Source of the DNA: an uncultured Gammaproteobacteria bacterium | GTDB taxonomy: Bacteria > Pseudomonadota > Gammaproteobacteria > Pseudomonadales > Azotimanducaceae | NCBI GenBank assembly: GCA_913044135.1 | Contig: CAJWOK010000004.1 | Location: 1,135-65,134, forward strand | DNA: 64,000 nucleotides | Direction: 5' to 3' | Shown here: positions 1 through 64,000 of the stretch, piece by piece | How the letters are laid out: each line of letters opens with the position of its first letter | Position numbering within the stretch: position 1 is the stretch's first letter | Notes under the pieces: generated by a model | Told to the model about the DNA's origin: nothing | What the model saw: only the letters and a program-made list of their open reading frames with translations | The model's database searches: none | Position numbers and translations under genes: made by a program

Positions 1-273
1 CTTTAGTCTTATCAAGATGTCGGAAGCACTTGTCATCGCCACTTCCTCTAACTCGAGGCGATTCATGGCAACGTCAATATTGTCGTTATAGGTGCCCATC
101 CGGTTGACCGCCCGATCCAAGTCATCGATTTTGCCAATCACTGTCGTATCATCGCTCGGCCGCAGCACCGCTTTACCCGTCGCCAACTTCTCGTTCGCTT
201 CAGCAGCGCGCATCTGAGTCTCTTGCATATTCCTTACGGATTGCTCATAAAACTGTCGAGTTGAAATCTGCAT
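1..273 (-). CDS. flgL: Flagellar hook-associated protein FlgL (N-terminal part, runs off window)
   Basis: Manual translation from ATG at 273: MQISTRQFYEQSVRNMQETQMRAAEANEKLATGKAVLRPSDD...YNDNIDVAMNRLELEE, a typical FlgL N-terminus. Directly downstream of flgK; not in the ORF track. Confidence 0.9.
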   Translation of the reverse strand, partial: MQISTRQFYEQSVRNMQETQMRAAEANEKLATGKAVLRPSDDTTVIGKIDDLDRAVNRMGTYNDNIDVAMNRLELEEVAMTSASDILIRLK

Positions 274-292
274 AGTCTACTTAATTTATTTG

Positions 293-3200
293 TTAGATTC
301 GAATAATCGAATCGAAAATGGTGTTAGCGGTTTGGATCAACTTGGCCGAAGCCTGATAGGCCTGTTGAAACTTAACTAGGTTAGAGGCCTCTTCATCAAG
401 ATTTACCCCGGCTATACCCTCACGGGATTCAACCGCTTGATCATGTACCACAGCGAGCGCGTCCTTCGACAACTCTGCCTGTCTGGATGAACTGCCCATG
501 CGGTTTACAAGTCCCGCGAAAGATTCATGAAAAGTGGTTCCGTTAGCAAAGGTCACCAGTTCCTCTAACTCCGATAGTTTGAGAATATTGTCTGAATTAC
601 CCGTCGCGTCTGCATTACCGTCGATTAGAAAAACGTCTCCGGCAGCGGGCGTACCGAGTAAATTTAAAGCAACATTTTGATAGCTGATGGCATCGCCCGC
701 AGTAAACGCTCTTTCTGCTAGAACGGTACCGGAAGTTTGATCAACAATCTGATATCGGTCTGCATCAACAAACTCTACCGCGACTGGGTTTTCCCGCAGG
801 GTCTGCGCATTTGCTGCAGCTTCAATGTAGTCGGCACTCAGCTGTACTGTGCTGGCTTGCGGTGCCGTCGTGAAGACGATCAAGTCCTCCTGCAAAGCAC
901 CTGGTACGGAAAGCTCCGCTCTAAAACCAATAGCACTGAGATCGGTAAATCCACCATTTGGACCCAAAGTTAATGCAACTTCTGCATCGGTCGTATCGCC
1001 GTCTTCTCGAACGTGAGTGAGTTTAAGCTGCGCCTGATAGCTTCCTGCTATCGCTCCAGCAGCACCATCGGCTGGGCCTATTTCAATGGTCTGGCCCGGA
1101 TCCTGCGGATCACTCGAAAAGATCAGCGCACCATCAAAGTCCTGACGGGCAATAACGCCAGTATCTGCTGAGGCCTGGTTAATAGCATCGACCAATTCTG
1201 AATTGGACAAGATGGGTGCCTCAGCACTAATTTGAACGCCATTCAAAGTAAGCTCGCTACTTAACTCAGAAATTTCTGAAGGCGCGATTCTAACGCTGTT
1301 TTCAATAGTCGCTGAGAGATCTAGCGCCAGTTCTTCGATGTTGTCATTCAACCAGGTCTGCACCGTTTCAGGCGTTAAAGCCTCACCGGCAGCAAGGTTA
1401 AGTTCGGTTAAGGCGTATCCGTTCAGATTAATAGCACCTGCGCCAACTAAGGTAATCTCGTCACCATCATTATTCACAGTGGCCGGCACATGGCCGCTTA
1501 ACAACGACGCTTCACGAATCAGCGAACGAGTGCCGTCGTCTTCTATTCTAAACTGTGAACTACCCACCTGGCCGGCCCGAACCTCAAGATCCTTATAGGT
1601 AATCGGTTCGACAGTTTTGGTTTGTGCCATGAGGATATTGGGAGCCGGTCCTACCGCAATGGCATTGCTCTCGAATCCCGGTGCACCCTTGATAACGAGC
1701 TCATTGTCGTCATTGATCTCCGCTACGACATCGGTCTCACCTGTCTTGTCATTAATCAGGTCACGTAAATCAGCCATTGACGGCGCAGGGGTTCCCGTTG
1801 AAATCTCAATGCCGTTCAAAGTGAGTGCACCGGTACTAGTAGATAGATCTTGCAGTGGCACAACGAGTTCAGCGAACCCATCATTAAGATACTGGCTGCT
1901 ATAAGTGACGCCGGGCATAAATCCATTTACTTCATCCAGCATCAGGTCTTGTTGGGCATCATTTAGCGTTTGCCCAAATATATGGCGACCATCTCGCGTA
2001 AAAACCTGCAGCTCGGCGGATAACGTGTCGTCTTGCTGCATAAACATACTGAGATCTTCGGTGCCTGCAGGGACCACAAACTGCGGTGCTCTCGCCGTCG
2101 TTAAAAATGAAGCCGCGTTTTGCCGGTTGGCATTGCTGGCTAGTTGCTCCGATAGTCTCGTTTCATCCGCATATTCAGGTGATATTGCGTTCAGGTTGGC
2201 AGTAGCGGATCCTAAATTTGATGATGCTGCCGTCACTCGAAATAGTGAGGCCGCCGCGACTTCTCTGGCATCGTCGATTGCGACCTGCATAGAGGCAGCC
2301 GCGTCGGTTTCGAGGCGAATGCTTATTTGATCGCCGCCAAGTGCCTGGCCGGTCAACTCCATCCGGACGCCATCCACCGTTAATGTCTGAGGGTCGCCAT
2401 AGCCATATTGTTTGTTGCCCACACTGTCAACACCAAACCACTGACCTCTTGAACCATCAAACTGCAAATCGATCGTTTGGACTGAAGTGATGGTGCCGCT
2501 TTGCGACAAAACGGTTGCTCCTGCAGCGCCTCGGCTCGCCGAGTAGTCGATACTGACCTGAGGCTGTATTGAAAATAAATCGCCGCCTGCATTACCTAAT
2601 AAATTCATGCCGCTTGCATGAATGGCATTCACCTCGGTCGTTACTGCAAGCGCCAGTTCTTCCAGATTTGCGCTTGCCGGGGTAAGCACTCTATCTCGAA
2701 ACAACGCAAGTCCGCCGAGCTCACCACCAGTCAAGCGCGACAAGTTCATGGAACGGTCTGCGAAATTAAGAGAAAAATTCGCAACACCCAACTGTCCGTC
2801 GGTGTCACTAAGTCGTAGCGTGCCGTGCTCTCCGCCAGACACAAGTGTTTTGTTAGTAGCAGTCTCGCCGATATCAACCGTTACACTGCCGTTCTGCGCT
2901 GTGGTGACAAAAATGTCGGTCAAATCAGCGATTTGTCGAAGGAGGCTATCGCGGGTATCCAATAGGTCAGCGGGTTGACGGTCCAAGTCCTGCTTGGATC
3001 GCAGCTTAGTATTTACATACGCTAATTGCTCAGCAAATTCATTGATCGCACTGACCTTGCTCTCCATCGCGTCCTGGGTTTCAGAATTAAAACTATCGAT
3101 TTGCCCTGCTAACGCATTAAATCGTCCGGCAACCTGCCGAGCCGATTCAATCACCTGATCCCGCATCACTATAGAAGACGCGTCCGCGCCAAGACTATCG

Positions 3201-3550
3201 ACCTTATTGAAAAAATCCGCCATTGCGGGATTTAAAGAAGCTTGTTCAACACCAAACGCGTCGACCATGCGGCTGCTCAGATCGGCCAAGGTTTCCTGTG
3301 CCTTTAGATCACTGCCGCTACGTCGCACGGTGTCTTCTATGAGACCGTCATAAGCTCGGCGAACGCCCTCTGCAAGAGCACCAGTGCCAACCGAAAAACG
3401 ACCGATCGAGGCCGGTGTATTTTCGATATTGACCAGCTTTTGTTTGACATAGCCCTCAGTGTTCGCGTTAGCAATATTATTACTAACAACGTTGAGCGCG
3501 AGCTGGCTATTCCTAACCGCATTGGTACCGATAGTAAGTAAATCGCTCAT
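293..3550 (-). CDS. flgK: Flagellar hook-associated protein FlgK, greatly enlarged (1085 aa)
   Basis: N-terminal NNIANANTEGYVKQ and C-terminal GVNLDEEASNLVKFQQAYQASAKLIQTA motifs; position between flgJ and flgL. Confidence 0.95.
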   Translation of the reverse strand: MSDLLTIGTNAVRNSQLALNVVSNNIANANTEGYVKQKLVNIENTPASIGRFSVGTGALAEGVRRAYDGLIEDTVRRSGSDLKAQETLADLSSRMVDAFGVEQASLNPAMADFFNKVDSLGADASSIVMRDQVIESARQVAGRFNALAGQIDSFNSETQDAMESKVSAINEFAEQLAYVNTKLRSKQDLDRQPADLLDTRDSLLRQIADLTDIFVTTAQNGSVTVDIGETATNKTLVSGGEHGTLRLSDTDGQLGVANFSLNFADRSMNLSRLTGGELGGLALFRDRVLTPASANLEELALAVTTEVNAIHASGMNLLGNAGGDLFSIQPQVSIDYSASRGAAGATVLSQSGTITSVQTIDLQFDGSRGQWFGVDSVGNKQYGYGDPQTLTVDGVRMELTGQALGGDQISIRLETDAAASMQVAIDDAREVAAASLFRVTAASSNLGSATANLNAISPEYADETRLSEQLASNANRQNAASFLTTARAPQFVVPAGTEDLSMFMQQDDTLSAELQVFTRDGRHIFGQTLNDAQQDLMLDEVNGFMPGVTYSSQYLNDGFAELVVPLQDLSTSTGALTLNGIEISTGTPAPSMADLRDLINDKTGETDVVAEINDDNELVIKGAPGFESNAIAVGPAPNILMAQTKTVEPITYKDLEVRAGQVGSSQFRIEDDGTRSLIREASLLSGHVPATVNNDGDEITLVGAGAINLNGYALTELNLAAGEALTPETVQTWLNDNIEELALDLSATIENSVRIAPSEISELSSELTLNGVQISAEAPILSNSELVDAINQASADTGVIARQDFDGALIFSSDPQDPGQTIEIGPADGAAGAIAGSYQAQLKLTHVREDGDTTDAEVALTLGPNGGFTDLSAIGFRAELSVPGALQEDLIVFTTAPQASTVQLSADYIEAAANAQTLRENPVAVEFVDADRYQIVDQTSGTVLAERAFTAGDAISYQNVALNLLGTPAAGDVFLIDGNADATGNSDNILKLSELEELVTFANGTTFHESFAGLVNRMGSSSRQAELSKDALAVVHDQAVESREGIAGVNLDEEASNLVKFQQAYQASAKLIQTANTIFDSIIRI

Positions 3551-3993
3551 AGTTTGAGCTCCAAGCGAGGCAAATCAAGGGCTTTGGTGCCCGGCTGCAT
3601 AACCTCGTAGTTCTTAGCTTTGCGTGATAACGGTAACGATTCGTCAACAGGATTGAGCTGCCTTACTTTTGTGGGATCGGATTGTTCACGCCCATAAAAC
3701 TGTTCGAGCTGACGCTCTAGCGCGTCGGCAACGCCGAACCCACCAGACTTACTTAAATGCAGCGACAGTTCTTGGTCAAACATCGACTCGTATTGCTGCG
3801 ACGCATTCGAGTCCATTAGACCGGAACGCTCCGTCGCTTTGCGCATGGATTGCAGCATCATATTGACGAAGATCGACTCAAACTGTTGAGCGACCTCCTT
3901 TATCTTGCCTTTAGCGTCTTGCGCGGCGTCACTCTTTAGCTGAGCGAGCTCGGCAAAACCCAGAGCAGATGTTGTTGAATCGACAGTTTTCAT
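3547..3993 (-). CDS. flgJ: FlgJ rod-capping protein, rod-binding domain only (no muramidase domain)
   Basis: VAQQFESIFVNMMLQSMRKA...YESMFDQELSLHLS...G.G.AD motif; 148 aa; follows flgI. Confidence 0.9.
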   Translation of the reverse strand: MKTVDSTTSALGFAELAQLKSDAAQDAKGKIKEVAQQFESIFVNMMLQSMRKATERSGLMDSNASQQYESMFDQELSLHLSKSGGFGVADALERQLEQFYGREQSDPTKVRQLNPVDESLPLSRKAKNYEVMQPGTKALDLPRLELKL

Positions 3994-4001
3994 TTAACGG
4001 C

Positions 4002-5177
4002 TCAGATAACAACCAGTTCAGCGCGCAGACTGCCGGCGCTCTTCAATGCTTCAAGGATGGCAATCAGAGATGATGGGCTCGCGCCAACCTGATTGACGGC
4101 ATCAACAATGTCGCGCAGGTCAACACCTGGCTGAAACAGGAACATGGGTCGGGCTTCTTCTTCCACCTGAATTTCGGCGTTCTGTACGCCGACTGCTTCG
4201 CCTGCTACACCGGCTTCGCCTGCGGCAATTTCCACATTTGGCTGGACGACTTCGTTGGTAGCGGAAATGGTGACCGAAATAGCGCCCTGGGTTACCGCGG
4301 CGGCGGTGACGCGTACGCCACGGCTAATCACCACGGTGCCAGTACGTGAGTTCACGACTACCTTCGCTTTCGGTTCGCCGGGAATCACATCCAGATTTTC
4401 AATCATGCTTACAAACGAGACTCTCGACGCTGGATTCTCCGGTGCGAGCACCGCGACAGATCGTCCATCCAGAGCAGTAGCTGTACCTAAACCGAAATTA
4501 TCATTGATCGCTGACGTGATTGCCGTAACTGTGGTGAAGTCGGACTGGGTCGTGTTAAACACTAAATATTCAGAGTCATGAAAAGGGGTTTCCACTTCTC
4601 TCTCAACAATAGCGCCATTGGGTACACGACCCGCTGTCGGAACGCCAATGCTAACCTGGTTGCCCGCGGCCTGAGCATCCACCGCTGTCACGGTTAACGC
4701 ACCTTGCGCAAGCGCATAAATTTCTCCATCCGCACCGCGCAATTCGGTCAGCACCAAATTGCCACCGCGCAAACTAGATGCAAGACCAATTGTGGCAACA
4801 TTCACGTCAATACGTTGCCCAGGCTTGGTGAAAGGCGGCAATGTTGCTGTCACCAGGACGGAAGCCACGTTATCCAATTTGGTTTTGTCGTAAGCAAGAC
4901 TGGCAACACCGCGAGCATATAGGTCGTAATTGGAAATGGGGCCGTCGACTTCTACACCTAAGCGTTCCAGGGTGGCTTTGAGGCTTTGCGCGGTGAACGA
5001 AATTTTATCTCTGTCACCCGTGCCCTGAAGGCCAACCACTAAGCCGTAGCCTATGAGCTGGTTAGGTCGCGCGCCCGCCAATGTGGTGAGGTCTTTCACG
5101 CGATCCGCAAATGCTTCGCTGGTTATGATGGTCAGCACTACGAACAACGATAAATATAAAAATTTAATTTTCTTCAT
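4002..5177 (-). CDS. flgI: Flagellar P-ring protein FlgI
   Basis: RVKDL...RPNQLIGYGLVVGLQGTGD, SSLRGG.L, VVVNSRTGTVV, C-terminal AILEALKSAGSLRAEL. Start at 5177 (MKKIK) preferred over 5192. Confidence 0.97.
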   Translation of the reverse strand: MKKIKFLYLSLFVVLTIITSEAFADRVKDLTTLAGARPNQLIGYGLVVGLQGTGDRDKISFTAQSLKATLERLGVEVDGPISNYDLYARGVASLAYDKTKLDNVASVLVTATLPPFTKPGQRIDVNVATIGLASSLRGGNLVLTELRGADGEIYALAQGALTVTAVDAQAAGNQVSIGVPTAGRVPNGAIVEREVETPFHDSEYLVFNTTQSDFTTVTAITSAINDNFGLGTATALDGRSVAVLAPENPASRVSFVSMIENLDVIPGEPKAKVVVNSRTGTVVISRGVRVTAAAVTQGAISVTISATNEVVQPNVEIAAGEAGVAGEAVGVQNAEIQVEEEARPMFLFQPGVDLRDIVDAVNQVGASPSSLIAILEALKSAGSLRAELVVI

Positions 5178-5179
5178 GA

Positions 5180-5893
5180 CTAAAACGGCCATACCTTATT
5201 AAAGAATTGCGTGCCCCAGTTCACTTTAGAGAAGTCTGCTAGCTCGCCTGTGCCTTGATATGCAATCTGCGCGCCAGCAATCCGCGAGGACAACACTGTG
5301 TTGTCCGGCTGAATGTCTTTAACGGCGATCACACCCACTAAACTCACCGTCTCGCTGCCTTCGCTTAACGACAGGCGCTTCTGTCCTTTGATGACTAAGT
5401 TGTCATTAGGCAGTACTTGCGTAACCATTACAGAAATTGCCCCAGACAACGTGGCAGCTTGCCGTGCCGTGCCGGAGCCTTTGGATTCGACGGTCAGGTC
5501 TTCGAAGTCAGTGCCTTTTAAAACATCACGACCCTGGCGTTTCATCCAACTTCCGCTGGTCGCATTGAGGGGCGCTGCGATAAGCGACTGCAGATTTTTT
5601 AAAGGCATATTTCGGCCTTCCTTCGAGGCTTCGAGGCCGTTGCTGCGACGCGCTTGAGTCGACTCATCCAGGATGACTGTGACGAGATCACCGACGACAA
5701 ATTGACGCCTGTTGCCAAAAAGCCGACTCCCGGTACTGTCAGCGAAAATAGAACCCGTCGGGATTACCGCACCCATTGGTTGCTGCGGTACGACTGGATA
5801 GTAAGGGTCTACAACCGCCTGCTGCGGCGGCAACGTTGTCGCGCAGCCCACGCTTAGCCAAGACAAAACCATAAGAATGCTTATTTTTTTCAT
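5180..5893 (-). CDS. flgH: Flagellar L-ring lipoprotein FlgH
   Basis: Lipobox LSVGC, GSIF, VGDLVTVILDE, VTQVLPNDNLVIKGQK, DIQPDNTVLSSRIA. Confidence 0.97.
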   Translation of the reverse strand: MKKISILMVLSWLSVGCATTLPPQQAVVDPYYPVVPQQPMGAVIPTGSIFADSTGSRLFGNRRQFVVGDLVTVILDESTQARRSNGLEASKEGRNMPLKNLQSLIAAPLNATSGSWMKRQGRDVLKGTDFEDLTVESKGSGTARQAATLSGAISVMVTQVLPNDNLVIKGQKRLSLSEGSETVSLVGVIAVKDIQPDNTVLSSRIAGAQIAYQGTGELADFSKVNWGTQFFNKVWPF

Positions 5894-5935
5894 TTTTTAC
5901 CTGCAAATACCAAGTGAATAGCTTTGTTAACCGTT

Positions 5936-6721
5936 TTATAGGTTGTTGTTCAGGAATCGAAGCATCGAGTCGACAGCTGAGATGGCTTTCGAGTTAACTT
6001 CGTAAGCTCGCTGGGTCTCAATCATGGTCACCAGTTCTTCTACAACATTGACGTTTGACGCCTCCAACATGCCTTGTACCAAGTCGCCGGCTCCCTGTTC
6101 TCCAGGGACCAAAAGAATTGGCGCACCGCTTGAGGCGGTTTCCTTAAATTGGTTTTGGCCCATCGCTTCTAGACCAGCAGGGTTCAAGAACCGTGCCACC
6201 TGTAGCTGGCCAATTTCCTGATTACCACCACCGTTAGCAAGCTCAACGCTGACGATGCCATCGGTGCCGACCGTGACAGACGAGGCTTCCTGTGGAATCA
6301 CGATTTGCGGCTGTAACAGCAGACCAGCTGGATTAACGAGTTCACCTTCTGCGGACAATTTAAAACTGCCGTCTCGTGTATAGGACAACGTTCCATCGGC
6401 CTGCACGATTTGAAAGTAACCCGGACCTTGAATCGCTACGTCTAAAGCATTCTCCGTAGAAATCATGTTGCCCTGGGTCTGAATTTTTTCTGAAGCCACA
6501 ACGCGCGTACCGGTACCCAACATAAATCCGGTAGGTGCTTCTGAATCGGCACCGGTTTGCCCGCCAGATTGACGGATGTTGAGATAAAGCAAATCTTCGA
6601 ACACCGCGCGATCACGTTTAAATCCGACCGTGTTTACATTGGCCAGGTTGTTCGCAATGACCGTCATACGCGTTTGCTGCGCGTTGAGGCCGGTTTTCGC
6701 TACATAAAGTGAAGAGTCCAT
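5936..6721 (-). CDS. flgG: Flagellar distal rod protein FlgG
   Basis: SLYVAKTGLNAQQ...NNLANVNTVGFKRDRAVFEDLLY; LEASNVNVVEELVTMIETQRAYEVNSK. Confidence 0.98.
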   Translation of the reverse strand: MDSSLYVAKTGLNAQQTRMTVIANNLANVNTVGFKRDRAVFEDLLYLNIRQSGGQTGADSEAPTGFMLGTGTRVVASEKIQTQGNMISTENALDVAIQGPGYFQIVQADGTLSYTRDGSFKLSAEGELVNPAGLLLQPQIVIPQEASSVTVGTDGIVSVELANGGGNQEIGQLQVARFLNPAGLEAMGQNQFKETASSGAPILLVPGEQGAGDLVQGMLEASNVNVVEELVTMIETQRAYEVNSKAISAVDSMLRFLNNNL

Positions 6722-6737
6722 AATATTGCCTCCAAAA

Positions 6738-7484
6738 TTACGCCATTCGCATCAGCGTTGAGTTGGACTCGCCCAACTCGTCAAAGTCTTTAATCAGTTT
6801 GATTTTCATTTCGAAACTACGCATGTGATCCATGATTTCGACCATGGCCTCCATCGCGCTGACCGTGCTGCCTTCTACGATTCCAGTGGATATCGATACC
6901 GGCTCCGGACCCGGTTCGAAGTCTCCGGGTGGGAAACCTACCGCTCGGAACAACCCGTTTTCTTTCTTGGTTAACTCCACATTGCTCGCATCACGAAGCA
7001 TAATCCGGCCGATCTCTACCTGTTCCGCAACTTCCTGTTGCGGATCCAAAGCGTAGACAACACCTTCATCAGATATACTAATCGTTTGGTTAAGAGGTAC
7101 CTGAATGGGGTCCTCATTGTCAGCTGCTATGGTGTAGCCGGAGCCATTGACAAGAAACCCGTTACCATCGACGCGCAAATCGCCTCGACGTGTAAAGCCT
7201 ATTTCTTCGCCGTCATGGAGCACGCCCATTACCGCGTCATCGTTCATATAAAGATCGAGCGGGTTGCCAGTGAAAATCTTCGGCCCTGGTCGCAGTGAAA
7301 CTTTCGTTTCACCCAGCTGACTATCATCGGCCACTTCAGCCCCATCCTGTATGCTAGTTAGGGCATGTTCGTAAGAACGTTTAAAACCCAACGTCGAGAC
7401 GTTTGAGAGCTCGTGAAAAAGATGCGCTTCTCGTGCTCTTTCAATAGAAACATCAGCGGTAAGGGTAACAATGCTTTTATCCAT
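6738..7484 (-). CDS. flgF: Flagellar proximal rod protein FlgF (divergent)
   Basis: LSNVSTLGFK, TGNPLDL, FTRRGDLRVDGNG, VEGSTVSAMEAMVEIMDHMRSFEM; lies between flgE and flgG. Confidence 0.9.
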   Translation of the reverse strand: MDKSIVTLTADVSIERAREAHLFHELSNVSTLGFKRSYEHALTSIQDGAEVADDSQLGETKVSLRPGPKIFTGNPLDLYMNDDAVMGVLHDGEEIGFTRRGDLRVDGNGFLVNGSGYTIAADNEDPIQVPLNQTISISDEGVVYALDPQQEVAEQVEIGRIMLRDASNVELTKKENGLFRAVGFPPGDFEPGPEPVSISTGIVEGSTVSAMEAMVEIMDHMRSFEMKIKLIKDFDELGESNSTLMRMA

Positions 7485-7505
7485 CAGATTTCATCCAAAC
7501 TAGAA

Positions 7506-10319
7506 TTAAATATTCAATATGGTTGACGTTAATCCAGACGAAGTTTCTAGCGCTTTCGCATTCGCCTGGAAATTACGCTGCGCAGTAATCAACCCAACCA
7601 ATTCTGCGGTTAGATCAACGTTAGAACCTTCTAAAGCTCCGGATCGCAGCGAACCGAAATTCGACGAACCAGGTTCACCAATACTTGGCAGACCAGACTT
7701 AGCGGTTGCGACAAATGTGCTGTCGCCTAGTTGGTTCAAACCTTCCGTGCTGGGAAAGTTCGCAAGTAGGACTTTGCCGAGCGCATTTTGCGAGCCATTT
7801 GAGTAACTGGCCGTTACCAGACCATCATCTGAAATATCGAGACCTACCAGATCACCTTCGGCGACACCATTTTGAAATTGATTGCGCACAGAGAAAGGCT
7901 GCGCAAATTGTGTCGTGCCAGCATAGTTAACGGATAGATCAAGGGCTTGGCCTCCGGCCAGAAACACCGTCTCCATGGCTACACCTTCAGCCGGGGAAAG
8001 CAACTTACCGTTTTTATCGAAAGTAAGCTCACCCTTATCCAAAAACACCGGCGACCAAGCGGGCGCTTGCTCGAATCCGGCAGGATCAATGGTTTCCTCG
8101 CCAAACTGATCGATGTATTCAGGTATCTCTACGCCGTCAACCACACTGGTGGCTTGGGTAGGCTTGATCCAGGTTGTGGTTTCACCGCGGCCCGCCATAG
8201 CATTCGACATGCCCCAGGTGGAACTGCCGCGTACGCTTATAAACGCCTGATCACCAACATTACCTGTGGTAAAACTGAGGCTGTTGGTTTCCTGGTCGTA
8301 AGCAACCTGAACACCGGACACCTGGGCGCCATCGACTGATTCAAGTTGATTAATCTGACGCTCCAACTCACTAGTGAAGGTGTCCATAGTGTAATTTTCA
8401 CTGACCGGCAGGCTAATTGTTCCTTTAACGTCGTTTACATTCACCTCAAAGGTATTGTTGTCTGCGCCAACAGAGAAAACGCCCTCAACGTTGGTACCTA
8501 TTGGCCCTCCGCGGGTAACCGCCGGCAATGAATCAAGGCCTCGAACAGCGGCGTCGGAAGTCACAACATTCACTGCAGGATCTGCCTCAGTTACGGCAAA
8601 CCCTAGGAACGTCGCGGCGGCTGCATTGAAATTAGGGGCAGCCTCGGTACCGGTGTCAAAATTAAGTTCAATTTCTGAGCTATCGCCGGTGGTTCCGGAC
8701 GCGACCGAAAAAGTATTCGTCGCATTGTTATAGGTCACTGCGATACCGTAGCGTTGCTCATCCGCAGGACGACGCAACTCACCGTTGGCAATAACTACCG
8801 CCGGGTCGCCTGACGTATCCACCGAATAAAAACCATCCTCATCAACCGCGTTAGGTACGGCATCCAACTGGAACAAATCGTTGGTTTGACCGTTGCTGCC
8901 TTGTAATGACAGATCGGCAAGCGCACCTTCTACCTGATAAGTAAAGGATCGGGCGACCGCATCGTAACCAACCGTTACTGCTCCAGCGCCTAATTCAGCG
9001 TCGATCTGAGCCTGAATAGCAGCGACAATTTGGTCTTCGGTGGCTTCAGTCTGCGAAAGCAAATCGGGGAAGTCATCTGTTAAATCAATGGCGATTGTTG
9101 TTTCTGCATCACCATCGTTGTAAACCGCTTCGAAAGTACGGTTAGCCTCTGTCGATAAGTCAAAATAACGCTTGTCACCAAACTCGTCGTTCAGCTGACC
9201 TTCAATGAACTCGGCAATTTCGTTTCCTGTAAAGGCCTTATCCTGCTGCGCCAACGCCAGAAGATTCAGCATTACTGGATTGCCTGAGCCGTCTACATCT
9301 ATTGATGCGAATTCGGTTAAAGCCGCTTCATCAAAAGTGGGATTTTCGTCAGCTAAATCATTGAAGAAGTTAAATCCTTGCCCAAACCCGAGCTGGTTCG
9401 GCACAACCTGACCTTCCAGGGTGGCCGGTACGGAATCCCTAACGTCCGTCAAACCGTCTAAGGTGAATTTCTGGCTCTTTGCATTCACCAGCTCATTTTG
9501 TATCTCTGAAAATGGCTTCAACTCACCATATTGATTGATGTAAAGCGCTTCACCATCATTGTTTTCTGCGGGCTGTAGATCTGGAACAACCCGCTGACCA
9601 TCGATGAACATATAAGTCTGCCATTTGCTCGCAGGCTCATTCGCAGTCGGATTGTTGGTCGAGCCGCCGACAGTGTCCGCCGAGGCATTAGCAGTCTTTA
9701 CGTAATAAACGTTGGCCAAATAGGATTTGCCCGCCTGATCGTATACCGTGATTGCTGACGACTTATTATAGGTTGTTGCGTCGTTTATATTGAATGGCGC
9801 ATCAATCACTGCCGCATCAGCCGGTAAATTGAGCTCAAACCCAATGTCGGTTGTTTGATCAGCCTCACCGGTTGTTCGGGCAGGAATAGATAAGCCGATG
9901 AGTTCGTCGCCAACGGGTTTACCCACTGCATCCACCTGCGAAGCCATGAGTAGACGGCCTCCCGAGTCTACCACGCGTCCTTGCTGGTCCAGGGTAAACG
10001 CGCCACTGCGGGAATAGACGTCGGTATTGCCATCGGCAGATTTCATCGGAAAAAACCCGTCTCCGGAAATCGCCAGATCAAGCGTGTTAGAAGAAAATTC
10101 AATGCTACCTTGGCTGAACTGTTGGCGAATGCCGTTTAAGGCAACACCTTGTCCCACTACGGAGCTTTGCTTTTGAAGCGGGGACGTCGCGAAAATGTCG
10201 CCAAAGGAAGCTTTCGACTTTTTAAAGCCAGTCGTGCCGACATTAGCAATATTGTTACTAGATACAGACAACTCCGTATTCGCCGCTCGCAAGCCGGTTA
10301 ATGAAGTGAAAAATGACAT
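7506..10319 (-). CDS. flgE: Flagellar hook protein FlgE, greatly enlarged (937 aa)
   Basis: SLTGLRAA...SNNIANVGTTGFKKSKASFGD, LDLAISGDGFF, LEGSNVDLTAELVGLITAQRNFQANAK. Confidence 0.97.
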   Translation of the reverse strand: MSFFTSLTGLRAANTELSVSSNNIANVGTTGFKKSKASFGDIFATSPLQKQSSVVGQGVALNGIRQQFSQGSIEFSSNTLDLAISGDGFFPMKSADGNTDVYSRSGAFTLDQQGRVVDSGGRLLMASQVDAVGKPVGDELIGLSIPARTTGEADQTTDIGFELNLPADAAVIDAPFNINDATTYNKSSAITVYDQAGKSYLANVYYVKTANASADTVGGSTNNPTANEPASKWQTYMFIDGQRVVPDLQPAENNDGEALYINQYGELKPFSEIQNELVNAKSQKFTLDGLTDVRDSVPATLEGQVVPNQLGFGQGFNFFNDLADENPTFDEAALTEFASIDVDGSGNPVMLNLLALAQQDKAFTGNEIAEFIEGQLNDEFGDKRYFDLSTEANRTFEAVYNDGDAETTIAIDLTDDFPDLLSQTEATEDQIVAAIQAQIDAELGAGAVTVGYDAVARSFTYQVEGALADLSLQGSNGQTNDLFQLDAVPNAVDEDGFYSVDTSGDPAVVIANGELRRPADEQRYGIAVTYNNATNTFSVASGTTGDSSEIELNFDTGTEAAPNFNAAAATFLGFAVTEADPAVNVVTSDAAVRGLDSLPAVTRGGPIGTNVEGVFSVGADNNTFEVNVNDVKGTISLPVSENYTMDTFTSELERQINQLESVDGAQVSGVQVAYDQETNSLSFTTGNVGDQAFISVRGSSTWGMSNAMAGRGETTTWIKPTQATSVVDGVEIPEYIDQFGEETIDPAGFEQAPAWSPVFLDKGELTFDKNGKLLSPAEGVAMETVFLAGGQALDLSVNYAGTTQFAQPFSVRNQFQNGVAEGDLVGLDISDDGLVTASYSNGSQNALGKVLLANFPSTEGLNQLGDSTFVATAKSGLPSIGEPGSSNFGSLRSGALEGSNVDLTAELVGLITAQRNFQANAKALETSSGLTSTILNI

Positions 10320-10329
10320 GCGTTAATCC

Positions 10330-11010
10330 TCAATCGGAGATTTTTGAAACAAGGCTAAGCGGAACGACTTCGCCATCAGTCGTTTCCAAGAGCGCTTCAC
10401 TGCTTAATTCGTCCCATGAAACGCCACGAATACGCGCTTCAGAAAAAACCGGCACGCCTTGGGCTCTACCGCCATTAAAGGCGTCAGCGCGGAAGGTATA
10501 GTTGCCAGGTTGCGTCGGCGCGCCGGTTGCGTCGCCACCATTCCAAACAAATGGCACTGAACCCGCCTCCTGATAGCCGAGCGCGATTTTATTTACGATC
10601 TCACCTGTATCAGCGTTGATTACGCTAAGCTCCACGCTCTCGGCACCAACGGGTAAGTCGATGTAACCTTCTATCGGCTGTCCACCAGCTTGTGCAAAAC
10701 TTTGCTGCGGGAGGAATACGCCCTTACCGATTAATGATGCACCCCGCATAATGGTTTCGCCGCGTTGATCATTTACGAAACGATCAAGTGAAGAGGCCAT
10801 CGACGTGGTCGCTTCCAATGACGAGAACTGGGCTAACTGCGCAATGAAATCCTCATTTTTAACGGGATCCAGCGGGTTCTGGTTTTGCAGCTGTGTGGTA
10901 AACAACTTTAGAAAAGCATGCTTGTCTAAAGGGTCCTCAGCCTGGCCCGCTTGAGCGGGATTAGCGATATCAGCGAACATTTTGACATTAGATACGTTAG
11001 CGTAATCCAT
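10330..11010 (-). CDS. flgD: Flagellar hook cap/assembly protein FlgD
   Basis: FLKLFTTQLQNQNPLDPVKNEDFIAQLAQFSSLE motif. Confidence 0.97.
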   Translation of the reverse strand: MDYANVSNVKMFADIANPAQAGQAEDPLDKHAFLKLFTTQLQNQNPLDPVKNEDFIAQLAQFSSLEATTSMASSLDRFVNDQRGETIMRGASLIGKGVFLPQQSFAQAGGQPIEGYIDLPVGAESVELSVINADTGEIVNKIALGYQEAGSVPFVWNGGDATGAPTQPGNYTFRADAFNGGRAQGVPVFSEARIRGVSWDELSSEALLETTDGEVVPLSLVSKISD

Positions 11011-11015
11011 AGTTA

Positions 11016-11441
11016 CTACTTCCTTAGAATCTCGAGGGTGCGCATAGACAGCTGTTTCGCTGTGTTCATTGCTTCGATGCTGCTCTCAAAAGAGCGGCTC
11101 GCTTGCGTGATTTCTACCATTTCTAGCATTGAGTCGACGTTGGATGGATAGACAAAACCGTTATCATCAGCGAGAGGATTTTCAGGCTGATAAGTAGCCG
11201 GCACGATCTTTTCGTCTTCATATTCAGAACCGATGCGCACGCCTCCTTCAGTTTCGCGGCGACGGTCATCAACCGTGTTTTGTAAGATGGTTTGAAACTC
11301 CACGCGCTTGGCCTTGTAGGCTTGCTCCTGGCTACCGGCCAGAACGTCTGCGTTAGCGATATTTTGCGCGGAAAGAGACAAGCGACGGGATTGTGCATCC
11401 ATCGCTCCGCCCGCAATTCCAATTATACTTTCTAGACTCAC
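11016..11441 (-). CDS. flgC: Flagellar proximal rod protein FlgC
   Basis: AMDAQSRRL..SAQNIANAD, YQPENPLADDNGFVYPSNVD..EMVE...ASRSFE; GTG start preceded by AAGGAG. Confidence 0.96.
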   Translation of the reverse strand: MSLESIIGIAGGAMDAQSRRLSLSAQNIANADVLAGSQEQAYKAKRVEFQTILQNTVDDRRRETEGGVRIGSEYEDEKIVPATYQPENPLADDNGFVYPSNVDSMLEMVEITQASRSFESSIEAMNTAKQLSMRTLEILRK

Positions 11442-11458
11442 AGGGTTATCTCCTTAAA

Positions 11459-14125
11459 TTAAGATCTAAGCAGCTCTAGGGCGAGCTGGTTTAATTGATT
11501 GGCCTGACTCAGCATTGAAGTGCCCGCTTGCTGCAACACTTGCGCTTTAGCTAAACGCGCGGATTCCAAGGCGAAGTCGGCGTCAGCAATCCGAGATCTA
11601 GCCGATTCGGTTTTTTCGGCAACGTTCATCAGGTTGAGGATTGAGTATTCCAACCGATTTTCTATAGCACCCAAATCGGCACGCGTTTGTGCAACGTGGT
11701 TTAGCGCCGCATCAGCGGTAGCTATAGCTGCAGTGGCACCCGCAATAGTCGAAATGTTTAAGGATGAAACAGTGTTCAAACTAGAACTTTCATCCTGGAA
11801 ATAACTTACTTTGCGAGCACCGAGGACGGAATTATTGGCGTCGAGATCCAGGGCAACGCCTGCGGCCGATTGGAGCGTAAAGCCTCCTAACGAAGCCGCT
11901 CCGGTTAAGCGAAGCTGTTCACCTCGAGCACCGGTGATCGTATTGTCAGCATCAAGAGCTACCTCGACACCGGCTGCGGTTGCAAAAGTAAAATCGCCTA
12001 ACCCGGCAGAACCTACCAACCGAAGTTGCTCGACGTCGGCGCCACCGACAGCGCTAGCGGTAAGCAGCCCAGTTAGGTCGGTTGCGTCAATCGCAGCCTG
12101 AAACGCTGCAGCGGTTGGTTCTGCTGGCGTGATCGTGTACTCCTCACCGCCGGCATTAATGACATATGAGGCATCGGTTAAATCCGCGAGAGCATCGGTA
12201 GTGGTCGAAACGCCGACGATGTCAGCGCCACTCACCGCGCCATCAGTGGAATTGTCCGCGGTGATTGCGATGGCGAGACCATCGGCGTCCTGTAAAACAA
12301 TATCGCCAAGAGTATCAACACCCGTCAGCTGCAATTTACCGCCGACATCAGCGGCAGTGATGCTGCCATTCAGATCAGTCGCATCGATAGCCGCTTGAAA
12401 GCCCTCTACGGTTGCTGCTCCAGGAGCGATAGCCGTTGCAACACCATCAACCATGATGTTGTAAGCGCCTGCGTTTAGATTCGCTAAATCTTCAGCCGTC
12501 TCCTTAACGGCAGCGGTGTCTGTAGCGGCACTCGTGCCGACTGCACTCGCCGTTACTAATCCCTTGAGGGCGGTCGCATCGATTGCTGTTTGAAAGGACT
12601 CGACTGTGGCCGCCGCCGGCGTTATCGCGTAGTCCACGCCATTAGACTGGATAATATAAGAACCGGCGGTCAGCGAAGATAATGTATCGTCGGTAGTAGC
12701 AACGGTCGCAATGTCCGTGCTCTTGACCTCGCCATCCGTTGAATCGGCGGCGCTCATGAAAATTGCCAACCCATTGGCATCCTGCAAAGTGAAGTCACCC
12801 AGCGTCTCAGAACCAGTCAGCTGTAGCTGCCCACCGAAGTCAGCAACCGTGATGTCTCCGGCGAGATTCGTGGCATCAATCGCGGCCTGGAAACCTGCAA
12901 CGGTAGCGGCAGCAGGGGTGATCTCAGTCGCCACCCCGTTGACCATAATGTTGTAGGTCGCATCTGTTAGGGTGGTAAACGCCGCATCAGTAATCTTGAT
13001 CGCAGCAGTATTATCACCGTCGTTTGCTTGCGTAATATCAAAGGTTTCGACGGAGTCTGCTCGGATTGATCCCGAGATAATGACGGCGTCATTGCCACCG
13101 CTGGACATCATCCGCACTGCAGAACCGATTTCTGTCGCGCCGAGGAAATCCAGTTTCTGAACCGTTAAATCCGATCCGGTCGATAAATTTTCAATCGTGA
13201 TGTCTTCTCCATCTCCATTGAAAAGCAGAATTTCATCGTTACTTGTTGATGACGCGGTAACGCCGCTTGCGCCCGACACAGCATTGATTGCGCGGACCGC
13301 ATCTGCTGTGGATGTGGAGGAAATACTAAAGTTGCCGGTAGAGGTGCCATTAATGTTCAGGCTATAAGTACCGGCGGTTCCATCCAGAGAAGCCAACTTT
13401 GCGTATGTGTGTGCAGCAGCTGTCACATCAGTTTGATTCGAAAATTGATTAATACGCGCGGCTGTATCCCTTGCACTGTCGGAGGCCAGCGCGTTGATTG
13501 TCACCGTTCCCAAACGTCCGCTCACAGTAAAATCTTCGGCCGCCGTCAGTTCGTTTGCCGGAGCAGTGGTTGCCGCGAGCTGTGCCGAAGGACCGTTGCC
13601 ATAAACGGTGTTTACCCCGGTATCGTCTATCGCGATGGATCGTACGCTCAACACGATCTCTTCCGACTGATACATGCCCAGCTTAATGGCTTTGTTAGTA
13701 AACGAGCCGTCGAGCACTTTTTCGCCGTTATAGTTAGACGTTTGCGAAATGCGGTTAATTTCTGAAACCAGCTGATTTACTTCCTCTTGGATATAAGAGC
13801 GGTCTTTTGCAGAGTAAGTTGCATTTGCGGCCTGAATCGCCAATTCGCGAATGCGTTGCAGCATGTCAGAAACCTGATCAAGAGATCCTTCAATGGCTTG
13901 AGTCAAAGCCATCCCGTCGCCAGCGTTTCTTACAGCCATATTTAGACCGGCTACTTCCGCAGACATGCGCTTTGATACCGCCATACCAGCGGCATCATCG
14001 GCTGAAGAGTTAAGTTTAGAACCTGACGCCAAGCGCTCCATAGCTAGGCCCACCTCGTCACTGGACTTCGCTAGCGCACGCTGAGCGCTCAATGAGGCGA
14101 TGTTTGTGTTAATTACGATAGACAT
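11459..14125 (-). CDS. fliC: Flagellin, 888 aa, with a large repeat-rich central region
   Basis: N-terminal INTNIASLSAQRAL...ERLASGSKLNSSADDAAG...LQRIRELAIQAAN; C-terminal RADLGAIENRL...SARSRIADADFALESARLAKAQVLQQAG. Confidence 0.97.
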   Translation of the reverse strand: MSIVINTNIASLSAQRALAKSSDEVGLAMERLASGSKLNSSADDAAGMAVSKRMSAEVAGLNMAVRNAGDGMALTQAIEGSLDQVSDMLQRIRELAIQAANATYSAKDRSYIQEEVNQLVSEINRISQTSNYNGEKVLDGSFTNKAIKLGMYQSEEIVLSVRSIAIDDTGVNTVYGNGPSAQLAATTAPANELTAAEDFTVSGRLGTVTINALASDSARDTAARINQFSNQTDVTAAAHTYAKLASLDGTAGTYSLNINGTSTGNFSISSTSTADAVRAINAVSGASGVTASSTSNDEILLFNGDGEDITIENLSTGSDLTVQKLDFLGATEIGSAVRMMSSGGNDAVIISGSIRADSVETFDITQANDGDNTAAIKITDAAFTTLTDATYNIMVNGVATEITPAAATVAGFQAAIDATNLAGDITVADFGGQLQLTGSETLGDFTLQDANGLAIFMSAADSTDGEVKSTDIATVATTDDTLSSLTAGSYIIQSNGVDYAITPAAATVESFQTAIDATALKGLVTASAVGTSAATDTAAVKETAEDLANLNAGAYNIMVDGVATAIAPGAATVEGFQAAIDATDLNGSITAADVGGKLQLTGVDTLGDIVLQDADGLAIAITADNSTDGAVSGADIVGVSTTTDALADLTDASYVINAGGEEYTITPAEPTAAAFQAAIDATDLTGLLTASAVGGADVEQLRLVGSAGLGDFTFATAAGVEVALDADNTITGARGEQLRLTGAASLGGFTLQSAAGVALDLDANNSVLGARKVSYFQDESSSLNTVSSLNISTIAGATAAIATADAALNHVAQTRADLGAIENRLEYSILNLMNVAEKTESARSRIADADFALESARLAKAQVLQQAGTSMLSQANQLNQLALELLRS

Positions 14126-14157
14126 AGGATTCCTCTGCTTGTTTCAGCAATATTCTT

Positions 14158-14538
14158 TTATTCACCTCGGAGGGAACGACGGATGCCACCCACTCGATTC
14201 TCTAAAAATTGCAATGTCGCCGAATAACGCGTTGCTTCTTTACCGAATTGGGCTTGCTCATAGTTAACCTCTACAGAATTGTCGTTTTGCATTGGATTAA
14301 TCGGCACGCGGTAAACCAAATTTGCTTTCCGCTTGGCAGTGGCATCCATGTGGAGTGGACTCGTTCGCTGCATATCGGATGACGTTTGCTCTGCCATGAT
14401 TTTCTTAAAATCCATGTCCTGGGCTTTGTAGCCTTTGACATCTGAATTCGCGATATTTGACGAGATCATCGACAGTCGTTTGCTGCGCAAATCCAAAGCC
14501 TGTTCTGTTGGACCGAAAATATTGTTGTAGATTTGCAT
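14158..14538 (-). CDS. flgB: Flagellar proximal rod protein FlgB
   Basis: ALDLRSKRLSMISSNIANSDVKGYKAQDMDF, NDNSVEVNYEQAQF...RYSATLQFL. Confidence 0.96.
   Translation of the reverse strand: MQIYNNIFGPTEQALDLRSKRLSMISSNIANSDVKGYKAQDMDFKKIMAEQTSSDMQRTSPLHMDATAKRKANLVYRVPINPMQNDNSVEVNYEQAQFGKEATRYSATLQFLENRVGGIRRSLRGE
14298..14324 (-). promoter_or_regulatory. Candidate sigma28 (FliA) promoter inside flgB, oriented toward flagellin
   Basis: Minus strand reads CAAA-N15-GCCGATTA; the consensus is TAAA-N15-GCCGATAA. About 170 bp upstream of the fliC ATG. Confidence 0.55.
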
Positions 14539-14572
14539 CGCCTCGCCTCGTTAATCCTTATCTAAAAAGTCC

Positions 14573-14599
14573 TAAAGTTTTTGATCTACTTGCCGATCT
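14573..14599 (+). promoter_or_regulatory. Candidate sigma28 promoter in the flgB-flgA spacer (antisense to flgB leader, sense toward flgA)
   Basis: TAAAGTTT start, TAAA-N15-GCCGATCT; shares CCTAAAGTT with the flgM promoter. Confidence 0.6.
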
Positions 14600-14632
14600 C
14601 TCTGTTGTAGAGCGTTCCGGCCCAGCCGATAC

Positions 14633-14648
14633 AGCAAAGAGCGTGCCA
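14633..14648 (-). promoter_or_regulatory. sigma54 -24/-12 promoter of the flgB operon
   Basis: Minus strand TGGCAC-GCTCT-TTGCT matches TGGCAC-N5-TTGC exactly; about 95 bp upstream of flgB. Confidence 0.85.
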
Positions 14649-14743
14649 GCTATTAAAGCGTCAGCTAAACGTTTGTTGCTTTTCAATTTTTTCATAAAAA
14701 TCATCAAGTTATATTTTGTTACTTTTTGGGCTGATGGATTTAC

Positions 14744-14780
14744 CGGCAAATCAACACCGATCCGGCAACACTGCTTGCCG
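14744..14780. promoter_or_regulatory. Cluster of three CGGCAA motifs, a candidate FlrC/FleR-type enhancer
   Basis: CGGCAA at 14744 and 14763, TTGCCG at 14775, about 100-130 bp upstream of the flgB sigma54 promoter. CGGCAA repeats are the reported Vibrio cholerae FlrC binding element. Confidence 0.4.
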
Positions 14781-14790
14781 CCTTGATATC

Positions 14791-14806
14791 CGTCAAAATA
14801 TTGACG
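14791..14806. promoter_or_regulatory. FleQ/FlrA-type enhancer box
   Basis: Near-palindrome cGTCAAAATATTGACg fits the Pseudomonas FleQ box (GTCA-A/T-rich-TGAC) and lies between two divergent sigma54 promoters. Confidence 0.65.
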
Positions 14807-15085
14807 ATCGCGAAAGATTTTCGACAAAGACTGCTGATTTCTGACATAGCTTATCCCTCTTTATTACTAGGCATTAGAACGATAAAGCCGATGTAAACCG
14901 CGGCCATGCCTGCTTCGAGTGCCCCCCGAATATCGACACGACACACAGATCCATCCATGCCACAGTGCCGTCCAGGCAAACACTGCAGATTTCGCGCCAA
15001 AAGACATCCCAAGCGATTGGGCGCCGATAAATCAGGTGTATAACAGAGAGGTCTTTAAGCCCGCTGGCCGGTATATGTCGAGAAT

Positions 15086-15101
15086 TGGCAGAGTCCTTGC
15101 A
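15086..15101 (+). promoter_or_regulatory. sigma54 -24/-12 promoter of flgA
   Basis: TGGCAG-AGTCC-TTGCA upstream of flgA. Confidence 0.75.
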
Positions 15102-15243
15102 AAGTTACTTGAAAGAAATTAGGAAGAGGCGAAAGGCAGCGAAGCAACAGAACGCCTTGTAAAAAGCACCCTAAGAGCGCTACGTTTTCGGCGGCGGCTT
15201 TAATCCCGCTCGGCCCCACTGAGTGCATCGAACCGAGACTCGT

Positions 15244-16215
15244 ATGATAGAAATTACAAAAGACGCAGAGCCCGTTGTTAAAGGTGCCATCGCAAGGCTG
15301 ATTGAAATTGCTCGCGCCTGTATCTGGGCGTGGGTCTGCGTCTGTGCAACGGTACTGGCGCTGAGCTCAGCTTTCGCCAACTCGACGACACCACCCGGAT
15401 CATCCGAAAAAGCAGCGCTTGAGGGACAGATGACCGCCTGGCTAGAACAGCAAGGACTACCAAAAGCGTCGAAGCCTAATCTCAATGACCGCAGATTAAT
15501 CGTCCCTAACTGTTCGAAACCATTTAAGTTTTCTCGGTCCGGGCCGACTTCTCGTTTGATTGAAGTCACCTGCACCGCTCCTATATGGCAAAGGTGGCTG
15601 AAACTTGCTTCGGTACAAACACGATCCACTGCGGCCAGCACTGCTGCAACCTGGGTAACCTTTGCGGACTTAGCCGCCGGTGCGCAGCTAACTGCAGAAA
15701 ATGTGCGGCGGGTACAGCGACCGACTCGACAAATTCCTCGTAACGCACTTAGAGGCATTGATACGGTCGATGGATACTTTGTCATGAAGCCCGTAACGGC
15801 TGGAGATGTGTTGCTGACTGAAGACATCGGCAAGATGCAGAGGGTAGTAATCGTAACCAGGACTCTGCCCACAGGTGCTCCTCTAACAAGAGATTCGGTA
15901 ATCCTTGAGTCACGCCTTTTAGATGTACCGAAGGACGCGCTCAAAACGCTCGAAGGTTTGAATTTATTTACTACTAATCGCACCGTCGAAGGTGGAAGCG
16001 TATTAACCAAACGATTGTTGACGAGAGCAAAACTGATAAGACGCGGCGACTCTGTATTGGTTTCCGCGGACGGCTCCGGCTACGCGATCCAATCACAAGC
16101 AACAGCGCTGGAAGATGGTTATTTGGGCGAACGCATCAAAGTGCGTAGCAACGACAGCGGTAAGGATTTATTCGTAAAGATTACTGGTGAATCCAAAGCG
16201 GTGACCATAAAATGA
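15244..16215 (+). CDS. flgA: Flagellar P-ring chaperone FlgA with two SAF-like repeats
   Basis: Signal-peptide-like segment; C-terminal LIRRGDSVLVSA...IQSQATALEDGYLGERIKVRSNDSGK; divergent from flgB and upstream of flgM. Start uncertain (15223 GTG or 15244 ATG). Confidence 0.9.
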   Translation: MIEITKDAEPVVKGAIARLIEIARACIWAWVCVCATVLALSSAFANSTTPPGSSEKAALEGQMTAWLEQQGLPKASKPNLNDRRLIVPNCSKPFKFSRSGPTSRLIEVTCTAPIWQRWLKLASVQTRSTAASTAATWVTFADLAAGAQLTAENVRRVQRPTRQIPRNALRGIDTVDGYFVMKPVTAGDVLLTEDIGKMQRVVIVTRTLPTGAPLTRDSVILESRLLDVPKDALKTLEGLNLFTTNRTVEGGSVLTKRLLTRAKLIRRGDSVLVSADGSGYAIQSQATALEDGYLGERIKVRSNDSGKDLFVKITGESKAVTIK

Positions 16216-16233
16216 AAAAAACTAGAAAATACC

Positions 16234-16260
16234 TAAAGTTGCACTGTTCCTTACCGATTT
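16234..16260 (+). promoter_or_regulatory. sigma28 promoter of flgM-flgN
   Basis: TAAA-N15-ACCGATTT immediately upstream of flgM, the canonical location. Confidence 0.75.
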
Positions 16261-16313
16261 AACGTTCGAATAAACTATTTGTGTCTAAGAGTTAGAGACA
16301 TTTGAGATTAATC

Positions 16314-16610
16314 ATGGAAATCACAAAACAAACAGTTAATAACGCACAGCCCAAAGTTGACGCAGCCAGTGCCGCCAAAAAGACCGCAGAGGTGGAACCC
16401 CGAGATTCTGCGCGAGTAGAAAATAATAAAACTGAAGCGCATAAGAGTGTCGAGGTTGAATTAAGCGAAGCCGTTAAGTCTGCTGAGTCAAATGCAATTA
16501 TGGACGCCGCTCGAGTTCAAGAAATCCGTGCTGCTGTTGAAGCAGGTCGCTTCCCGCTCGACGCCAAGAAAATAGCTGAGAATTTTGCTGAACTTGAAAA
16601 GCTACTTTAG
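16314..16610 (+). CDS. flgM: Anti-sigma28 factor FlgM
   Basis: VELS...MDAARVQEIRAAVEAGRFPLDAKKIAENF; follows flgA. ATG at 16314 preferred. Confidence 0.9.
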   Translation: MEITKQTVNNAQPKVDAASAAKKTAEVEPRDSARVENNKTEAHKSVEVELSEAVKSAESNAIMDAARVQEIRAAVEAGRFPLDAKKIAENFAELEKLL

Positions 16611-16630
16611 CCGCTTCAGAAGGCTAAGCG

Positions 16631-17005
16631 TTGATTAAAGAACACTTATCGCGCCTTGACCAACAAGTCGAGGCGCTTTCGCTCGTGCTCGAAAAAGAAT
16701 TTACGGCACTCTCAAACCGCGACTTTGATACTTTAGAAGCCCTGCAAACGGAGAAAGTCGCGCTGCTCAGTGACATTGAATCGCTGATGTCAGCTGCCTT
16801 CCAGGAAGCAAATTCTGATCAAGCAGGCGCTCTGGATACGATAAGCAGCCGCCTCGAGGCGTGCAAGGAAGCTCATATACGCAACGACCTGGTCTTAAAA
16901 CGCCAGGTCGAAGTGACGCAAAATATTTTAACGACTTTGGTAGGCCAATCGTCGTCTTCCACCAACGTCTATACCAAGCTAGGCCGAATCAAACCGAACC
17001 GTTAA
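16631..17005 (+). CDS. flgN: Flagellar export chaperone FlgN
   Basis: LEKEFTALSNRDFDTLEALQTEK...CKEAHIRNDLVL...YTKLG; follows flgM. Confidence 0.85.
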   Translation: MIKEHLSRLDQQVEALSLVLEKEFTALSNRDFDTLEALQTEKVALLSDIESLMSAAFQEANSDQAGALDTISSRLEACKEAHIRNDLVLKRQVEVTQNILTTLVGQSSSSTNVYTKLGRIKPNR

Positions 17006-17320
17006 TTAGCTTGATGAATCCGGCTGCCGACCCTGCAGCCAGTAAACCCACGATAAGACTGTCGCCACTGACACATAAACTTCTTCCGGTATCTCTTCTT
17101 CCAGCTGAAGATAAGATAGCGTTTCTGCCAATACTGGGTCTTCCGCGATAGGAATATTGTGCTCTTTTGCAATGCGAATGATTTCCAGCGCGAGCTCGCC
17201 TTCTCCCTTCGCTTTGAGAATGGGCGCTCGGACCTTGTCATAAAGCAACGCGACCGCTTTTTTGCCAGCCTGACCCGCTGCTGGGTCAGTAGATTCTGCC
17301 GGACTACTCTGCTTATACAT
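17006..17320 (-). CDS. Stand-alone FlhB C-terminal-like (EscU/YscU/HrcU family, FlhX-type) protein
   Basis: KKAVALLYD...APILKAKGEG.LA.EI...AKEHNIPIAEDP.LAE.L..L.LEEEIPEEVY..VA.VL. The ATG at 17320 overlaps the upstream stop (ATGTATAA). Confidence 0.85.
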   Translation of the reverse strand: MYKQSSPAESTDPAAGQAGKKAVALLYDKVRAPILKAKGEGELALEIIRIAKEHNIPIAEDPVLAETLSYLQLEEEIPEEVYVSVATVLSWVYWLQGRQPDSSS

Positions 17321-18473
17321 CGATGGAAATTCCTTCGCTGGCTTGGCTGACAGATGCCTCGTTGCTCTGTTTCGCTCGCGCGAATGCGACAAAAGAGCCA
17401 AGCGTCACGCCGGCGTTGGCCAACATTTTGCGCAAATGAGGTTCTCCCTCTCTCGCGACCTGACAAACACCCGCATCGGGAACCCAAAGCCGTACCGCTA
17501 GCCCAGAATCCTGATAGCGCACATTCGCTGAAAGCTCTACCGATTGACTCTCTGCAGACTGATTTTCTGCGGATAGGGTTTCGACCGCCTTCTTTTTCGG
17601 CATATGCCCGTCTACGAGCTTCCAGGGAATAGTTAGGTCCACTTGCCAAGTTGTTTGGCCGGGACTATCCGGTTGATCTTCGGCACTGGCCTTTTCCTTA
17701 GTCAGTGTGATTAACACCGGATTTTGATCTGCAAAGATTAACGTCCAATGCAGCGACACGGAGCGTTGTGTCGCATGCGCTAGCGTTTCAAGTTGCAGTC
17801 CCGTCAGTTCATCTATTGCACCCCCCAGGGTACTGACATCCGCGCCTCGGGCGAGCAGGACACGACGGATCTCCATCAGCGCGGCCTTGATCCCCAGCTG
17901 GGACTGCGGGATACCCGCCTTTATTTGTTGTTCTGTGAACAAACCGCTTTGCAGAATGGCACGCTGGATGCTCGCGCCGTCTAAACGCAGACTAGTTAGA
18001 AGGTGATTATTGAGTTGCGCCAGCGCTGGCTCATTGCTCGCCTTACCAAGCAGACTCTCTAGAAAGCCACCAGTAAAAAGACGGGAGAGATGACCCGTGT
18101 TGGCTGCGCTGCTTTGCAGACGTTGCAGTTTAGCGAGGGGGCCGCTGACGTCCGGTCTGTCCCGCAAAGCGATTGAGCCATCCTTGCCGCCCTCTTTAAT
18201 TTGACGTAGCACCGCTTGGCCGCCAACCATCAACATTTGCAGCGACATTCGTTGTCCGTCTTGGCCCATTCCCTGGGGTAGCAAAACCCCTCTATTGCCG
18301 AAATTAAGGACGTTGCCATCTGCTTTTTGAGTAACGACACCGTGGATGATTTGACCAGGCTGCAGCCCGAGCAATCGGGCTTGCTCTGGCGCTAAGCGTA
18401 GAGAGGGGCCAGCCCCTTCAACATAGACAATGTTTGGTCGGGACTGGGTGCCAATTGACTCGGTGCTATACAC
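17313..18473 (-). CDS. FliK-like (hook-length control family) protein
   Basis: IQRAILQSGLFTE...IKAAL pattern; C-terminal WQVDL...L.V.LW...LRKMLANAGVTL FliK-C-like segment; coupled to the FlhB-C-like gene, a known pairing. Confidence 0.6.
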   Translation of the reverse strand: MYSTESIGTQSRPNIVYVEGAGPSLRLAPEQARLLGLQPGQIIHGVVTQKADGNVLNFGNRGVLLPQGMGQDGQRMSLQMLMVGGQAVLRQIKEGGKDGSIALRDRPDVSGPLAKLQRLQSSAANTGHLSRLFTGGFLESLLGKASNEPALAQLNNHLLTSLRLDGASIQRAILQSGLFTEQQIKAGIPQSQLGIKAALMEIRRVLLARGADVSTLGGAIDELTGLQLETLAHATQRSVSLHWTLIFADQNPVLITLTKEKASAEDQPDSPGQTTWQVDLTIPWKLVDGHMPKKKAVETLSAENQSAESQSVELSANVRYQDSGLAVRLWVPDAGVCQVAREGEPHLRKMLANAGVTLGSFVAFARAKQSNEASVSQASEGISIDV

Positions 18474-18479
18474 TGCGTC

Positions 18480-18989
18480 TCAAGGATACTGAACCCAACC
18501 AGCGCGCGGGTCTTTGTTCTTTCCGCGCATCTGCTCAAGGCCACCCGTCCTAAAAATGATTCGCTTAAAGTCGGCGACCGTAGGAATTCGTAACTCTTTC
18601 TTTGCAAACAACCAATTTGGATTGGAGCGCTTGAAGGCATGCGGATTAGCCGAAACAAAGGCTCGACGAAGCATACTTTCGTTAATCGGTGAATCGGCCA
18701 TGGTGCGCTTAATGATCAGGTCGAGATAATCCCCTTCCTGAACCATATATTTGCCGGGCGCGCCGTCTTTGTTTTCATCTGACCCGTCGTCGGACATGCT
18801 CATTACTGCTGTCTCCAAATCGGCGACCAGACGCCTCAAGGCACGGTCCAGCTCAGTATCATCTGGATATTGCGGCTCAGCAACAGCGACCTCTGCGGGT
18901 TCCACGAGTGCCGGTTCCGGCATAGGCGCAGGGCCTACGCATCCGCTAAGAAAGAAAATCGTTGCTGCAACAATCAAAGGCAATTTCAT
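18480..18989 (-). CDS. Lipoprotein with FimV-type LysM-like domain
   Basis: Lipobox FLSGC; YMVQEGDYLDLII...AFVSANPHAFKRSNPNWLFAKKELRIP resembles the FimV N-terminal LysM region. Confidence 0.7.
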   Translation of the reverse strand: MKLPLIVAATIFFLSGCVGPAPMPEPALVEPAEVAVAEPQYPDDTELDRALRRLVADLETAVMSMSDDGSDENKDGAPGKYMVQEGDYLDLIIKRTMADSPINESMLRRAFVSANPHAFKRSNPNWLFAKKELRIPTVADFKRIIFRTGGLEQMRGKNKDPRAGWVQYP

Positions 18990-18992
18990 GAC

Positions 18993-20186
18993 TTATCCCT
19001 TCAACCTAAATGAATCGATGTCCGCCAGTGGAATAGCAATAGTTGGTTTAAGCACCGCTACACTATCACCGGCATATATGTTTAAAAAAGCCGTGCTCGC
19101 ATTTACTTGCACTACCTCGGCTAGGGCGACCGAGTTCATGCCAGCCTCTAAGCCAGAAGCCGTCAAGGATGCTGAGCTCGGTAGCAACACAAACTTCTGC
19201 CCAAGCTGGATACCCACATCTTCGCCGCCACTTACGGTTGGTAGGGCGGAAGCTAAATTAACTTCGAGCGAATTATCGACCACACAGTTAGCGATAGCCG
19301 CCAGTTCAGGCAGTTTCTCGTATAGCCACTGCGTCAGAGCGTCCTTAAGCGCGCCCTCCAATCGAACCGCCACGCCGCGGAGCTTAGGTCGGCTTACATG
19401 CAAACGCAGCTTATCCTCATAAAGACGCTGCCCGTTATCACTTGCTGTCACGGCTATGGTAAGTGCATAACCCGCCAACAATGACTCGGGCGGCCGGGCA
19501 CGCTCCATGATTCGAGTCACGCGCTGAGCAACCGAAACAGACAACTCTACTGTTAAGTCGCTTGCAGGCGTAGCCTTACTAACCATATAGCGATGATAAC
19601 GGGTGTTCGTCTTAACCTGCGTTTGCAGCGTGGTTGCAGCACCTAACACACCGCTCGCATCCTGCAACATGGCTTGTGTTACAAAACCTTGCACCTGGTG
19701 CCCCAATGCAAGCGCCGCGGTATCTTGCGCTACAACAGGCTGAGTCTTAATCAAGACTCTTTTCTTGCGAATGGCCGAGCCAACGCATTCGCCAGCAAAT
19801 TTCGAACCCAAAACCGGCTCAACCAAAGCGATTTCTGGCTGTCCGAAGCGATTGTCTGGGTGAGAAATGCGAATGCGCTCCAAGTCTATATGACTGAATA
19901 CGGAAACCGATTCGTCGTAACGACCCTCGCCGTCAATCCAGGCATTTGCGGTAACTCGGGATTCATGGTCAAACGCGTAGTCCATCAAGGACCGCTTGAT
20001 GGCCTCTAATTGTTCCTGTGCCGTAACAAATTCCTCGGTTACTAAGGCAGGTGCATTTTCATTAGCAAAGTCTTGGTCGAACTCTTGAGCAAAACACAGT
20101 GCACTGGCCATTGCCAACACCGCTAAACCGACGCCGCGGAATATCATTGTTATTGTGATCACGAGCATGATATTCGACCTTCTCAA
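18993..20186 (-). CDS. Exported hypothetical protein (possible FlgT-related by position)
   Basis: Signal peptide ending ALCFA; 397 aa; directly after flgP. C-terminal GGEDVGIQLGQKF...V.QV is loosely like the FlgT C-terminal domain. No firm family recognition. Confidence 0.45.
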   Translation of the reverse strand: MRRSNIMLVITITMIFRGVGLAVLAMASALCFAQEFDQDFANENAPALVTEEFVTAQEQLEAIKRSLMDYAFDHESRVTANAWIDGEGRYDESVSVFSHIDLERIRISHPDNRFGQPEIALVEPVLGSKFAGECVGSAIRKKRVLIKTQPVVAQDTAALALGHQVQGFVTQAMLQDASGVLGAATTLQTQVKTNTRYHRYMVSKATPASDLTVELSVSVAQRVTRIMERARPPESLLAGYALTIAVTASDNGQRLYEDKLRLHVSRPKLRGVAVRLEGALKDALTQWLYEKLPELAAIANCVVDNSLEVNLASALPTVSGGEDVGIQLGQKFVLLPSSASLTASGLEAGMNSVALAEVVQVNASTAFLNIYAGDSVAVLKPTIAIPLADIDSFRLKG

Positions 20187-20199
20187 CCTAACTTACGGG

Positions 20200-20730
20200 C
20201 TACAGACGCGTCACGACTCGGACACGACGACCGCGAGTTTCTGTCGTTTTAAACTCGCCGATTAGCTCATCGATCACAGATTGCGATAGGGATAGTTTCG
20301 TTTCATAGCTTTCTATACCGATTGGCGTAATGCTGACCAAGCGTGCCCCGTAGATCAAACCTTGCACTCGGCTACGTAGCTTGTCACCAACCAAAGAAAG
20401 ATCATTAACCTGGCTGTTGCTCTCTAAATACTGACCGTATACCTGCTCTGCGAGGCTCCGATAAGCATCTATTTTTGACGCGCGGATGGCCATTAATCTG
20501 CGCTGGGCAGGGCTGTCTCCCTGTTGGGCATCAATTACCGCATAGCCCATGGCCACAATGCCATCTACTTCTGGAGAGTTCATGTTAGCAGCGAGCATCG
20601 CACGCGAATCGCCTGCTGGCGATGCACAGCCGGCTACAAGCAACACCATAGCCGCAGCAAAAATGCCAAAACTACGACCCTTCCGGGCACCCAATTTATC
20701 TATCGCGGTGTGTGTTTGCATAAGCTGCAT
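20200..20730 (-). CDS. flgP: FlgP/LPP20-family lipoprotein
   Basis: Lipobox LVAGC; A.GYA...AQRRLMAIRASKIDAYRSLAEQVYG...V.GLI.GA, the FlgP signature. ATG at 20730 has an AAAGGA RBS. Confidence 0.85.
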   Translation of the reverse strand: MQLMQTHTAIDKLGARKGRSFGIFAAAMVLLVAGCASPAGDSRAMLAANMNSPEVDGIVAMGYAVIDAQQGDSPAQRRLMAIRASKIDAYRSLAEQVYGQYLESNSQVNDLSLVGDKLRSRVQGLIYGARLVSITPIGIESYETKLSLSQSVIDELIGEFKTTETRGRRVRVVTRL

Positions 20731-20809
20731 TATTTTGTCCTTTGTTAAGTTGTCGATCAGCACGCACAACGCGCGATCTGCTGGCGTTTGCCATAACGGG
20801 TTGCCAAGT

Positions 20810-20836
20810 AAATCGGCCATTCCGGCGAAACCTTGA
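20810..20836 (-). promoter_or_regulatory. Candidate sigma28 promoter of the flgP operon
   Basis: Minus strand TCAAG-N14-GCCGATTT matches the Pseudomonas-type FliA consensus, about 80 bp upstream of the flgP ATG. Confidence 0.65.
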
Positions 20837-20964
20837 ATACCGTGAAGAGCCCCACTCAGATAAGCGGGTATACCGAGCCAAATTCAGTCTTTGCTGGTTC
20901 TTAACCCTGCAAAATGCTTCCCAATGCGGTTAGCTGCTGCCGCAACCTTCGTAGGCTCTTAGTT

Positions 20965-20980
20965 TGGCACCGTTTATGCA
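20965..20980 (+). promoter_or_regulatory. sigma54 promoter of flhA-flhF-fleN-fliA
   Basis: TGGCAC-CGTTT-ATGCA about 120 bp upstream of flhA. Confidence 0.75.
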
Positions 20981-21101
20981 TAATCTTTGACCAAGAAAGT
21001 TGAGCCCTACTTCCCTTGAGGCATGGCTGGGCAAAAAACATAACAAAAACAATGCATTGAACGCTTGCCGCGGATCTAATTTAAAAAACTAAAAAGCTGA
21101 A

Positions 21102-23237
21102 TTGACGATTATGGCTACCAACACACTTTCATTGTCAGAACTTCGACAGATTGCCGGTTCCACGCAATGGTCCTCTTTGACCATTCCAGGCGTGATCGTA
21201 CTCATTCTTACTATGTTGGTTTTGCCGCTGCCCCCATTCATGTTGGATTTGTTATTCACTTTCAACATTTTGCTCGCTTTGCTGGTCATTATGGTTGCCA
21301 TCAATACCTCATCACCCTTGGATTTTTCGTCGTTCCCAACCGTTATTCTGTTTTCTACCATGATGCGACTTGGTTTAAATGTCGCCTCGACCCGGGTAGT
21401 CCTATTAGAAGGCCACAAAGGTGGCGATTCGGCCGGAGAAGTAATCGAAGCTTTTGGTGCTTTCGTTATTGGCGGCAACTACGTGGTCGGTTTCATTGTC
21501 TTCGCAATATTAATGATCATTAACTTTATCGTAATCACCAAAGGTGCCGGACGTGTCTCAGAAGTAATTGCGCGATTTACTTTGGATGCGTTACCCGGCA
21601 AACAAATGGCGATCGATGCAGACCTGAATGCCGGCGTGATTGATCAAGATACCGCGAGAGAACGGCGTGCGATGGTCTCGCAAGAGTCTGACTTTTTCGG
21701 TTCCATGGATGGTGCCTCGAAGTTTGTCAGAGGCGATGCAGTCGCCGGCATCCTGATTTTGTTAATCAATCTCGTCGGTGGCTTATGCATCGGACTTTTG
21801 CAATATGACCTCAGCTTAGATGACGCGACACGAAATTACGTTCTGTTGACGATTGGTGATGGACTTGTAGCGCAGTTACCTGCACTGATTTTATCGCTCT
21901 CAACAGCCATCATCGTCACGCGCGTGACGACGTCCCAGTCTGTGCATGAGCAGGCCACTTCCCAGCTTGCTAATCCAACCGCTTTTTACATCGCAGGCGG
22001 CATACTTACTGTTCTTGGTTTAGTGCCAGGCATGCCGAACATAGTGTTCTTATTGCTGGGCGGTACTGCGCTGGCGCTCGGTTATTTAATGCAATCTGAC
22101 GCAGCAAGAAAAGAGGAAGCGCCTGAGCTAGCAGCGCTGGAGCAGCCAGTGTCACAAGCAGCAAGCAGCAATGATAAAGCAGAAATTGATTGGGACGACG
22201 CGGCACAGGTAGACGTGGTCAGCCTTGAATTGGGTTACGGCCTAATCCCCATGGTAGACGAACAAGGTGGTGGCCGTTTACTAAATCGAATCAAAGGTAT
22301 TCGCAAGAAAATCTCCGCCGATCTGGGCTTTTTGCTGCCATCCATTCGTATTCGTGACAATCTCGACACAGCCCCGGATCACTACAACGTCATTATCAAC
22401 GGCGCAAAGCGCGGCACAGGACGGATTGAGGCGGGTCGCGAGCTGGCCATAAACCCTGGCTCTGTGCTCGCGGAAATGGACGGCGCGCCGGTTAAAGACC
22501 CCGCGTTTGGTTTGGACGCGGTGTGGATTGACCCAGCAGACCGCGAATTCGCTCAAGCAAACGGTTATACCGTTGTCGATGCAAGTACCGTGATCGCGAC
22601 TCATCTGGATACTCTGCTACAACAGAACGCCGACGAGTTGATGACGTACGACGTAGCTCAAGCATTGGTCGATCGCATTGAAGAGAGTTCGCCGAAGCTG
22701 ATTGAAGACCTCATTCCAGAAAAGCTGTCTCTCGGGATCTTGGTGCGAGTGTTACAAAACCTTCTGCGCGAGGGTGTTCCATTACGAGACATGCGCACCA
22801 TACTTGAAACGTTAGCAGAAGAAGCTGCGCGTACCCAAGATGTCAACCTTTTAACTGCCGCAATTCGACCAAAACTTGGCCGCCTGATTATTCAACAGAT
22901 TATCGGCGACAGCGACACCTTGGCAGTAATGACTTTAGAGCCGGATTTAGAGCAACTGCTAACTGAATTAGTCAGCCGATCCGACAACCCGGACGAAATT
23001 GCACTAGAGCCGAATCTCGCTGAAGGCTTATTCAGCTCCGTTAAACGCTCTGTTGAAGATGTCGAACAGCAGGAGCTGCCTGCGGTCATTGTGGTATCGC
23101 CCATGATTCGCGCCTGGCTCGCCAGGCTATTGCGGCGCGTTTCTAAAGATTTGGCAGTACTTGCTTATACCGAAATTCCGGATGATCAGTCACTACGCGT
23201 GATTGCGCCGATAACCATTGATCGTAACGAAACTTGA
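21102..23237 (+). CDS. flhA: Flagellar export gate protein FlhA
   Basis: FSSFPT, RLGLNVASTR, RVSEVIARFTLDALPGKQMAIDADLNAG, FFGSMDGASKFVRGDA. Confidence 0.98.
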   Translation: MTIMATNTLSLSELRQIAGSTQWSSLTIPGVIVLILTMLVLPLPPFMLDLLFTFNILLALLVIMVAINTSSPLDFSSFPTVILFSTMMRLGLNVASTRVVLLEGHKGGDSAGEVIEAFGAFVIGGNYVVGFIVFAILMIINFIVITKGAGRVSEVIARFTLDALPGKQMAIDADLNAGVIDQDTARERRAMVSQESDFFGSMDGASKFVRGDAVAGILILLINLVGGLCIGLLQYDLSLDDATRNYVLLTIGDGLVAQLPALILSLSTAIIVTRVTTSQSVHEQATSQLANPTAFYIAGGILTVLGLVPGMPNIVFLLLGGTALALGYLMQSDAARKEEAPELAALEQPVSQAASSNDKAEIDWDDAAQVDVVSLELGYGLIPMVDEQGGGRLLNRIKGIRKKISADLGFLLPSIRIRDNLDTAPDHYNVIINGAKRGTGRIEAGRELAINPGSVLAEMDGAPVKDPAFGLDAVWIDPADREFAQANGYTVVDASTVIATHLDTLLQQNADELMTYDVAQALVDRIEESSPKLIEDLIPEKLSLGILVRVLQNLLREGVPLRDMRTILETLAEEAARTQDVNLLTAAIRPKLGRLIIQQIIGDSDTLAVMTLEPDLEQLLTELVSRSDNPDEIALEPNLAEGLFSSVKRSVEDVEQQELPAVIVVSPMIRAWLARLLRRVSKDLAVLAYTEIPDDQSLRVIAPITIDRNET

Positions 23238-23266
23238 TCAGCAAGTTTTCTGAATAGGGAAAGAAA

Positions 23267-24487
23267 ATGGAACTCAAGCGATTTGTAGCAGCCGACAGCA
23301 AAGCAGCGATGCAACAGGTCAGGGCCAATTATGGCGATGATGCGTTGGTCGTCTCTACGCAGAAAGTCGGCAGTAAGACGGAAATGATTTGTGCCGTTAA
23401 TCTGCTGCCGGAAAACAATGCCGAGCAAGCACCTGTTAAGCAGTTGGATACGGCAAAAGAAACAGCAGAAGGAACCGGCTTTGTAAGCCAATTGGGCGCT
23501 GCTCTGCAGGAAACAAAACCAGCTAGCACGCCTGAGATGCCAGTCGCACTTTACGATAAAAAAGCAGAAGTGCCTGTAGAAGTTCGCCCTACTCAAGAGC
23601 TACCCGCTCAAACGCCGCATACAATGCAAGAGTTGATGCATACCATCCAAGCTGAGATTGCCGATTTGCGTTCTTCACTGGAAGAGCAGATAGCGCAAAA
23701 CGCCATGTTCCAAGGAAATGCGATGGCAGACCCTTGGAGGACAGGCACATCTTCCGCCGCGGCGGACATTTATGCCCAGCCACCCGCGCTGCACGCCGAT
23801 ACAGCGCTGCAGGGAAAAGTGCTGTCACTGACTCAGCAGCTATCCGATTTACGCCAAACACCGCTTGCAAAACAATGTGATTGGAATGGCATACACGTGT
23901 TTTTTGGGCAACCCGGCAGCGGCAAAACAGAAGCCATATATCGTATCTTGAAGGCATCAAAGACGACCATTGCGAAACCCTTCGCATTGGTTGCACTAGA
24001 AACCTGTGAAGACACAACCGATTCGGTGAGCCGCCCAAATAAGACCTGGCTGGAGCTCAGTAGCATAGGGCAATCGGCGCGCACGCCTTGCTATAGCGCG
24101 GTTGGTTTAGCCGAATTTAAAGAAGTCTTGGCGCAACTAGAAAACAGCCACACCGTGCTAGTGGACACTCAAGCTGAGTGTCTCACTCACTATTCAGAAA
24201 TAGCGGAACTGGCGGAGAGCATACCGCTAGAAAAGCACCTTTGCATTGCGGCGGACAGCTCACATTTGACACTGGAAAATTACCCTCGCGGCCACACATC
24301 CGATGGCGCGTCCGCACTGGGTTCTGTAGTACTCACCCGAGCAGATCTGTGTCGACACTTAGCACCCATGATTCACGCTATGGCCTGCCATAATGCGGAA
24401 CTTAATTCTGTTATGGTTAAACCAGCCGCAAAAGTTGCAAATCCAGCGATCGCTGAAGAAAAAAATCCTGCAATCACCGACGACTAA
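23267..24487 (+). CDS. flhF: FlhF-like SRP-family protein with degenerate GTPase motifs
   Basis: FlhF-type N-terminus MELKRFVAADSKAAMQQVRANYGDDALVVS; P-loop GQPGSGKT; position between flhA and fleN. Confidence 0.75.
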   Translation: MELKRFVAADSKAAMQQVRANYGDDALVVSTQKVGSKTEMICAVNLLPENNAEQAPVKQLDTAKETAEGTGFVSQLGAALQETKPASTPEMPVALYDKKAEVPVEVRPTQELPAQTPHTMQELMHTIQAEIADLRSSLEEQIAQNAMFQGNAMADPWRTGTSSAAADIYAQPPALHADTALQGKVLSLTQQLSDLRQTPLAKQCDWNGIHVFFGQPGSGKTEAIYRILKASKTTIAKPFALVALETCEDTTDSVSRPNKTWLELSSIGQSARTPCYSAVGLAEFKEVLAQLENSHTVLVDTQAECLTHYSEIAELAESIPLEKHLCIAADSSHLTLENYPRGHTSDGASALGSVVLTRADLCRHLAPMIHAMACHNAELNSVMVKPAAKVANPAIAEEKNPAITDD

Positions 24488-24512
24488 CCAGCTTAGTACT
24501 GAAGGACCAACT

Positions 24513-25322
24513 ATGACTGACACTGATGAAAACGTGACGAATGGCCCCCGCCAGCTCACCGTCATAGGCGTTGCCAGCGGCAAAGGCGGCGTTGGAAAAA
24601 CCACTTTATCCGCACACATCGCGTTAGCGCTTTGCCAACTTGGACACAGAGTCGCCTTGCTGGATGCTGATCTCGGTTTAGCTAATGCACAGCTATTGCT
24701 TGGTGTTAACGCGCCATTCCACGTAGGCGACGTGTTGGCCGGCAGAAAATCACTGGACGAGGTTTGCGTGGCCGGACCCTTAGGGCTGACCCTAATCCCA
24801 GGAGCGTCCGGCAATTCCGAACTTGCTAATTTGACCGCAGCAGAAGCCCAGGGCCTCGTACAAAGTATCGCTGCATCGACGCAAGAAATTGACGTTGTAG
24901 TGATAGACGCAGCAGCGGGCTTATCAGAGTCTAACCTGACGTTTTTGCGTGCCTGCGATATACGCTTGGTCGTTTTACAAGATGAACCCGCTTCGATTGC
25001 CGATGCCTATGGTTTGATTAAGCTGCAAAGCCTTGAGTCACGTATGGAGAATCTCTTCGTGGTCCCAAACCGGGTTAGCAGCCAAAAAGCTGGCGCAGAC
25101 TTATTCGAAAAAATGAACCGGGTTTGCATGAAGTTTTTAGACGAGCCAGTGGGCTACCTGCATTCGGTGGAAGAAGACCCGGAGTTGACCAAAGCGTCTC
25201 GACAGCGTCAAAACATTTTCGAGTCGAATCCGCATAGCTCTGCGGCAAAATGTTTTACCGAACTGGCCTTGCGGCTTTCAAAAGCGCTATCACGAGATAA
25301 CATTGCCAACCCTACACAGTAG
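24513..25322 (+). CDS. fleN: MinD-like flagellar number regulator FleN/FlhG
   Basis: VIGVASGKGGVGKT, LLDADLGLAN, IPGASG, VVIDAAAG, DEPASIADAYGLIK. ATG at 24513 has a GAAGGA RBS. Confidence 0.93.
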   Translation: MTDTDENVTNGPRQLTVIGVASGKGGVGKTTLSAHIALALCQLGHRVALLDADLGLANAQLLLGVNAPFHVGDVLAGRKSLDEVCVAGPLGLTLIPGASGNSELANLTAAEAQGLVQSIAASTQEIDVVVIDAAAGLSESNLTFLRACDIRLVVLQDEPASIADAYGLIKLQSLESRMENLFVVPNRVSSQKAGADLFEKMNRVCMKFLDEPVGYLHSVEEDPELTKASRQRQNIFESNPHSSAAKCFTELALRLSKALSRDNIANPTQ

Positions 25323-25384
25323 ACCGAAGCATTCTAATCAACCCGACGCTAGTGTACATTTACAAGAAACTTTGCTGAGCCCCT

Positions 25385-26083
25385 ATGGCTGATATCGACG
25401 CTTACAAACGGCAGCAACAAGACTCTGCTGCGGTGACCGAGCACTACACAATGGTCAAGCGAATTGCTTACCACCTGAAAGCTCGCCTCCCTAGCCATAT
25501 CGTTCTGGACGACTTGGTGCAGGCCGGGATGGAGGGGCTATTACAAGCGCGAAACGCCTTTGACGAATCACGCGGGATTGAGTTTGAGGGTTTTGCCAAA
25601 TCTCGTGTCCGCGGTGCCATGTTGGATGAAGTTCGTCGCACCTCCTTTTCCACCCGGTCCGTAATTTCGTTCAAAAAAGAACACGACAAAGCCATCTCGA
25701 CCCTAGCCAAACAGCTCGGACGCGAACCCAAGAGCAGCGAAGTCGCGAGCTTTCTTGATAAGGATCTAGCGACCTATGAGCAAGAACGTGTGCTAGCGGA
25801 AGGTGCCGACATAGTCAGCACCGATGCACATGAGGGGTTTTTTGAGGAAGAAGACGATCTTGCCAAGAGTCCGGAACAAATGCTGGAGCGAAACCAGTTG
25901 ATTGGGGGTTTGGCTGACGCTATAGAAGAGTTGCCTGAGCGCGCCCAAATGGTACTCGCGCTTTATTACCAGGAAGAGTTAAACCTCAAAGAAATTGGCG
26001 CCGTACTCAGCGTGTCTGAGTCACGTGTAAGTCAGATTCTTTCGGAAACGGCGGGAAAGCTGCGGCGGCTGATGGGACGCTGA
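25385..26083 (+). CDS. fliA: RNA polymerase sigma28 factor FliA
   Basis: VKRIAYHLKARLP...DDLVQAGMEGLL...RVRGAMLDEVR...LALYYQEELNLKEIGAVLSVSESRVSQI. Confidence 0.97.
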   Translation: MADIDAYKRQQQDSAAVTEHYTMVKRIAYHLKARLPSHIVLDDLVQAGMEGLLQARNAFDESRGIEFEGFAKSRVRGAMLDEVRRTSFSTRSVISFKKEHDKAISTLAKQLGREPKSSEVASFLDKDLATYEQERVLAEGADIVSTDAHEGFFEEEDDLAKSPEQMLERNQLIGGLADAIEELPERAQMVLALYYQEELNLKEIGAVLSVSESRVSQILSETAGKLRRLMGR

Positions 26084-26182
26084 ACCAGGTAATAAACTAC
26101 CATTAGTCGGAAAAGATACCGCGGTTTAAATCCGCGCCAAGGCGCAGGCAGATCTAAACCCGCGAACCGCCAACCTCATTTC

Positions 26183-26570
26183 TTATCCCAAATCCACGCC
26201 TGAGAAAAGCCGCGGTGATCGTATGTAAAAAAAGGTCAGGGCAACGCCCAAACCAACCGCCAGGACATCGTATGTTGCTTTAGCATCGCTCACTGGCTTG
26301 TTTGTTTCTCTCCGTTCGGCCGCCAGGACCCAGACAATTGCATAAACGAGAAAACCACCGAATAGGAAAATAGAGGGCATATCTGAGTTTGAAGCTAAGT
26401 GTAAAACCGCCAACATCGATACTCCTATAGACATTAGATGTCTTGTTAGGCTCTTGATGTGACCGGGTAGATTTGTGGCGATGAGGAAAGCAAAAGAAGC
26501 AAAACATCATGTATCTTGCGTAAGAACAAACTGCCGCGCTTGCGGGACAGAGTTGACGGACCGCTCTCAC
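26183..26570 (-). pseudogene. Frameshifted, 5'-truncated NnrU-family membrane protein remnant
   Basis: One frame gives ASFAFLIATNLPGHIKSLTRHLMSIGVSMLAVLHLASNSDMPSIFLFGGFLVYA, matching the NnrU pattern (PG.IK...RHPM..G...WA..HL..NGD.AS..LFG.FL). The upstream part (ARYMMF) is in another frame across a T4 run at 26501-26504. Confidence 0.7.
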
Positions 26571-27198
26571 AACCGGAAATAATCAGCAAAAGACAACTTC
26601 AGCTAACCAATATCTATTAACACATAGTTATTGTTAGTTAGCATTACATTGCTTGCCGTACATCTTCCGATTTAACTATATTCGATATGAAAGCCTGGAA
26701 GGAGGCAAGTAACGTTTGTAATAGGGCCGTCAGCAAAAAAATGGGGCTTTATGATATTAAAAAGCGGCGCTACGTTCTCTATATCTGACTGCGCAAAGAC
26801 TGTTTTCCTACCGGGTAGCGCTTCTAAACCTTAAGCAACTTGTTTTCACAGGTGAGCTTTAAACTTTGCTCCTAAATTGTCTAAGGCCAGCATCGTATAC
26901 CTATGATTAACAAATAGATCGCAACTCAACTTAGCGACTCACAATTTGCCTATCGGATAATCTACGCAGAGGTGAAACAGAGGATGTCCATGCTGGTGTT
27001 ATTAACCCGTGAATGAAGGGCGACGACACAATAACAAAGGAAGACCAAACGCTTATCGTTCCTCTCGCCCATCACCGAGGTAAGTGGTCTAAAGACTAAT
27101 CCACTGCTGACAAAGCTGATCGGATAAGAGAGCGTGCCCGTAAGAGAAAATCAATGCGACTTGGGTTAGCAACAGGCGCGTTTGAGACCTAAGTTATA

Positions 27199-27214
27199 GG
27201 ATTAGGGTTAATCC
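27199..27214. promoter_or_regulatory. Inverted repeat GGATTA-N4-TAATCC, possible operator
   Basis: Perfect 6-bp arms about 100 bp upstream of the CMD gene. Confidence 0.3.
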
Positions 27215-27309
27215 GTGTAAATCTTCGATCTAAGCAAACGGCAAAGCTGAGTCCTGTAAAGCTGTTATTAGTATAGTTATAGTATGCAGATCCCAGTAAC
27301 CATTAGGAC

Positions 27310-27708
27310 ATGATTATGAAGTTTGTACTTTTAGCAGTTTTTATGTGTTTCGGTGTTAGCGCATTGGCCGATGACCACATGCGCGATGTCAAAACCGCCA
27401 ATCCGTTCATCGAAATGCATCCCGAAGCCGTTCAAGGCGCAGCAGACGCATATTACAAAGCGGTAGAAGAAAAGGTTTTCAATGGCGCGATTCCACTGAA
27501 ATATGCACAATTAGTCGCCCTTTCGGCTTCAGTTGCTATGAAATGTGAGTATTGCATCCCTGCACATACTAATTTTGCTAAAGCGGCGGGAGCTACCGAT
27601 GAAGAAATAAAGACTGCCGTCGCGATTGCAGCGGACGTCGCACTCAACAGCTCTATGTTGTACGGCACGCAGTTCGATATGGAAGAATTTTTGAAGATGT
27701 TTGAGTAA
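27310..27708 (+). CDS. Exported carboxymuconolactone decarboxylase/AhpD-like family protein
   Basis: Signal peptide MKFVLLAVFMCFGVSALA; AIPLKYAQLVALSASVAMKCEYCIPAH...AGATDEEIKTAV contains the CxxCxxxH AhpD core. Confidence 0.85.
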   Translation: MIMKFVLLAVFMCFGVSALADDHMRDVKTANPFIEMHPEAVQGAADAYYKAVEEKVFNGAIPLKYAQLVALSASVAMKCEYCIPAHTNFAKAAGATDEEIKTAVAIAADVALNSSMLYGTQFDMEEFLKMFE

Positions 27709-27716
27709 CTGACAAG

Positions 27717-27739
27717 GAGGGCGTCCTAAGGGCGCCCTC
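27717..27739. terminator. GC-rich hairpin after the CMD gene (terminator-like, no clear U-tract)
   Basis: GAGGGCGTCC-TAA-GGGCGCCCTC, a 10-bp stem 8 bp after the stop codon. Confidence 0.5.
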
Positions 27740-27812
27740 TGACTCAAATACATTAGTACCCTATTTGAGAGCTTTCAATTAGCGAAGTACCTAAAAGTCT
27801 TAAGTTGTCAGA

Positions 27813-28016
27813 TTAAACCTCGTCAATCACAACTCCAGAATCACCAATGTTTTGAAACAGTGTATTACTCTTATTAGTAACCTTCTTATTGGTAACCCTC
27901 TTATTCGTAACTCTCTGCAAGCATGCTTTTTGCTTCAAAATATTTGTCGGTTTTTCAAAACGAACCGGCGCGACCACTTCCACCATTCCAAAAACAAAAC
28001 CCAATACTAATAGCAC
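27813..28016 (-). CDS. Small hypothetical ORF (67 aa) or gene remnant
   Basis: Hydrophobic N-terminus followed by basic VTNK repeats; GTG start overlaps the upstream TAG. Confidence 0.25.
   Translation of the reverse strand: MLLVLGFVFGMVEVVAPVRFEKPTNILKQKACLQRVTNKRVTNKKVTNKSNTLFQNIGDSGVVIDEV
27869..27913. repeat. Three imperfect tandem 15-bp repeats
   Basis: tcttattagtaacct / tcttattggtaaccc / tcttattcgtaactc; encodes (R/K)VTNK three times in the minus-strand ORF. Confidence 0.85.
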
Positions 28017-28168
28017 TACTCTACAGTGGTAGAAATATTTTGGGTCGTGTGGTTCGTTAATAGATTTAGTAACTTGGTTCCCGGTTGGAGTTGTAGAAAT
28101 AGAGAAAACACTCCGAGAATGACCAATACTTTCTTGACGCTTACCTGCTTGGAAAATTGATTCATCAT
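28016..28168 (-). CDS. Small hypothetical ORF (50 aa) or gene remnant
   Basis: Manual translation MMNQFSKQVSVKKVLVILGVFSLFLQLQPGTKLLNLLTNHTTQNISTTVE, starting 18 bp after the glmS stop. Confidence 0.25.
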   Translation of the reverse strand: MMNQFSKQVSVKKVLVILGVFSLFLQLQPGTKLLNLLTNHTTQNISTTVE

Positions 28169-28186
28169 TAACCCCACTACCTAAAA

Positions 28187-30019
28187 TTATTCCACCGTGA
28201 CGGATTTAGCGAGATTTCGGGGCTGATCGACATCTGTACCTTTTAAGACTGCAACGTGATACGCAAGGAGCTGCAGTGGCACCACATAAGCAATTGGGGC
28301 GATCAAGGGATCAACATCGGGTAACGATATAACCTGTGCTTCACTATCTGACGGCATCGCAACCTTTTCAGACGCAAATATAAACAGTTTCCCGCCTCTG
28401 GCAGAGACCTCTTGCAGGTTAGACTGCAGTTTCTCTATCAGCTCGTCATTAGGTGCGACGGCAACCACCGGCATGTCTTCATCTACCAGTGCTAAAGGCC
28501 CGTGTTTGAGTTCACCTGCCGCATAACCTTCTGCGTGAATATAAGATATTTCTTTGAGCTTTAATGCACCTTCCAGCGCTATGGGATACATCGGTCCACG
28601 GCCCAAAAACAATGCGTGATCCTTTTCAATAAAATTCAGCGCGAGTTTTTGAATAGGGCCATCTAGGTCCAGCATACGCTCGATTGCAGCCGGTAACTTT
28701 CGCAATGATTCAACAATAAAGACTTCGCTGTCACTGCTATCCGATAGATTTCGCGCAAGCAGTGCGGTCAACCAGAGCAGGTCCGTTAGTTGCGCGGTGA
28801 ACGCCTTAGTCGATGCAACCCCGATCTCGCTTCCGGCATTGATCAACAAAGCGATATCGCTTTCTCGCACCATGGATGATGTGGCGACGTTACAAATCGT
28901 TAAGGTTGCTCGATAGCCCAATTTCTTTGCGACCCGCAAAGCAGCCAGCGTATCCGCTGTTTCGCCAGACTGAGACAGCGTAACGAACAGAGAGTCCGGC
29001 AGTACCGTACTATCACGATAGCGAAACTCGCTCGCTATCTCGACGCTACAAGGTAATTTCGCGACAGATTCGAACCAATAACGTGCAACACTGGCGGCAT
29101 AAAAACTAGTGCCACAGGCAACAATCGTTACCGCTTTGACTTTATTTAAGACTTCTTCTGAGTTGTGGCCAAGCGCTTGAGCCATGACTGCGTTGGCGCT
29201 GATACGACCCTCTAGCGTGTCTTTAATGACCCGAGGTTGCTCAAATATTTCCTTCTGCATGAAATGCCGATAATTGCCCTTCGACCAATCGTCGCGCTCG
29301 AACTCGACCTTCACATCAGCTCTGACTACGGTCTCCGCCTCGACATTCCATACCGAAATATTATCCCGCTGAATTTCAACCACATCACCTTCTTCCAAGA
29401 AAATGAAACGATCCGTTACTGCCCGTAACGCCAGTACATCTGACGCAAGATAGTTTTCGCCAATACCCTTACCGACAACCAGTGGGCAACCTAAACGGGC
29501 CGCGACAATGCGATCCGGATGCGCCGGACTCATCACCGCCAAAGCATAGGCACCAGTCAATCGCTTAATGGTGTTGCGAACGGCATCTAGCAAGGATTGG
29601 CTTTGCTGGAGATACGATGCGATGAGGTGAGCAATCACCTCTGTGTCCGTGTCGCTCGAAAACTCGAAGCCAAGTTCAGTGAGCTCTGTGCGCAGAGCCT
29701 GGTAATTCTCAATAATGCCATTATGTACTAAGCACACGTCGGTACCGGATACATGCGGATGGGCATTGGATTCTGTGACGCCACCGTGAGTGGCCCAACG
29801 GGTGTGTGCGATTCCCTGGTAACCACGGATCGAATCCGCCAGCAGTGCTTCTTCCAGTCTCGCTACTTTGCCTACCGCTCGACAGCGCTTAAATTCGCCT
29901 GAAGAATCCTGCACCGCAACACCGGCGGAGTCATAGCCTCGATATTCTAAGCGTTTGAGGCCTTCGATCAGAATTGGTGTTACTTCTCTATCAGCAACCG
30001 CGCCAACGATTCCGCACAT
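28187..30019 (-). CDS. glmS: Glutamine-fructose-6-phosphate transaminase
   Basis: MCGIVG, LEYRGYDSAG, GIAHTRWATHG, C-terminal DVDQPRNLAKSVTVE. Confidence 0.99.
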   Translation of the reverse strand: MCGIVGAVADREVTPILIEGLKRLEYRGYDSAGVAVQDSSGEFKRCRAVGKVARLEEALLADSIRGYQGIAHTRWATHGGVTESNAHPHVSGTDVCLVHNGIIENYQALRTELTELGFEFSSDTDTEVIAHLIASYLQQSQSLLDAVRNTIKRLTGAYALAVMSPAHPDRIVAARLGCPLVVGKGIGENYLASDVLALRAVTDRFIFLEEGDVVEIQRDNISVWNVEAETVVRADVKVEFERDDWSKGNYRHFMQKEIFEQPRVIKDTLEGRISANAVMAQALGHNSEEVLNKVKAVTIVACGTSFYAASVARYWFESVAKLPCSVEIASEFRYRDSTVLPDSLFVTLSQSGETADTLAALRVAKKLGYRATLTICNVATSSMVRESDIALLINAGSEIGVASTKAFTAQLTDLLWLTALLARNLSDSSDSEVFIVESLRKLPAAIERMLDLDGPIQKLALNFIEKDHALFLGRGPMYPIALEGALKLKEISYIHAEGYAAGELKHGPLALVDEDMPVVAVAPNDELIEKLQSNLQEVSARGGKLFIFASEKVAMPSDSEAQVISLPDVDPLIAPIAYVVPLQLLAYHVAVLKGTDVDQPRNLAKSVTVE

Positions 30020-30087
30020 GGTGGGTAGTCCTTCTGCTTATTCTAATATGTTGCGCAAGCGGTCGCGCAGGCACTCACCTGCTTTAG

Positions 30088-31458
30088 TTAAGAATTGCGT
30101 TTGGTCGGCGGCGTCCAACCAATTATATTGCGTTGGCGCGCCCGGCCAACAGCCAGCTGCTCGTTTGGTATGCCTGTCGTTACCGTGGATCCCGCCGCTA
30201 CAAAAGCGCCGTCGCCAATTTCCAACGGCGCAACGAGCGTGCTGTTTGTACCAACGAAAGCCGCGTCTCCAATGGTCGTGCGGTGCTTGTTAATACCGTC
30301 ATAATTGCACGTCACCGTGCCCGCACCGATATTGGTTTCTGCGCCAATCTCCGCATCACCCAGGTACGCCAAATGACTGGCCTTGCTATTGCTGCCAAGT
30401 CGAGCTTTTTTGGTTTCAACGAAGTTCCCCACCTTTACGCCGTCTGCAAATTCGCTACCTGGGCGTATCCGTGCAAAGGGTCCAAGGTTCGCACCAGCCC
30501 CAACTATAGCGCCGTCGACCACCGTATGAGAATGAACCACCACGCCATCTGCGAGCACCGAATCTTTAATTGTGGCATAGGAGCCGATCTGAACACCGGC
30601 GCCCAAAGTGACGTCTCCCTCAAAAATGACCCCCACATCGATAAAAACATCTTCGGATGCATCCACTTTGCCGCGTATATCTAACCTGGAAGGGTCAGCA
30701 ATTGTGACGCCAGCCTGCATTAATTGCTCAGCTTGCTGACGCTGGAAGACGCGCTCAAGAGCGGCTAATTGAGATCGGTCGTTGACCCCCGCAACTTCGT
30801 CAACGCTATCTGCGGATATGGCGCGCACTGAAGTGCCCTCGGCAACGGCCATGGCAATGAGGTCGGTAAGTAAATACTCGCCTTGCTGGTTATCAGTCGT
30901 CAATGCTTGTAACCAGGTTCCTGCGCGGGACTGCGGGATGGCCATAATGCCGGAGTTTATTTCTTGAATTTCTTTTTGCTGCTCGGTGGCGTCGCGATGT
31001 TCGACGATTTGAGTAACCGCACCCGACCCATCGCGAATGATGCGGCCAAGCTCGGCAGGGTCTTCTAAATGCGCTGTAACCAAAGCCAGGTGTCCAGCTT
31101 CGGCTGCGCTTACACACGTAACGAGAGTCTTAGGGTTGACCAGAGGGACGTCTCCATAAAGCACCAAAGTCACACCATCTTGTGGTAGCTCTGCCTGGCC
31201 CAGTTTGACGGCGTGACCGGTACCCAGTTGCTCCGCTTGGGTAACCCACTTAACACGACTTTGATCGCTGAGTGCGCCTTGCACCTCAGCTTGCTGGTGC
31301 CCAACAATAACGACACAGTGACGCGGCTGCACATGTTGTGCTGCTTCAAGTACGTGGTTAAGCATTGCCTTGCCACCAAGTTCGTGTAGCACTTTCGCTC
31401 GCTTAGAGCGCATGCGAGTGCCTTTGCCGGCGGCCAGTATGATGACGTCTGTAGACAC
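30088..31458 (-). CDS. glmU: Bifunctional UDP-GlcNAc pyrophosphorylase/acetyltransferase
   Basis: ILAAGKGTRMRS, QLGTGHAV, hexapeptide repeats, GAGTVTCNYDG. Confidence 0.99.
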   Translation of the reverse strand: MSTDVIILAAGKGTRMRSKRAKVLHELGGKAMLNHVLEAAQHVQPRHCVVIVGHQQAEVQGALSDQSRVKWVTQAEQLGTGHAVKLGQAELPQDGVTLVLYGDVPLVNPKTLVTCVSAAEAGHLALVTAHLEDPAELGRIIRDGSGAVTQIVEHRDATEQQKEIQEINSGIMAIPQSRAGTWLQALTTDNQQGEYLLTDLIAMAVAEGTSVRAISADSVDEVAGVNDRSQLAALERVFQRQQAEQLMQAGVTIADPSRLDIRGKVDASEDVFIDVGVIFEGDVTLGAGVQIGSYATIKDSVLADGVVVHSHTVVDGAIVGAGANLGPFARIRPGSEFADGVKVGNFVETKKARLGSNSKASHLAYLGDAEIGAETNIGAGTVTCNYDGINKHRTTIGDAAFVGTNSTLVAPLEIGDGAFVAAGSTVTTGIPNEQLAVGRARQRNIIGWTPPTKRNS

Positions 31459-31544
31459 GATTCCTCCATTGGTCAGCGCACTATTAACGGCTGCCTTCGG
31501 TTTCTAACTCGCGCCCCGCGGTGTTCTGACGTAGCTAAAACGTT

Positions 31545-31964
31545 CTAACTCTTTCGGCGACGCAACTCTTGTAACGTGCGTTGCTGGGCGACGGCTTCTG
31601 CCAGCTGGGTAGCAAGCACCGAATAATCAAACTCAGCAGTTTGATCCCGCATTGCCGCAGCAGCCGCATCGCGCGCCTGTTGAGCCTGGGCTTCGTCAAG
31701 GTCTTCGGCACGGGCTGCACTGTCAGCGAGCACTGTGACCATACCTGGTTGGACTTCTATGTACCCACCTGAGGCATAAAAGACTTCTTCGCTGTCGTCG
31801 TCCATGTGCAACGTAATAACACCGGGTTGAATACCCGTGAGCAGCGGAGCGTGGCCAGGCGTCACGCCCAAATCGCCGAGGCTACCGCGAGCCGTCAACT
31901 GCTTAACGATACCGGAAAACAACGCTTTTTCCGCGCTAACGATTTCACATAGCATTGTAGACAT
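31545..31964 (-). CDS. atpC: ATP synthase F1 epsilon
   Basis: CEIVSAEKALFSG...GDLGVTPGHAPLLT...GGYIEVQP..VTVLADSA. Confidence 0.98.
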   Translation of the reverse strand: MSTMLCEIVSAEKALFSGIVKQLTARGSLGDLGVTPGHAPLLTGIQPGVITLHMDDDSEEVFYASGGYIEVQPGMVTVLADSAARAEDLDEAQAQQARDAAAAAMRDQTAEFDYSVLATQLAEAVAQQRTLQELRRRKS

Positions 31965-32020
31965 GGACGTTATCTCCTTCCGTCATCAGCACTGCACATC
32001 GGCAAATACAAGCTCACCAA

Positions 32021-33461
<1,441 letters not shown>

Positions 33462-33478
33462 TGTTTCGACACGGTGTC

Positions 33479-34339
33479 TTAGACGGCTGCAGCGCCGCCG
33501 ACTATCTCTGCAATTTCCTGGGTAATCGCTGCCTGACGAGCGTTGTTATAGATCAGCTGTAATTCGTCTATCAGCTTTTCTGCATTTTCGGTGGCGTTCT
33601 TCATTGCCACCATTTTCGCGGCCTGTTCGCATGCGCCGTTCTCGATCACCGCCTGATAGACCTGCGACTCGATAAAGCGAGCAATCAATCCTTCGATCAG
33701 TTCTTCGGCATCCGGTTCGTAAAGATAGTCCCAACGATGTTGATAAGCCTTATCTTCAGCCGGAGCCAGCGGCAACACCTGACGCACCACCGGTGTTTGC
33801 GTCATCGTGTTTTCAAATTCGTTGCTCGCCAAAAACAAGCGATCAACCTCTTCATTTTCGTAAGCATCCAGCATGACTCGCACACCGCCAACAAGGTCGG
33901 CGACCGTAGGGTTCTCACCGACGTCATTCATGACAGCCTGTATATCAGCGCCAACGGAGCGAAAAAACGGAGCCGACTTATTACCGATCAATCCCAGCTT
34001 CACGGCCACGCCCTGATTTTCCCATGCGGCGAGTTCACGAACTACTTTGCGGAACAAATTGACGTTGAGACCACCGCACAAACCCCGGTCCGTGCCAACA
34101 ATGATATATCCAACGCTTTTGATCGGGCGTTCATTCATGTACGCGTGACTGTACTCTGAATTAGCGTTCGCCAAATGGCTAATTACGCCGCGAGTCTTTT
34201 CGCTATAAGCCTTACCACGTTGCATGCGATCTTGGGTACGGCGCATTTTACTGGCCGCAACCATTTGCATCGCGCTGGTGATCTTCTGCGTGTTCTGCAC
34301 GCTGCCGATCTTTTTCTTTATTTCCTTACCGACGGCCAT
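33479..34339 (-). CDS. atpG: ATP synthase F1 gamma
   Basis: [42 protein letters not shown]. Confidence 0.99.
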
Positions 34340-34356
34340 CGCCCTGTGCTCCCGGT

Positions 34357-35901
34357 TTAGTAGGTTTGGGTGGCTTTAAACGTCTCGATTGCCGACTTGA
34401 GCTGGGCAACCACGTCATCGCCATAGCGACCGCTGTCGTTAATATCGTCCATAAACGCGCCGTGCTCTGCTTTCATGTAGCTAAGTAAGGCTTGCTCAAA
34501 AGCAGCCACTTTTTCCACCGGGACATCTTCGAGATAGCCTTCATTCGCGGCAAACAATACGGTTCCCATATCAGCTACAGACATCGGCGCATACTGCTTT
34601 TGCTTCATCAATTCTGTGACGCGTTGGCCATGCTCCAGCTGACGTCGCGTGGCGTCGTCGAGATCTGAAGCAAACTGAGAAAACGCAGCCAGCTCACGAT
34701 ACTGTGCCAACGCCAACTTAATGCCACCGGAAATCTTTTTCATGAATGGACGCTGTGCGGAGCCGCCTACACGAGACACCGATATGCCCGGGCTCATAGC
34801 GGGACGCAATCCGGAATTGAAGTTGTCCGTTTCCAAAAAGATCTGCCCGTCAGTGATAGAGATCACGTTAGTCGGTACAAACGCGGACACGTCCCCTGCC
34901 TGGGTTTCAATAATCGGCAGCGCGGTTAACGAACCCGTTTGGCCTTTAACAGCACCATTGGTGTGCTGTTCTACATAATCGGCATTGACCCGCGCCGCTC
35001 GCTCTAGCAAACGAGAATGTAAGTAGAAAACATCCCCAGGATACGCTTCACGACCCGGCGGGCGGCGCAGCAAAAGGGATATCTGGCGATAGGCCCAAGC
35101 CTGTTTGGTCAGATCATCGTAAATGATTAAAGCGTCTTCACCGTTGTCGCGGAAATATTCGCCCATCGCACAACCGGAATAGGCCGATATGAACTGCATC
35201 GGTGCAGGATCTGCAGCACCTGCAGCCACAACCGTCGTGTATTCCATTGCGCCGTATTCTTCAAGGGTGCGAACAATGTTAGCGATGGTCGACATTTTTT
35301 GACCAATCGCTACATAAATACACTTAATGCCACTGCGCTTCTGATTAATGATCGCGTCTAACGCAATCGCTGTTTTACCGATCTGTCGGTCGCCGATTAT
35401 CAGCTCTCTCTGACCACGACCAATCGGCACCATGGCATCGATACACTTGAGACCGATTTGCACGGGTTGGTCGACTGATTGACGCGCAATAACGCCAGGT
35501 GCAACTTTTTCGATAGGCGAGGTTTGAGTGGCTTCAATCGGGCCTTTACCGTCAATTGGGTTGCCCAGCGCGTCAACCACACGCCCCAACAGCTGTGGCC
35601 CGACGGGAACCTCCAAAATGCGCTTGGTGCATCGCGCGGTCATTCCTTCGGTAAGGCCTTCATAATCACCAAGGACAACCACCCCAACCGAATCCCGCTC
35701 CAGGTTCAACGCCATGCCATAAAGCCCGCCGTCGAATTCGATCATCTCACCATATTGTGCATCGGCCAGTCCGTGAATGCGGACGATGCCGTCTGATACG
35801 CTGACTATCGTACCTTCATTTTGCGCCTCAGCCTTAACGTCTAGGCCTTCGATACGACTCTTAATGATGTCGCTAATTTCAGACGGATTTAGTTGCTGCA
35901 T
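34357..35901 (-). CDS. atpA: ATP synthase F1 alpha
   Basis: [43 protein letters not shown]. Confidence 0.99.
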
Positions 35902-35986
35902 GGTGCTTTCCTATTGATCCTTCGAATACTTTGTTTACGTTTCTATACTTCTCGATGTCGGTCTTTACGCTGCTCTGACTCGTTAT

Positions 35987-36526
35987 CTAAACCGCTATTA
36001 GCTTATCGACGAGTTTAGTTAAACGCCCTTTTAGGGAACCGTCTATTACCACATCACCCGCGCGGATGATTGCACCACCGACTAACGAACTATCGACCAC
36101 CGACTGCATGATGATTTCTTTATTAAGTCTCTTTTTTAAACTTGCTGTCAGTTTTTCAGATTGATCGTTGCTGAGCGGGAAAGCCGAGGTGATGGTGACA
36201 TCAACGCTCATCTCTTCGTCTGCCAACAACTGTTCAAATTGGGCGCGGATTTCGCCAAGCAGAGGTAAACGGTCATTTTCCGCGAGCGCCTGCAAAAACT
36301 TTTTCCCTTGATCGTTTAGCTCGCTGCCACAGAGCTCGGCAAGGCGGTAGGCTTTGGTTGCAGCAGGGAAGTCGGGGCTTTCCAGCAATGCATGGACTTG
36401 CCCGTGTGCGATTGCGAGGTTCAGCGTAGTCAGCATGTTCGACCACGTTTGCAGCTCATTATTCTGTTTTGCCAGATCAAAGGTCGCGCGAGCGTAGGGT
36501 CTGGCTAAAGTTGCAATTTCCGCCAT
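35987..36526 (-). CDS. atpH: ATP synthase F1 delta
   Basis: MAEIATLARPYARATF, GGAIIRAGDVVIDGSLKGRL. Confidence 0.98.
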   Translation of the reverse strand: MAEIATLARPYARATFDLAKQNNELQTWSNMLTTLNLAIAHGQVHALLESPDFPAATKAYRLAELCGSELNDQGKKFLQALAENDRLPLLGEIRAQFEQLLADEEMSVDVTITSAFPLSNDQSEKLTASLKKRLNKEIIMQSVVDSSLVGGAIIRAGDVVIDGSLKGRLTKLVDKLIAV

Positions 36527-36529
36527 GAC

Positions 36530-37000
36530 TTATAGCTCGGCCGCCAGCTTATCGAGCATTTCGCTGTGCTTTGACGCGTCAACGCTGTCTTGCAAAACGC
36601 GCTCGGCTCCGGTTATCACCAGCCCAGCAACCTGGCCACGGAGGTTTTCTTTCGCGCGATTCACTTCCTGGCCGATCTCGGCTCTAGCCGCCTCAAGCAA
36701 ACGCTCGCCTTCCGACTTAGCATCAGCTTTGGCTTCCTCAACCATTTGCGAAGCGCGCTGCCGCGCCGCATCCACGATTTTCGCCGCCTCTTCCCTCGCT
36801 TTTGCCAGCTCTACTTCGGCGTGATTTGCCGCGTCAGCCAACTTTGCATCTGCCTCTTCTGAAGCTTGCAGACCCGCAGCGATGGCTTCCTGACGCTCGC
36901 GCATCGCAGAGGTAACCAACGGCCATACAAATTTCCAGCAGCACCCAACGAAAAAGGCGAACGTTGCGGTTTGCCCCAAGAGGGTTAAGTTCATATTCAT
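36530..37000 (-). CDS. atpF: ATP synthase Fo subunit b
   Basis: [10 protein letters not shown]...FV..CWKFVWP...[10 protein letters not shown] coiled coil. Confidence 0.98.
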
Positions 37001-37260
37001 AGTTTGTTCCTACTTCTGCACTGAGTTGGATTCGTTTGATCTAGCTCAACTATGTCGGGTCAGCATATCGCGTTCGCAAAGCCACGTTGTCGCGGGTTAG
37101 CTGTATCCGAAGTAGATTCGCCTCGGATTACCTATGGCAGTCCAATTAAAAGCGGTCCACCAAACATCTGTCCATTCAACATCTGGTTACTCTGCTGATT
37201 TATCTATCCCGCACGGGCAGCCCATGCAGCAGCAGCCATCTAGCCAGATACAACCAGGCG

Positions 37261-37503
<243 letters not shown>

Positions 37504-37557
37504 CTATTTGAGTTTTAAATTCGCGGCTATCGCCACATCAACGGTTAGTGCTGATTA

Positions 37558-38433
<876 letters not shown>

Positions 38434-38580
38434 TTACCGCTCTTTAATCTATCTGTAGCGCAACAGCTACCTTCGTATCACGCAACGATTACGTACCGGT
38501 TGCTTCAACGCGAAGCCTCGTGCTTTGCCTTCGCAGCTAATAGGATTCTCGGTCCTTTGACGCTCTTTGCTCAACGCTCT

Positions 38581-38934
38581 TTATTGTCGCGGTGCTACGC
38601 CTTTTAAAGCCAGCAAAAAACTCGTTTGGACGCACGCGAGCGTCACAAAAAAACCTGCCGGCTGGAGCTTAAATTTCATCGCGACACCGATCGCAACCAA
38701 TGTCATCACCGATCTTGAAACGTTAATCGCTATGACTTTGCCCGCGCCGAAAGTGTTGTGCATGCGCCAGAAACAAAAAGCGCTCGGCAAAAAGATCGCC
38801 ATCCATGCCGCAAACGCGGCCACGACCTGCAAGCTAAGCGGTGTTGCCTGACCTATCCCTTGCCATAAATCCCAGCCGAACCAGACACAACATAGTAAAG
38901 AGCCAATTTGCGATTGCCGCTTAAGAGCTAGCAC
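38581..38934 (-). CDS. atpI: ATP synthase protein I-like membrane protein
   Basis: Small hydrophobic ORF first in the atp operon with an FFVTL..VQ motif; assigned mainly by position. Confidence 0.6.
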   Translation of the reverse strand: MLALKRQSQIGSLLCCVWFGWDLWQGIGQATPLSLQVVAAFAAWMAIFLPSAFCFWRMHNTFGAGKVIAINVSRSVMTLVAIGVAMKFKLQPAGFFVTLACVQTSFLLALKGVAPRQ

Positions 38935-39035
38935 TTGCTTGTGGATTCAGCGGCAGCCGAAAAGCGGCGCTATTATAGGGACGGTGGCCGCACCATTCAA
39001 TTGCCATACCTTAAATAACCGCAATCTAATCCGCC

Positions 39036-39989
39036 TTATTCACTTATGTCGAAATGCTGCAGTATACCTTCGAGCTCTTCAACGGAGCCATATTTAACCG
39101 AGACTTCTCCAGCTCCGCTTGATTTGTGTTTTATTTTCACGAGAGCGCCTAGCCGGTCCATAAGCTGTCGCTCCAGAATTCGAATGTCAGCATCGGGTTC
39201 AACGACGGCCGGTTTACCGCCAGCCGCTGCCGCCAGTCGTTTCCTGACCAATGCTTCGGTATCGCGAACCGATAGGTGACGCTCAGCAACGAACTGTGCA
39301 ATTTGATCTTGTAGGCCTCCACTTAAGCCCAATAACGCTCGGCCATGGCCCATTTCAAGGGCCCCAGTCCGAAGCAATTCCTGAGCAACAAACCCTAAAC
39401 TCATTAATCGCAGGCTATTCGCAACCGATGCACGAGACTTACCAACCGCATCTGCCAGCTCTTGTTGGGTCAGGCCAAATTCATCGCGCAAACGCGCTAA
39501 CCCTGCAGATTCTTCCAGCGCACTCAGGTCCTCACGCTGGATGTTCTCGATGAGCGCCAATGCTGACGCTTCACGATCGCTAAAAGGCCGCACCAATGCC
39601 GCGATTTGTGTCAATCCCGCTCGTTGCGTAGCACGCCACCGGCGTTCTCCGGCTATCAGTTCGTAGCCACCGTCGGCGCGCTGCCGAACAACGATTGGCT
39701 GCAATAGCCCGCTCTGCCGGATGGATGCCGCTAACTCGTCTAATGCCGCTTCATCGAAGACTTGACGCGGCTGATATTGACTAGGTTGGATCGCCTCGAC
39801 CGCCAATGAGTATATCTGTTCGCCAACCGCCGCAGAGGGGGCTAGGACGGCTGAACTCCCTGAAGGTATGTTTTCTGCCGGTGACTGTGAGGCAGGTTGG
39901 TCCGGTATAGCCGCAGGTACTGCCTCCGGTAACGCATCGCGTTTGGATAACAGCGCGTCGAGTCCTTTTCCTAAGCGTTTTTTACTCAT
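39036..39989 (-). CDS. parB: Chromosome partitioning protein ParB
   Basis: KRLGKGLDALL, QPRQVF...LAASI...GLLQPIVVR...LIAGERRWRA, ALIENIQREDL. Confidence 0.98.
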   Translation of the reverse strand: MSKKRLGKGLDALLSKRDALPEAVPAAIPDQPASQSPAENIPSGSSAVLAPSAAVGEQIYSLAVEAIQPSQYQPRQVFDEAALDELAASIRQSGLLQPIVVRQRADGGYELIAGERRWRATQRAGLTQIAALVRPFSDREASALALIENIQREDLSALEESAGLARLRDEFGLTQQELADAVGKSRASVANSLRLMSLGFVAQELLRTGALEMGHGRALLGLSGGLQDQIAQFVAERHLSVRDTEALVRKRLAAAAGGKPAVVEPDADIRILERQLMDRLGALVKIKHKSSGAGEVSVKYGSVEELEGILQHFDISE

Positions 39990-40042
39990 GATTCAATTCT
40001 GACAGGACCGTTGGTTGAACAGCCTTAACAACATCCTTTGTT

Positions 40043-40861
40043 TCAAGGCGAGGCTTGCGTTGCCGGACCCTGGTTTGATGGCGTTTCGCTCATAGGCTGC
40101 GGACGATGCCTTTTATGCACCTCTGCCGCAAGCGCTTGATACGCTACAGCGCCTCGCGAACTTCGATCATAAAGTTGTACCGGAAGACCATGGCTAGGCG
40201 CCTCGGCCAAACGGATGTTCCGCGGTATAACTGTTCGAAACACCTGATTGCCGAAATAGTGAATCAGTTGACGGGATACGTCCCTGGTCAGCCCGTTGCG
40301 CGGGTCGTACATGGTCCGCAATAAACCGTCTATACGAAGCGATGAGTTAGTCTGCGCTCGGATACCCTCTATGGTGTCTAACAATGCCGTTAAACCTTCC
40401 AACGCAAAGTACTCACACTGCATGGGTATCAATACCCCGTTGGCAGCGGTCAGCGCATTTACCGTCAAAATATTTAAGGACGGTGGGCAATCGATAAGTA
40501 TGTAGTCATATCGTTCGGCGCTGTCTTGTAATAAAGCACGGATTCGATATTCGCGTCGTTCCATATCGAGCATCGCGACTTCCGCAGCTGTTAAATCGAG
40601 ATTAGACGGCATGACGTCAAAACGCCCGGCAGATGTCGTTACCACCTTGTCGAAAGGCTGCTCCCCTTGCAGCCATGCATAGCTGCTGTGCTGAAGATCG
40701 TTTTTATCAATACCGCTGCCCATTGTCGCGTTGCCCTGTGGATCCAAATCCAGCAACAACACTCGGGCACCTAAATCAGCCAGGCCTGCTGCCAGATTGA
40801 TACTGGTTGTGGTCTTGCCGACACCGCCTTTTTGATTAGCTACCGCTATGATTGTCATCAA
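40043..40861 (-). CDS. parA: Chromosome partitioning ATPase ParA
   Basis: NQKGGVGKTTT, DLDPQGNAT, IPRNIRLAEAPSHG. Confidence 0.98.
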   Translation of the reverse strand: MMTIIAVANQKGGVGKTTTSINLAAGLADLGARVLLLDLDPQGNATMGSGIDKNDLQHSSYAWLQGEQPFDKVVTTSAGRFDVMPSNLDLTAAEVAMLDMERREYRIRALLQDSAERYDYILIDCPPSLNILTVNALTAANGVLIPMQCEYFALEGLTALLDTIEGIRAQTNSSLRIDGLLRTMYDPRNGLTRDVSRQLIHYFGNQVFRTVIPRNIRLAEAPSHGLPVQLYDRSSRGAVAYQALAAEVHKRHRPQPMSETPSNQGPATQASP

Positions 40862-41553
40862 TGCCGCTCCATGTATTCGATGGTATGCACATCGATTAGA
40901 CCGGGTATTTGCACCTTCAGATGTCCCTCTCTCGCAAAATCCTGCTCTGCGTCAGCCTTTTGTTCAGTGCGATGAACCCTCGCTTCGTTGCTTGTCGTCG
41001 TTTCTTCCACCAACTGCGTCGAACTAAAGACTACCAAGCGCCCATGTGGGTTGAGGCTATCTCTGACCTGCGGCCAAAGCACCTGCAGCGGTGCCAAAGC
41101 GCGCGCGATGATGGTGTCAAACTCTCCTTGACGCGCCATCGGATTGTTCCAGTCAACCGTTAGCAGCGAGACATTAGAAAGGCGTAACGTATTAATCACG
41201 GTAAATAAAAATCGCTGTCTACGTTCCATTCGGTCGCATAAAACATAGTGTCGCTGCGGGTCCAATATCGCTAAAGGGAGTCCCGGCAAACCACCGCCAG
41301 TCCCTAGGTCCAACACTCGTTGGCCAACAATTAGGGACTGCGCACTACAGCTGTCCAAAATATGACGAGACACAATACGCGACATATCTCGGCGAGCAAT
41401 CATGTTCATGCCTTTATTCCACTTACTCAGCAAGCGAATGTATTCAACGACTTGATCGATTTGCGAAACAATGAACGGAATACCCAGTGCCGTTAGACCA
41501 TCGTCTAAGTCGGCTCGCCATTGGTTTTCCATATTTGAGCGGCCTGCCGTCAA
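40858..41553 (-). CDS. rsmG: 16S rRNA m7G527 methyltransferase RsmG (GidB)
   Basis: [36 protein letters not shown]. Confidence 0.95.
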
Positions 41554-43412
41554 TGTGACGCCGCTTTCTTTGCATGTACCAATAAAATCGACAAAGCGGC
41601 TGGTGTCATACCAGGTATCCGCGATGCGTGCGCGAGCGAATCCGGTCGCTGTGCTGCCAACTTTTGACGAAGCTCATTAGAGAGCCCGTCAATGGATGCG
41701 AAATCTAGTTCTGTGGGGATACGCATGGTTTCATGCCGCCGAATTTTCGCTATCTCTTCATCCTGCCGCTTGATGTAACCGGCATATTTCACTTCGATAG
41801 CCAGCTGCTGCATCGCCTGCTCATCCGCCTCTTCGACAAGACCCAATACGCGCACTAAGTCGTTGGGTAAAACCTCTGGTCGCTTTAACGCCTCATGCAG
41901 TGTTGTCTCCCGGCTGAGATTCAGAACCAAAGCCTTATCGATATCGGACCCAGGAAACACCATGTCGCCCCGCAGCTTCTCTGCTAGTGCGTCAACGGCA
42001 CGTCGCTTAGCACGAAACTGTTGCAGCCGAACGTCGCCTACAAGCCCCATTTCTCGACCTAACTCGAGCAGTCGAAGGTCTGCATTGTCTTGACGCAGCC
42101 GTAATCTGAATTCTGCTCGGCTGGTAAACATCCGGTAAGGCTCGGTTGTTCCCAAGTGCACCAAGTCATCCACCATGACACCGATGTAGGCTTCATCTCG
42201 ACGCGGAATCCAGGGTGGCTTGTCCGACACCTGGCGCGCAGCGTTAATCCCGGCTAACAAACCTTGTGCTGCGGCCTCTTCGTAGCCTGTCGTGCCATTG
42301 ATCTGACCAGCGAAGAACAAGCCCTGTATTGCGCGAGTTTCTAGCGACAACTGTAAATCTCGCGGATCGAAATAGTCGTATTCAATGGCATAACCAGGGC
42401 GCGTAATATGCGCATTCTCAAAACCTTGCATAGATCGCACAAACGCTAGCTGCACGGCAAAGGGTAGGCTTGTTGAAATGCCATTTGGATATAGTTCTTG
42501 AGTCCCTAAACCTTCGGGTTCTATAAAAATCTGATGCGATGATTTTTCTGCAAAACGCACGATTTTGTCTTCTATGCTCGGGCAGTAACGCGGTCCTACG
42601 CCTTGAATATTGCCGCTATACATCGCCGAGCTTTCCAGGTTGTCCTGAATAATTTGGTGTGTCGTCGCGTTAGTGGTCGCAATGTGACAGTGCACCTGCT
42701 CTGGGTGGTCGCTACGATGGCTCAATGCTGATAAACAGGGTCGGGGATCGTCTCCCGGCTGCACTTCGAGACAACCGTAATCCACACTCCGTCCGTCTAT
42801 ACGCGGCGGCGTACCCGTTTTTAGACGGCCAACGCGGAACGGCAGGTTGCGCAAACGCGTTGCCAGCGCATTCGATGGCGGGTCGCCAGCGCGGCCACCA
42901 TCCGTTTGTTGGGTGCCGACGTGAATGGTTCCACCCAAAAAAGTGCCTGTAGTAAGGATGACCGCGCTGGCCTTGAAGGCTAACCCCATTTGGGTGATAC
43001 AGCCCGCAACGCGTTGGTCTTTTACGATCAGATCAACTACTGCTTGCTGGAAAATATCGAGGTTTTCTTGTTTGTCCAGGTGAGACCGAACCGCCTGACG
43101 ATACAATGCTCGGTCAGACTGTGCCCGCGTTGCTCGCACCGCCGGACCTTTGCTTGAGTTGAGCACGCGAAAATGGATACCAGCGAGATCTGCACAGCGC
43201 GCCATTAGCCCGTCTAATGCATCTATCTCCGAAACTAAGTGACTCTTACCTATCCCCCCGATAGCAGGGTTACAGGACATTTGCCCTATTGTTTCGATGT
43301 TTTGAGTCATTAACAGCGTTTTTGCGCCAATCCTAGCGGATGCGGCCGCGGCCTCTGTACCGGCATGACCGCCACCGATGACTATGACATCGTATTGCTC
43401 AGAGTAATTCAC
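41550..43412 (-). CDS. mnmG: tRNA uridine modification enzyme MnmG (GidA)
   Basis: [53 protein letters not shown]. Confidence 0.99.
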
Positions 43413-43481
43413 TTATCTTTTCTCTTCCTTTTACCTTTGCGAATTCAGCAGTGCGCGGCCCTGACCCTAATTCTGACTGGA

Positions 43482-44882
43482 TTATTTTCCGATGCAAAAC
43501 TTAGAAAAGATCTCTCCCAACAGGTCGTCGGCCGTCACGGTACCAACAATCTGTCCGAGACTCTCGTGGGCCAATCTCAACTCTTCGGCGACAATCTCCA
43601 CCGGCTGCCCCTGTTGCAGACACTGCTGGCCAGATCGAAGTGATTCGGAGCAGCTTGCTAGCAGCCTAATGTGTCGGACTCGCGCAGTGAACGGCGGTTC
43701 AGAATGAACCAGGCCCACGCTTGTATGGATCTTTTGTGTCAGTGTTTTGATACCTGTCATCTGCGTCGCTGACACGGCAACTAGCTCGCCTTCTAAATCT
43801 GCCTCTAGGTTAGCTTCGGGTTCAGTCAATAAATCGCTCTTGTTGCGAACCATTATCACTTTTGCCAACGGCGCTGCCGTCAACGCATCCGGGTTCTCCC
43901 CAACCTCAATTTGGTACTCGGCACGCAACACATCCAAATCGTGCTTAGCTGCTGCTAAAGGCTGCTCTACAGAACTGATAAACAACACTAAATCAGCACG
44001 CATTGCTTGTGCTTTAGCCCGCTCTATTCCGATCGTCTCAACCTGATCTTCGGTATCACGAAGACCGGCCGTATCGACAAGTCTTATGGGCAAACCCCCT
44101 ATGTTTAGGTCAACCTTGAGCAAATCTCGAGTTGTCCCGGGTTGATCAGTAATGATTGCTGTATCGTCGCCCGATAAAGCGTTTAATAAACTCGATTTGC
44201 CAACGTTTGGTGCGCCAATAAGCGCGACTTCGATCCCGCCGTTTAATAATCGTCCTTGTTCGGCCTTATCGAATAGTTGTTGTAACGTGTCTTGCAGCGT
44301 AGCTAATCGAGTCGTTACCTGGCTCTCTGCGAGGATGTCAACTTCTTCTTCAGGAAAGTCGATTGCAGCTTCCACTTGCATTCGTAAATCCAATAGCTGC
44401 GTGGCAACCTTTTCAACTCGTTGGGAAAACGCACCAGTTAGCGATCCCATTGCAGCTTTAGCAGCAGCAATGGAACCACTGGCTATCAGATCTGCCACAG
44501 CTTCGGCTTGGGTCAAATCCATTTTGCCATTCAAAAATGCGCGTTCGCTAAATTCTCCTGGCCTTGCCATACGAACGCCCAGGTCACCCAGTAACGACAG
44601 GATCCGCTGTTGAACCACTGGACTACCGTGCCCCTGAAACTCCAGCGTATCTTCTCCCGTAAATGAATTCGGGCCTTGGAAAAACAGAGCAATGCCTGTA
44701 TCCACTACTTCTTCGGCGTGTTTTAGCGCGACATACTCTGCGGTTCGCGACCTTAACGGTTTGCTAAAAAGTCGTTGGGCTATGGGTTCGATACCGTCGC
44801 CCGAGAGTCGAATAATGCCTACACCGCCTCGCCCGGGCGGGCTAGCGATGGCGCAAATCAGGTCTTGTGGCGGATTAACCAT
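43482..44882 (-). CDS. mnmE: tRNA modification GTPase MnmE (TrmE)
   Basis: ICAIASPPGRGGVGIIRLSG, GAPNVGKSSLLN, GTTRD, DTAGLR, IFSKFCIGK. Confidence 0.99.
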   Translation of the reverse strand: MVNPPQDLICAIASPPGRGGVGIIRLSGDGIEPIAQRLFSKPLRSRTAEYVALKHAEEVVDTGIALFFQGPNSFTGEDTLEFQGHGSPVVQQRILSLLGDLGVRMARPGEFSERAFLNGKMDLTQAEAVADLIASGSIAAAKAAMGSLTGAFSQRVEKVATQLLDLRMQVEAAIDFPEEEVDILAESQVTTRLATLQDTLQQLFDKAEQGRLLNGGIEVALIGAPNVGKSSLLNALSGDDTAIITDQPGTTRDLLKVDLNIGGLPIRLVDTAGLRDTEDQVETIGIERAKAQAMRADLVLFISSVEQPLAAAKHDLDVLRAEYQIEVGENPDALTAAPLAKVIMVRNKSDLLTEPEANLEADLEGELVAVSATQMTGIKTLTQKIHTSVGLVHSEPPFTARVRHIRLLASCSESLRSGQQCLQQGQPVEIVAEELRLAHESLGQIVGTVTADDLLGEIFSKFCIGK

Positions 44883-44897
44883 GGGCGCAAAAAGGCT

Positions 44898-46652
44898 TTA
44901 TTTCTTGCCTTGTTCGCGTTCCACCAACCGATACATATATGTTTGTTGAGCAATAGAAAGTAAGTTGTTCACCAGCCAATATAAAACCAGTCCCGCCGGG
45001 AAAAACAGGAATATCGCGGTGAAAAAGATGGGCATTAGTTTCATGATTTTGACCTGCAGCGGATCACCGACCTGAGGATTGAGCGCCTGCATAAGGTAGG
45101 TGCTGGCACCCATTAATAGCGGTAGGACAAAGTACGGGTCCATGGCAGACAAATCGGTAATCCACCAAATAAAAGGCGCTTGGCGTAGCTCTACAGATTC
45201 CAGCAAGACCCAATATAGCGCTAGAAAGATCGGCATTGGGATAAGCATCGGTAAGCACCCCCCTAACGGGTTAGCACCTTCTTTTTTGTAAAGTGCCATC
45301 ATCTCTTTCGATAACTTTTCTCTATCGTTGGCGTGACGCTTTTGCAGCGCTTTCATAGCCGGTGCGACCCGACGCATATTAGCCATAGACCGATAGCCTT
45401 TGGCTGAGATCCAGGCGAAAGAAGCCTTTACCAATACTGTCAATAAAATGATGGCTAAACCCCAATTACCGACCCAGTCAAAGAGAATTTTTAAGCCTTT
45501 AAAAAGCGGTACGGAAATCCACCAAAGAATGCCGTAATTGACCGTCAGATTGAGATTAGGCGCTATTGATTCGAGTCTGGTTTGGTCTTTTGGTCCAGCG
45601 TAGAACTGCATTTGCCAAGCACCGGTTGCACCAGCCGGTATAGTTTGCTCTGGTCCGGTTAATCCAAACAAGTAATTGCCGTCTCGACTGCGGCGAGCAA
45701 AGAACCGGCTTTCCTGACCTGCTGGTGCAACCCATGCCGAAAGGAAATAGTGTTGCAAAAAAGCGATCCATCCTCCGGTTTCGCGTTTTTCGTACGGCGA
45801 TTCATCAATATCGTCAAACTCTAGTTTCAAATATCGATCATCAGTATTGGTTGTTGCCGCACCAAGATATGGGGTCGGCGCCATCGGAAAGGATTCATCT
45901 ACCAGCGGTATACTTTTATCACGCTTTATTTGCGCAAACATACCGGCACTGAACGGCGCTTGGGATCGATTCATTACTAGATAACTGACATCAATCAGGA
46001 ATTCATTAGCCGTAAAGCTGAATATCTTTTCGATTGTTGATCCATCCATATCGTAATTCAGAACCAACTCACCACCGGCCTCCCTATTCACCGTATTTTT
46101 AGCGACTCGATAAATGGGCCGTTGGCCTTGGCTGTCGGGACCGTTCTTACCAATCAATCCGCTTTGCGCCACGTATACTTGGCTTACGTTCTGATCAAGC
46201 AGCTGATAAGCGATATCTGGATTAGTTTGATTGATCGGATAAGATGGCAATTGAACGCGAACGATGTCGCCACCACTAAGATCAATCCAAACGCGCAACG
46301 TTGACGTTTCTACTTTTATCAGCCGATTCAGATTGGCAGATGTATTTGCCCGTAGCGGATCCTGTGGCGTAGTTTGTGAAGAAGCGGAGGAAGCAGGAGC
46401 GGTGGCATCGGTTACTAATTCTTGAGCCGAAGGAATATCACTGGATATCGCATTCGACTGCATAACAGCACTTTCTACCGACGCTTGCGGACGATCGACT
46501 TGTACTGGATCAGGCCCCACAGAGGGTGCTGAAGTATATTGCGGCGCGGTTTCATTCGCCTCTCTATCTTGGTTCCAAGCTAATATGAGCAGATAGCCTG
46601 TAGCAGCCAAAGCAATCAGCAATACAATCCGCTGTATTTCAGGAGGTATCAT
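44898..46652 (-). CDS. yidC: Membrane protein insertase YidC
   Basis: FYAGPK, GNWGLAIILLT..VK, YKKEGANPLGGCLP, PAGLVLYWLVNN. Start MIPPEIQR at 46652 preferred. Confidence 0.98.
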   Translation of the reverse strand: MIPPEIQRIVLLIALAATGYLLILAWNQDREANETAPQYTSAPSVGPDPVQVDRPQASVESAVMQSNAISSDIPSAQELVTDATAPASSASSQTTPQDPLRANTSANLNRLIKVETSTLRVWIDLSGGDIVRVQLPSYPINQTNPDIAYQLLDQNVSQVYVAQSGLIGKNGPDSQGQRPIYRVAKNTVNREAGGELVLNYDMDGSTIEKIFSFTANEFLIDVSYLVMNRSQAPFSAGMFAQIKRDKSIPLVDESFPMAPTPYLGAATTNTDDRYLKLEFDDIDESPYEKRETGGWIAFLQHYFLSAWVAPAGQESRFFARRSRDGNYLFGLTGPEQTIPAGATGAWQMQFYAGPKDQTRLESIAPNLNLTVNYGILWWISVPLFKGLKILFDWVGNWGLAIILLTVLVKASFAWISAKGYRSMANMRRVAPAMKALQKRHANDREKLSKEMMALYKKEGANPLGGCLPMLIPMPIFLALYWVLLESVELRQAPFIWWITDLSAMDPYFVLPLLMGASTYLMQALNPQVGDPLQVKIMKLMPIFFTAIFLFFPAGLVLYWLVNNLLSIAQQTYMYRLVEREQGKK

Positions 46653-46662
46653 CGGTAGATCC

Positions 46663-47010
46663 CTAACAACTGTTGTTTGTTTCTGGTAGGGCGCTGGACT
46701 TAGGTTGCGTCTGTACGACTTCATTCGTTGCGCGCTCCGCAACATCACCGGGCACCGGGTCCCATCCTCCAGCGTTTAGCGGGTGGCATCTTACTAGTCG
46801 TTTAGCGCCTAACCAAGCGCCTTTTCGTAGGCCATATTTATTTATAGCGATGAGTGTGTAATCAGAGCAAGTTGGCTGGAACCTGCAGCGCGGACCGATT
46901 AGGGGACTGATGATCAGTTGGTAACTTCGAATGATGCGTGTCACGAACCACGTGAACGCGCCGCCTCGTTGGGTTTTGGTGGAAGTTGTGTCGTGCTCAC
47001 GGTTCGGCAT
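46663..47010 (-). CDS. yidD: Membrane protein insertion efficiency factor YidD
   Basis: [22 protein letters not shown]...[17 protein letters not shown]. Confidence 0.97.
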
Positions 47011-47035
47011 CAGTGTTTTCCTGAGCAGACATCAT

Positions 47036-47437
47036 TTACGCCAACTCTTTTGATAAATCTAGCAACAGCTCAGCTAACGCACTGCGCAAGTCGTCATCGC
47101 TGATCGCCGACATGACTTGAACGACTAGATCTCCATTAGGTAGCGTGCTCTGTCGACAACGAAATGATTCTCTAACTAGACGTTTTATACGATTGCGCCG
47201 TACAGCCGATTTGTTCCCTCGTTTGGGAACAACAACACCCAGTCTTGGTCGAGCTGGTCTCCTGTCAACGAACACATCATCCGGGACTAACCGGGTACCC
47301 GTACCATTGCGCGTCTGGCACAGGTTTAAAACGATAAGGCGTACTTGGTGCTTCGCTCTGCGGAATCTTCCTTGCCGAAAAACCTTCGTAAATTCTGAGG
47401 GCTTTGTTAGCCGTGCTGTTTTCGGGAAATCTTGCAA
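47036..47437 (-). CDS. rnpA: Ribonuclease P protein component
   Basis: FPKTARL...[13 protein letters not shown]...[16 protein letters not shown]; follows rpmH. Confidence 0.93.
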
Positions 47438-47459
47438 GCAAGTATTGTGGGTGGCTTGG

Positions 47460-47594
47460 TTAAACAGCGAGTCTCTTACGACCTTTCGCGCGTCGCGCGT
47501 TTAGCACTTTGCGTCCGCCTTTAGTTGCCATTCTGGCGCGAAAACCGTGGGTTCGCTTACGCTTTAAATTGCTTGGCTGAAAGGTTCTTTTCAT
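47460..47594 (-). CDS. rpmH: 50S ribosomal protein L34
   Basis: Manual translation [44 protein letters not shown]; below the ORF-track cutoff. Confidence 0.99.
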
Positions 47595-47759
47595 GACTCA
47601 CTCTTTGACTTTTATTTAAAGAAGCGTGGTTAGGTTCGTTGGTGTTGATCGATGCCAAAATCAGATACCAAGACAAACTCTCTTCACTCGTTGCACCTTA
47701 TCACATGTACAACTTCTCCGGGGCCGGCGAGTGTATGAACGGCTCCTAACCCTGTCAAT

Positions 47760-47990
47760 TAAAAAGATTTATATATATATATAAAGCTTATGATGGTGGT
47801 TGTTTAGGTGGTCTAAGCGGTGGATAAGTGACGTAAGCGATTGGCAAGCAACTAAATATTTTGAGTCTTTAACTGTGCAAAATTCCCGTATATCAAGTGG
47901 ATATGGCTAAATAGTTTGTGAGCAAAAGCTTGAATCTGGAACTGTCATTAGTTATCCACAGGTTACTAAACGAGTTGCTCACATTTCTCT
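47760..47990. other. oriC: Chromosomal replication origin oriC core (DnaA boxes, DnaA-trio-like array, AT-rich DUE)
   Basis: TTATCCACA at 47952-47960, TTTTGCACA (minus) at 47874-47882, TTATCCACC (minus) at 47819-47827, and an 18-bp pure-AT palindrome at 47768-47785, between rpmH and dnaA. Confidence 0.85.
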
Positions 47991-48667
47991 CTGTTGTCGG
48001 GAACCGCCTTGTGAAGATATTCGTGTCGTAACCGTCTGAAATACATAGAGTAGATAGAAAGAACAAAAAAAGTTGGTGTTGGTTTGGATTTATGTGGTTT
48101 GAAACGCATAGAATGTTCGCAAGCACGAGAACGACGTGGAACGCGCAGATGCAGACCTAAGAAAGCGCGTTAAGGAAAAAGACGTTGGCTGAAAACGGAT
48201 GCCCGCGGGAGGGCACGCCTATCGTGCCAAAGGGAAAGAGGGTGCGTTGAGCCGGGTAGTAAACGCAAGCGAGATATCTGAGAGAGGCAGTCAAGTAAAG
48301 CAGCCTAGAAAGCCGGTCGAGAAAGCCGGTCGAGAAAGACAACTCAGTAAGGCATCAAGACAGAGGCCCACGATAAGTAGCGACGAACCGGTGTTTAAAT
48401 TGGGACCACGTAATGGATTCAGTGGCCCTTCGCGGTTGCCTTTTAGAACCATGCTTTAGATGTCAGTTTTCCGTAGCCATCGACATACGTTTTCAATCGT
48501 TTTCGATATAGAGGGACTTGGGCAGCAATGTCCGGCTGATCTGCTTTCGAGTTAACAGGCAGGTTAAAAAAGTGCAGCCAGTAAGCCGGTAGCGTAAACG
48601 CTATTCTGGCGAGTTGTTAAAACTGGCAGACAAGTAAACAAGAGATCAGGGTAGAGGTTAGTTTCTG

Positions 48668-49999
48668 GTGGGAAAGGCAATTTGGCATGAAATTTTAGGA
48701 CAGTTGGAGAATGAACTGTCGACGGATCAGTACGATACGTACATTAGGCCGTTGCACGCTTCGTTTAAAGACAGTGGCATGACTCTGATGGCCCCAAACA
48801 GATATGTTGAGAGGCACGTACGTACGATCTTTATGGACCGAATAGCAAAACATTTCGCCACTGAGAACGAAGCTTATACAGTGGATTTATCGGTGGGTGA
48901 CGTTGACGTTAAACCACTGCGAGCAAGTCGTACAATGGACTTAGGCAAGCCTGCCGGAGGTATGGGCGATACCCGTGCCACGTATAGCTTGAATCGGGAA
49001 TTCACCTTTGACACGTTCGTCGAAGGTAAGTCTAACGAAATGGCTAAGGCGGCATCTCTGCAAGTAGCTGATAATGCTGGTAAGTCTTATAACCCACTGT
49101 TGCTATACGGTGGTGTCGGCTTGGGTAAAACGCACCTTATGCAGGCGGTGGGTAATGAACTAAGCATCCGCAATCCGGACGCCAAAATCGTGTATCTTCA
49201 TTCGCAGCGTTTCGTACAAGATATGGTAAAAGCGTTGCAAACGGGGACGATGGAAGATTTCATGCAGTACTACCGTTCGGTAGATGCGTTGCTAATCGAC
49301 GACATTCAATTCTTTGCTAAGAAACTGCGCTCGCAGGAAGAGTTTTTCCACGTATTTAATGCGTTGTTGGAACGTGGTCACCAGATGATTCTGACTAGTG
49401 ATCGGTACCCGCGAGAAATCGACGGTTTGGAAGAGCGCTTACAGTCTAGATTTGTGTACGGGTTAACAGTCGAAGTTGAAGCACCAGAGCTTGAAACGCG
49501 GGTGGCGATTCTGATGAAAAAAGCGGAAGCGGAGCAAGTGGCGCTTGACCAGGGAGTCGCTTTTTTCATCGCTGAGAGAATAAGGTCCAACGTGAGAGAG
49601 CTAGAAGGTGCGTTGCGCCGCGTGATAGCCAATGCACGCTTTACTGGCAGTCGAATCAGTGTCGAGCAAGTTAAGCGCGCGCTTAGAGATCTTTTTGCTA
49701 TTCAAGATCGTCAGGTTTCCATTGATAATATTCAGCGCACTGTCGCTGAGTACTTCAATATCAAGATTGCTGATTTACTATCGAAACGTCGTAATCGGAC
49801 CATAGCCCGACCGAGGCAGTTGGCTATGGCGTTAGCGAAAGAGCTTACTAATCACTCTTTGCCTGAAATAGGCGATGCGTTCGGTGGGCGTGACCACACG
49901 ACTGTGTTGCATGCCTGTCGAAAAGTTGCCGAGCTCCGTAGTGAAACCGCCGACACGGCGGAAGACTATAAGAACTTATCCCGGTTACTAGGTGGATAG
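48668..49999 (+). CDS. dnaA: Chromosomal replication initiator DnaA
   Basis: [46 protein letters not shown]. Confidence 0.99.
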
Positions 50000-50007
50000 G
50001 AGCATTT

Positions 50008-51111
50008 ATGAAATTTTCTGTAAATAGAGAAGAACTGCTGAAACCGTTGCAAGCGGTCACCAGTGTTGTAGAGCGTCGCCAGACCTTGCCGGTGTTAGCA
50101 AACGTTCTGGTACGAGCGGACGAATCTGGGATCGAACTTACTGGGACCGACCTTGAAGTTGAAATGGTGGCCCGAGTAGCGATGGCTGTTGAAAACCCGG
50201 GTGAAGCAACCATTCCCGCACGCAAGCTTATGGATATCTGGCGAGCGTTGCCGGATAACGCTCAGGTGACGGTTACAGTCGAAGGCGACCGAGCCGTTAT
50301 CAAGAGCGGCCGGAGTCGTTTCAATTTAGCAACATTGCCTCCGCAAGATTTCCCAAAAATAGAAGAGGGCGAGGCGGACGTAACCACTATCGTAAGTGAT
50401 AGAGCGCTTGGGCGATTGGTAGACAAAGTCAGTTTCGCTATGGCGCAGCAAGACGTGCGTTACTTCTTAAATGGTATGTTGCTAGAGCTATCGGGGGATT
50501 ATGTTCGAGCGGTCGCTACGGACGGTCATCGGTTGGCAATGTGTACGCTAAACCACCTTGTAGAGAATATTGGTCAACGTCGTCAGGCTATCGTACCTCG
50601 GAAAGCGGTGCTCGAAATCAGTCGATTGTTAGAGGGTGACGAAGAAGATATTAGCTTGCGTTTAGGGAGCAATCACCTCCGTGTTGGTAAGGGTCCATTT
50701 ACTCTGACGACAAAATTAGTAGATGGTCAGTTTCCAGACTACGATAAAGTGATCCCGAAAAACCCTGCTCATACCGTAGTGGCTGATAGAGATACGTTAC
50801 GCCAGGGTTTTCAAAGGGCCTCGATTTTATCCAATGAAAAATACCGAGGCGTGCGGCTGTTACTTGCAGATACGCAAATGACCATCAAAGCTAATAACCC
50901 AGAACAAGAAGAAGCAGAGGAAACAGTCTCTGTTGCTTATGGTGGGGAAGAGATGGAAATCGGCTTTAACGTTTCCTACCTACTGGATGTGCTGGGGGTC
51001 GTTGCAGACGAGCAAGTGACGATCAGTGTAACGGATGCAAATAGCTCTGCCCTGATTGACTCCTCGGGCGACGACGCGGCGGTGTATGTCGTTATGCCCA
51101 TGCGGCTATAG
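50008..51111 (+). CDS. dnaN: DNA polymerase III beta sliding clamp
   Basis: VERRQTLPVLAN, AMAQQDVRYFLNG, ATDGHRLA, YVVMPMRL. Confidence 0.99.
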   Translation: MKFSVNREELLKPLQAVTSVVERRQTLPVLANVLVRADESGIELTGTDLEVEMVARVAMAVENPGEATIPARKLMDIWRALPDNAQVTVTVEGDRAVIKSGRSRFNLATLPPQDFPKIEEGEADVTTIVSDRALGRLVDKVSFAMAQQDVRYFLNGMLLELSGDYVRAVATDGHRLAMCTLNHLVENIGQRRQAIVPRKAVLEISRLLEGDEEDISLRLGSNHLRVGKGPFTLTTKLVDGQFPDYDKVIPKNPAHTVVADRDTLRQGFQRASILSNEKYRGVRLLLADTQMTIKANNPEQEEAEETVSVAYGGEEMEIGFNVSYLLDVLGVVADEQVTISVTDANSSALIDSSGDDAAVYVVMPMRL

Positions 51112-51143
51112 ATGACCTTGCGAAGCAGCGATTAGAGCTGGCC

Positions 51144-52247
51144 TTGTATCTTTCCCATCTTTCTCTTTCAAATGTTCGCAATATCTCTGATTCAAGCCTT
51201 GAGCTTGGCCCGGTTTTTAATTTAATCACTGGTCGCAATGGCGCCGGTAAAACAGCCTTACTTGAGGGGATTTACGTCCTTGCGCGGGGGCGTTCATTTC
51301 GCGCCGGTGGATGGCCTAAGCTAATAAAACGCGACGAACAAGAACTTACGATTCGAGCGGAGGGCGTCCGAGATGCCGTGGGCATTCGCTTAGGACTAGC
51401 AAGAAATCGTAACGGGAGCCAGCAGCTGCGGGTAAATGGCAAAAACAGTGGGAAGCTTTCGGATATCGCCGCACACCTACCAGTGACAATGTTGGCGCCG
51501 AATGTCGGTGACTTGGTGACTGGCAGCCCGTTGGCACGGCGGCAATTTCTCGATTGGGGGTTGTTCCACGTGGAACAAAGCTTTCTTGCTACGGCGAGAG
51601 CCTATAAGCGAGCGCTGAGCCAGAGGAACGCTTGGTTACGGAGCCTGCCAGGTAAGCACAGAACTGACTCCCCTGATACCTGGTTAACACCAATGCTGGT
51701 TTACGGCATTAAAATTAATGATTGGCGGCAACGCTATGTAGCGCTTTTAGATAAAGCAATTGGCCCTGTGCTTGAAGACCTATCTAAGCAAATGGATGTG
51801 TCGCTACAGTATCAGGGAGCGGGATATGACACGGATGAGATTTCTGCGCGGGTTCAGATTCAAAGTGAGTTTGAGTCTGAGGTTAGGTACCGGCAGACGA
51901 CCAAAGGGCCGCATCGAGCGGATCTGAGCGTCAGTTTTCAGGGCGTTGCTGCTTCAACCACGGCGTCCCGTGGCCAGGCTAAGCTGATTGCCTGCGGTTT
52001 GTTATTGGCGCAAGTAGAAGTTTTACAGCAGGCAAGAGGGATAACGCCTATAATTCTGATCGATGACTTTGCTTCAGAGCTTGATCCGGATCACATACAG
52101 AGACTGCTGTCGAAATTGGTGGGAATGGGTTGTCAAATCATTGCAACTGCGGCCGACAGACGATTCGAAGAGATCGGAAAGAAACTGGGATCAGACCCCA
52201 CTCTGTTCCACGTGGAACAAGGACAGTTTGAAAAGAAACATGCATGA
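51144..52247 (+). CDS. recF: DNA replication/repair protein RecF
   Basis: GRNGAGKTALLE, RRQFLDWGLF, GPHRADL, SRGQAKL, LIDDFASELD. Confidence 0.97.
   Translation: MYLSHLSLSNVRNISDSSLELGPVFNLITGRNGAGKTALLEGIYVLARGRSFRAGGWPKLIKRDEQELTIRAEGVRDAVGIRLGLARNRNGSQQLRVNGKNSGKLSDIAAHLPVTMLAPNVGDLVTGSPLARRQFLDWGLFHVEQSFLATARAYKRALSQRNAWLRSLPGKHRTDSPDTWLTPMLVYGIKINDWRQRYVALLDKAIGPVLEDLSKQMDVSLQYQGAGYDTDEISARVQIQSEFESEVRYRQTTKGPHRADLSVSFQGVAASTTASRGQAKLIACGLLLAQVEVLQQARGITPIILIDDFASELDPDHIQRLLSKLVGMGCQIIATAADRRFEEIGKKLGSDPTLFHVEQGQFEKKHA
51562..51577. promoter_or_regulatory. parS centromere site (within recF)
   Basis: Perfect palindrome TGTTCCACGTGGAACA; parAB lie about 11 kb away. Confidence 0.92.
52204..52219. 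promoter_or_regulatory. parS centromere site (within recF 3' end)
   Basis: Second perfect TGTTCCACGTGGAACA. Confidence 0.92.
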
Positions 52248-54731
<2,484 letters not shown>

Positions 54732-54785
54732 ATTGCGCCGCACCGAAGTCAAGCATCCGTAACTATTGCGAAGATTGTCATCTGC

Positions 54786-55418
54786 ATGGCTGCAAACCCC
54801 AAGCAACGTTGTAGTTGGTGTCGTGGTGACGAGTTGTCCGAACGCTACCATGATGAAGAATGGGGGTTTCCCGTTACCTCGCCCGCGGAATTTTTTCGAT
54901 GTCTCAGCTTAGAAACCATGCAAGCGGGATTGTCGTGGCGAACGGTGCTACAAAAGCGAGACCGCATGGCACAGCAGTTTTTCGAGTTTGATTGGCGCCA
55001 GTTGGCGTCGATTGAAGACGCAGTGGTCGAAGCTTGGCTGACGGATGCTGGCTTGATTCGGCACCGGGGGAAATTGATTGCGTTACTCTCTAACGCGCGG
55101 ACCTTTGCTCGACTGACAGCCTCCGGCGAGGACATGACCCGCTACTTTTGGCGCTTCGCTGTACCGCTTTCTCCAGAAAAAAATACGCGTGCCCAGCGGG
55201 CGGCCGTGGAGCTGCCCTCCTCTACCCCGGCCGCAATGCTACTCGCAAAAAAACTTCGCTCGGATGGATTTAAATTCATCGGCCCAACCTCTGCTTACGC
55301 GTTGATGCAAAGTATCGGCATCGTTAATGATCATCAGCCGGACTGCTGGCGTTACCCACCGTGTGCGCGGGAACAGGCTCGAGTCCTTAGCGAGCTTGGT
55401 TTCGCAGCCTCGGCATGA
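54786..55418 (+). CDS. tag: DNA-3-methyladenine glycosylase I
   Basis: RCSW...YHDEEWGFP...LETMQAGLSW..VLQKR...IRHRGK...GFKFIGPT..YA.MQ..G.VNDH...C. Confidence 0.95.
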   Translation: MAANPKQRCSWCRGDELSERYHDEEWGFPVTSPAEFFRCLSLETMQAGLSWRTVLQKRDRMAQQFFEFDWRQLASIEDAVVEAWLTDAGLIRHRGKLIALLSNARTFARLTASGEDMTRYFWRFAVPLSPEKNTRAQRAAVELPSSTPAAMLLAKKLRSDGFKFIGPTSAYALMQSIGIVNDHQPDCWRYPPCAREQARVLSELGFAASA

Positions 55419-56308
55419 AGCGCCATCTCTTAACCGTTTTATTCCGCGTGATCGGTTTGGTCCCATTTACCTGGACCCACCGGATTGCTTACTTTGCGGC
55501 GACATGGATGATTAAATGTCAAAGTGAATTAGCGCGCGTGTCAAGGATCAACATAGAACGCTGCTTTCCCGACCGGTCTGCCGCTGCACAAACACAGTTG
55601 GTCAAAGACAGCCTGGTGCATTCAATTCTGCTTTTGTTTGAACTGGGTCGCCATCTGCCTACTGCCAACAGCCAACGGAAACCATTTACTGAAGTGGTTG
55701 GCAGAGAACTTTTCGATACGGCGTGGTCGCAGCAGAAGGGCGTGATACTGCTCGCCCCTCACTTTGGCTGTTGGGAGCTATTGCACAGGTTTACCTGTTG
55801 GCCAGAGCATGCCATAGCACTGTATGACCCGCCTTCATCCGAAACGTTCGAGTCCTTGCTCACCTTTTCCCGCGAGCTCAACGGGGTGGAAATGTTCTCG
55901 ACTAGCCGCAGCGGCCTTAAAGGATTTCTGCGAGCTGCGCGTGAACCGACTCTGGTTTTAGTGTTGCCTGACCAAGTACCGGACTATCAAACCAAGAGCA
56001 TTAAGTCGCACTTCATGGGGGAGCAAGTCATGACTATGGCGTTGGTCCATCGGCTGGTGAAAAAATATCGGAAGCCAATCCTCATGGCGGCGGTTGAGCG
56101 ACGCATTGAAAACGGTCAGCCAAAATACGTTTTTCATTTTCAAGCGCCCGATGAGGCCATTGCGAGTGATGACGAAGCGCTACATGCGGATGCGCTCAAC
56201 GCTGCGGTAGAACGAGTTGTTGAGATAGCGCCAGAGCAGTACCAATGGTCTTACAAGCGCTTCAAACGTGCAGAAGATAAAGCGCGAAATATCTATCGCC
56301 GCCAATAA
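55415..56308 (+). CDS. Lipid A lauroyl/myristoyl (LpxL/LpxM-family) acyltransferase
   Basis: GVILLAPHFGCWE, VLPDQVP, PEQYQWSYKRFK. Confidence 0.9.
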   Translation: MKRHLLTVLFRVIGLVPFTWTHRIAYFAATWMIKCQSELARVSRINIERCFPDRSAAAQTQLVKDSLVHSILLLFELGRHLPTANSQRKPFTEVVGRELFDTAWSQQKGVILLAPHFGCWELLHRFTCWPEHAIALYDPPSSETFESLLTFSRELNGVEMFSTSRSGLKGFLRAAREPTLVLVLPDQVPDYQTKSIKSHFMGEQVMTMALVHRLVKKYRKPILMAAVERRIENGQPKYVFHFQAPDEAIASDDEALHADALNAAVERVVEIAPEQYQWSYKRFKRAEDKARNIYRRQ

Positions 56309-57738
56309 GCCGGAGTGAGTAATACCAGGATGGTGAAAATCTCTAACCGGCCCAGAACCATGTTTATGGTGAGCAGCCAATGAGCTGACTCGGGTAAGTC
56401 ACCGTAATGCAGCGCAACGGCGCCTAAGCCAGGCCCCAGGTTGTTAATGCAAGCTGCAACGGCCGAAAACGCGGTGGTGAAGTCCAGTTCAGCGAGAATG
56501 GTGATGAGCACCACCGACAGAAAAAATACCAAACCGTATACTGCGACAAAGCTCCATACAGCTTGAACGACTCGATCAGACACTGGGTGAGAGCCAAGCT
56601 TCAGCAAAAATACGCCGTTCGGGTGTATCAGGCGATTGACCTCCCGCATGCCCTGTAAATACAACATCAGCACGCGAACCACCTTCATACCACCGGCGGT
56701 CGACCCCGCACATCCGCCAATAAAAGCGACCAGGATCAGCATTAACGGGGCGGCGCTGGGCCACGTCGAAAACGGGGCGGTCGTAAATCCGGTAGTAGTC
56801 GCCATAGAGATGGTTTGGAATAAGCCATCGCGAAGCGGGTTGATGTCGGGCTGAGCGCTTTGCCAAAGAAGCAATACGATAACGGAGGTAAAAAAGGCTA
56901 AAAAAGATAAGTAAGTACGCACTTCAATATCCTTGAAGTAGGCGAAGATATTGCGTCTTCGCCAAACCAAAAAATGCAGTGCGAAATTTACTCCGGAAAG
57001 CACCATGAAAATCATTGCAATAGTTTCGATGGCCACGTTATTGAAGTGGCCAATACTGGCGTCATAAGTAGAAAAACCGCCGATTGCGATGGTTGCAAAA
57101 CTGTGTGCCACTGCATCGAATAGCGACATGCCAGCAAGGTAATAAGCGGCGGCGCAGATCAAGGTTAGGCCTACATAGATAAGCCACAATGCTTTTGCGG
57201 TTTCGGCGATACGCGGTGTCAGTTTGTTGTCATTGATAATCCCGGTGGACTCGGTCCGATAGAGCTGAAGCCCGCCAATGCCCAACATGGGAAAAACCGC
57301 GACGGCCAAGACGATGATTCCCATTCCGCCAAACCATTGCAACAACTGCCGGTAAAACAAAATGGATTTCGGCAGGTTATCCAGCCCCGTAATAACGGTC
57401 GCTCCTGTTGTGGTGAGCCCGGAAGTGGACTCAAAGACAGCTTCGGCGAAGGTTAGCGTGAGTTCCGCTGTAAAATAGAATGGCAGTGCGCCAAAAAGCC
57501 CCAGGCCTAGATAAAACAAAGCCGTAATAAGGAAACCATCCCTGCCGCGGAGGGCTCGATCACCGCGTAGCGGTAACCACATAGCCAAACCAGTGGTAGC
57601 GGTGATGCCGAATGCGGTCAAAAAAGTGGTGATTTCGGCCTCACCGTAAAGCAATGCGATGCCGGCCGGAATCAGCAAAATGACGCTGAACAGAGCCAGC
57701 AACAAGCCTGTGACTCTTACGATGACTGCCCAGTGCAC
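56293..57738 (-). CDS. trkH: Trk potassium uptake membrane protein
   Basis: FESTSGLTTTGAT, QWFGGMGIIV, TIAIGGFST, GGCAGSTAGGMK, NNLGPGLG, GRLEIFT. Confidence 0.98.
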   Translation of the reverse strand: MHWAVIVRVTGLLLALFSVILLIPAGIALLYGEAEITTFLTAFGITATTGLAMWLPLRGDRALRGRDGFLITALFYLGLGLFGALPFYFTAELTLTFAEAVFESTSGLTTTGATVITGLDNLPKSILFYRQLLQWFGGMGIIVLAVAVFPMLGIGGLQLYRTESTGIINDNKLTPRIAETAKALWLIYVGLTLICAAAYYLAGMSLFDAVAHSFATIAIGGFSTYDASIGHFNNVAIETIAMIFMVLSGVNFALHFLVWRRRNIFAYFKDIEVRTYLSFLAFFTSVIVLLLWQSAQPDINPLRDGLFQTISMATTTGFTTAPFSTWPSAAPLMLILVAFIGGCAGSTAGGMKVVRVLMLYLQGMREVNRLIHPNGVFLLKLGSHPVSDRVVQAVWSFVAVYGLVFFLSVVLITILAELDFTTAFSAVAACINNLGPGLGAVALHYGDLPESAHWLLTINMVLGRLEIFTILVLLTPAYWRR

Positions 57739-57747
57739 CGTCGCGGC

Positions 57748-59121
57748 CTAAAAAAAGCTCAAGCTGACTTGGAACAACCGCTCGACGGCGGCGATCTGGC
57801 GCTTATCGACTAAAAACAGAATGACATGATCGTCCGGTTGGATAACGACGTCGTGGTGCGCAATCAGTACTTCTTCGTCGCGAACAATGGCGCCAATGGT
57901 GGTGCCGTCGGGTAAATCAATCTCAGACAATCGACGGCCAACGACTTTTGACGTCTTAACATCACCGTGGGCGATGGCCTCCATTGCCTCGGCCGCGCCT
58001 CTACGCAAACTGTGTACGCGAGCCACGTCGGCGCGTCGCACATGTGAGAGCAGCGTGCCGATGGTGGCCTGTTGAGGAGAGATGGCCAAATCGATCTCGC
58101 CACCTTGAACGAGGTCGAGATAAGCGGGTTTAGCGATTAAGGAAATCACCTGCCGGACCCCAAGTCGCTTTGCCATCAGGGCGGACATGATATTGACTTC
58201 ATCGTCGTTGGTAACCGCGCAAAAGACATCACATTCTTCGATGTTCTCTTCTAACAATAGGTCTCTGTCTGTTGCGCTGCCATTGATTACCACCGTGGTA
58301 TCCAAGATTTCGGCAAGGACCATCGAGCGAGCTTTGGACTGTTCGAGAACCTTTGTTGTGTACTGACCTTCGATTGAGGCAGCGAGTCGCGCACCGATGT
58401 TACCGCCGCCGGCGATCATGATGCGCTTAAATGGTTTCTCTGCTTTTCGCAGTTCGCTCATAACGGCATTAATGTCTTTGCGTGCGGCAATAAAAAACAC
58501 CTCATCATCGACCTCAATGACAGTGTTGCCTTCCGGAATAATGGGCTGACCATTACGGAATATAGCGGCAACTCGGGCATCCACCTTGGGCATATGTTGC
58601 GGTAGAACGTTTAATGCCCGCCCTATCAGCGGGCCATCTGCGTAAGCTTTCATCGCAACCAACTGAACTCGTCCGTCAGCAAAGTCTAAGACTTCGAGCG
58701 CACCGGGATGATCTAAAATGTCGCGGATTTGCCCTGTGACGACCTGTTCAGGGTGTATGAGCCGATCGATTGGCAAACTGTTGCGTGCGAATAAGCTTTC
58801 CTGGTTAAGGTAGGCTGAAGATCGGATTCGCGCGATCTTTGTTGGCGTGCGAAATAACGTGAAGCAGGTTTGGCATGCGATCATATTCACCTCGTCACTT
58901 GAGGTGACCGCGACGAGGATATCGGCATCGTCCGCGCCGGCCCGTTCCAGCACTTCAGGATGCGACGCAAAACCCTCTACAGTCTGAATGTCGAGACGAC
59001 TGGCCAGTTCTTGCAGGCGGACTGGGTCCTCATCTACGAGGGTGATGTCGAAATCTTCTTTTGCAAGATTTTCGGCTAGCGTACCGCCCACCTGTCCGGC
59101 GCCGAGGATCAATATCTTCAT
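57748..59121 (-). CDS. trkA: Trk potassium uptake NAD-binding protein
   Basis: MKILILGAGQVG, IMIAGGGNIG, AEAMEAIAHGD. Confidence 0.98.
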   Translation of the reverse strand: MKILILGAGQVGGTLAENLAKEDFDITLVDEDPVRLQELASRLDIQTVEGFASHPEVLERAGADDADILVAVTSSDEVNMIACQTCFTLFRTPTKIARIRSSAYLNQESLFARNSLPIDRLIHPEQVVTGQIRDILDHPGALEVLDFADGRVQLVAMKAYADGPLIGRALNVLPQHMPKVDARVAAIFRNGQPIIPEGNTVIEVDDEVFFIAARKDINAVMSELRKAEKPFKRIMIAGGGNIGARLAASIEGQYTTKVLEQSKARSMVLAEILDTTVVINGSATDRDLLLEENIEECDVFCAVTNDDEVNIMSALMAKRLGVRQVISLIAKPAYLDLVQGGEIDLAISPQQATIGTLLSHVRRADVARVHSLRRGAAEAMEAIAHGDVKTSKVVGRRLSEIDLPDGTTIGAIVRDEEVLIAHHDVVIQPDDHVILFLVDKRQIAAVERLFQVSLSFF

Positions 59122-60638
59122 TGCTGGGTTGTCTTATAAAGAGCGCAGAAGTAGAGGCCGTCTGGGCCATTAAGGCTTGGCAAAATTTGCCAGCCGAGAT
59201 GAGTCGCTTCTCCATGCGGGAGTGCGCAGGACAGCCCGCACGCGGTACTGTTTTCTGCCATGAATTGTTCAATCACCGCGTCATTCTCCTCAGCAAATAT
59301 TGAACAAGTGACGTAAAGAAGCGTACCCCCTGGTTTGAGTTGTTGCCACAAATTGCGCAACATAGCTGCCTGTAATTCGGTATGAGCGGTCAATTGCTCG
59401 GGTTGCATCAGCAAGCGCATGTCTGGATGACGGCGCAGCGTACCGCTGCCTGAACAGGGCGCATCCAACAAAATCGCGTCAAACTCGCCGCCAGCCGTTA
59501 AAGTGTCTTGACTGGCATCGCCACAGATCAATTGAAGCGGGCTGATGGTAAGCATAGTTTGTGCAGAACCCACTTTAGTCAGGTCGCTATTTTTCGCGAT
59601 ATTGCCGACTAGGTCGTTGCCGCTAGAGTCAGCATTTTCTGGGCTATTGAAGTGTTGCAGTCGCTTACCAATTGTCTCGGTGGCATCCAAACGCTTTTGT
59701 ATTGCATCGACCGCAACGATCTCGTGGACTGTGCCCTTAGCGAGGAGACGCTCGTGCAGGTGAAAGAGCTTTCCTCCTGGCGCTGTGCAAGCATCTAAAA
59801 TGCGCAGCGGCTCTGATTTCGGGTTTTCAGATATGCCGGCCGCGGTGCCATCACTCGGCACGCCAGGTTCCGAGGCCACTGCGGTGGTCGATTGCTCAGC
59901 CAAGTGTTGGCAAAGCAAGTGAGCAGCGAATTGAGTGCCGAGATCCTGCACGCTGACGTAGCCCTCGCCCCAACCGGGCAAATCCTCGGCCGGTAGCGGT
60001 TGGTCCAAAGTAACGGTCTCGTCTAATGAAGTGGTTTGATAGCGCATCCCAGCTGCATCGAGCATTGCACAATATGCCGCTATGGAACAGCGTGGGGTAT
60101 TGATTCTCAAGGTCATTGGCGCCCGGCTGTTGTTCGCGAGCAGCACAGCCTGCCAGCGTTGCGGATATTGCGTTTGTATCTTTTGCGACAGCCAAGTGGG
60201 ATGACACAAAGCTGCCCATTCAATGCCGCTTGTTACAAGTTCGTCCGTTTGTATTGACCGGTCAATCTGGCGTAAAACAGCGTTCACTAACCCTTTGGCC
60301 CAGGGCTTCGATAAGACGCGCGCTGCATTGACTGTTTCGTTGATTGCCGCATAGCTCGGCGTTTTCATGAAGATCAACTGGTAAGCGCCCACTATCATTA
60401 AAGCATAGATATCTTGGTCTTTTGGCTTAAACGGCTTCTTCAAATAGGTGTCTATCGTCGCCGCCAATGCGTCATAGTGACGAGCGCATCCATACAACAG
60501 TTCACGCTGCAGCGGTGTTTCACACCAATTCGATCGATGTTCCAGCAGCCAATCTAGGGTACGGCCTTGCTCGGTGATTTGCTGTAAGCCATGAACGACT
60601 TGTGCGCGGATATTAGTAGAGGGCTTGGTCGACGGCAT
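59118..60638 (-). CDS. rsmB: 16S rRNA m5C967 methyltransferase RsmB
   Basis: NusB-like N-terminus, SVQD, LDACTAPGGK, LLDAPCSGSGTLRRHPD, LLYVTCSIF.EN. Confidence 0.95.
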   Translation of the reverse strand: MPSTKPSTNIRAQVVHGLQQITEQGRTLDWLLEHRSNWCETPLQRELLYGCARHYDALAATIDTYLKKPFKPKDQDIYALMIVGAYQLIFMKTPSYAAINETVNAARVLSKPWAKGLVNAVLRQIDRSIQTDELVTSGIEWAALCHPTWLSQKIQTQYPQRWQAVLLANNSRAPMTLRINTPRCSIAAYCAMLDAAGMRYQTTSLDETVTLDQPLPAEDLPGWGEGYVSVQDLGTQFAAHLLCQHLAEQSTTAVASEPGVPSDGTAAGISENPKSEPLRILDACTAPGGKLFHLHERLLAKGTVHEIVAVDAIQKRLDATETIGKRLQHFNSPENADSSGNDLVGNIAKNSDLTKVGSAQTMLTISPLQLICGDASQDTLTAGGEFDAILLDAPCSGSGTLRRHPDMRLLMQPEQLTAHTELQAAMLRNLWQQLKPGGTLLYVTCSIFAEENDAVIEQFMAENSTACGLSCALPHGEATHLGWQILPSLNGPDGLYFCALYKTTQQ

Positions 60639-60757
60639 TTTGTTATCGAAAGCGATGCACGCGCGCTTGCATCGGTCGACTGCTCGGCGTGATCAGCAGG
60701 GGTGTCGCGCGCGCGCGATCACCAAAGGGAGAGTGCATTGTCGCGCCGTTCTTCACG

Positions 60758-61717
60758 CTAGTCTTCACGTTGGACGCTGCCAAATTCGCTGCCGGATTGA
60801 AATAATGAGGCATAGCCGTTCAGGGCTGCAGCAGCCGTCATCACTTGCCCTTTACCCTTGCTGATTTTAAGCGCCGTCACCACCAAAACACCTTCGCCAC
60901 ATTGAAATCGCAAGCCATCCCTAGCAGCACTAATAAGAGTGCCGGGTGTGACTGTTGTGCCCGTTGCTCCCGGTTCTGCGACCGCTTCTAAAATCTGCAT
61001 TGTGACTTGCTCAGAAGCTACGATAACGGGCATGCGGTCAGCTAAGCCGCGCACCTGCAATGCCAACGATGGCGCCGCATTTTGCCAATCGATGTCTCGA
61101 TCAGCTCGGGTCAGCTTATGGGCATACGTAACGCCGTCGGTGGACTGAGGTGTCGGCTCTACGGGCAGGTCAGCCAAAACTTTCTGCACGAGCTTACCGC
61201 CCAATTCAGCAAGTGCGCTCTCCAGCACCGGTGCGGTGGTGGTCGCGCTAATGGGCAGCCGCGCCTCGCGAAAAACCGGCCCCGTATCCAGGCCGGCTTC
61301 CATTTGCATAATGGCGACGCCCGTTTCGCTATCGCCGGCCATGATTGCCCTCTCGATAGGTGCTGCGCCGCGCCAGCGCGGTAACAGTGATGCGTGCACA
61401 TTAATGCAGCCATAACGCGGCACGCTCAGGATGGCTTCCGGCAAAATCAGCCCATACGCCGCTACAACCATGACATCTGGTGCGGCCTCTTTAAGCCGTT
61501 CTGCAGCTACTGGATCTCTGAGTGTCTGCGGTTGCCAGGTCGGAATTTCTTTCGCTTGTGCCAATTGCTTGACTGCATTAGGAGCCACTTTACGACCCCT
61601 ACCCCTGGGCCGGTCGGGCTGTGTTAACACTAGAGTCGGTGCGAAGGGACTGTCACACAGCTGGCTTAAGATTTCTGCTGCAAAGGCCGGGCTACCGGCA
61701 AAAACAACGTTGGTCAC
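60758..61717 (-). CDS. fmt: Methionyl-tRNA formyltransferase
   Basis: [36 protein letters not shown]. Confidence 0.99.
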
Positions 61718-62208
61718 GCGCCTGCCTGACGCAATTTCTTGGTAATGCGATTGCGTTTGAGGGTAGATAGGTAGTCGACGAAGAGTCTTCCTGCTAGGTG
61801 ATCACATTCGTGTTGGATACAAATGCTCAACAGCCCTTCTGCTTCCATGGTAAAAGCTTCACCCTGCGTGTTTACCGCAGAGACCTTTACCCGCTCTGAC
61901 CGCAGAACTGAATCAAAGTAGTCTGGTACTGACAAGCAGCCTTCTTCGCCGGCGATTTTTTCGCCAAACAGTGCCAGTGTTGGGTTAACAAAGACATAAG
62001 GCGTATCTTTTTCTTCACTTACGTCGATGACAATTACCTTTTTATGCACGTTCACCTGCGTAGCGGCGAGCCCGATGCCAGGCGCAGCATACATGGTTTC
62101 GAGCATGTCCTCGGCGAATTGCTGCAAGGCGGCATCGAATATTGTGACGGGCTCAGCCACTGTTCGCAGACGAGGATCTGGATGATGAAGAATGTTGAGT
62201 AAAGCCAT
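61714..62208 (-). CDS. def: Peptide deformylase
   Basis: [21 protein letters not shown]. Confidence 0.99.
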
Positions 62209-62333
62209 TGTTTTCTTTAAAGCATTGATGGCACCAGTATAACCCGGCTAGTAGCGAGGTGAACCTGTCAGTTGCGAGTTGATTACGGTAAGTCCCAGAT
62301 GCTTTGGGCTTACAATGGACTCGGTAGCTACTC

Positions 62334-63560
62334 ATGCGGCAGACGAGTCGGTGCGCTAGTCTTGTCGGCCATTCGTTGGAAAATTTGCGAGCAATGGCCA
62401 GCCAATCAGCCCTACTGTTATGTAAGTTGTTAGACCGGCTGGCACGCAAACAGATCACTGCGCGGATGTTAGCGAATATGCCTCGCGGTTTTGACCCTGA
62501 CGGCAACCGAGCGGCGAGTAGAGATGCTGATACGACTCACGGATTAAGTACTTCGGATCTCTCGGATCTCTCGGAATTCATCGCTTGGTCGCATCAGGCG
62601 ATCCGCAAACCTGCGCGTGGCCATCTCTATGAACAGTCGGCTGAAACGTCTGAGATCATGGCGATAAGCATTTTCGATCCCGAATATCCTCACCTGCTGC
62701 GACAGATACCAGATCCTCCTTTGGTTTTGTTCTGCCAAGGCTCTCTCGCGGCGTGGCGCAAATACACCGTGGCAGTGGTTGGTGCACGTCGGGCTACGCG
62801 CACTGGGATCGAAATTGCTTTCGACCTAGCACGCGATCTAGCTTTTGCAAACGTGGTCACGGTGAGTGGTTTGGCGCGAGGCATTGATGGCGCAGCCCAT
62901 CGCGGCGCCCTGCAGGCGGGGCGTTTTCCCACTGTCGCTGTCCTGGGTTCTGGTCTTGGCAATGTTTATCCGAGTGAGCATCGTCGTTTGGCCCAGCAAA
63001 TTTGTGATCAGGATGGTTTGATAATTTCCGAGTTTCCTCATGCTGCAGCGCCTTTAAAACATCATTTTCCTGAGCGTAATCGCATCATTAGCGGTTCAGC
63101 CGACGCGGTGGTGCTGGTCGAGGCTGGCGTGCACAGTGGGTCATTGATTACCGCGCGTCTGGCATTGGAGCAAGGCCGCGATGTGTTGGCTTTTCCAGGG
63201 TCGCCGCGCAGCGAAACCTCGGCTGGATGCCATCGCCTGATCCAACAGGGTGCTGGCTTAGTTTTGAATGCCGATGATGTTTTGCACGAACTCAGTCCGC
63301 CGGGTTGGGCACAAAGCGGCACCGAACACGGTGAGCAAGCAATCGGAATGGAGTTAACGGCCCAACGATCAGCTTGTTATCAGCAATGTGGGCCGGAAGC
63401 GGCAGCATTATTGGATGTCATGAACGCCGAACCACAGAGTCTCGATGAGCTGATCTTTATATCGGCGTTACCGCCGCAGGAACTCAGCGTGCTGGTGATC
63501 GAACTTGAGTTAGCGGGGTTTGTGACTCGATTGGCAGAAGGGTATATTCGCGCTTCATAA
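62334..63560 (+). CDS. dprA: DNA-protecting protein DprA (start uncertain, probably downstream of 62334)
   Basis: YP.LL.QIPDPP..LF, VAVVGARRAT, VSGLARGIDGAAH, FPERNRIISG, SGSLITARLALEQGRDV, C-terminal winged helix. Confidence 0.95.
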   Translation: MRQTSRCASLVGHSLENLRAMASQSALLLCKLLDRLARKQITARMLANMPRGFDPDGNRAASRDADTTHGLSTSDLSDLSEFIAWSHQAIRKPARGHLYEQSAETSEIMAISIFDPEYPHLLRQIPDPPLVLFCQGSLAAWRKYTVAVVGARRATRTGIEIAFDLARDLAFANVVTVSGLARGIDGAAHRGALQAGRFPTVAVLGSGLGNVYPSEHRRLAQQICDQDGLIISEFPHAAAPLKHHFPERNRIISGSADAVVLVEAGVHSGSLITARLALEQGRDVLAFPGSPRSETSAGCHRLIQQGAGLVLNADDVLHELSPPGWAQSGTEHGEQAIGMELTAQRSACYQQCGPEAAALLDVMNAEPQSLDELIFISALPPQELSVLVIELELAGFVTRLAEGYIRAS

Positions 63561-63584
63561 AATTAAACATCAAAGGAGCTCCAC

Positions 63585-64000
63585 ATGGCTTGGGTCGCTA
63601 TTCTCATGGGATCAGAGTCAGATTGGCCGGTTGTACAAGGCGCGACAACGGTGCTTAAGCAGCTTGGTGTGAAGTTCGAGGTGCGAGTCACCAGTGCGCA
63701 TCGAACGCCCGAAGCAACACAGACTTATGTACAGGATGCGGAACAACGTGGTTGCCAAGTCTTTATCTGTGCAGCCGGCATGGCTGCGCACTTGGCTGGT
63801 GCCGTTGCGGCACAAACCGTCAAACCTGTTATTGGCATTCCAATAAATAGCGGCCCGTTGCAAGGGTTCGATGCTTTATTATCCACTGTCCAAATGCCGG
63901 GCGGTATACCCGTCGCAACTGTGGCTGTCGGTTCAGCGGGTGCGAAGAACGCGGGTTACTTGGCCGGTCAAATGATTGCCCTGGCAAATTCGGAAGTAGC
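63585..64000 (+). CDS. purE: N5-carboxyaminoimidazole ribonucleotide mutase PurE (partial, runs off window)
   Basis: Manual translation [17 protein letters not shown]...TSAHRTPE...[14 protein letters not shown]...PVIGIP...[21 protein letters not shown]; AAGGAG RBS; not in the ORF track. Confidence 0.96.

Follow-up and report, generated by a model that had tools for sequence, protein, structure and literature searches.

Does an unusual flagellar locus from an uncultured marine gammaproteobacterium encode a new kind of flagellum? We analyzed a stretch of 64,000 nucleotides (the window) that carries the flg half of a flagellar system of polar type, under sigma-54 and sigma-28 control. The genome is an imperfect bin of 140 contigs, at least one of which (C132) comes from a related population. 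Open reading frames and Pfam matches gave the minus-strand order flgB, flagellin, flgC, flgD, flgE, flgF, flgG, flgH, flgI, flgJ, flgK, flgL. The features of the locus are:

14633-14648, minus strand: sigma-54 type -24/-12 element TGGCACGCTCTTTGCT, 110 nt upstream of flgB
14158-14538, minus strand: flgB, 126 aa (Pfam)
11459-14125, minus strand: flagellin gene, between flgB and flgC, 888 aa (Pfam Flagellin_N and Flagellin_C)
10330-11441, minus strand: flgD (hook cap, 226 aa) and flgC (141 aa), ordinary size (Pfam)
7506-10319, minus strand: flgE, hook protein, 937 aa (Pfam)
8028-9602, minus strand: FlgE insertion, residues ~240-764 (~520 aa), within domain D2, at reference residues 224-230
4002-7484, minus strand: flgI, flgH, flgG and flgF (P ring, L ring, distal rod), ordinary size (Pfam)
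3547-3993, minus strand: flgJ, 148 aa (Pfam Rod-binding domain only)
293-3550, minus strand: flgK (HAP1), 1085 aa (Pfam Flg_bb_rod, FlgK_D1, Flagellin_IN, Flg_bbr_C)
785-2200, minus strand: FlgK insertion, residues ~451-922 (~470 aa), acidic, with IN-motif modules, mapped by comparison with a 629-aa FlgK from the order
1-273, minus strand: flgL (HAP3), N-terminal 91 codons in the window (Flagellin_N match)
15223-17005, plus strand: flgA, flgM and flgN (Pfam ChapFlgA/SAF, FlgM and FlgN)
21102-26083, plus strand: flhA, flhF, flhG and fliA (NCBIfam FlhA, weak FlhF, MinD-like, FliA)

The last group (flhA to fliA) lies beyond the coordinates of the preliminary description of this DNA and belongs to the same flagellar system.

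The preliminary description reported a rewired operon, with a flagellin gene between flgB and flgC, and rod and hook-cap proteins (FlgB, C, D, F and G) of normal size. Both held. The same gene order was present in ~11 related species genomes, and the open reading frames and Pfam matches gave ordinary lengths (FlgF is 248 aa and FlgG is 261 aa). The flagellin gene is separated from flgB by 32 nt and from flgC by 17 nt, and a scan of both gaps for terminators found none. The sigma-54 pattern upstream of flgB was present in 7 of the 7 clade genomes examined. The embedded flagellin is apparently co-transcribed with the flgB operon from this conserved sigma-54 promoter.

FlgE is enlarged by several hundred residues, as originally reported: it is 937 aa, compared to 402-403 aa in Salmonella. 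(Our size yardsticks are PDB chain lengths; those for Campylobacter jejuni are 851 aa for FlgE and 608 aa for FlgK.) Pfam models Flg_bb_rod, D1, a split FlgE_D2, and Flg_bbr_C matched the protein, and FlgE chains in the PDB aligned to residues 1-240 and 764-937 only. The insert is predicted to be folded (AlphaFold2 pLDDT ~85-94 throughout). It was the FlgE insert that was modeled, and the objection that the inserts might be disordered does not apply there. Homologs of this insert formed 128 clusters, all of them FlgE, and across the clade the insert was 53-64% identical along its full length. HMMs of its modules had no match in FlgK, FlgL or flagellin; thus, there is no single common "coat" module here. 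Foldseek with the FlgE model gave 5jxl (C. jejuni FlgE) as the top match with a TM score of 0.17-0.19, a similarity that comes from the common core.

FlgK was also correctly described as enlarged (1085 aa, compared to 553 aa in Salmonella). Known FlgK structures matched residues ~1-480 only. The insert contains a Flagellin_IN match (E 1.5e-8) and is 29% identical to the middle of FlgL over 164 aa. The full flgL encodes 400 aa (contig C4:205-1407), has one IN-type middle module, and its product shares 54% identity with the FlgL proteins of the nearest relatives. These matches show an insert partly built of IN-type modules, common to FlgL. The only homologs of the FlgK insert were in FlgK proteins, from metagenomes and MAGs, and the inserts were ~40% identical among relatives. 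The FlgE insert has a net charge of -67, and the inserts of FlgE, FlgK and flagellin are all strongly acidic (-59 to -67) and contain no cysteine.

We found that these enlargements are coupled. Among 151 genomes of the order, the lengths of FlgE, FlgK and flagellin co-varied (Spearman 0.68-0.82). The correlation was strongest between FlgE and FlgK (rho 0.82, n=95; 0.85 for family means), and the longest flagellin correlated with FlgE (rho 0.71) and with FlgK (rho 0.68). Each of the 11 genomes with FlgE of at least 900 aa and FlgK of at least 950 aa had a flagellin of at least 850 aa (11/11). FlgE enlargement in the order occurs at two separate insertion sites. In this order the hook, junction and flagellin have been enlarged together repeatedly, as a coupled trait that is not peculiar to this genome. 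The enlargements are phylogenetically correlated; the preliminary description had named a lack of such correlation as grounds for refuting it.

The system in the window belongs to a distinct monophyletic branch of flagellar systems (support 1.0 in a tree of FlgG, FlgH and FlgI). We named this branch, which is unstudied, type B. It differs in several ways from other systems of the same order, which we call type A and group with those of Bermanella and Oleibacter. The FlgE insertion is at reference residues 168-174 in type A and at 224-230 in type B. FliD is giant in type A (1165-1438 aa), whereas in type B it is of normal size (454-491 aa). The type A genomes examined had a full-length FlgJ and MotY (G045) and a canonical FlgT (f10 and f52; none was detected in G048).

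Downstream of flgN, on the opposite strand, there is a group of genes that the preliminary description took to be a dedicated envelope module:

20200-20820, minus strand: FlgP lipoprotein, 206 aa (profile of 6 orthologs against solved FlgP chains, E 2e-22 to 7e-21)
18993-20186, minus strand: divergent FlgT (H-ring protein), 397 aa (Pfam, PDB profile, Foldseek)
18480-18989, minus strand: lipoprotein with a LysM/FimV-like C-terminal domain, 169 aa (lipobox LSGC)
17313-18473, minus strand: FliK-like paralog, 386 aa (weak Flg_hook match)
17006-17320, minus strand: small FlhB C-terminal-domain-like protein, ~104 aa from an internal ATG (Pfam Bac_export_2 and TIGR00789)

Our results show that the module consists of FlgP and a divergent FlgT, together with a LysM-like lipoprotein, an additional FliK-like protein and a small protein resembling the FlhB C terminus. 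The ortholog profile (E 2e-22) confirmed FlgP, and all six FlgP orthologs matched the LPP20 family. The absence of an adjoining FlgO, also claimed, is less firm: FlgO was not detected, in a search that had no working positive control. The 397-aa gene, previously unnamed, is a divergent FlgT by three independent routes. Pfam FlgT_C or FlgT_N matched 8 of 29 homologs; the profile matched FlgT structures 3w1e and 8z5n (E 2e-6); and the AlphaFold2 model (pLDDT 82.6) had FlgT as its top Foldseek matches (E 1.6e-12 and 2.6e-11, over ~370 columns). The proposed FimV-like LysM lipoprotein has the lipobox, and its domain matches are weak. FimV_core (E 1e-4) was under the cut-off and the ortholog profile matched LysM regions of Kbp and LytE at E 6e-4 to 2e-3, so that the LysM assignment is tentative. 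The FliK-like paralog adjoins the module in relatives too, and a canonical FliK (468 aa) is encoded on another contig (C24:24458-25864). The small FlhB-like protein covers positions 262-335 of Bac_export_2 (E 2e-19) and matches TIGR00789 (flhB_rel). Checked for co-occurrence, the type-B FlgT was found with giant FlgK in 6 of the 6 sampled genomes with assembled genes, and with giant FlgE in all 5 with an intact FlgE (in G136, FlgE is broken across contigs). As the mark of an uncharacterized type the module failed, since FlgP and FlgT are known H-ring proteins.

Two further oddities in the preliminary description, a FlgJ lacking the muramidase and a degenerate FlhF, were real. Of the 294 positions of the TIGR02541 FlgJ model, FlgJ covers just the first ~100, and its Rod-binding domain shows it, as judged from domain content, to be the rod-cap scaffold only. 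An SLT lytic transglycosylase gene is within the fli operon on contig C24, which, with its canonical fliK, could in principle be foreign to the bin. In FlhF the P-loop is intact, whereas the G2, G3 and G4 consensus motifs are gone throughout the close clade, and the SRP54 domain match of the protein was only E 0.056. A search for MotY_N found none in six type-B genomes, and the positive control (G045) matched.

The enlarged flagellin is the part that is hardest to place. At 888 aa it is as large as reported, and its variable region (residues ~144-800; 11726-13696 in the window) has four repeated modules starting at residues 391, 490, 555 and 654. The preliminary description took it to be the filament protein and took hook, junction and filament all to be thick and domain-coated, making a new flagellar type that would help the cell to adhere, to evade phages or grazers, or to swim under high load. 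It is the sole flagellin found in this bin; giant FlgE and FlgK are accompanied by large flagellins in all 11 genomes described above; a Flagellin_C search of the type-B genome G055 gave two flagellins, both large (851 and 906 aa); and the filaments that Bermanella and Oleibacter build from giant flagellins are thick (PMC6248924). However, the bin has no fliD and so lacks the fliD/fliC locus. Close relatives have a separate fliD locus with 2-4 further flagellins (271-933 aa), some of them minimal (271-281 aa). In addition, the embedded orthologs form one clade (support 0.985) that spans 587-929 aa, and in sister species they are as short as 587-608 aa, with FlgE and FlgK still large. The tree shows the embedded gene, which lies in a sigma-54 operon, to be an old, separate paralog class. 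All other components have a characterized counterpart (PMC7277832). A thick, domain-coated filament is thus not established, and we consider the whole proposal doubtful.

We think it less probable still that the inserts are mainly nonmechanical surface decoration, that is, fast-evolving acidic domains selected to vary as antigens or phage receptors or to adhere, the size coupling being a by-product of joint exposure. The acidity of the three inserts, the absence of cysteine, the modest identity of the FlgK inserts and the flagellin insert lengths, which differ greatly between sister species, fit this notion. In contrast, FlgE (930-958 aa) and FlgK (975-1098 aa) are near constant in length across the clade, and this, with the identity of the FlgE insert along its whole length, indicates structural constraint. 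The domain searches found no enzyme or adhesin, and deletions in the non-conserved region of FlgK impair swimming in Rhodobacter sphaeroides (PMC7277832). Finally, a 140-contig bin with foreign DNA could produce long open reading frames by chimeric assembly, gene fusion or frameshift read-through, but we rejected this as having next to no chance of being right: the FlgE and FlgK sizes and the flgB-fliC-flgC order recur in ~11 related species genomes, numerous separate assemblies, some with contigs of 0.3-2.9 Mb, carry full-length orthologs of the same size, the reading frames are free of internal stops, and the fold of the FlgE insert is predicted with confidence.

We favor, as probable, the reading that type B combines an enlarged hook and junction, an H-ring-like collar and a specialized embedded flagellin. 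In a hook of approximately 120 FlgE copies, the extra domains would lie outermost, as a layer that makes the hook wider and probably stiffer, the effect that D3 and D4 have in Campylobacter. Eleven copies of giant FlgK would make a bulky junction, like that seen by electron microscopy in R. sphaeroides Fla1. A mechanical role of the inserts is suggested by analogy only. FlgP and FlgT would form the collar around the L and P rings, and the LysM lipoprotein may take the role of MotY, which was not detected, in linking this collar to peptidoglycan. The embedded flagellin, made together with the hook genes, is probably a specialized subunit and perhaps hook-proximal, judging by its place in the operon and by the analogous flagellins of Shewanella and Helicobacter; the rest of the filament would come from other flagellins, encoded beside fliD in relatives.

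This is not a new kind of flagellum, nor an uncharacterized type in the strong sense first proposed, because each unusual part has a studied counterpart elsewhere. The closest studied systems are R. sphaeroides Fla1, the Campylobacter hook and the giant flagellins of Bermanella. A near-equal set, the case that the preliminary description had named as telling against it, exists in Fla1 of R. sphaeroides (Cereibacter), which was acquired from a gammaproteobacterium (PMC7277832). Fla1 and the window share a giant FlgK (1363 aa in Fla1, with conserved ends, a large non-conserved center and a bulky junction region), a FlgJ without muramidase and with a separate SLT-type enzyme (secreted SltF in Fla1), a distant FlgT homolog (H ring in Fla1), a FlgP lipoprotein and sigma-54 control (PMC7277832). 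Fla1 has no MotX or MotY (PMC7277832), comparable to the negative MotY_N search in type B. The likeness is one of described gene sets: FlgE of Fla1 is ordinary (423 aa), its flagellin is outside the flgB operon, and the LysM lipoprotein, FliK-like paralog and eroded FlhF of the window are not described for it.

Large hooks and giant flagellins (PMC6248924) were already known. FlgE of C. jejuni (851 aa) and Helicobacter pylori (~718 aa) has extra outer domains looped out of D2, as in the window (PDB 5jxl, 5az4, 5npy). In these systems too divergence has matched the junction proteins to the hook, with FlgE and FlgK co-adapted in Campylobacter (PMC5691160), and the motor has a FlgP-based disk. 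Unlike in the window, FlgK of Campylobacter is only 608 aa, the accessory proteins include PflA/B and FlgQ, and the lineage is different; the FlgE inserts have no sequence similarity and a low TM score. In Vibrio, the outer rings are the H ring (FlgT/FlgP/FlgO) and the T ring (MotX/MotY) (PDB 3w1e, 8z5n). The window has FlgT and FlgP homologs adjoining flg genes, with the FlgT fold recovered at full length at 13-14% identity by structural alignment, whereas the LysM lipoprotein and FliK-like gene occupy neighboring positions, and MotY and (in the search without a control) FlgO were not detected.

Filaments of two flagellins with a hook-proximal subunit are known in Shewanella putrefaciens and H. 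pylori (PMC11532411). As there, one flagellin here is under earlier control and relatives have several flagellins. The difference is that the gene of the early flagellin here lies among the rod and hook genes, in their operon, an arrangement for which we found no description. Bermanella marisrubri and Oleibacter marinus are marine gammaproteobacteria with greatly enlarged flagellins (PMC6248924), as here, although the 888-aa protein is "large" and below "giant" (>1000 aa). In our sample of the order these lineages also have giant FlgE and FlgK, which is a sequence-level answer to the question, raised in PMC6248924, of whether other components are correspondingly large. Around the replication origin, the gene order was Pseudomonadales-like.

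We found that the hook, junction and filament proteins encoded in the window are enlarged, as the preliminary description had reported; its sizes for FlgE, FlgK and the flagellin (937, 1085 and 888 aa) agree with the open reading frames and Pfam matches. That description had also proposed that these proteins, with a dedicated envelope module, make up an uncharacterized flagellar type. This interpretation stood only in part. The system belongs to a distinct and unstudied flagellar branch, here called type B, but the branch is composed of recognizable parts. The flagellar genes were called from a listing of open reading frames and Pfam scans.

Flagellar genes of the window, in gene order
Minus strand: flgB (126 aa), flagellin (888 aa), flgC (141 aa), flgD (226 aa)
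Minus strand, continued: flgE (937 aa), flgF (248 aa), flgG (261 aa), flgH (237 aa), flgI (396 aa)
Minus strand, last: flgJ (148 aa, Rod-binding domain only), flgK (1085 aa), start of flgL (400 aa in full on the contig)
Divergent from the flgB block: flgA, flgM, flgN
Second minus-strand block: small FlhB-C-terminal-like protein, FliK-like protein (386 aa), lipoprotein (169 aa), protein without annotation (397 aa), FlgP-like lipoprotein (206 aa)
Plus strand, after the second block: flhA, flhF (23267-24487; N-terminal B domain and P-loop kept), flhG, fliA

The enlarged proteins are genuine members of their families. FlgE has the Pfam domains of a hook protein (PF00460, PF22692, a split PF07559 and PF06429) and matches FlgE chains in the PDB at E values of 1e-59 to 1e-64. 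FlgK has the HAP1 domain PF22638 (E 8e-53) and both terminal domains, matches FlgK in the PDB (E 8e-44), and is encoded after flgJ and before flgL. The flagellin has Flagellin_N (E 2e-37) and Flagellin_C (E 3e-22) and matches many solved flagellins. For comparison, the solved proteins of Salmonella are 402-403 aa (FlgE) and 553 aa (FlgK), and those of Campylobacter jejuni are 851 and 608 aa. The layout is kept in about 11 species-level relatives, including the marine MAG 'Gammaproteobacteria bacterium NP980'. These retain the order flgB-flagellin-flgC, with FlgE of 930-958 aa, FlgK of 975-1098 aa and FlgJ of 146-153 aa. The flagellin encoded between flgB and flgC (the embedded flagellin) is the exception to this conservation of size, ranging from 587 to 929 aa among clade orthologues.

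The extra length of FlgE lies in one insertion. Solved FlgE chains can be aligned to residues 1-240 and 764-937 but not to the stretch between them, and the Pfam match to D2 falls into two parts. On a 405-aa reference FlgE from the same order, the insertion site corresponds to residues 224-230. The preliminary description had allowed that the inserts might be disordered. In an AlphaFold2 model built with 42 homologues, the FlgE insert had a pLDDT of ~85-94 throughout, and it is therefore predicted to be folded, with a series of helix-plus-beta repeats and a part rich in beta structure. FlgE is 53-64% identical to its relatives across its full length, insert included. Homologues of the insert, from metagenomes and MAGs, fell into 128 clusters (at 90% identity), all of them FlgE proteins, of 818-1564 aa. 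A Foldseek search with the whole FlgE model was uninformative on the insert, since its matches covered only the common FlgE core.

The FlgK insertion (~470 aa, at reference residues 452-470) contains Flagellin_IN modules, and its homologues are FlgK proteins without exception. One module is common to this insert and the middle of FlgL (29% identity over 164 aa). The variable region of the flagellin consists of four repeated modules; in alignment, residues 1-363 of the protein correspond to 1-364 of the B-type flagellin of Pseudomonas aeruginosa (5wk5), and one Pseudomonas-type DE outer region is likely present. The inserts of all three proteins are strongly acidic, with net charges of -59 to -67. 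We considered whether one module is common to all of the enlarged proteins. Three HMMs of the FlgE insert modules, searched against the 6550 open reading frames of the genome, found nothing beyond FlgE, with no match in FlgK, FlgL or the flagellin. Thus, the genome has no single common coat module, and only FlgK and FlgL share one.

We compared the lengths of these proteins across the order, using open-frame lengths from 151 evenly sampled genomes. The preliminary description had raised the possibility that the enlargements are phylogenetically uncorrelated; they are correlated, with Spearman coefficients of 0.68-0.85.

Correlations of protein length across the order (Spearman rho)
FlgE and FlgK: 0.82 (n=95)
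FlgE and FlgK, family means: 0.85 (n=40)
FlgE and longest flagellin: 0.71 (n=86)
FlgK and longest flagellin: 0.68 (n=90)

A flagellin of at least 850 aa was present in all 11 genomes, from six families, that have an FlgE of at least 900 aa and an FlgK of at least 950 aa. Conversely, 11 of 12 genomes with a flagellin of at least 850 aa have the giant FlgE and FlgK pair. Contrasts within families also go together: FlgE/FlgK lengths are 1163/1152 versus 432/660 in family f20, and 1003/1140 versus 449/640 and 410/639 in family f53. Within the sample, the window's proteins rank at the 87th percentile (FlgE) and the 95th percentile (FlgK). Thomson et al. 2018 (PMC6248924) described giant flagellins and thick filaments and asked whether other components are correspondingly large; FlgE and FlgK were not treated there. 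The order-wide lengths answer this question: yes, the hook and junction proteins scale with the flagellin. A limited literature search turned up no earlier report that axial protein sizes are coupled across an order.

The length coupling of hook, junction and flagellin has at least two origins, with FlgE insertions at different sites. Other enlarged systems in the order, here called type A (for example G045, G048 and G001), have the FlgE insertion at reference residues 168-174. Type B (the window, G014, G055, G088 and freshwater MAGs) has it at 224-230. Type-A FlgJ is full-length (G045 and G001), MotY is present in G045, the sole type-A genome searched, and canonical FlgT occurs in lineages f10 and f52, with none found in G048. 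Type B, in contrast, has a short FlgJ and a divergent FlgT. In a tree of FlgG, FlgH and FlgI, all 13 type-B systems formed one clade with a support of 1.0. Eight sampled genomes have strong matches over the full length of the type-B FlgT, and this protein co-occurs with the enlargements: FlgK is at least 998 aa in all six of these genomes with assembled genes, and FlgE is at least 933 aa in all five in which it is intact (that of G136 is split across contigs). Type B is common in marine and freshwater metagenomes, and no named cultured member was apparent among the matches, judged by record names.

The two types also differ in the size of the cap protein FliD, which is giant (1165-1438 aa) in all four type-A giant lineages searched (G045, G048, G087 and G180) and normal (454-491 aa) in type B. 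In G055, a type-B genome, FliD stays normal even though both detected flagellins are ~850-900 aa. Large flagellins therefore do not need a giant cap. The difference between the types is a natural experiment on which axial parts must match in diameter.

The embedded flagellin appears to be specialized. It is separated from its neighbors by gaps of 32 nt and 17 nt. A ribosome-binding site is present in each gap, and a scan of both found no terminator. In seven of seven clade genomes, flgB is preceded by a sigma-54 -24/-12 element (TGGCAC-N5-TTGCT). We also considered a separate sigma-28 promoter within flgB. A sigma-28-like motif (CAAA-N15-GCCGATTA, window 14298-14324, minus strand) is present there, and the flagellin start lies ~180-200 nt downstream of it. 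None of six relatives has this motif; it probably reflects chance, and we rejected this promoter.

In a tree of the D0/D1 core, the embedded flagellins formed one clade (support 0.985), apart from flagellins encoded beside fliD. Such fliD-side flagellins were found in three relatives: of 933, 272, 271 and 493 aa in G014 (FliD 456 aa), 838 and 281 aa in G004 (FliD 464 aa), and 520 and 491 aa in G005 (FliD 468 aa). The G014 locus (C101:104000-123500) has an extreme mix of sizes beside a single fliD, with 933 aa followed by two minimal flagellins and then 493 aa. No fliD was found in the window's genome bin or in three other clade bins; several contigs end at flagellin arrays. Based on the separate clade, the position in the flgB operon and the fliD-side flagellins of relatives, we infer that the embedded flagellin is old, specialized and expressed with the hook genes. 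By analogy, it is probably a hook-proximal subunit, for which there is precedent in Shewanella and Helicobacter (PMC11532411).

Two proteins of the second minus-strand block are related to known collar components. The 397-aa protein returned only itself in a word-based search. Exhaustive HMMER searching of 1.84 billion representative proteins, needed to find its homologues, gave just 48 clusters. Of 29 homologues, 8 have a Pfam match to FlgT_C or FlgT_N, and a profile of the family matches solved FlgT (E 2e-6). The two top Foldseek matches of its AlphaFold2 model (pLDDT 82.6) are Vibrio FlgT (E 1.6e-12 and 2.6e-11), with alignments covering ~370 columns, and its N-terminus, read by eye in translation, resembles a signal peptide. 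By sequence family and predicted three-domain fold, the 397-aa protein is a divergent FlgT.

Three other assignments in the preliminary description, FlgP, a muramidase-less FlgJ and a degenerate FlhF, all held. The 206-aa protein is an LPP20-family lipoprotein with a conserved cysteine lipobox, GC(A/T), and a profile match to the solved FlgP chains 9yec and 8z5n (E 2e-22). FlgJ, at 148 aa, consists of the Rod-binding domain only. FlhF keeps its P-loop (G1), and G2, G3 and G4 read ETCEDT, DTQA and TRAD, having lost the consensus. This erosion is common to G014, G004 and G027, whereas the more distant G055 retains DTSG (G3) and TKLD (G4). The window's FlhF scores 69 bits against TIGR03499 (cut-off 174). 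The pattern suggests that FlhF is conserved and yet probably GTPase-impaired.

A candidate partner for FlgJ lies outside the window. Contig C24 of the same bin encodes an SLT-domain lytic transglycosylase (352 aa, C24:21069-22127, plus strand) between fliO and fliP, on the opposite strand within the fliE-R/flhB operon region, with an N-terminus that is signal-like by eye. It is likely an SltF-like partner of the muramidase-less FlgJ, provided that C24 belongs to this organism.

The remaining proteins of the block are a 169-aa lipoprotein with weak LysM/FimV-type matches, the FliK-like protein and the FlhB-C-terminal-like protein. The latter two are additional to canonical FliK (468 aa, in the fli operon) and FlhB, both on C24. 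Two FliK copies are also present in G014 and G055, and in relatives of type B, too, the FliK-like gene stands beside those for FlgT and FlgP. The FliK-like gene overlaps the FlhB-C-terminal-like gene by 8 nt (17006-18473, minus strand). The latter encodes a protein of ~104 aa that is reminiscent of Helicobacter FlhX. The module and the divergent flhA-flhF-flhG-fliA genes are conserved in G014, G004, G027, G055 and one freshwater MAG. MotY (PF18393, MotY_N) was absent from G000, G014, G004, G005, G055 and G088, with a match in the control G045. FlgO (PF17680) had no match in type B or in any control genome.

We compared the system to known flagella. The flagellin is not a giant flagellin as defined at >1000 aa (PMC6248924), a class also characterized by tandem DE outer regions; at 888 aa it falls in the 'large (>800 aa)' class of that study. 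Diversity of flagellin outer domains has been surveyed (PMC11532411), a survey that does not cover hook and junction. In Campylobacter, FlgK is co-adapted to an enlarged hook (PMC5691160). No homology between the D3/D4 region of that hook and the window's insert was detected: phmmer aligned 5jxl and 5az4 to the termini only, and Campylobacter FlgE had a Foldseek TM score of 0.17-0.19 against the window's FlgE model. Type B also lacks the MotY of the Vibrio-type H and T rings (six genomes). The closest full match is the Fla1 flagellum of Rhodobacter sphaeroides, which has a 1363-aa FlgK with a bulky junction, a single-domain FlgJ with SltF, a distant FlgT that forms the H ring, and FlgP, and lacks MotX and MotY (PMC7277832). 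If C24 belongs to this organism, the window's system likewise has a single-domain FlgJ and a separate SLT enzyme among flagellar genes. The hook protein is ordinary in Fla1 and enlarged in the window.

In type B, an extreme hook occurs together with a collar of the H-ring kind, a flagellin encoded among the rod and hook genes, and an eroded, conserved FlhF, features that bear on open questions about hook mechanics, the order of filament segments and how FlhF works. The mechanical roles of the enlarged parts are argued by analogy. It is conceivable, and as a complete set rather unlikely, that type B is an unimaged architecture with all of the following elements together. The hook and junction would be wide and domain-armoured, and the flagellin of the rod/hook operon would build a proximal filament segment matched to them in diameter. 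The FliK-like and FlhB-C-terminal-like pair would serve as an additional ruler and switch, timing or measuring this extra step of assembly. The LysM lipoprotein would anchor the collar to peptidoglycan, replacing the T ring, and polar placement would proceed via a GTPase-dead FlhF.

The genome bin (3.0 Mb, 140 contigs) includes a 4.2-kb contig outside the window, C132, with a partial FlgL, a 144-aa gene, a Sel1-repeat protein and a ClC-type channel. We considered a second flgL paralogue and rejected it: the C132 proteins side with the G014/G023/G002 subclade (73-78% identity, versus 41-54% to the window's nearest relatives). By these identities, C132 most likely stems from a second, related population and was binned together with this genome. 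Its Sel1-repeat protein is not a candidate MotX, the match being weak and generic (23 bits; cut-off 330).

The remaining window, named from the sizes and order of open reading frames, contains glmS, glmU, the ATP synthase operon, parAB, rsmG, mnmG, mnmE, yidC and rnpA, followed by dnaA, dnaN, recF and gyrB. Read this way, it resembles the replication-origin region of Pseudomonas. An AhpD-family protein encoded at 27310-27708 (plus strand) has weak matches to NCBIfam selenoprotein models.

Follow-up and report, generated by a model that had tools for sequence, protein, structure and literature searches.

A flagellin gene stands between flgB and flgC throughout the marine clade KI89A, behind a predicted sigma-54 promoter

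In KI89A, a common clade of marine bacterioplankton, the rod genes flgB and flgC, the first two of their operon, are stably separated by a flagellin gene, and a putative sigma-54 promoter precedes them. Elsewhere, flgB and flgC are almost always adjacent, and textbooks give flagellin as the model of a late gene. We consider it probable, at roughly 60%, that the embedded gene encodes an early flagellin of the sigma-54 class, inserted once, co-transcribed with the rod and hook genes and placed next to the hook. Its position in the operon is observed directly; co-transcription, early timing and hook-proximal placement are what we infer from the gene layout, the promoter motifs and the comparison with known systems.

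Results

The window, that is, the whole 64,000-nucleotide stretch of DNA that was analysed, comes from an uncultured gammaproteobacterium and carries the locus on its minus strand (Table 1). Equivalog models recognise both flgB and flgC on one strand, with flgD to flgL behind them, as in a rod and hook operon; flgC, however, does not immediately succeed flgB but lies 2.7 kb away from it. The first-pass annotation had read the order as flgB, 32 bp, flagellin, 17 bp and flgC to flgL, all on one strand and with no hairpin terminator in either gap. Both statements stand: the open reading frames and gaps agree, the strand being minus, and neither gap contains a site resembling an intrinsic terminator. 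Close by, there is just one hairpin, a weak stem of 6 bp in the last flagellin codons (11471-11488), which has no U-tract and is not conserved, and at the boundary between flagellin and flgC we found no conserved RNA structure, the fold z-scores being near 0 in 17 relatives; on these grounds, a terminator or attenuator hairpin at that boundary was rejected.

Table 1. Flagellar genes, spacers and promoter-like motifs in the window
Feature	Position	Strand	Remarks
flgL	start ~267, runs past window edge	minus	
flgK	293-3550	minus	1085 aa
flgJ	3547-3993	minus	148 aa
flgI	4002-5192	minus	
flgH	5180-5893	minus	
flgG	5936-6721	minus	
flgF	6738-7484	minus	
flgE	7506-10319	minus	937 aa
flgD	10330-11010	minus	
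flgC, rod protein	11016-11441	minus	141 aa, GTG start; TIGR01395 116 bits vs cut-off 102
Flagellin-flgC spacer	11442-11458	minus	17 bp; Shine-Dalgarno AAGGAG; no terminator
Embedded flagellin	11459-14125	minus	888 aa; conserved D0/D1 termini, repeat-containing central region
flgB-flagellin spacer	14126-14157	minus	32 bp; Shine-Dalgarno AGAGGA; no terminator; too short for a promoter
flgB, proximal rod protein	14158-14538	minus	126 aa; TIGR01396 91.7 bits vs cut-off 59; alignment
Sigma-28-like motif inside flgB	14298-14324	minus	CAAA-N15-GCCGATTA, 2 mismatches; candidate; not conserved; within chance expectation
Sigma-28-like motif facing flgA-flgM-flgN, away from flgB	14573-14599	plus	TAAAGTTT-N11-GCCGATCT; conserved in closest subclade
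Sigma-54 promoter motif, flgB operon	14633-14648	minus	TGGCACgctctTTGCT, TGGCAC-N5-TTGCT, 0 mismatches; 110 nt upstream of flgB ATG
flgA	15223-16215	plus	divergent from flgB operon
flgM	16302-16610	plus	divergent from flgB operon
flgN	16631-17005	plus	divergent from flgB operon
FliA-like sigma factor	25385-26083	plus	232 aa; downstream of flhA, flhF, flhG

Promoters were called as consensus matches only. All 17 of 17 related loci have a perfect TGGCAC-N5-TTGCT at a distance of 103-155 nt upstream of flgB, and inside flgB neither a sigma-28 nor a sigma-54 motif is conserved across the 17 loci. With these observations and with gaps too short to house a promoter, early transcription of the flagellin from the sigma-54 promoter of flgB, as proposed in the first-pass annotation, appears most likely. 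A sigma-28 motif with at most two mismatches precedes the embedded flagellin at 2 of 17 loci, where about 2 are expected, vs 15 of 29 array flagellins of the relatives, where about 3 are expected; on this motif evidence, the embedded genes, like other early flagellins, have no sigma-28 promoter of their own. Within the flagellin gene, likewise, no sigma-54 or sigma-28 promoter that could serve flgC is conserved. The same annotation had gone further, reasoning that any late flagellin transcript would read into the rod and hook genes; for this we see no support, with no late promoter conserved upstream of the flagellin. Its idea of a rewired hierarchy was overstated. The relatives have another 2-5 flagellin genes, arrayed elsewhere with large spacers and about half of them with sigma-28-type motifs; the genome encodes FliA and FlgM as well as RpoN and five sigma-54 activators; and an early sigma-54 flagellin beside sigma-28 flagellins is an established design.

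We suggest that a single insertion in the ancestor of the marine KI89A clade placed a specialised flagellin paralog between flgB and flgC, where it has been retained since. Having no promoter of its own, the gene would share a transcript with the genes for rod, hook and junction, starting at the sigma-54 promoter in front of flgB, and RNA polymerase would thus have to cross it to reach flgC to flgL. The protein would be made during construction of the basal body and hook and would presumably wait in the cytoplasm for the export gate to switch to late substrates. As the first flagellin to be exported, it would then make up the hook-proximal part of the filament; the separate sigma-28-type flagellins seen in the relatives would build the remainder.

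The embedded gene could, alternatively, encode the major or, in this genome, the only filament protein, with a high output reached by post-transcriptional means such as selective stabilisation of an mRNA segment or translational control; far more of its product would then be needed than the neighbouring rod genes yield from one transcript. The termini of the embedded flagellin are indeed strongly conserved, and no other flagellin gene was found in the source genome's assembly, which is 98.6% complete. However, several additional flagellin genes are present in 16 of the 16 relatives examined, and the gene boundaries are without conserved RNA structure. Moreover, one contig of the source assembly (C4) stops 207 bp past flgL and another (C24) stops in a fleQ-like gene, and in a relative (G014), the flagellin array is bordered by just these two, the flgL side and the fleQ-like gene. 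The array flagellins are therefore most likely missing through an assembly gap. With arrays in the relatives and the assembly broken at both array flanks, we did not conclude that the embedded flagellin is the sole one, and we regard its being the principal filament protein as unlikely.

Normal late expression would be restored by a sigma-28 promoter hidden in flgB, from which the flagellin transcript would continue into flgC to flgL. The candidate there, CAAA-N15-GCCGATTA, has the right spacing, with the flagellin ATG following about 170 nt further on, but such two-mismatch matches number 35 in the 64-kb window, with about 0.1 expected per flgB-sized stretch, and the loci as a group show no enrichment over the expected count. 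Its -10 part falls on conserved Val-Pro-Ile codons of FlgB and decays to GCCGGTAA or ACCGATCA in close relatives, and the whole motif is missing from the second subclade. A functional promoter at this site seems to us distinctly unlikely, and we rejected it as the main explanation.

The embedded protein gives full-length matches to Pfam Flagellin_N (1-139 of 139; 128.6 bits vs a cut-off of 26.6) and Flagellin_C (2-86 of 86; 79.2 bits vs a cut-off of 23), it reaches up to 289 bits with flagellin models vs 66 bits with the FlgL model TIGR02550, its place in the tree is among ordinary flagellins, and a regular flgL is present separately after flgK. All this makes it very improbable that the protein is flagellin-like yet not part of the filament, made together with the hook-basal body as a part of the junction zone, a secreted protein or a decoration of the surface, even if the gene is placed among early structural genes in the operon, its lineage is distinct from the array flagellins and the hook protein FlgE and FlgK of the KI89A clade are also unusually large. 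The embedded orthologs of the KI89A loci measure 585-929 aa and their genes 1.8-2.8 kb. Repeats in the embedded flagellin are visible at the protein level only, TRF detecting no tandem repeats in the DNA of the gene. Between the embedded flagellin and FlgE there is a weak similarity (23% identity, E 9e-7), and a comparison with FlgK for a shared insert module found no similarity.

For gene order, we surveyed 200 genomes of Gammaproteobacteria, about 60 relatives and 28 loci of the clade. The arrangement flgB-flagellin-flgC is complete in 16 of the 28 KI89A loci, drawn from MAGs and single-cell genomes, and partial in 7, direct adjacency of flgB and flgC occurs in none (0/28), and the same order was seen in separately retrieved genomes as well. 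Across these loci, the gap between flgB and the flagellin is 24-58 bp and that between the flagellin and flgC 17-50 bp, or 24-50 bp in the 16 complete loci. Both gaps carry a Shine-Dalgarno sequence; those of the embedded flagellins are not notably strong. Outside the clade, flgB and flgC are adjacent in every gammaproteobacterial genome among the matches listed, from about 75 other families. Adjacency as the norm, which the first-pass annotation had assumed, is thus borne out, and the synteny survey that it had proposed finds the order flgB-fliC-flgC to be general in KI89A and, among the matches listed, absent from those other families. A search of the literature did not retrieve a flagellin between flgB and flgC as a described arrangement, and papers on KI89A and flagella were, judged by their titles and abstracts, not concerned with flagellar gene order.

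In the tree, the embedded flagellins form one group (support 100/98) apart from the array flagellins, which fits a single, old insertion event. A recent horizontal insertion was rejected: there is no GC anomaly, and the order is kept down to 48% FlgC identity. Nor is the order a misassembly, since it recurs in MAGs and single-cell genomes that many studies obtained independently; although the source genome is a MAG in 140 contigs and flagellin genes often break assemblies (12 of the 28 related loci stop at or inside the flagellin), the complete loci come from independent studies and include single-cell genomes and contigs of 1-2 Mb, and the embedded flagellins make up a tree group of their own, so that we give practically no credence to an assembly artefact of the source MAG.

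Discussion

Flagellins in the regulatory class of the rod and hook genes, standing beside sigma-28-dependent flagellins, are familiar from other bacteria: Vibrio cholerae FlaA is a class III flagellin dependent on sigma-54 and FlrC, and FlaB of Campylobacter and Helicobacter is a sigma-54-dependent minor flagellin. The KI89A gene would be alike in class, but each of those genes forms a transcription unit of its own away from flgBC, and in Vibrio, the flagellin genes come after flgL, not between flgB and flgC. With the canonical flgBCDEFGHIJ(KL) operon, KI89A shares the genes and their order, the divergent flgA-flgM-flgN and a predicted sigma-54 promoter as in polar flagellates; the difference is the 1.8-2.8-kb flagellin gene between flgB and flgC, found in none of about 75 other families among the matches listed.

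In Shewanella putrefaciens, FlaA is an early, FliA-independent flagellin that forms the hook-proximal segment of the filament, and in both S. putrefaciens and S. oneidensis, it depends on RpoN and FlrA (PMC6299084). On motif evidence, KI89A would be similar in keeping one flagellin with the early sigma-54 genes and others under putative sigma-28 promoters, and in both cases, a pool of early flagellin is predicted ahead of hook completion. The gene layouts differ, however: Shewanella flaA has its own promoter, adjoins flaB and lies outside the rod operon, whereas the KI89A gene is without a detectable promoter of its own and splits flgB from flgC. Also, while the Shewanella protein is hook-proximal, the same placement in KI89A is predicted by analogy. 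The KI89A arrangement is probably a new gene layout for the known principle of an early flagellin.

If so, KI89A is an example from nature of how the "early flagellin" idea, put forward for Shewanella, Vibrio and Campylobacter, can be fixed through operon structure instead of a separate promoter. It offers a clean comparative test of why filaments begin with a different flagellin and raises the question of how one transcript serves proteins required in very different amounts. One could go further and see the embedding itself as a regulatory device, with operon geometry replacing part of the promoter-based flagellar hierarchy, a suggestion that we find doubtful. Were it true, a starter flagellin would be coupled in a fixed manner to every basal body, the first rod gene would be set apart from the others by a built-in delay and polarity, and the very different protein yields might be set by processing of the polycistronic mRNA—a previously undescribed way to order flagellar assembly, and in an abundant marine lineage.

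The embedded protein also recalls the giant flagellins of Oceanospirillales, defined by a length above 1000 aa (Thomson et al. 2018; PMC6248924), in that it comes from a marine gammaproteobacterium with enlarged FlgE and FlgK and is itself an enlarged flagellin whose central region is repeated, but at 888 aa, it stays below that threshold. That paper makes no mention of flgB, flgC or operon position (PMC6248924). On the practical side, the embedded, repeat-bearing flagellin is a frequent break point of contigs in KI89A MAGs, and annotators should expect split flg operons in this clade.

Gene order of the flg operon

The first-pass annotation placed a flagellin gene between flgB and flgC, separated from both by short gaps devoid of terminators, and the open reading frames and model scores bear this out; only the strand had to be corrected, the genes lying on the minus strand. 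The 888-aa reading frame scores far higher with flagellin models than with FlgL models. The gap to flgB is 32 bp (Shine–Dalgarno AGAGGA) and that to flgC 17 bp (Shine–Dalgarno AAGGAG), and neither contains a terminator-like site. Downstream of flgC follow flgD, flgE, flgF, flgG, flgH, flgI, flgJ, flgK and flgL, the last incomplete and running off the window's edge; flgA, flgM and flgN are on the plus strand, divergent from the flgB operon. Farther along the window lie flhA, flhF, a MinD/ParA-type ATPase gene in the flhG position and a gene for a FliA-like sigma factor.

Some of the operon's products have unusual sizes. FlgE of the relatives is similarly long (930–958 aa), and FlgJ of the relative G014 has 146 aa. 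The centre of the flagellin is weakly similar to the FlgE insert (23% identity, E 9e-7); no similarity to FlgK was found.

Features of the window discussed in the text
Feature	Position	Strand	Details
flgE, flgK	within 293-10319	-	937 and 1085 aa, about twice the usual size
flgJ	3547-3993	-	short, 148 aa; FlgJ models matched in their N-terminal rod-binding part only, no muramidase domain
flgC	11016-11441	-	141 aa, GTG start; TIGR01395 116 bits (cut-off 102)
Embedded flagellin	11459-14125	-	888 aa; Pfam Flagellin_N 1-139/139, Flagellin_C 2-86/86
flgB	14158-14538	-	126 aa; TIGR01396 (FlgB equivalog) 91.7 bits (cut-off 59)
Sigma-28-like site in flgB	14324-14298	-	CAAA-N15-GCCGATTA
Sigma-28-like site	14573-14599	+	strong; TAAAGTTT-N11-GCCGATCT, 35 nt from flgB start codon
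Sigma-54 motif of flgB operon	14648-14633	-	perfect consensus match
35-codon ORF	14739-14846	-	spotted by eye in the 680-bp flgB–flgA intergenic region; good Shine–Dalgarno AGAGGG; ~90 nt upstream of the sigma-54 promoter
FliK-like gene and three ORFs	17313-20820	-	past flgN; Flg_hook domain below Pfam cut-off; co-oriented ORFs of 169, 397 and 206 aa without Pfam match
flhF	23267-24487		named by position; no Pfam match
Replication-origin neighbourhood	28187-54731		adjoins flagellar cluster; glmS, glmU, mnmE, yidC, dnaA, gyrB by Pfam; atp operon, mnmG, parAB putative, from ORF sizes alone

Conservation and rarity of the order

Because the genome is a MAG of 140 contigs and 3.0 Mb, misassembly needed testing. 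When 60 related genomes were searched with FlgC, several gave FlgB-like and FlgC matches 2–3 kb apart, and among the regions fetched, all related contigs spanning the region carry flgB-flagellin-flgC-flgD-flgE with divergent flgA-flgM-flgN; flgB directly adjoins flgC in four genomes of other families (G055, G042, G038, G043) and in one listed relative (G015). Using an alignment (A1) of FlgB from the clade, we retrieved 28 loci from GTDB species genomes, whose titles name MAGs or single-cell genomes of the "K189A/KI89A clade", Gammaproteobacteria or Pseudomonadales and come from many separate studies. The order flgB-flagellin-flgC is complete in 16 of these; seven contigs end after flgB-flagellin and five at or just past flgB, and flgB adjoins flgC in none of the 28. 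The gaps are short in all loci, 24–58 bp before the flagellin and 17–50 bp after it, and since FlgC identity to the window is as low as 48% among loci with the arrangement, the arrangement is an old one. Of the 28 contigs, about 12 break at or within the flagellin, the expected effect of a repeat-bearing, paralogous gene on short-read assembly. The order is real, conserved and clade-specific. A maximum-likelihood tree built from the conserved terminal regions unites the 17 embedded flagellins with 100/98 support and keeps them apart from the other flagellins of the relatives, which lie in an array and fall into three or four groups; this is consistent with one insertion event and subsequent vertical descent and specialisation. 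Two of the MAGs, CPC316 and ARS1012, each contain two distinct flgB-flagellin loci, one per contig (L054/L056 and L058/L061); their estimated contamination of 6–7% suggests that two strains were co-binned.

That flgB–flgC adjacency is the norm, as first assumed, agrees with a survey of Gammaproteobacteria: a FlgB+FlgC fusion query against 200 genomes, drawn evenly across families, had matches in 95, and among the matches listed the two genes are 2.7 kb apart only in the window's genome and contiguous in all others, from ~75 families. The phrase "between flgB and flgC" was not found in the literature searched, papers that mention KI89A together with flagella deal, going by title and abstract, with subjects other than flagellar gene order, and the giant-flagellin paper (PMC6248924) mentions neither flgB nor flgC; the arrangement is apparently undescribed so far.

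Transcription of the embedded flagellin

Promoters were assigned from matches to consensus motifs and from how well these are conserved. In 17/17 loci, flgB has a perfect sigma-54 consensus, TGGCAC-N5-TTGCT, 103–155 nt upstream, making the early sigma-54 expression of the flagellin proposed in the first-pass annotation likely, and the genome encodes RpoN, five sigma-54 activators, FliA and FlgM. At the flagellin–flgC boundary we found no terminator and no conserved structure, fold z-scores being near zero. Judged from sequence, the embedded flagellin is probably co-transcribed with the flgB operon (probability about 0.75). The sigma-54 flgB transcript would then include the flagellin, which, being part of it, would be early and FliA-independent, and flgC–flgL would be reachable only via transcription through the flagellin gene.

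The same early-flagellin logic is found in FlaA of Vibrio cholerae (class III) and FlaB of Campylobacter and Helicobacter (sigma-54). The design that we propose for the KI89A gene resembles that of Shewanella putrefaciens FlaA, whose synthesis does not depend on FliA and precedes completion of the hook. This FlaA builds up, is the first flagellin to be exported and gives the hook-proximal part of the filament, and FliA-dependent FlaB makes the remainder (PMC6299084). With such a design known elsewhere, the rewired hierarchy suggested earlier is not needed; what would be new in the uncultured KI89A clade is the implementation, a flagellin without a separate promoter in the second position of the rod operon. 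The full early-flagellin model, including hook-proximal placement, we hold only slightly more probable than its negation.

A strong sigma-28-like site on the plus strand is directed to flgA-flgM-flgN and faces the sigma-54 promoter of flgB. All five loci of the closest subclade have an equivalent, TAAAGTT...GCCGAT, 22 nt from flgB, as does, at the same threshold, only one of 11 others.

Alternative explanations

The weightiest rival is that the embedded flagellin is the main or only filament protein, subject to post-transcriptional amplification. We found no second flagellin in the assembly that holds the window. Each of the 16 relatives tested gave 2–9 Flagellin_N matches. In addition to the embedded gene and flgL, these genomes contain an array of 2–5 flagellin genes ~10 kb past flgL, with spacers of several hundred bp. 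In G014, flgL and a fleQ-like gene are the two flanks of a ~20-kb region with this array; in the window's assembly, contig C4, which carries the flg operon, ends 207 bp beyond flgL, and contig C24 ends inside a fleQ-like sigma-54 activator gene. Because these ends match the array flanks and the shortest contig is ~2.8 kb, the absence of a further flagellin is probably an assembly gap, and this assembly seems to lack the array region.

Next by weight, a lineage-specific internal sigma-28 promoter may drive the flagellin. A TAAAG-N15-(G/C)CCGATAA-type site lies 60–250 nt upstream of 15 of 29 array flagellins of the relatives, against ~3 by chance; no conserved sigma-54 or sigma-28 motif was found in flgB, in the flgB–flagellin gap or in the 400 nt preceding flgC.

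The sigma-28-like site inside flgB is unlikely to be the main promoter: the window holds 35 such sites, or ~0.1 expected per flgB-sized stretch, its -10 part overlies conserved Val-Pro-Ile codons of FlgB, and it is degraded in the closest relatives and missing from the other subclade.

A non-filament role of the embedded flagellin ranks third. Misassembly, which the first-pass annotation had allowed for, is effectively excluded by the same order in MAGs and single-cell genomes of many studies.

One further contig of the assembly, C132 (4.2 kb; locus L003), carries a second, partial flgL with neighbours, 77–78% identical to G014, against 38% for the flgL on the window's contig, and probably belongs to a different KI89A population whose DNA was binned with this MAG.
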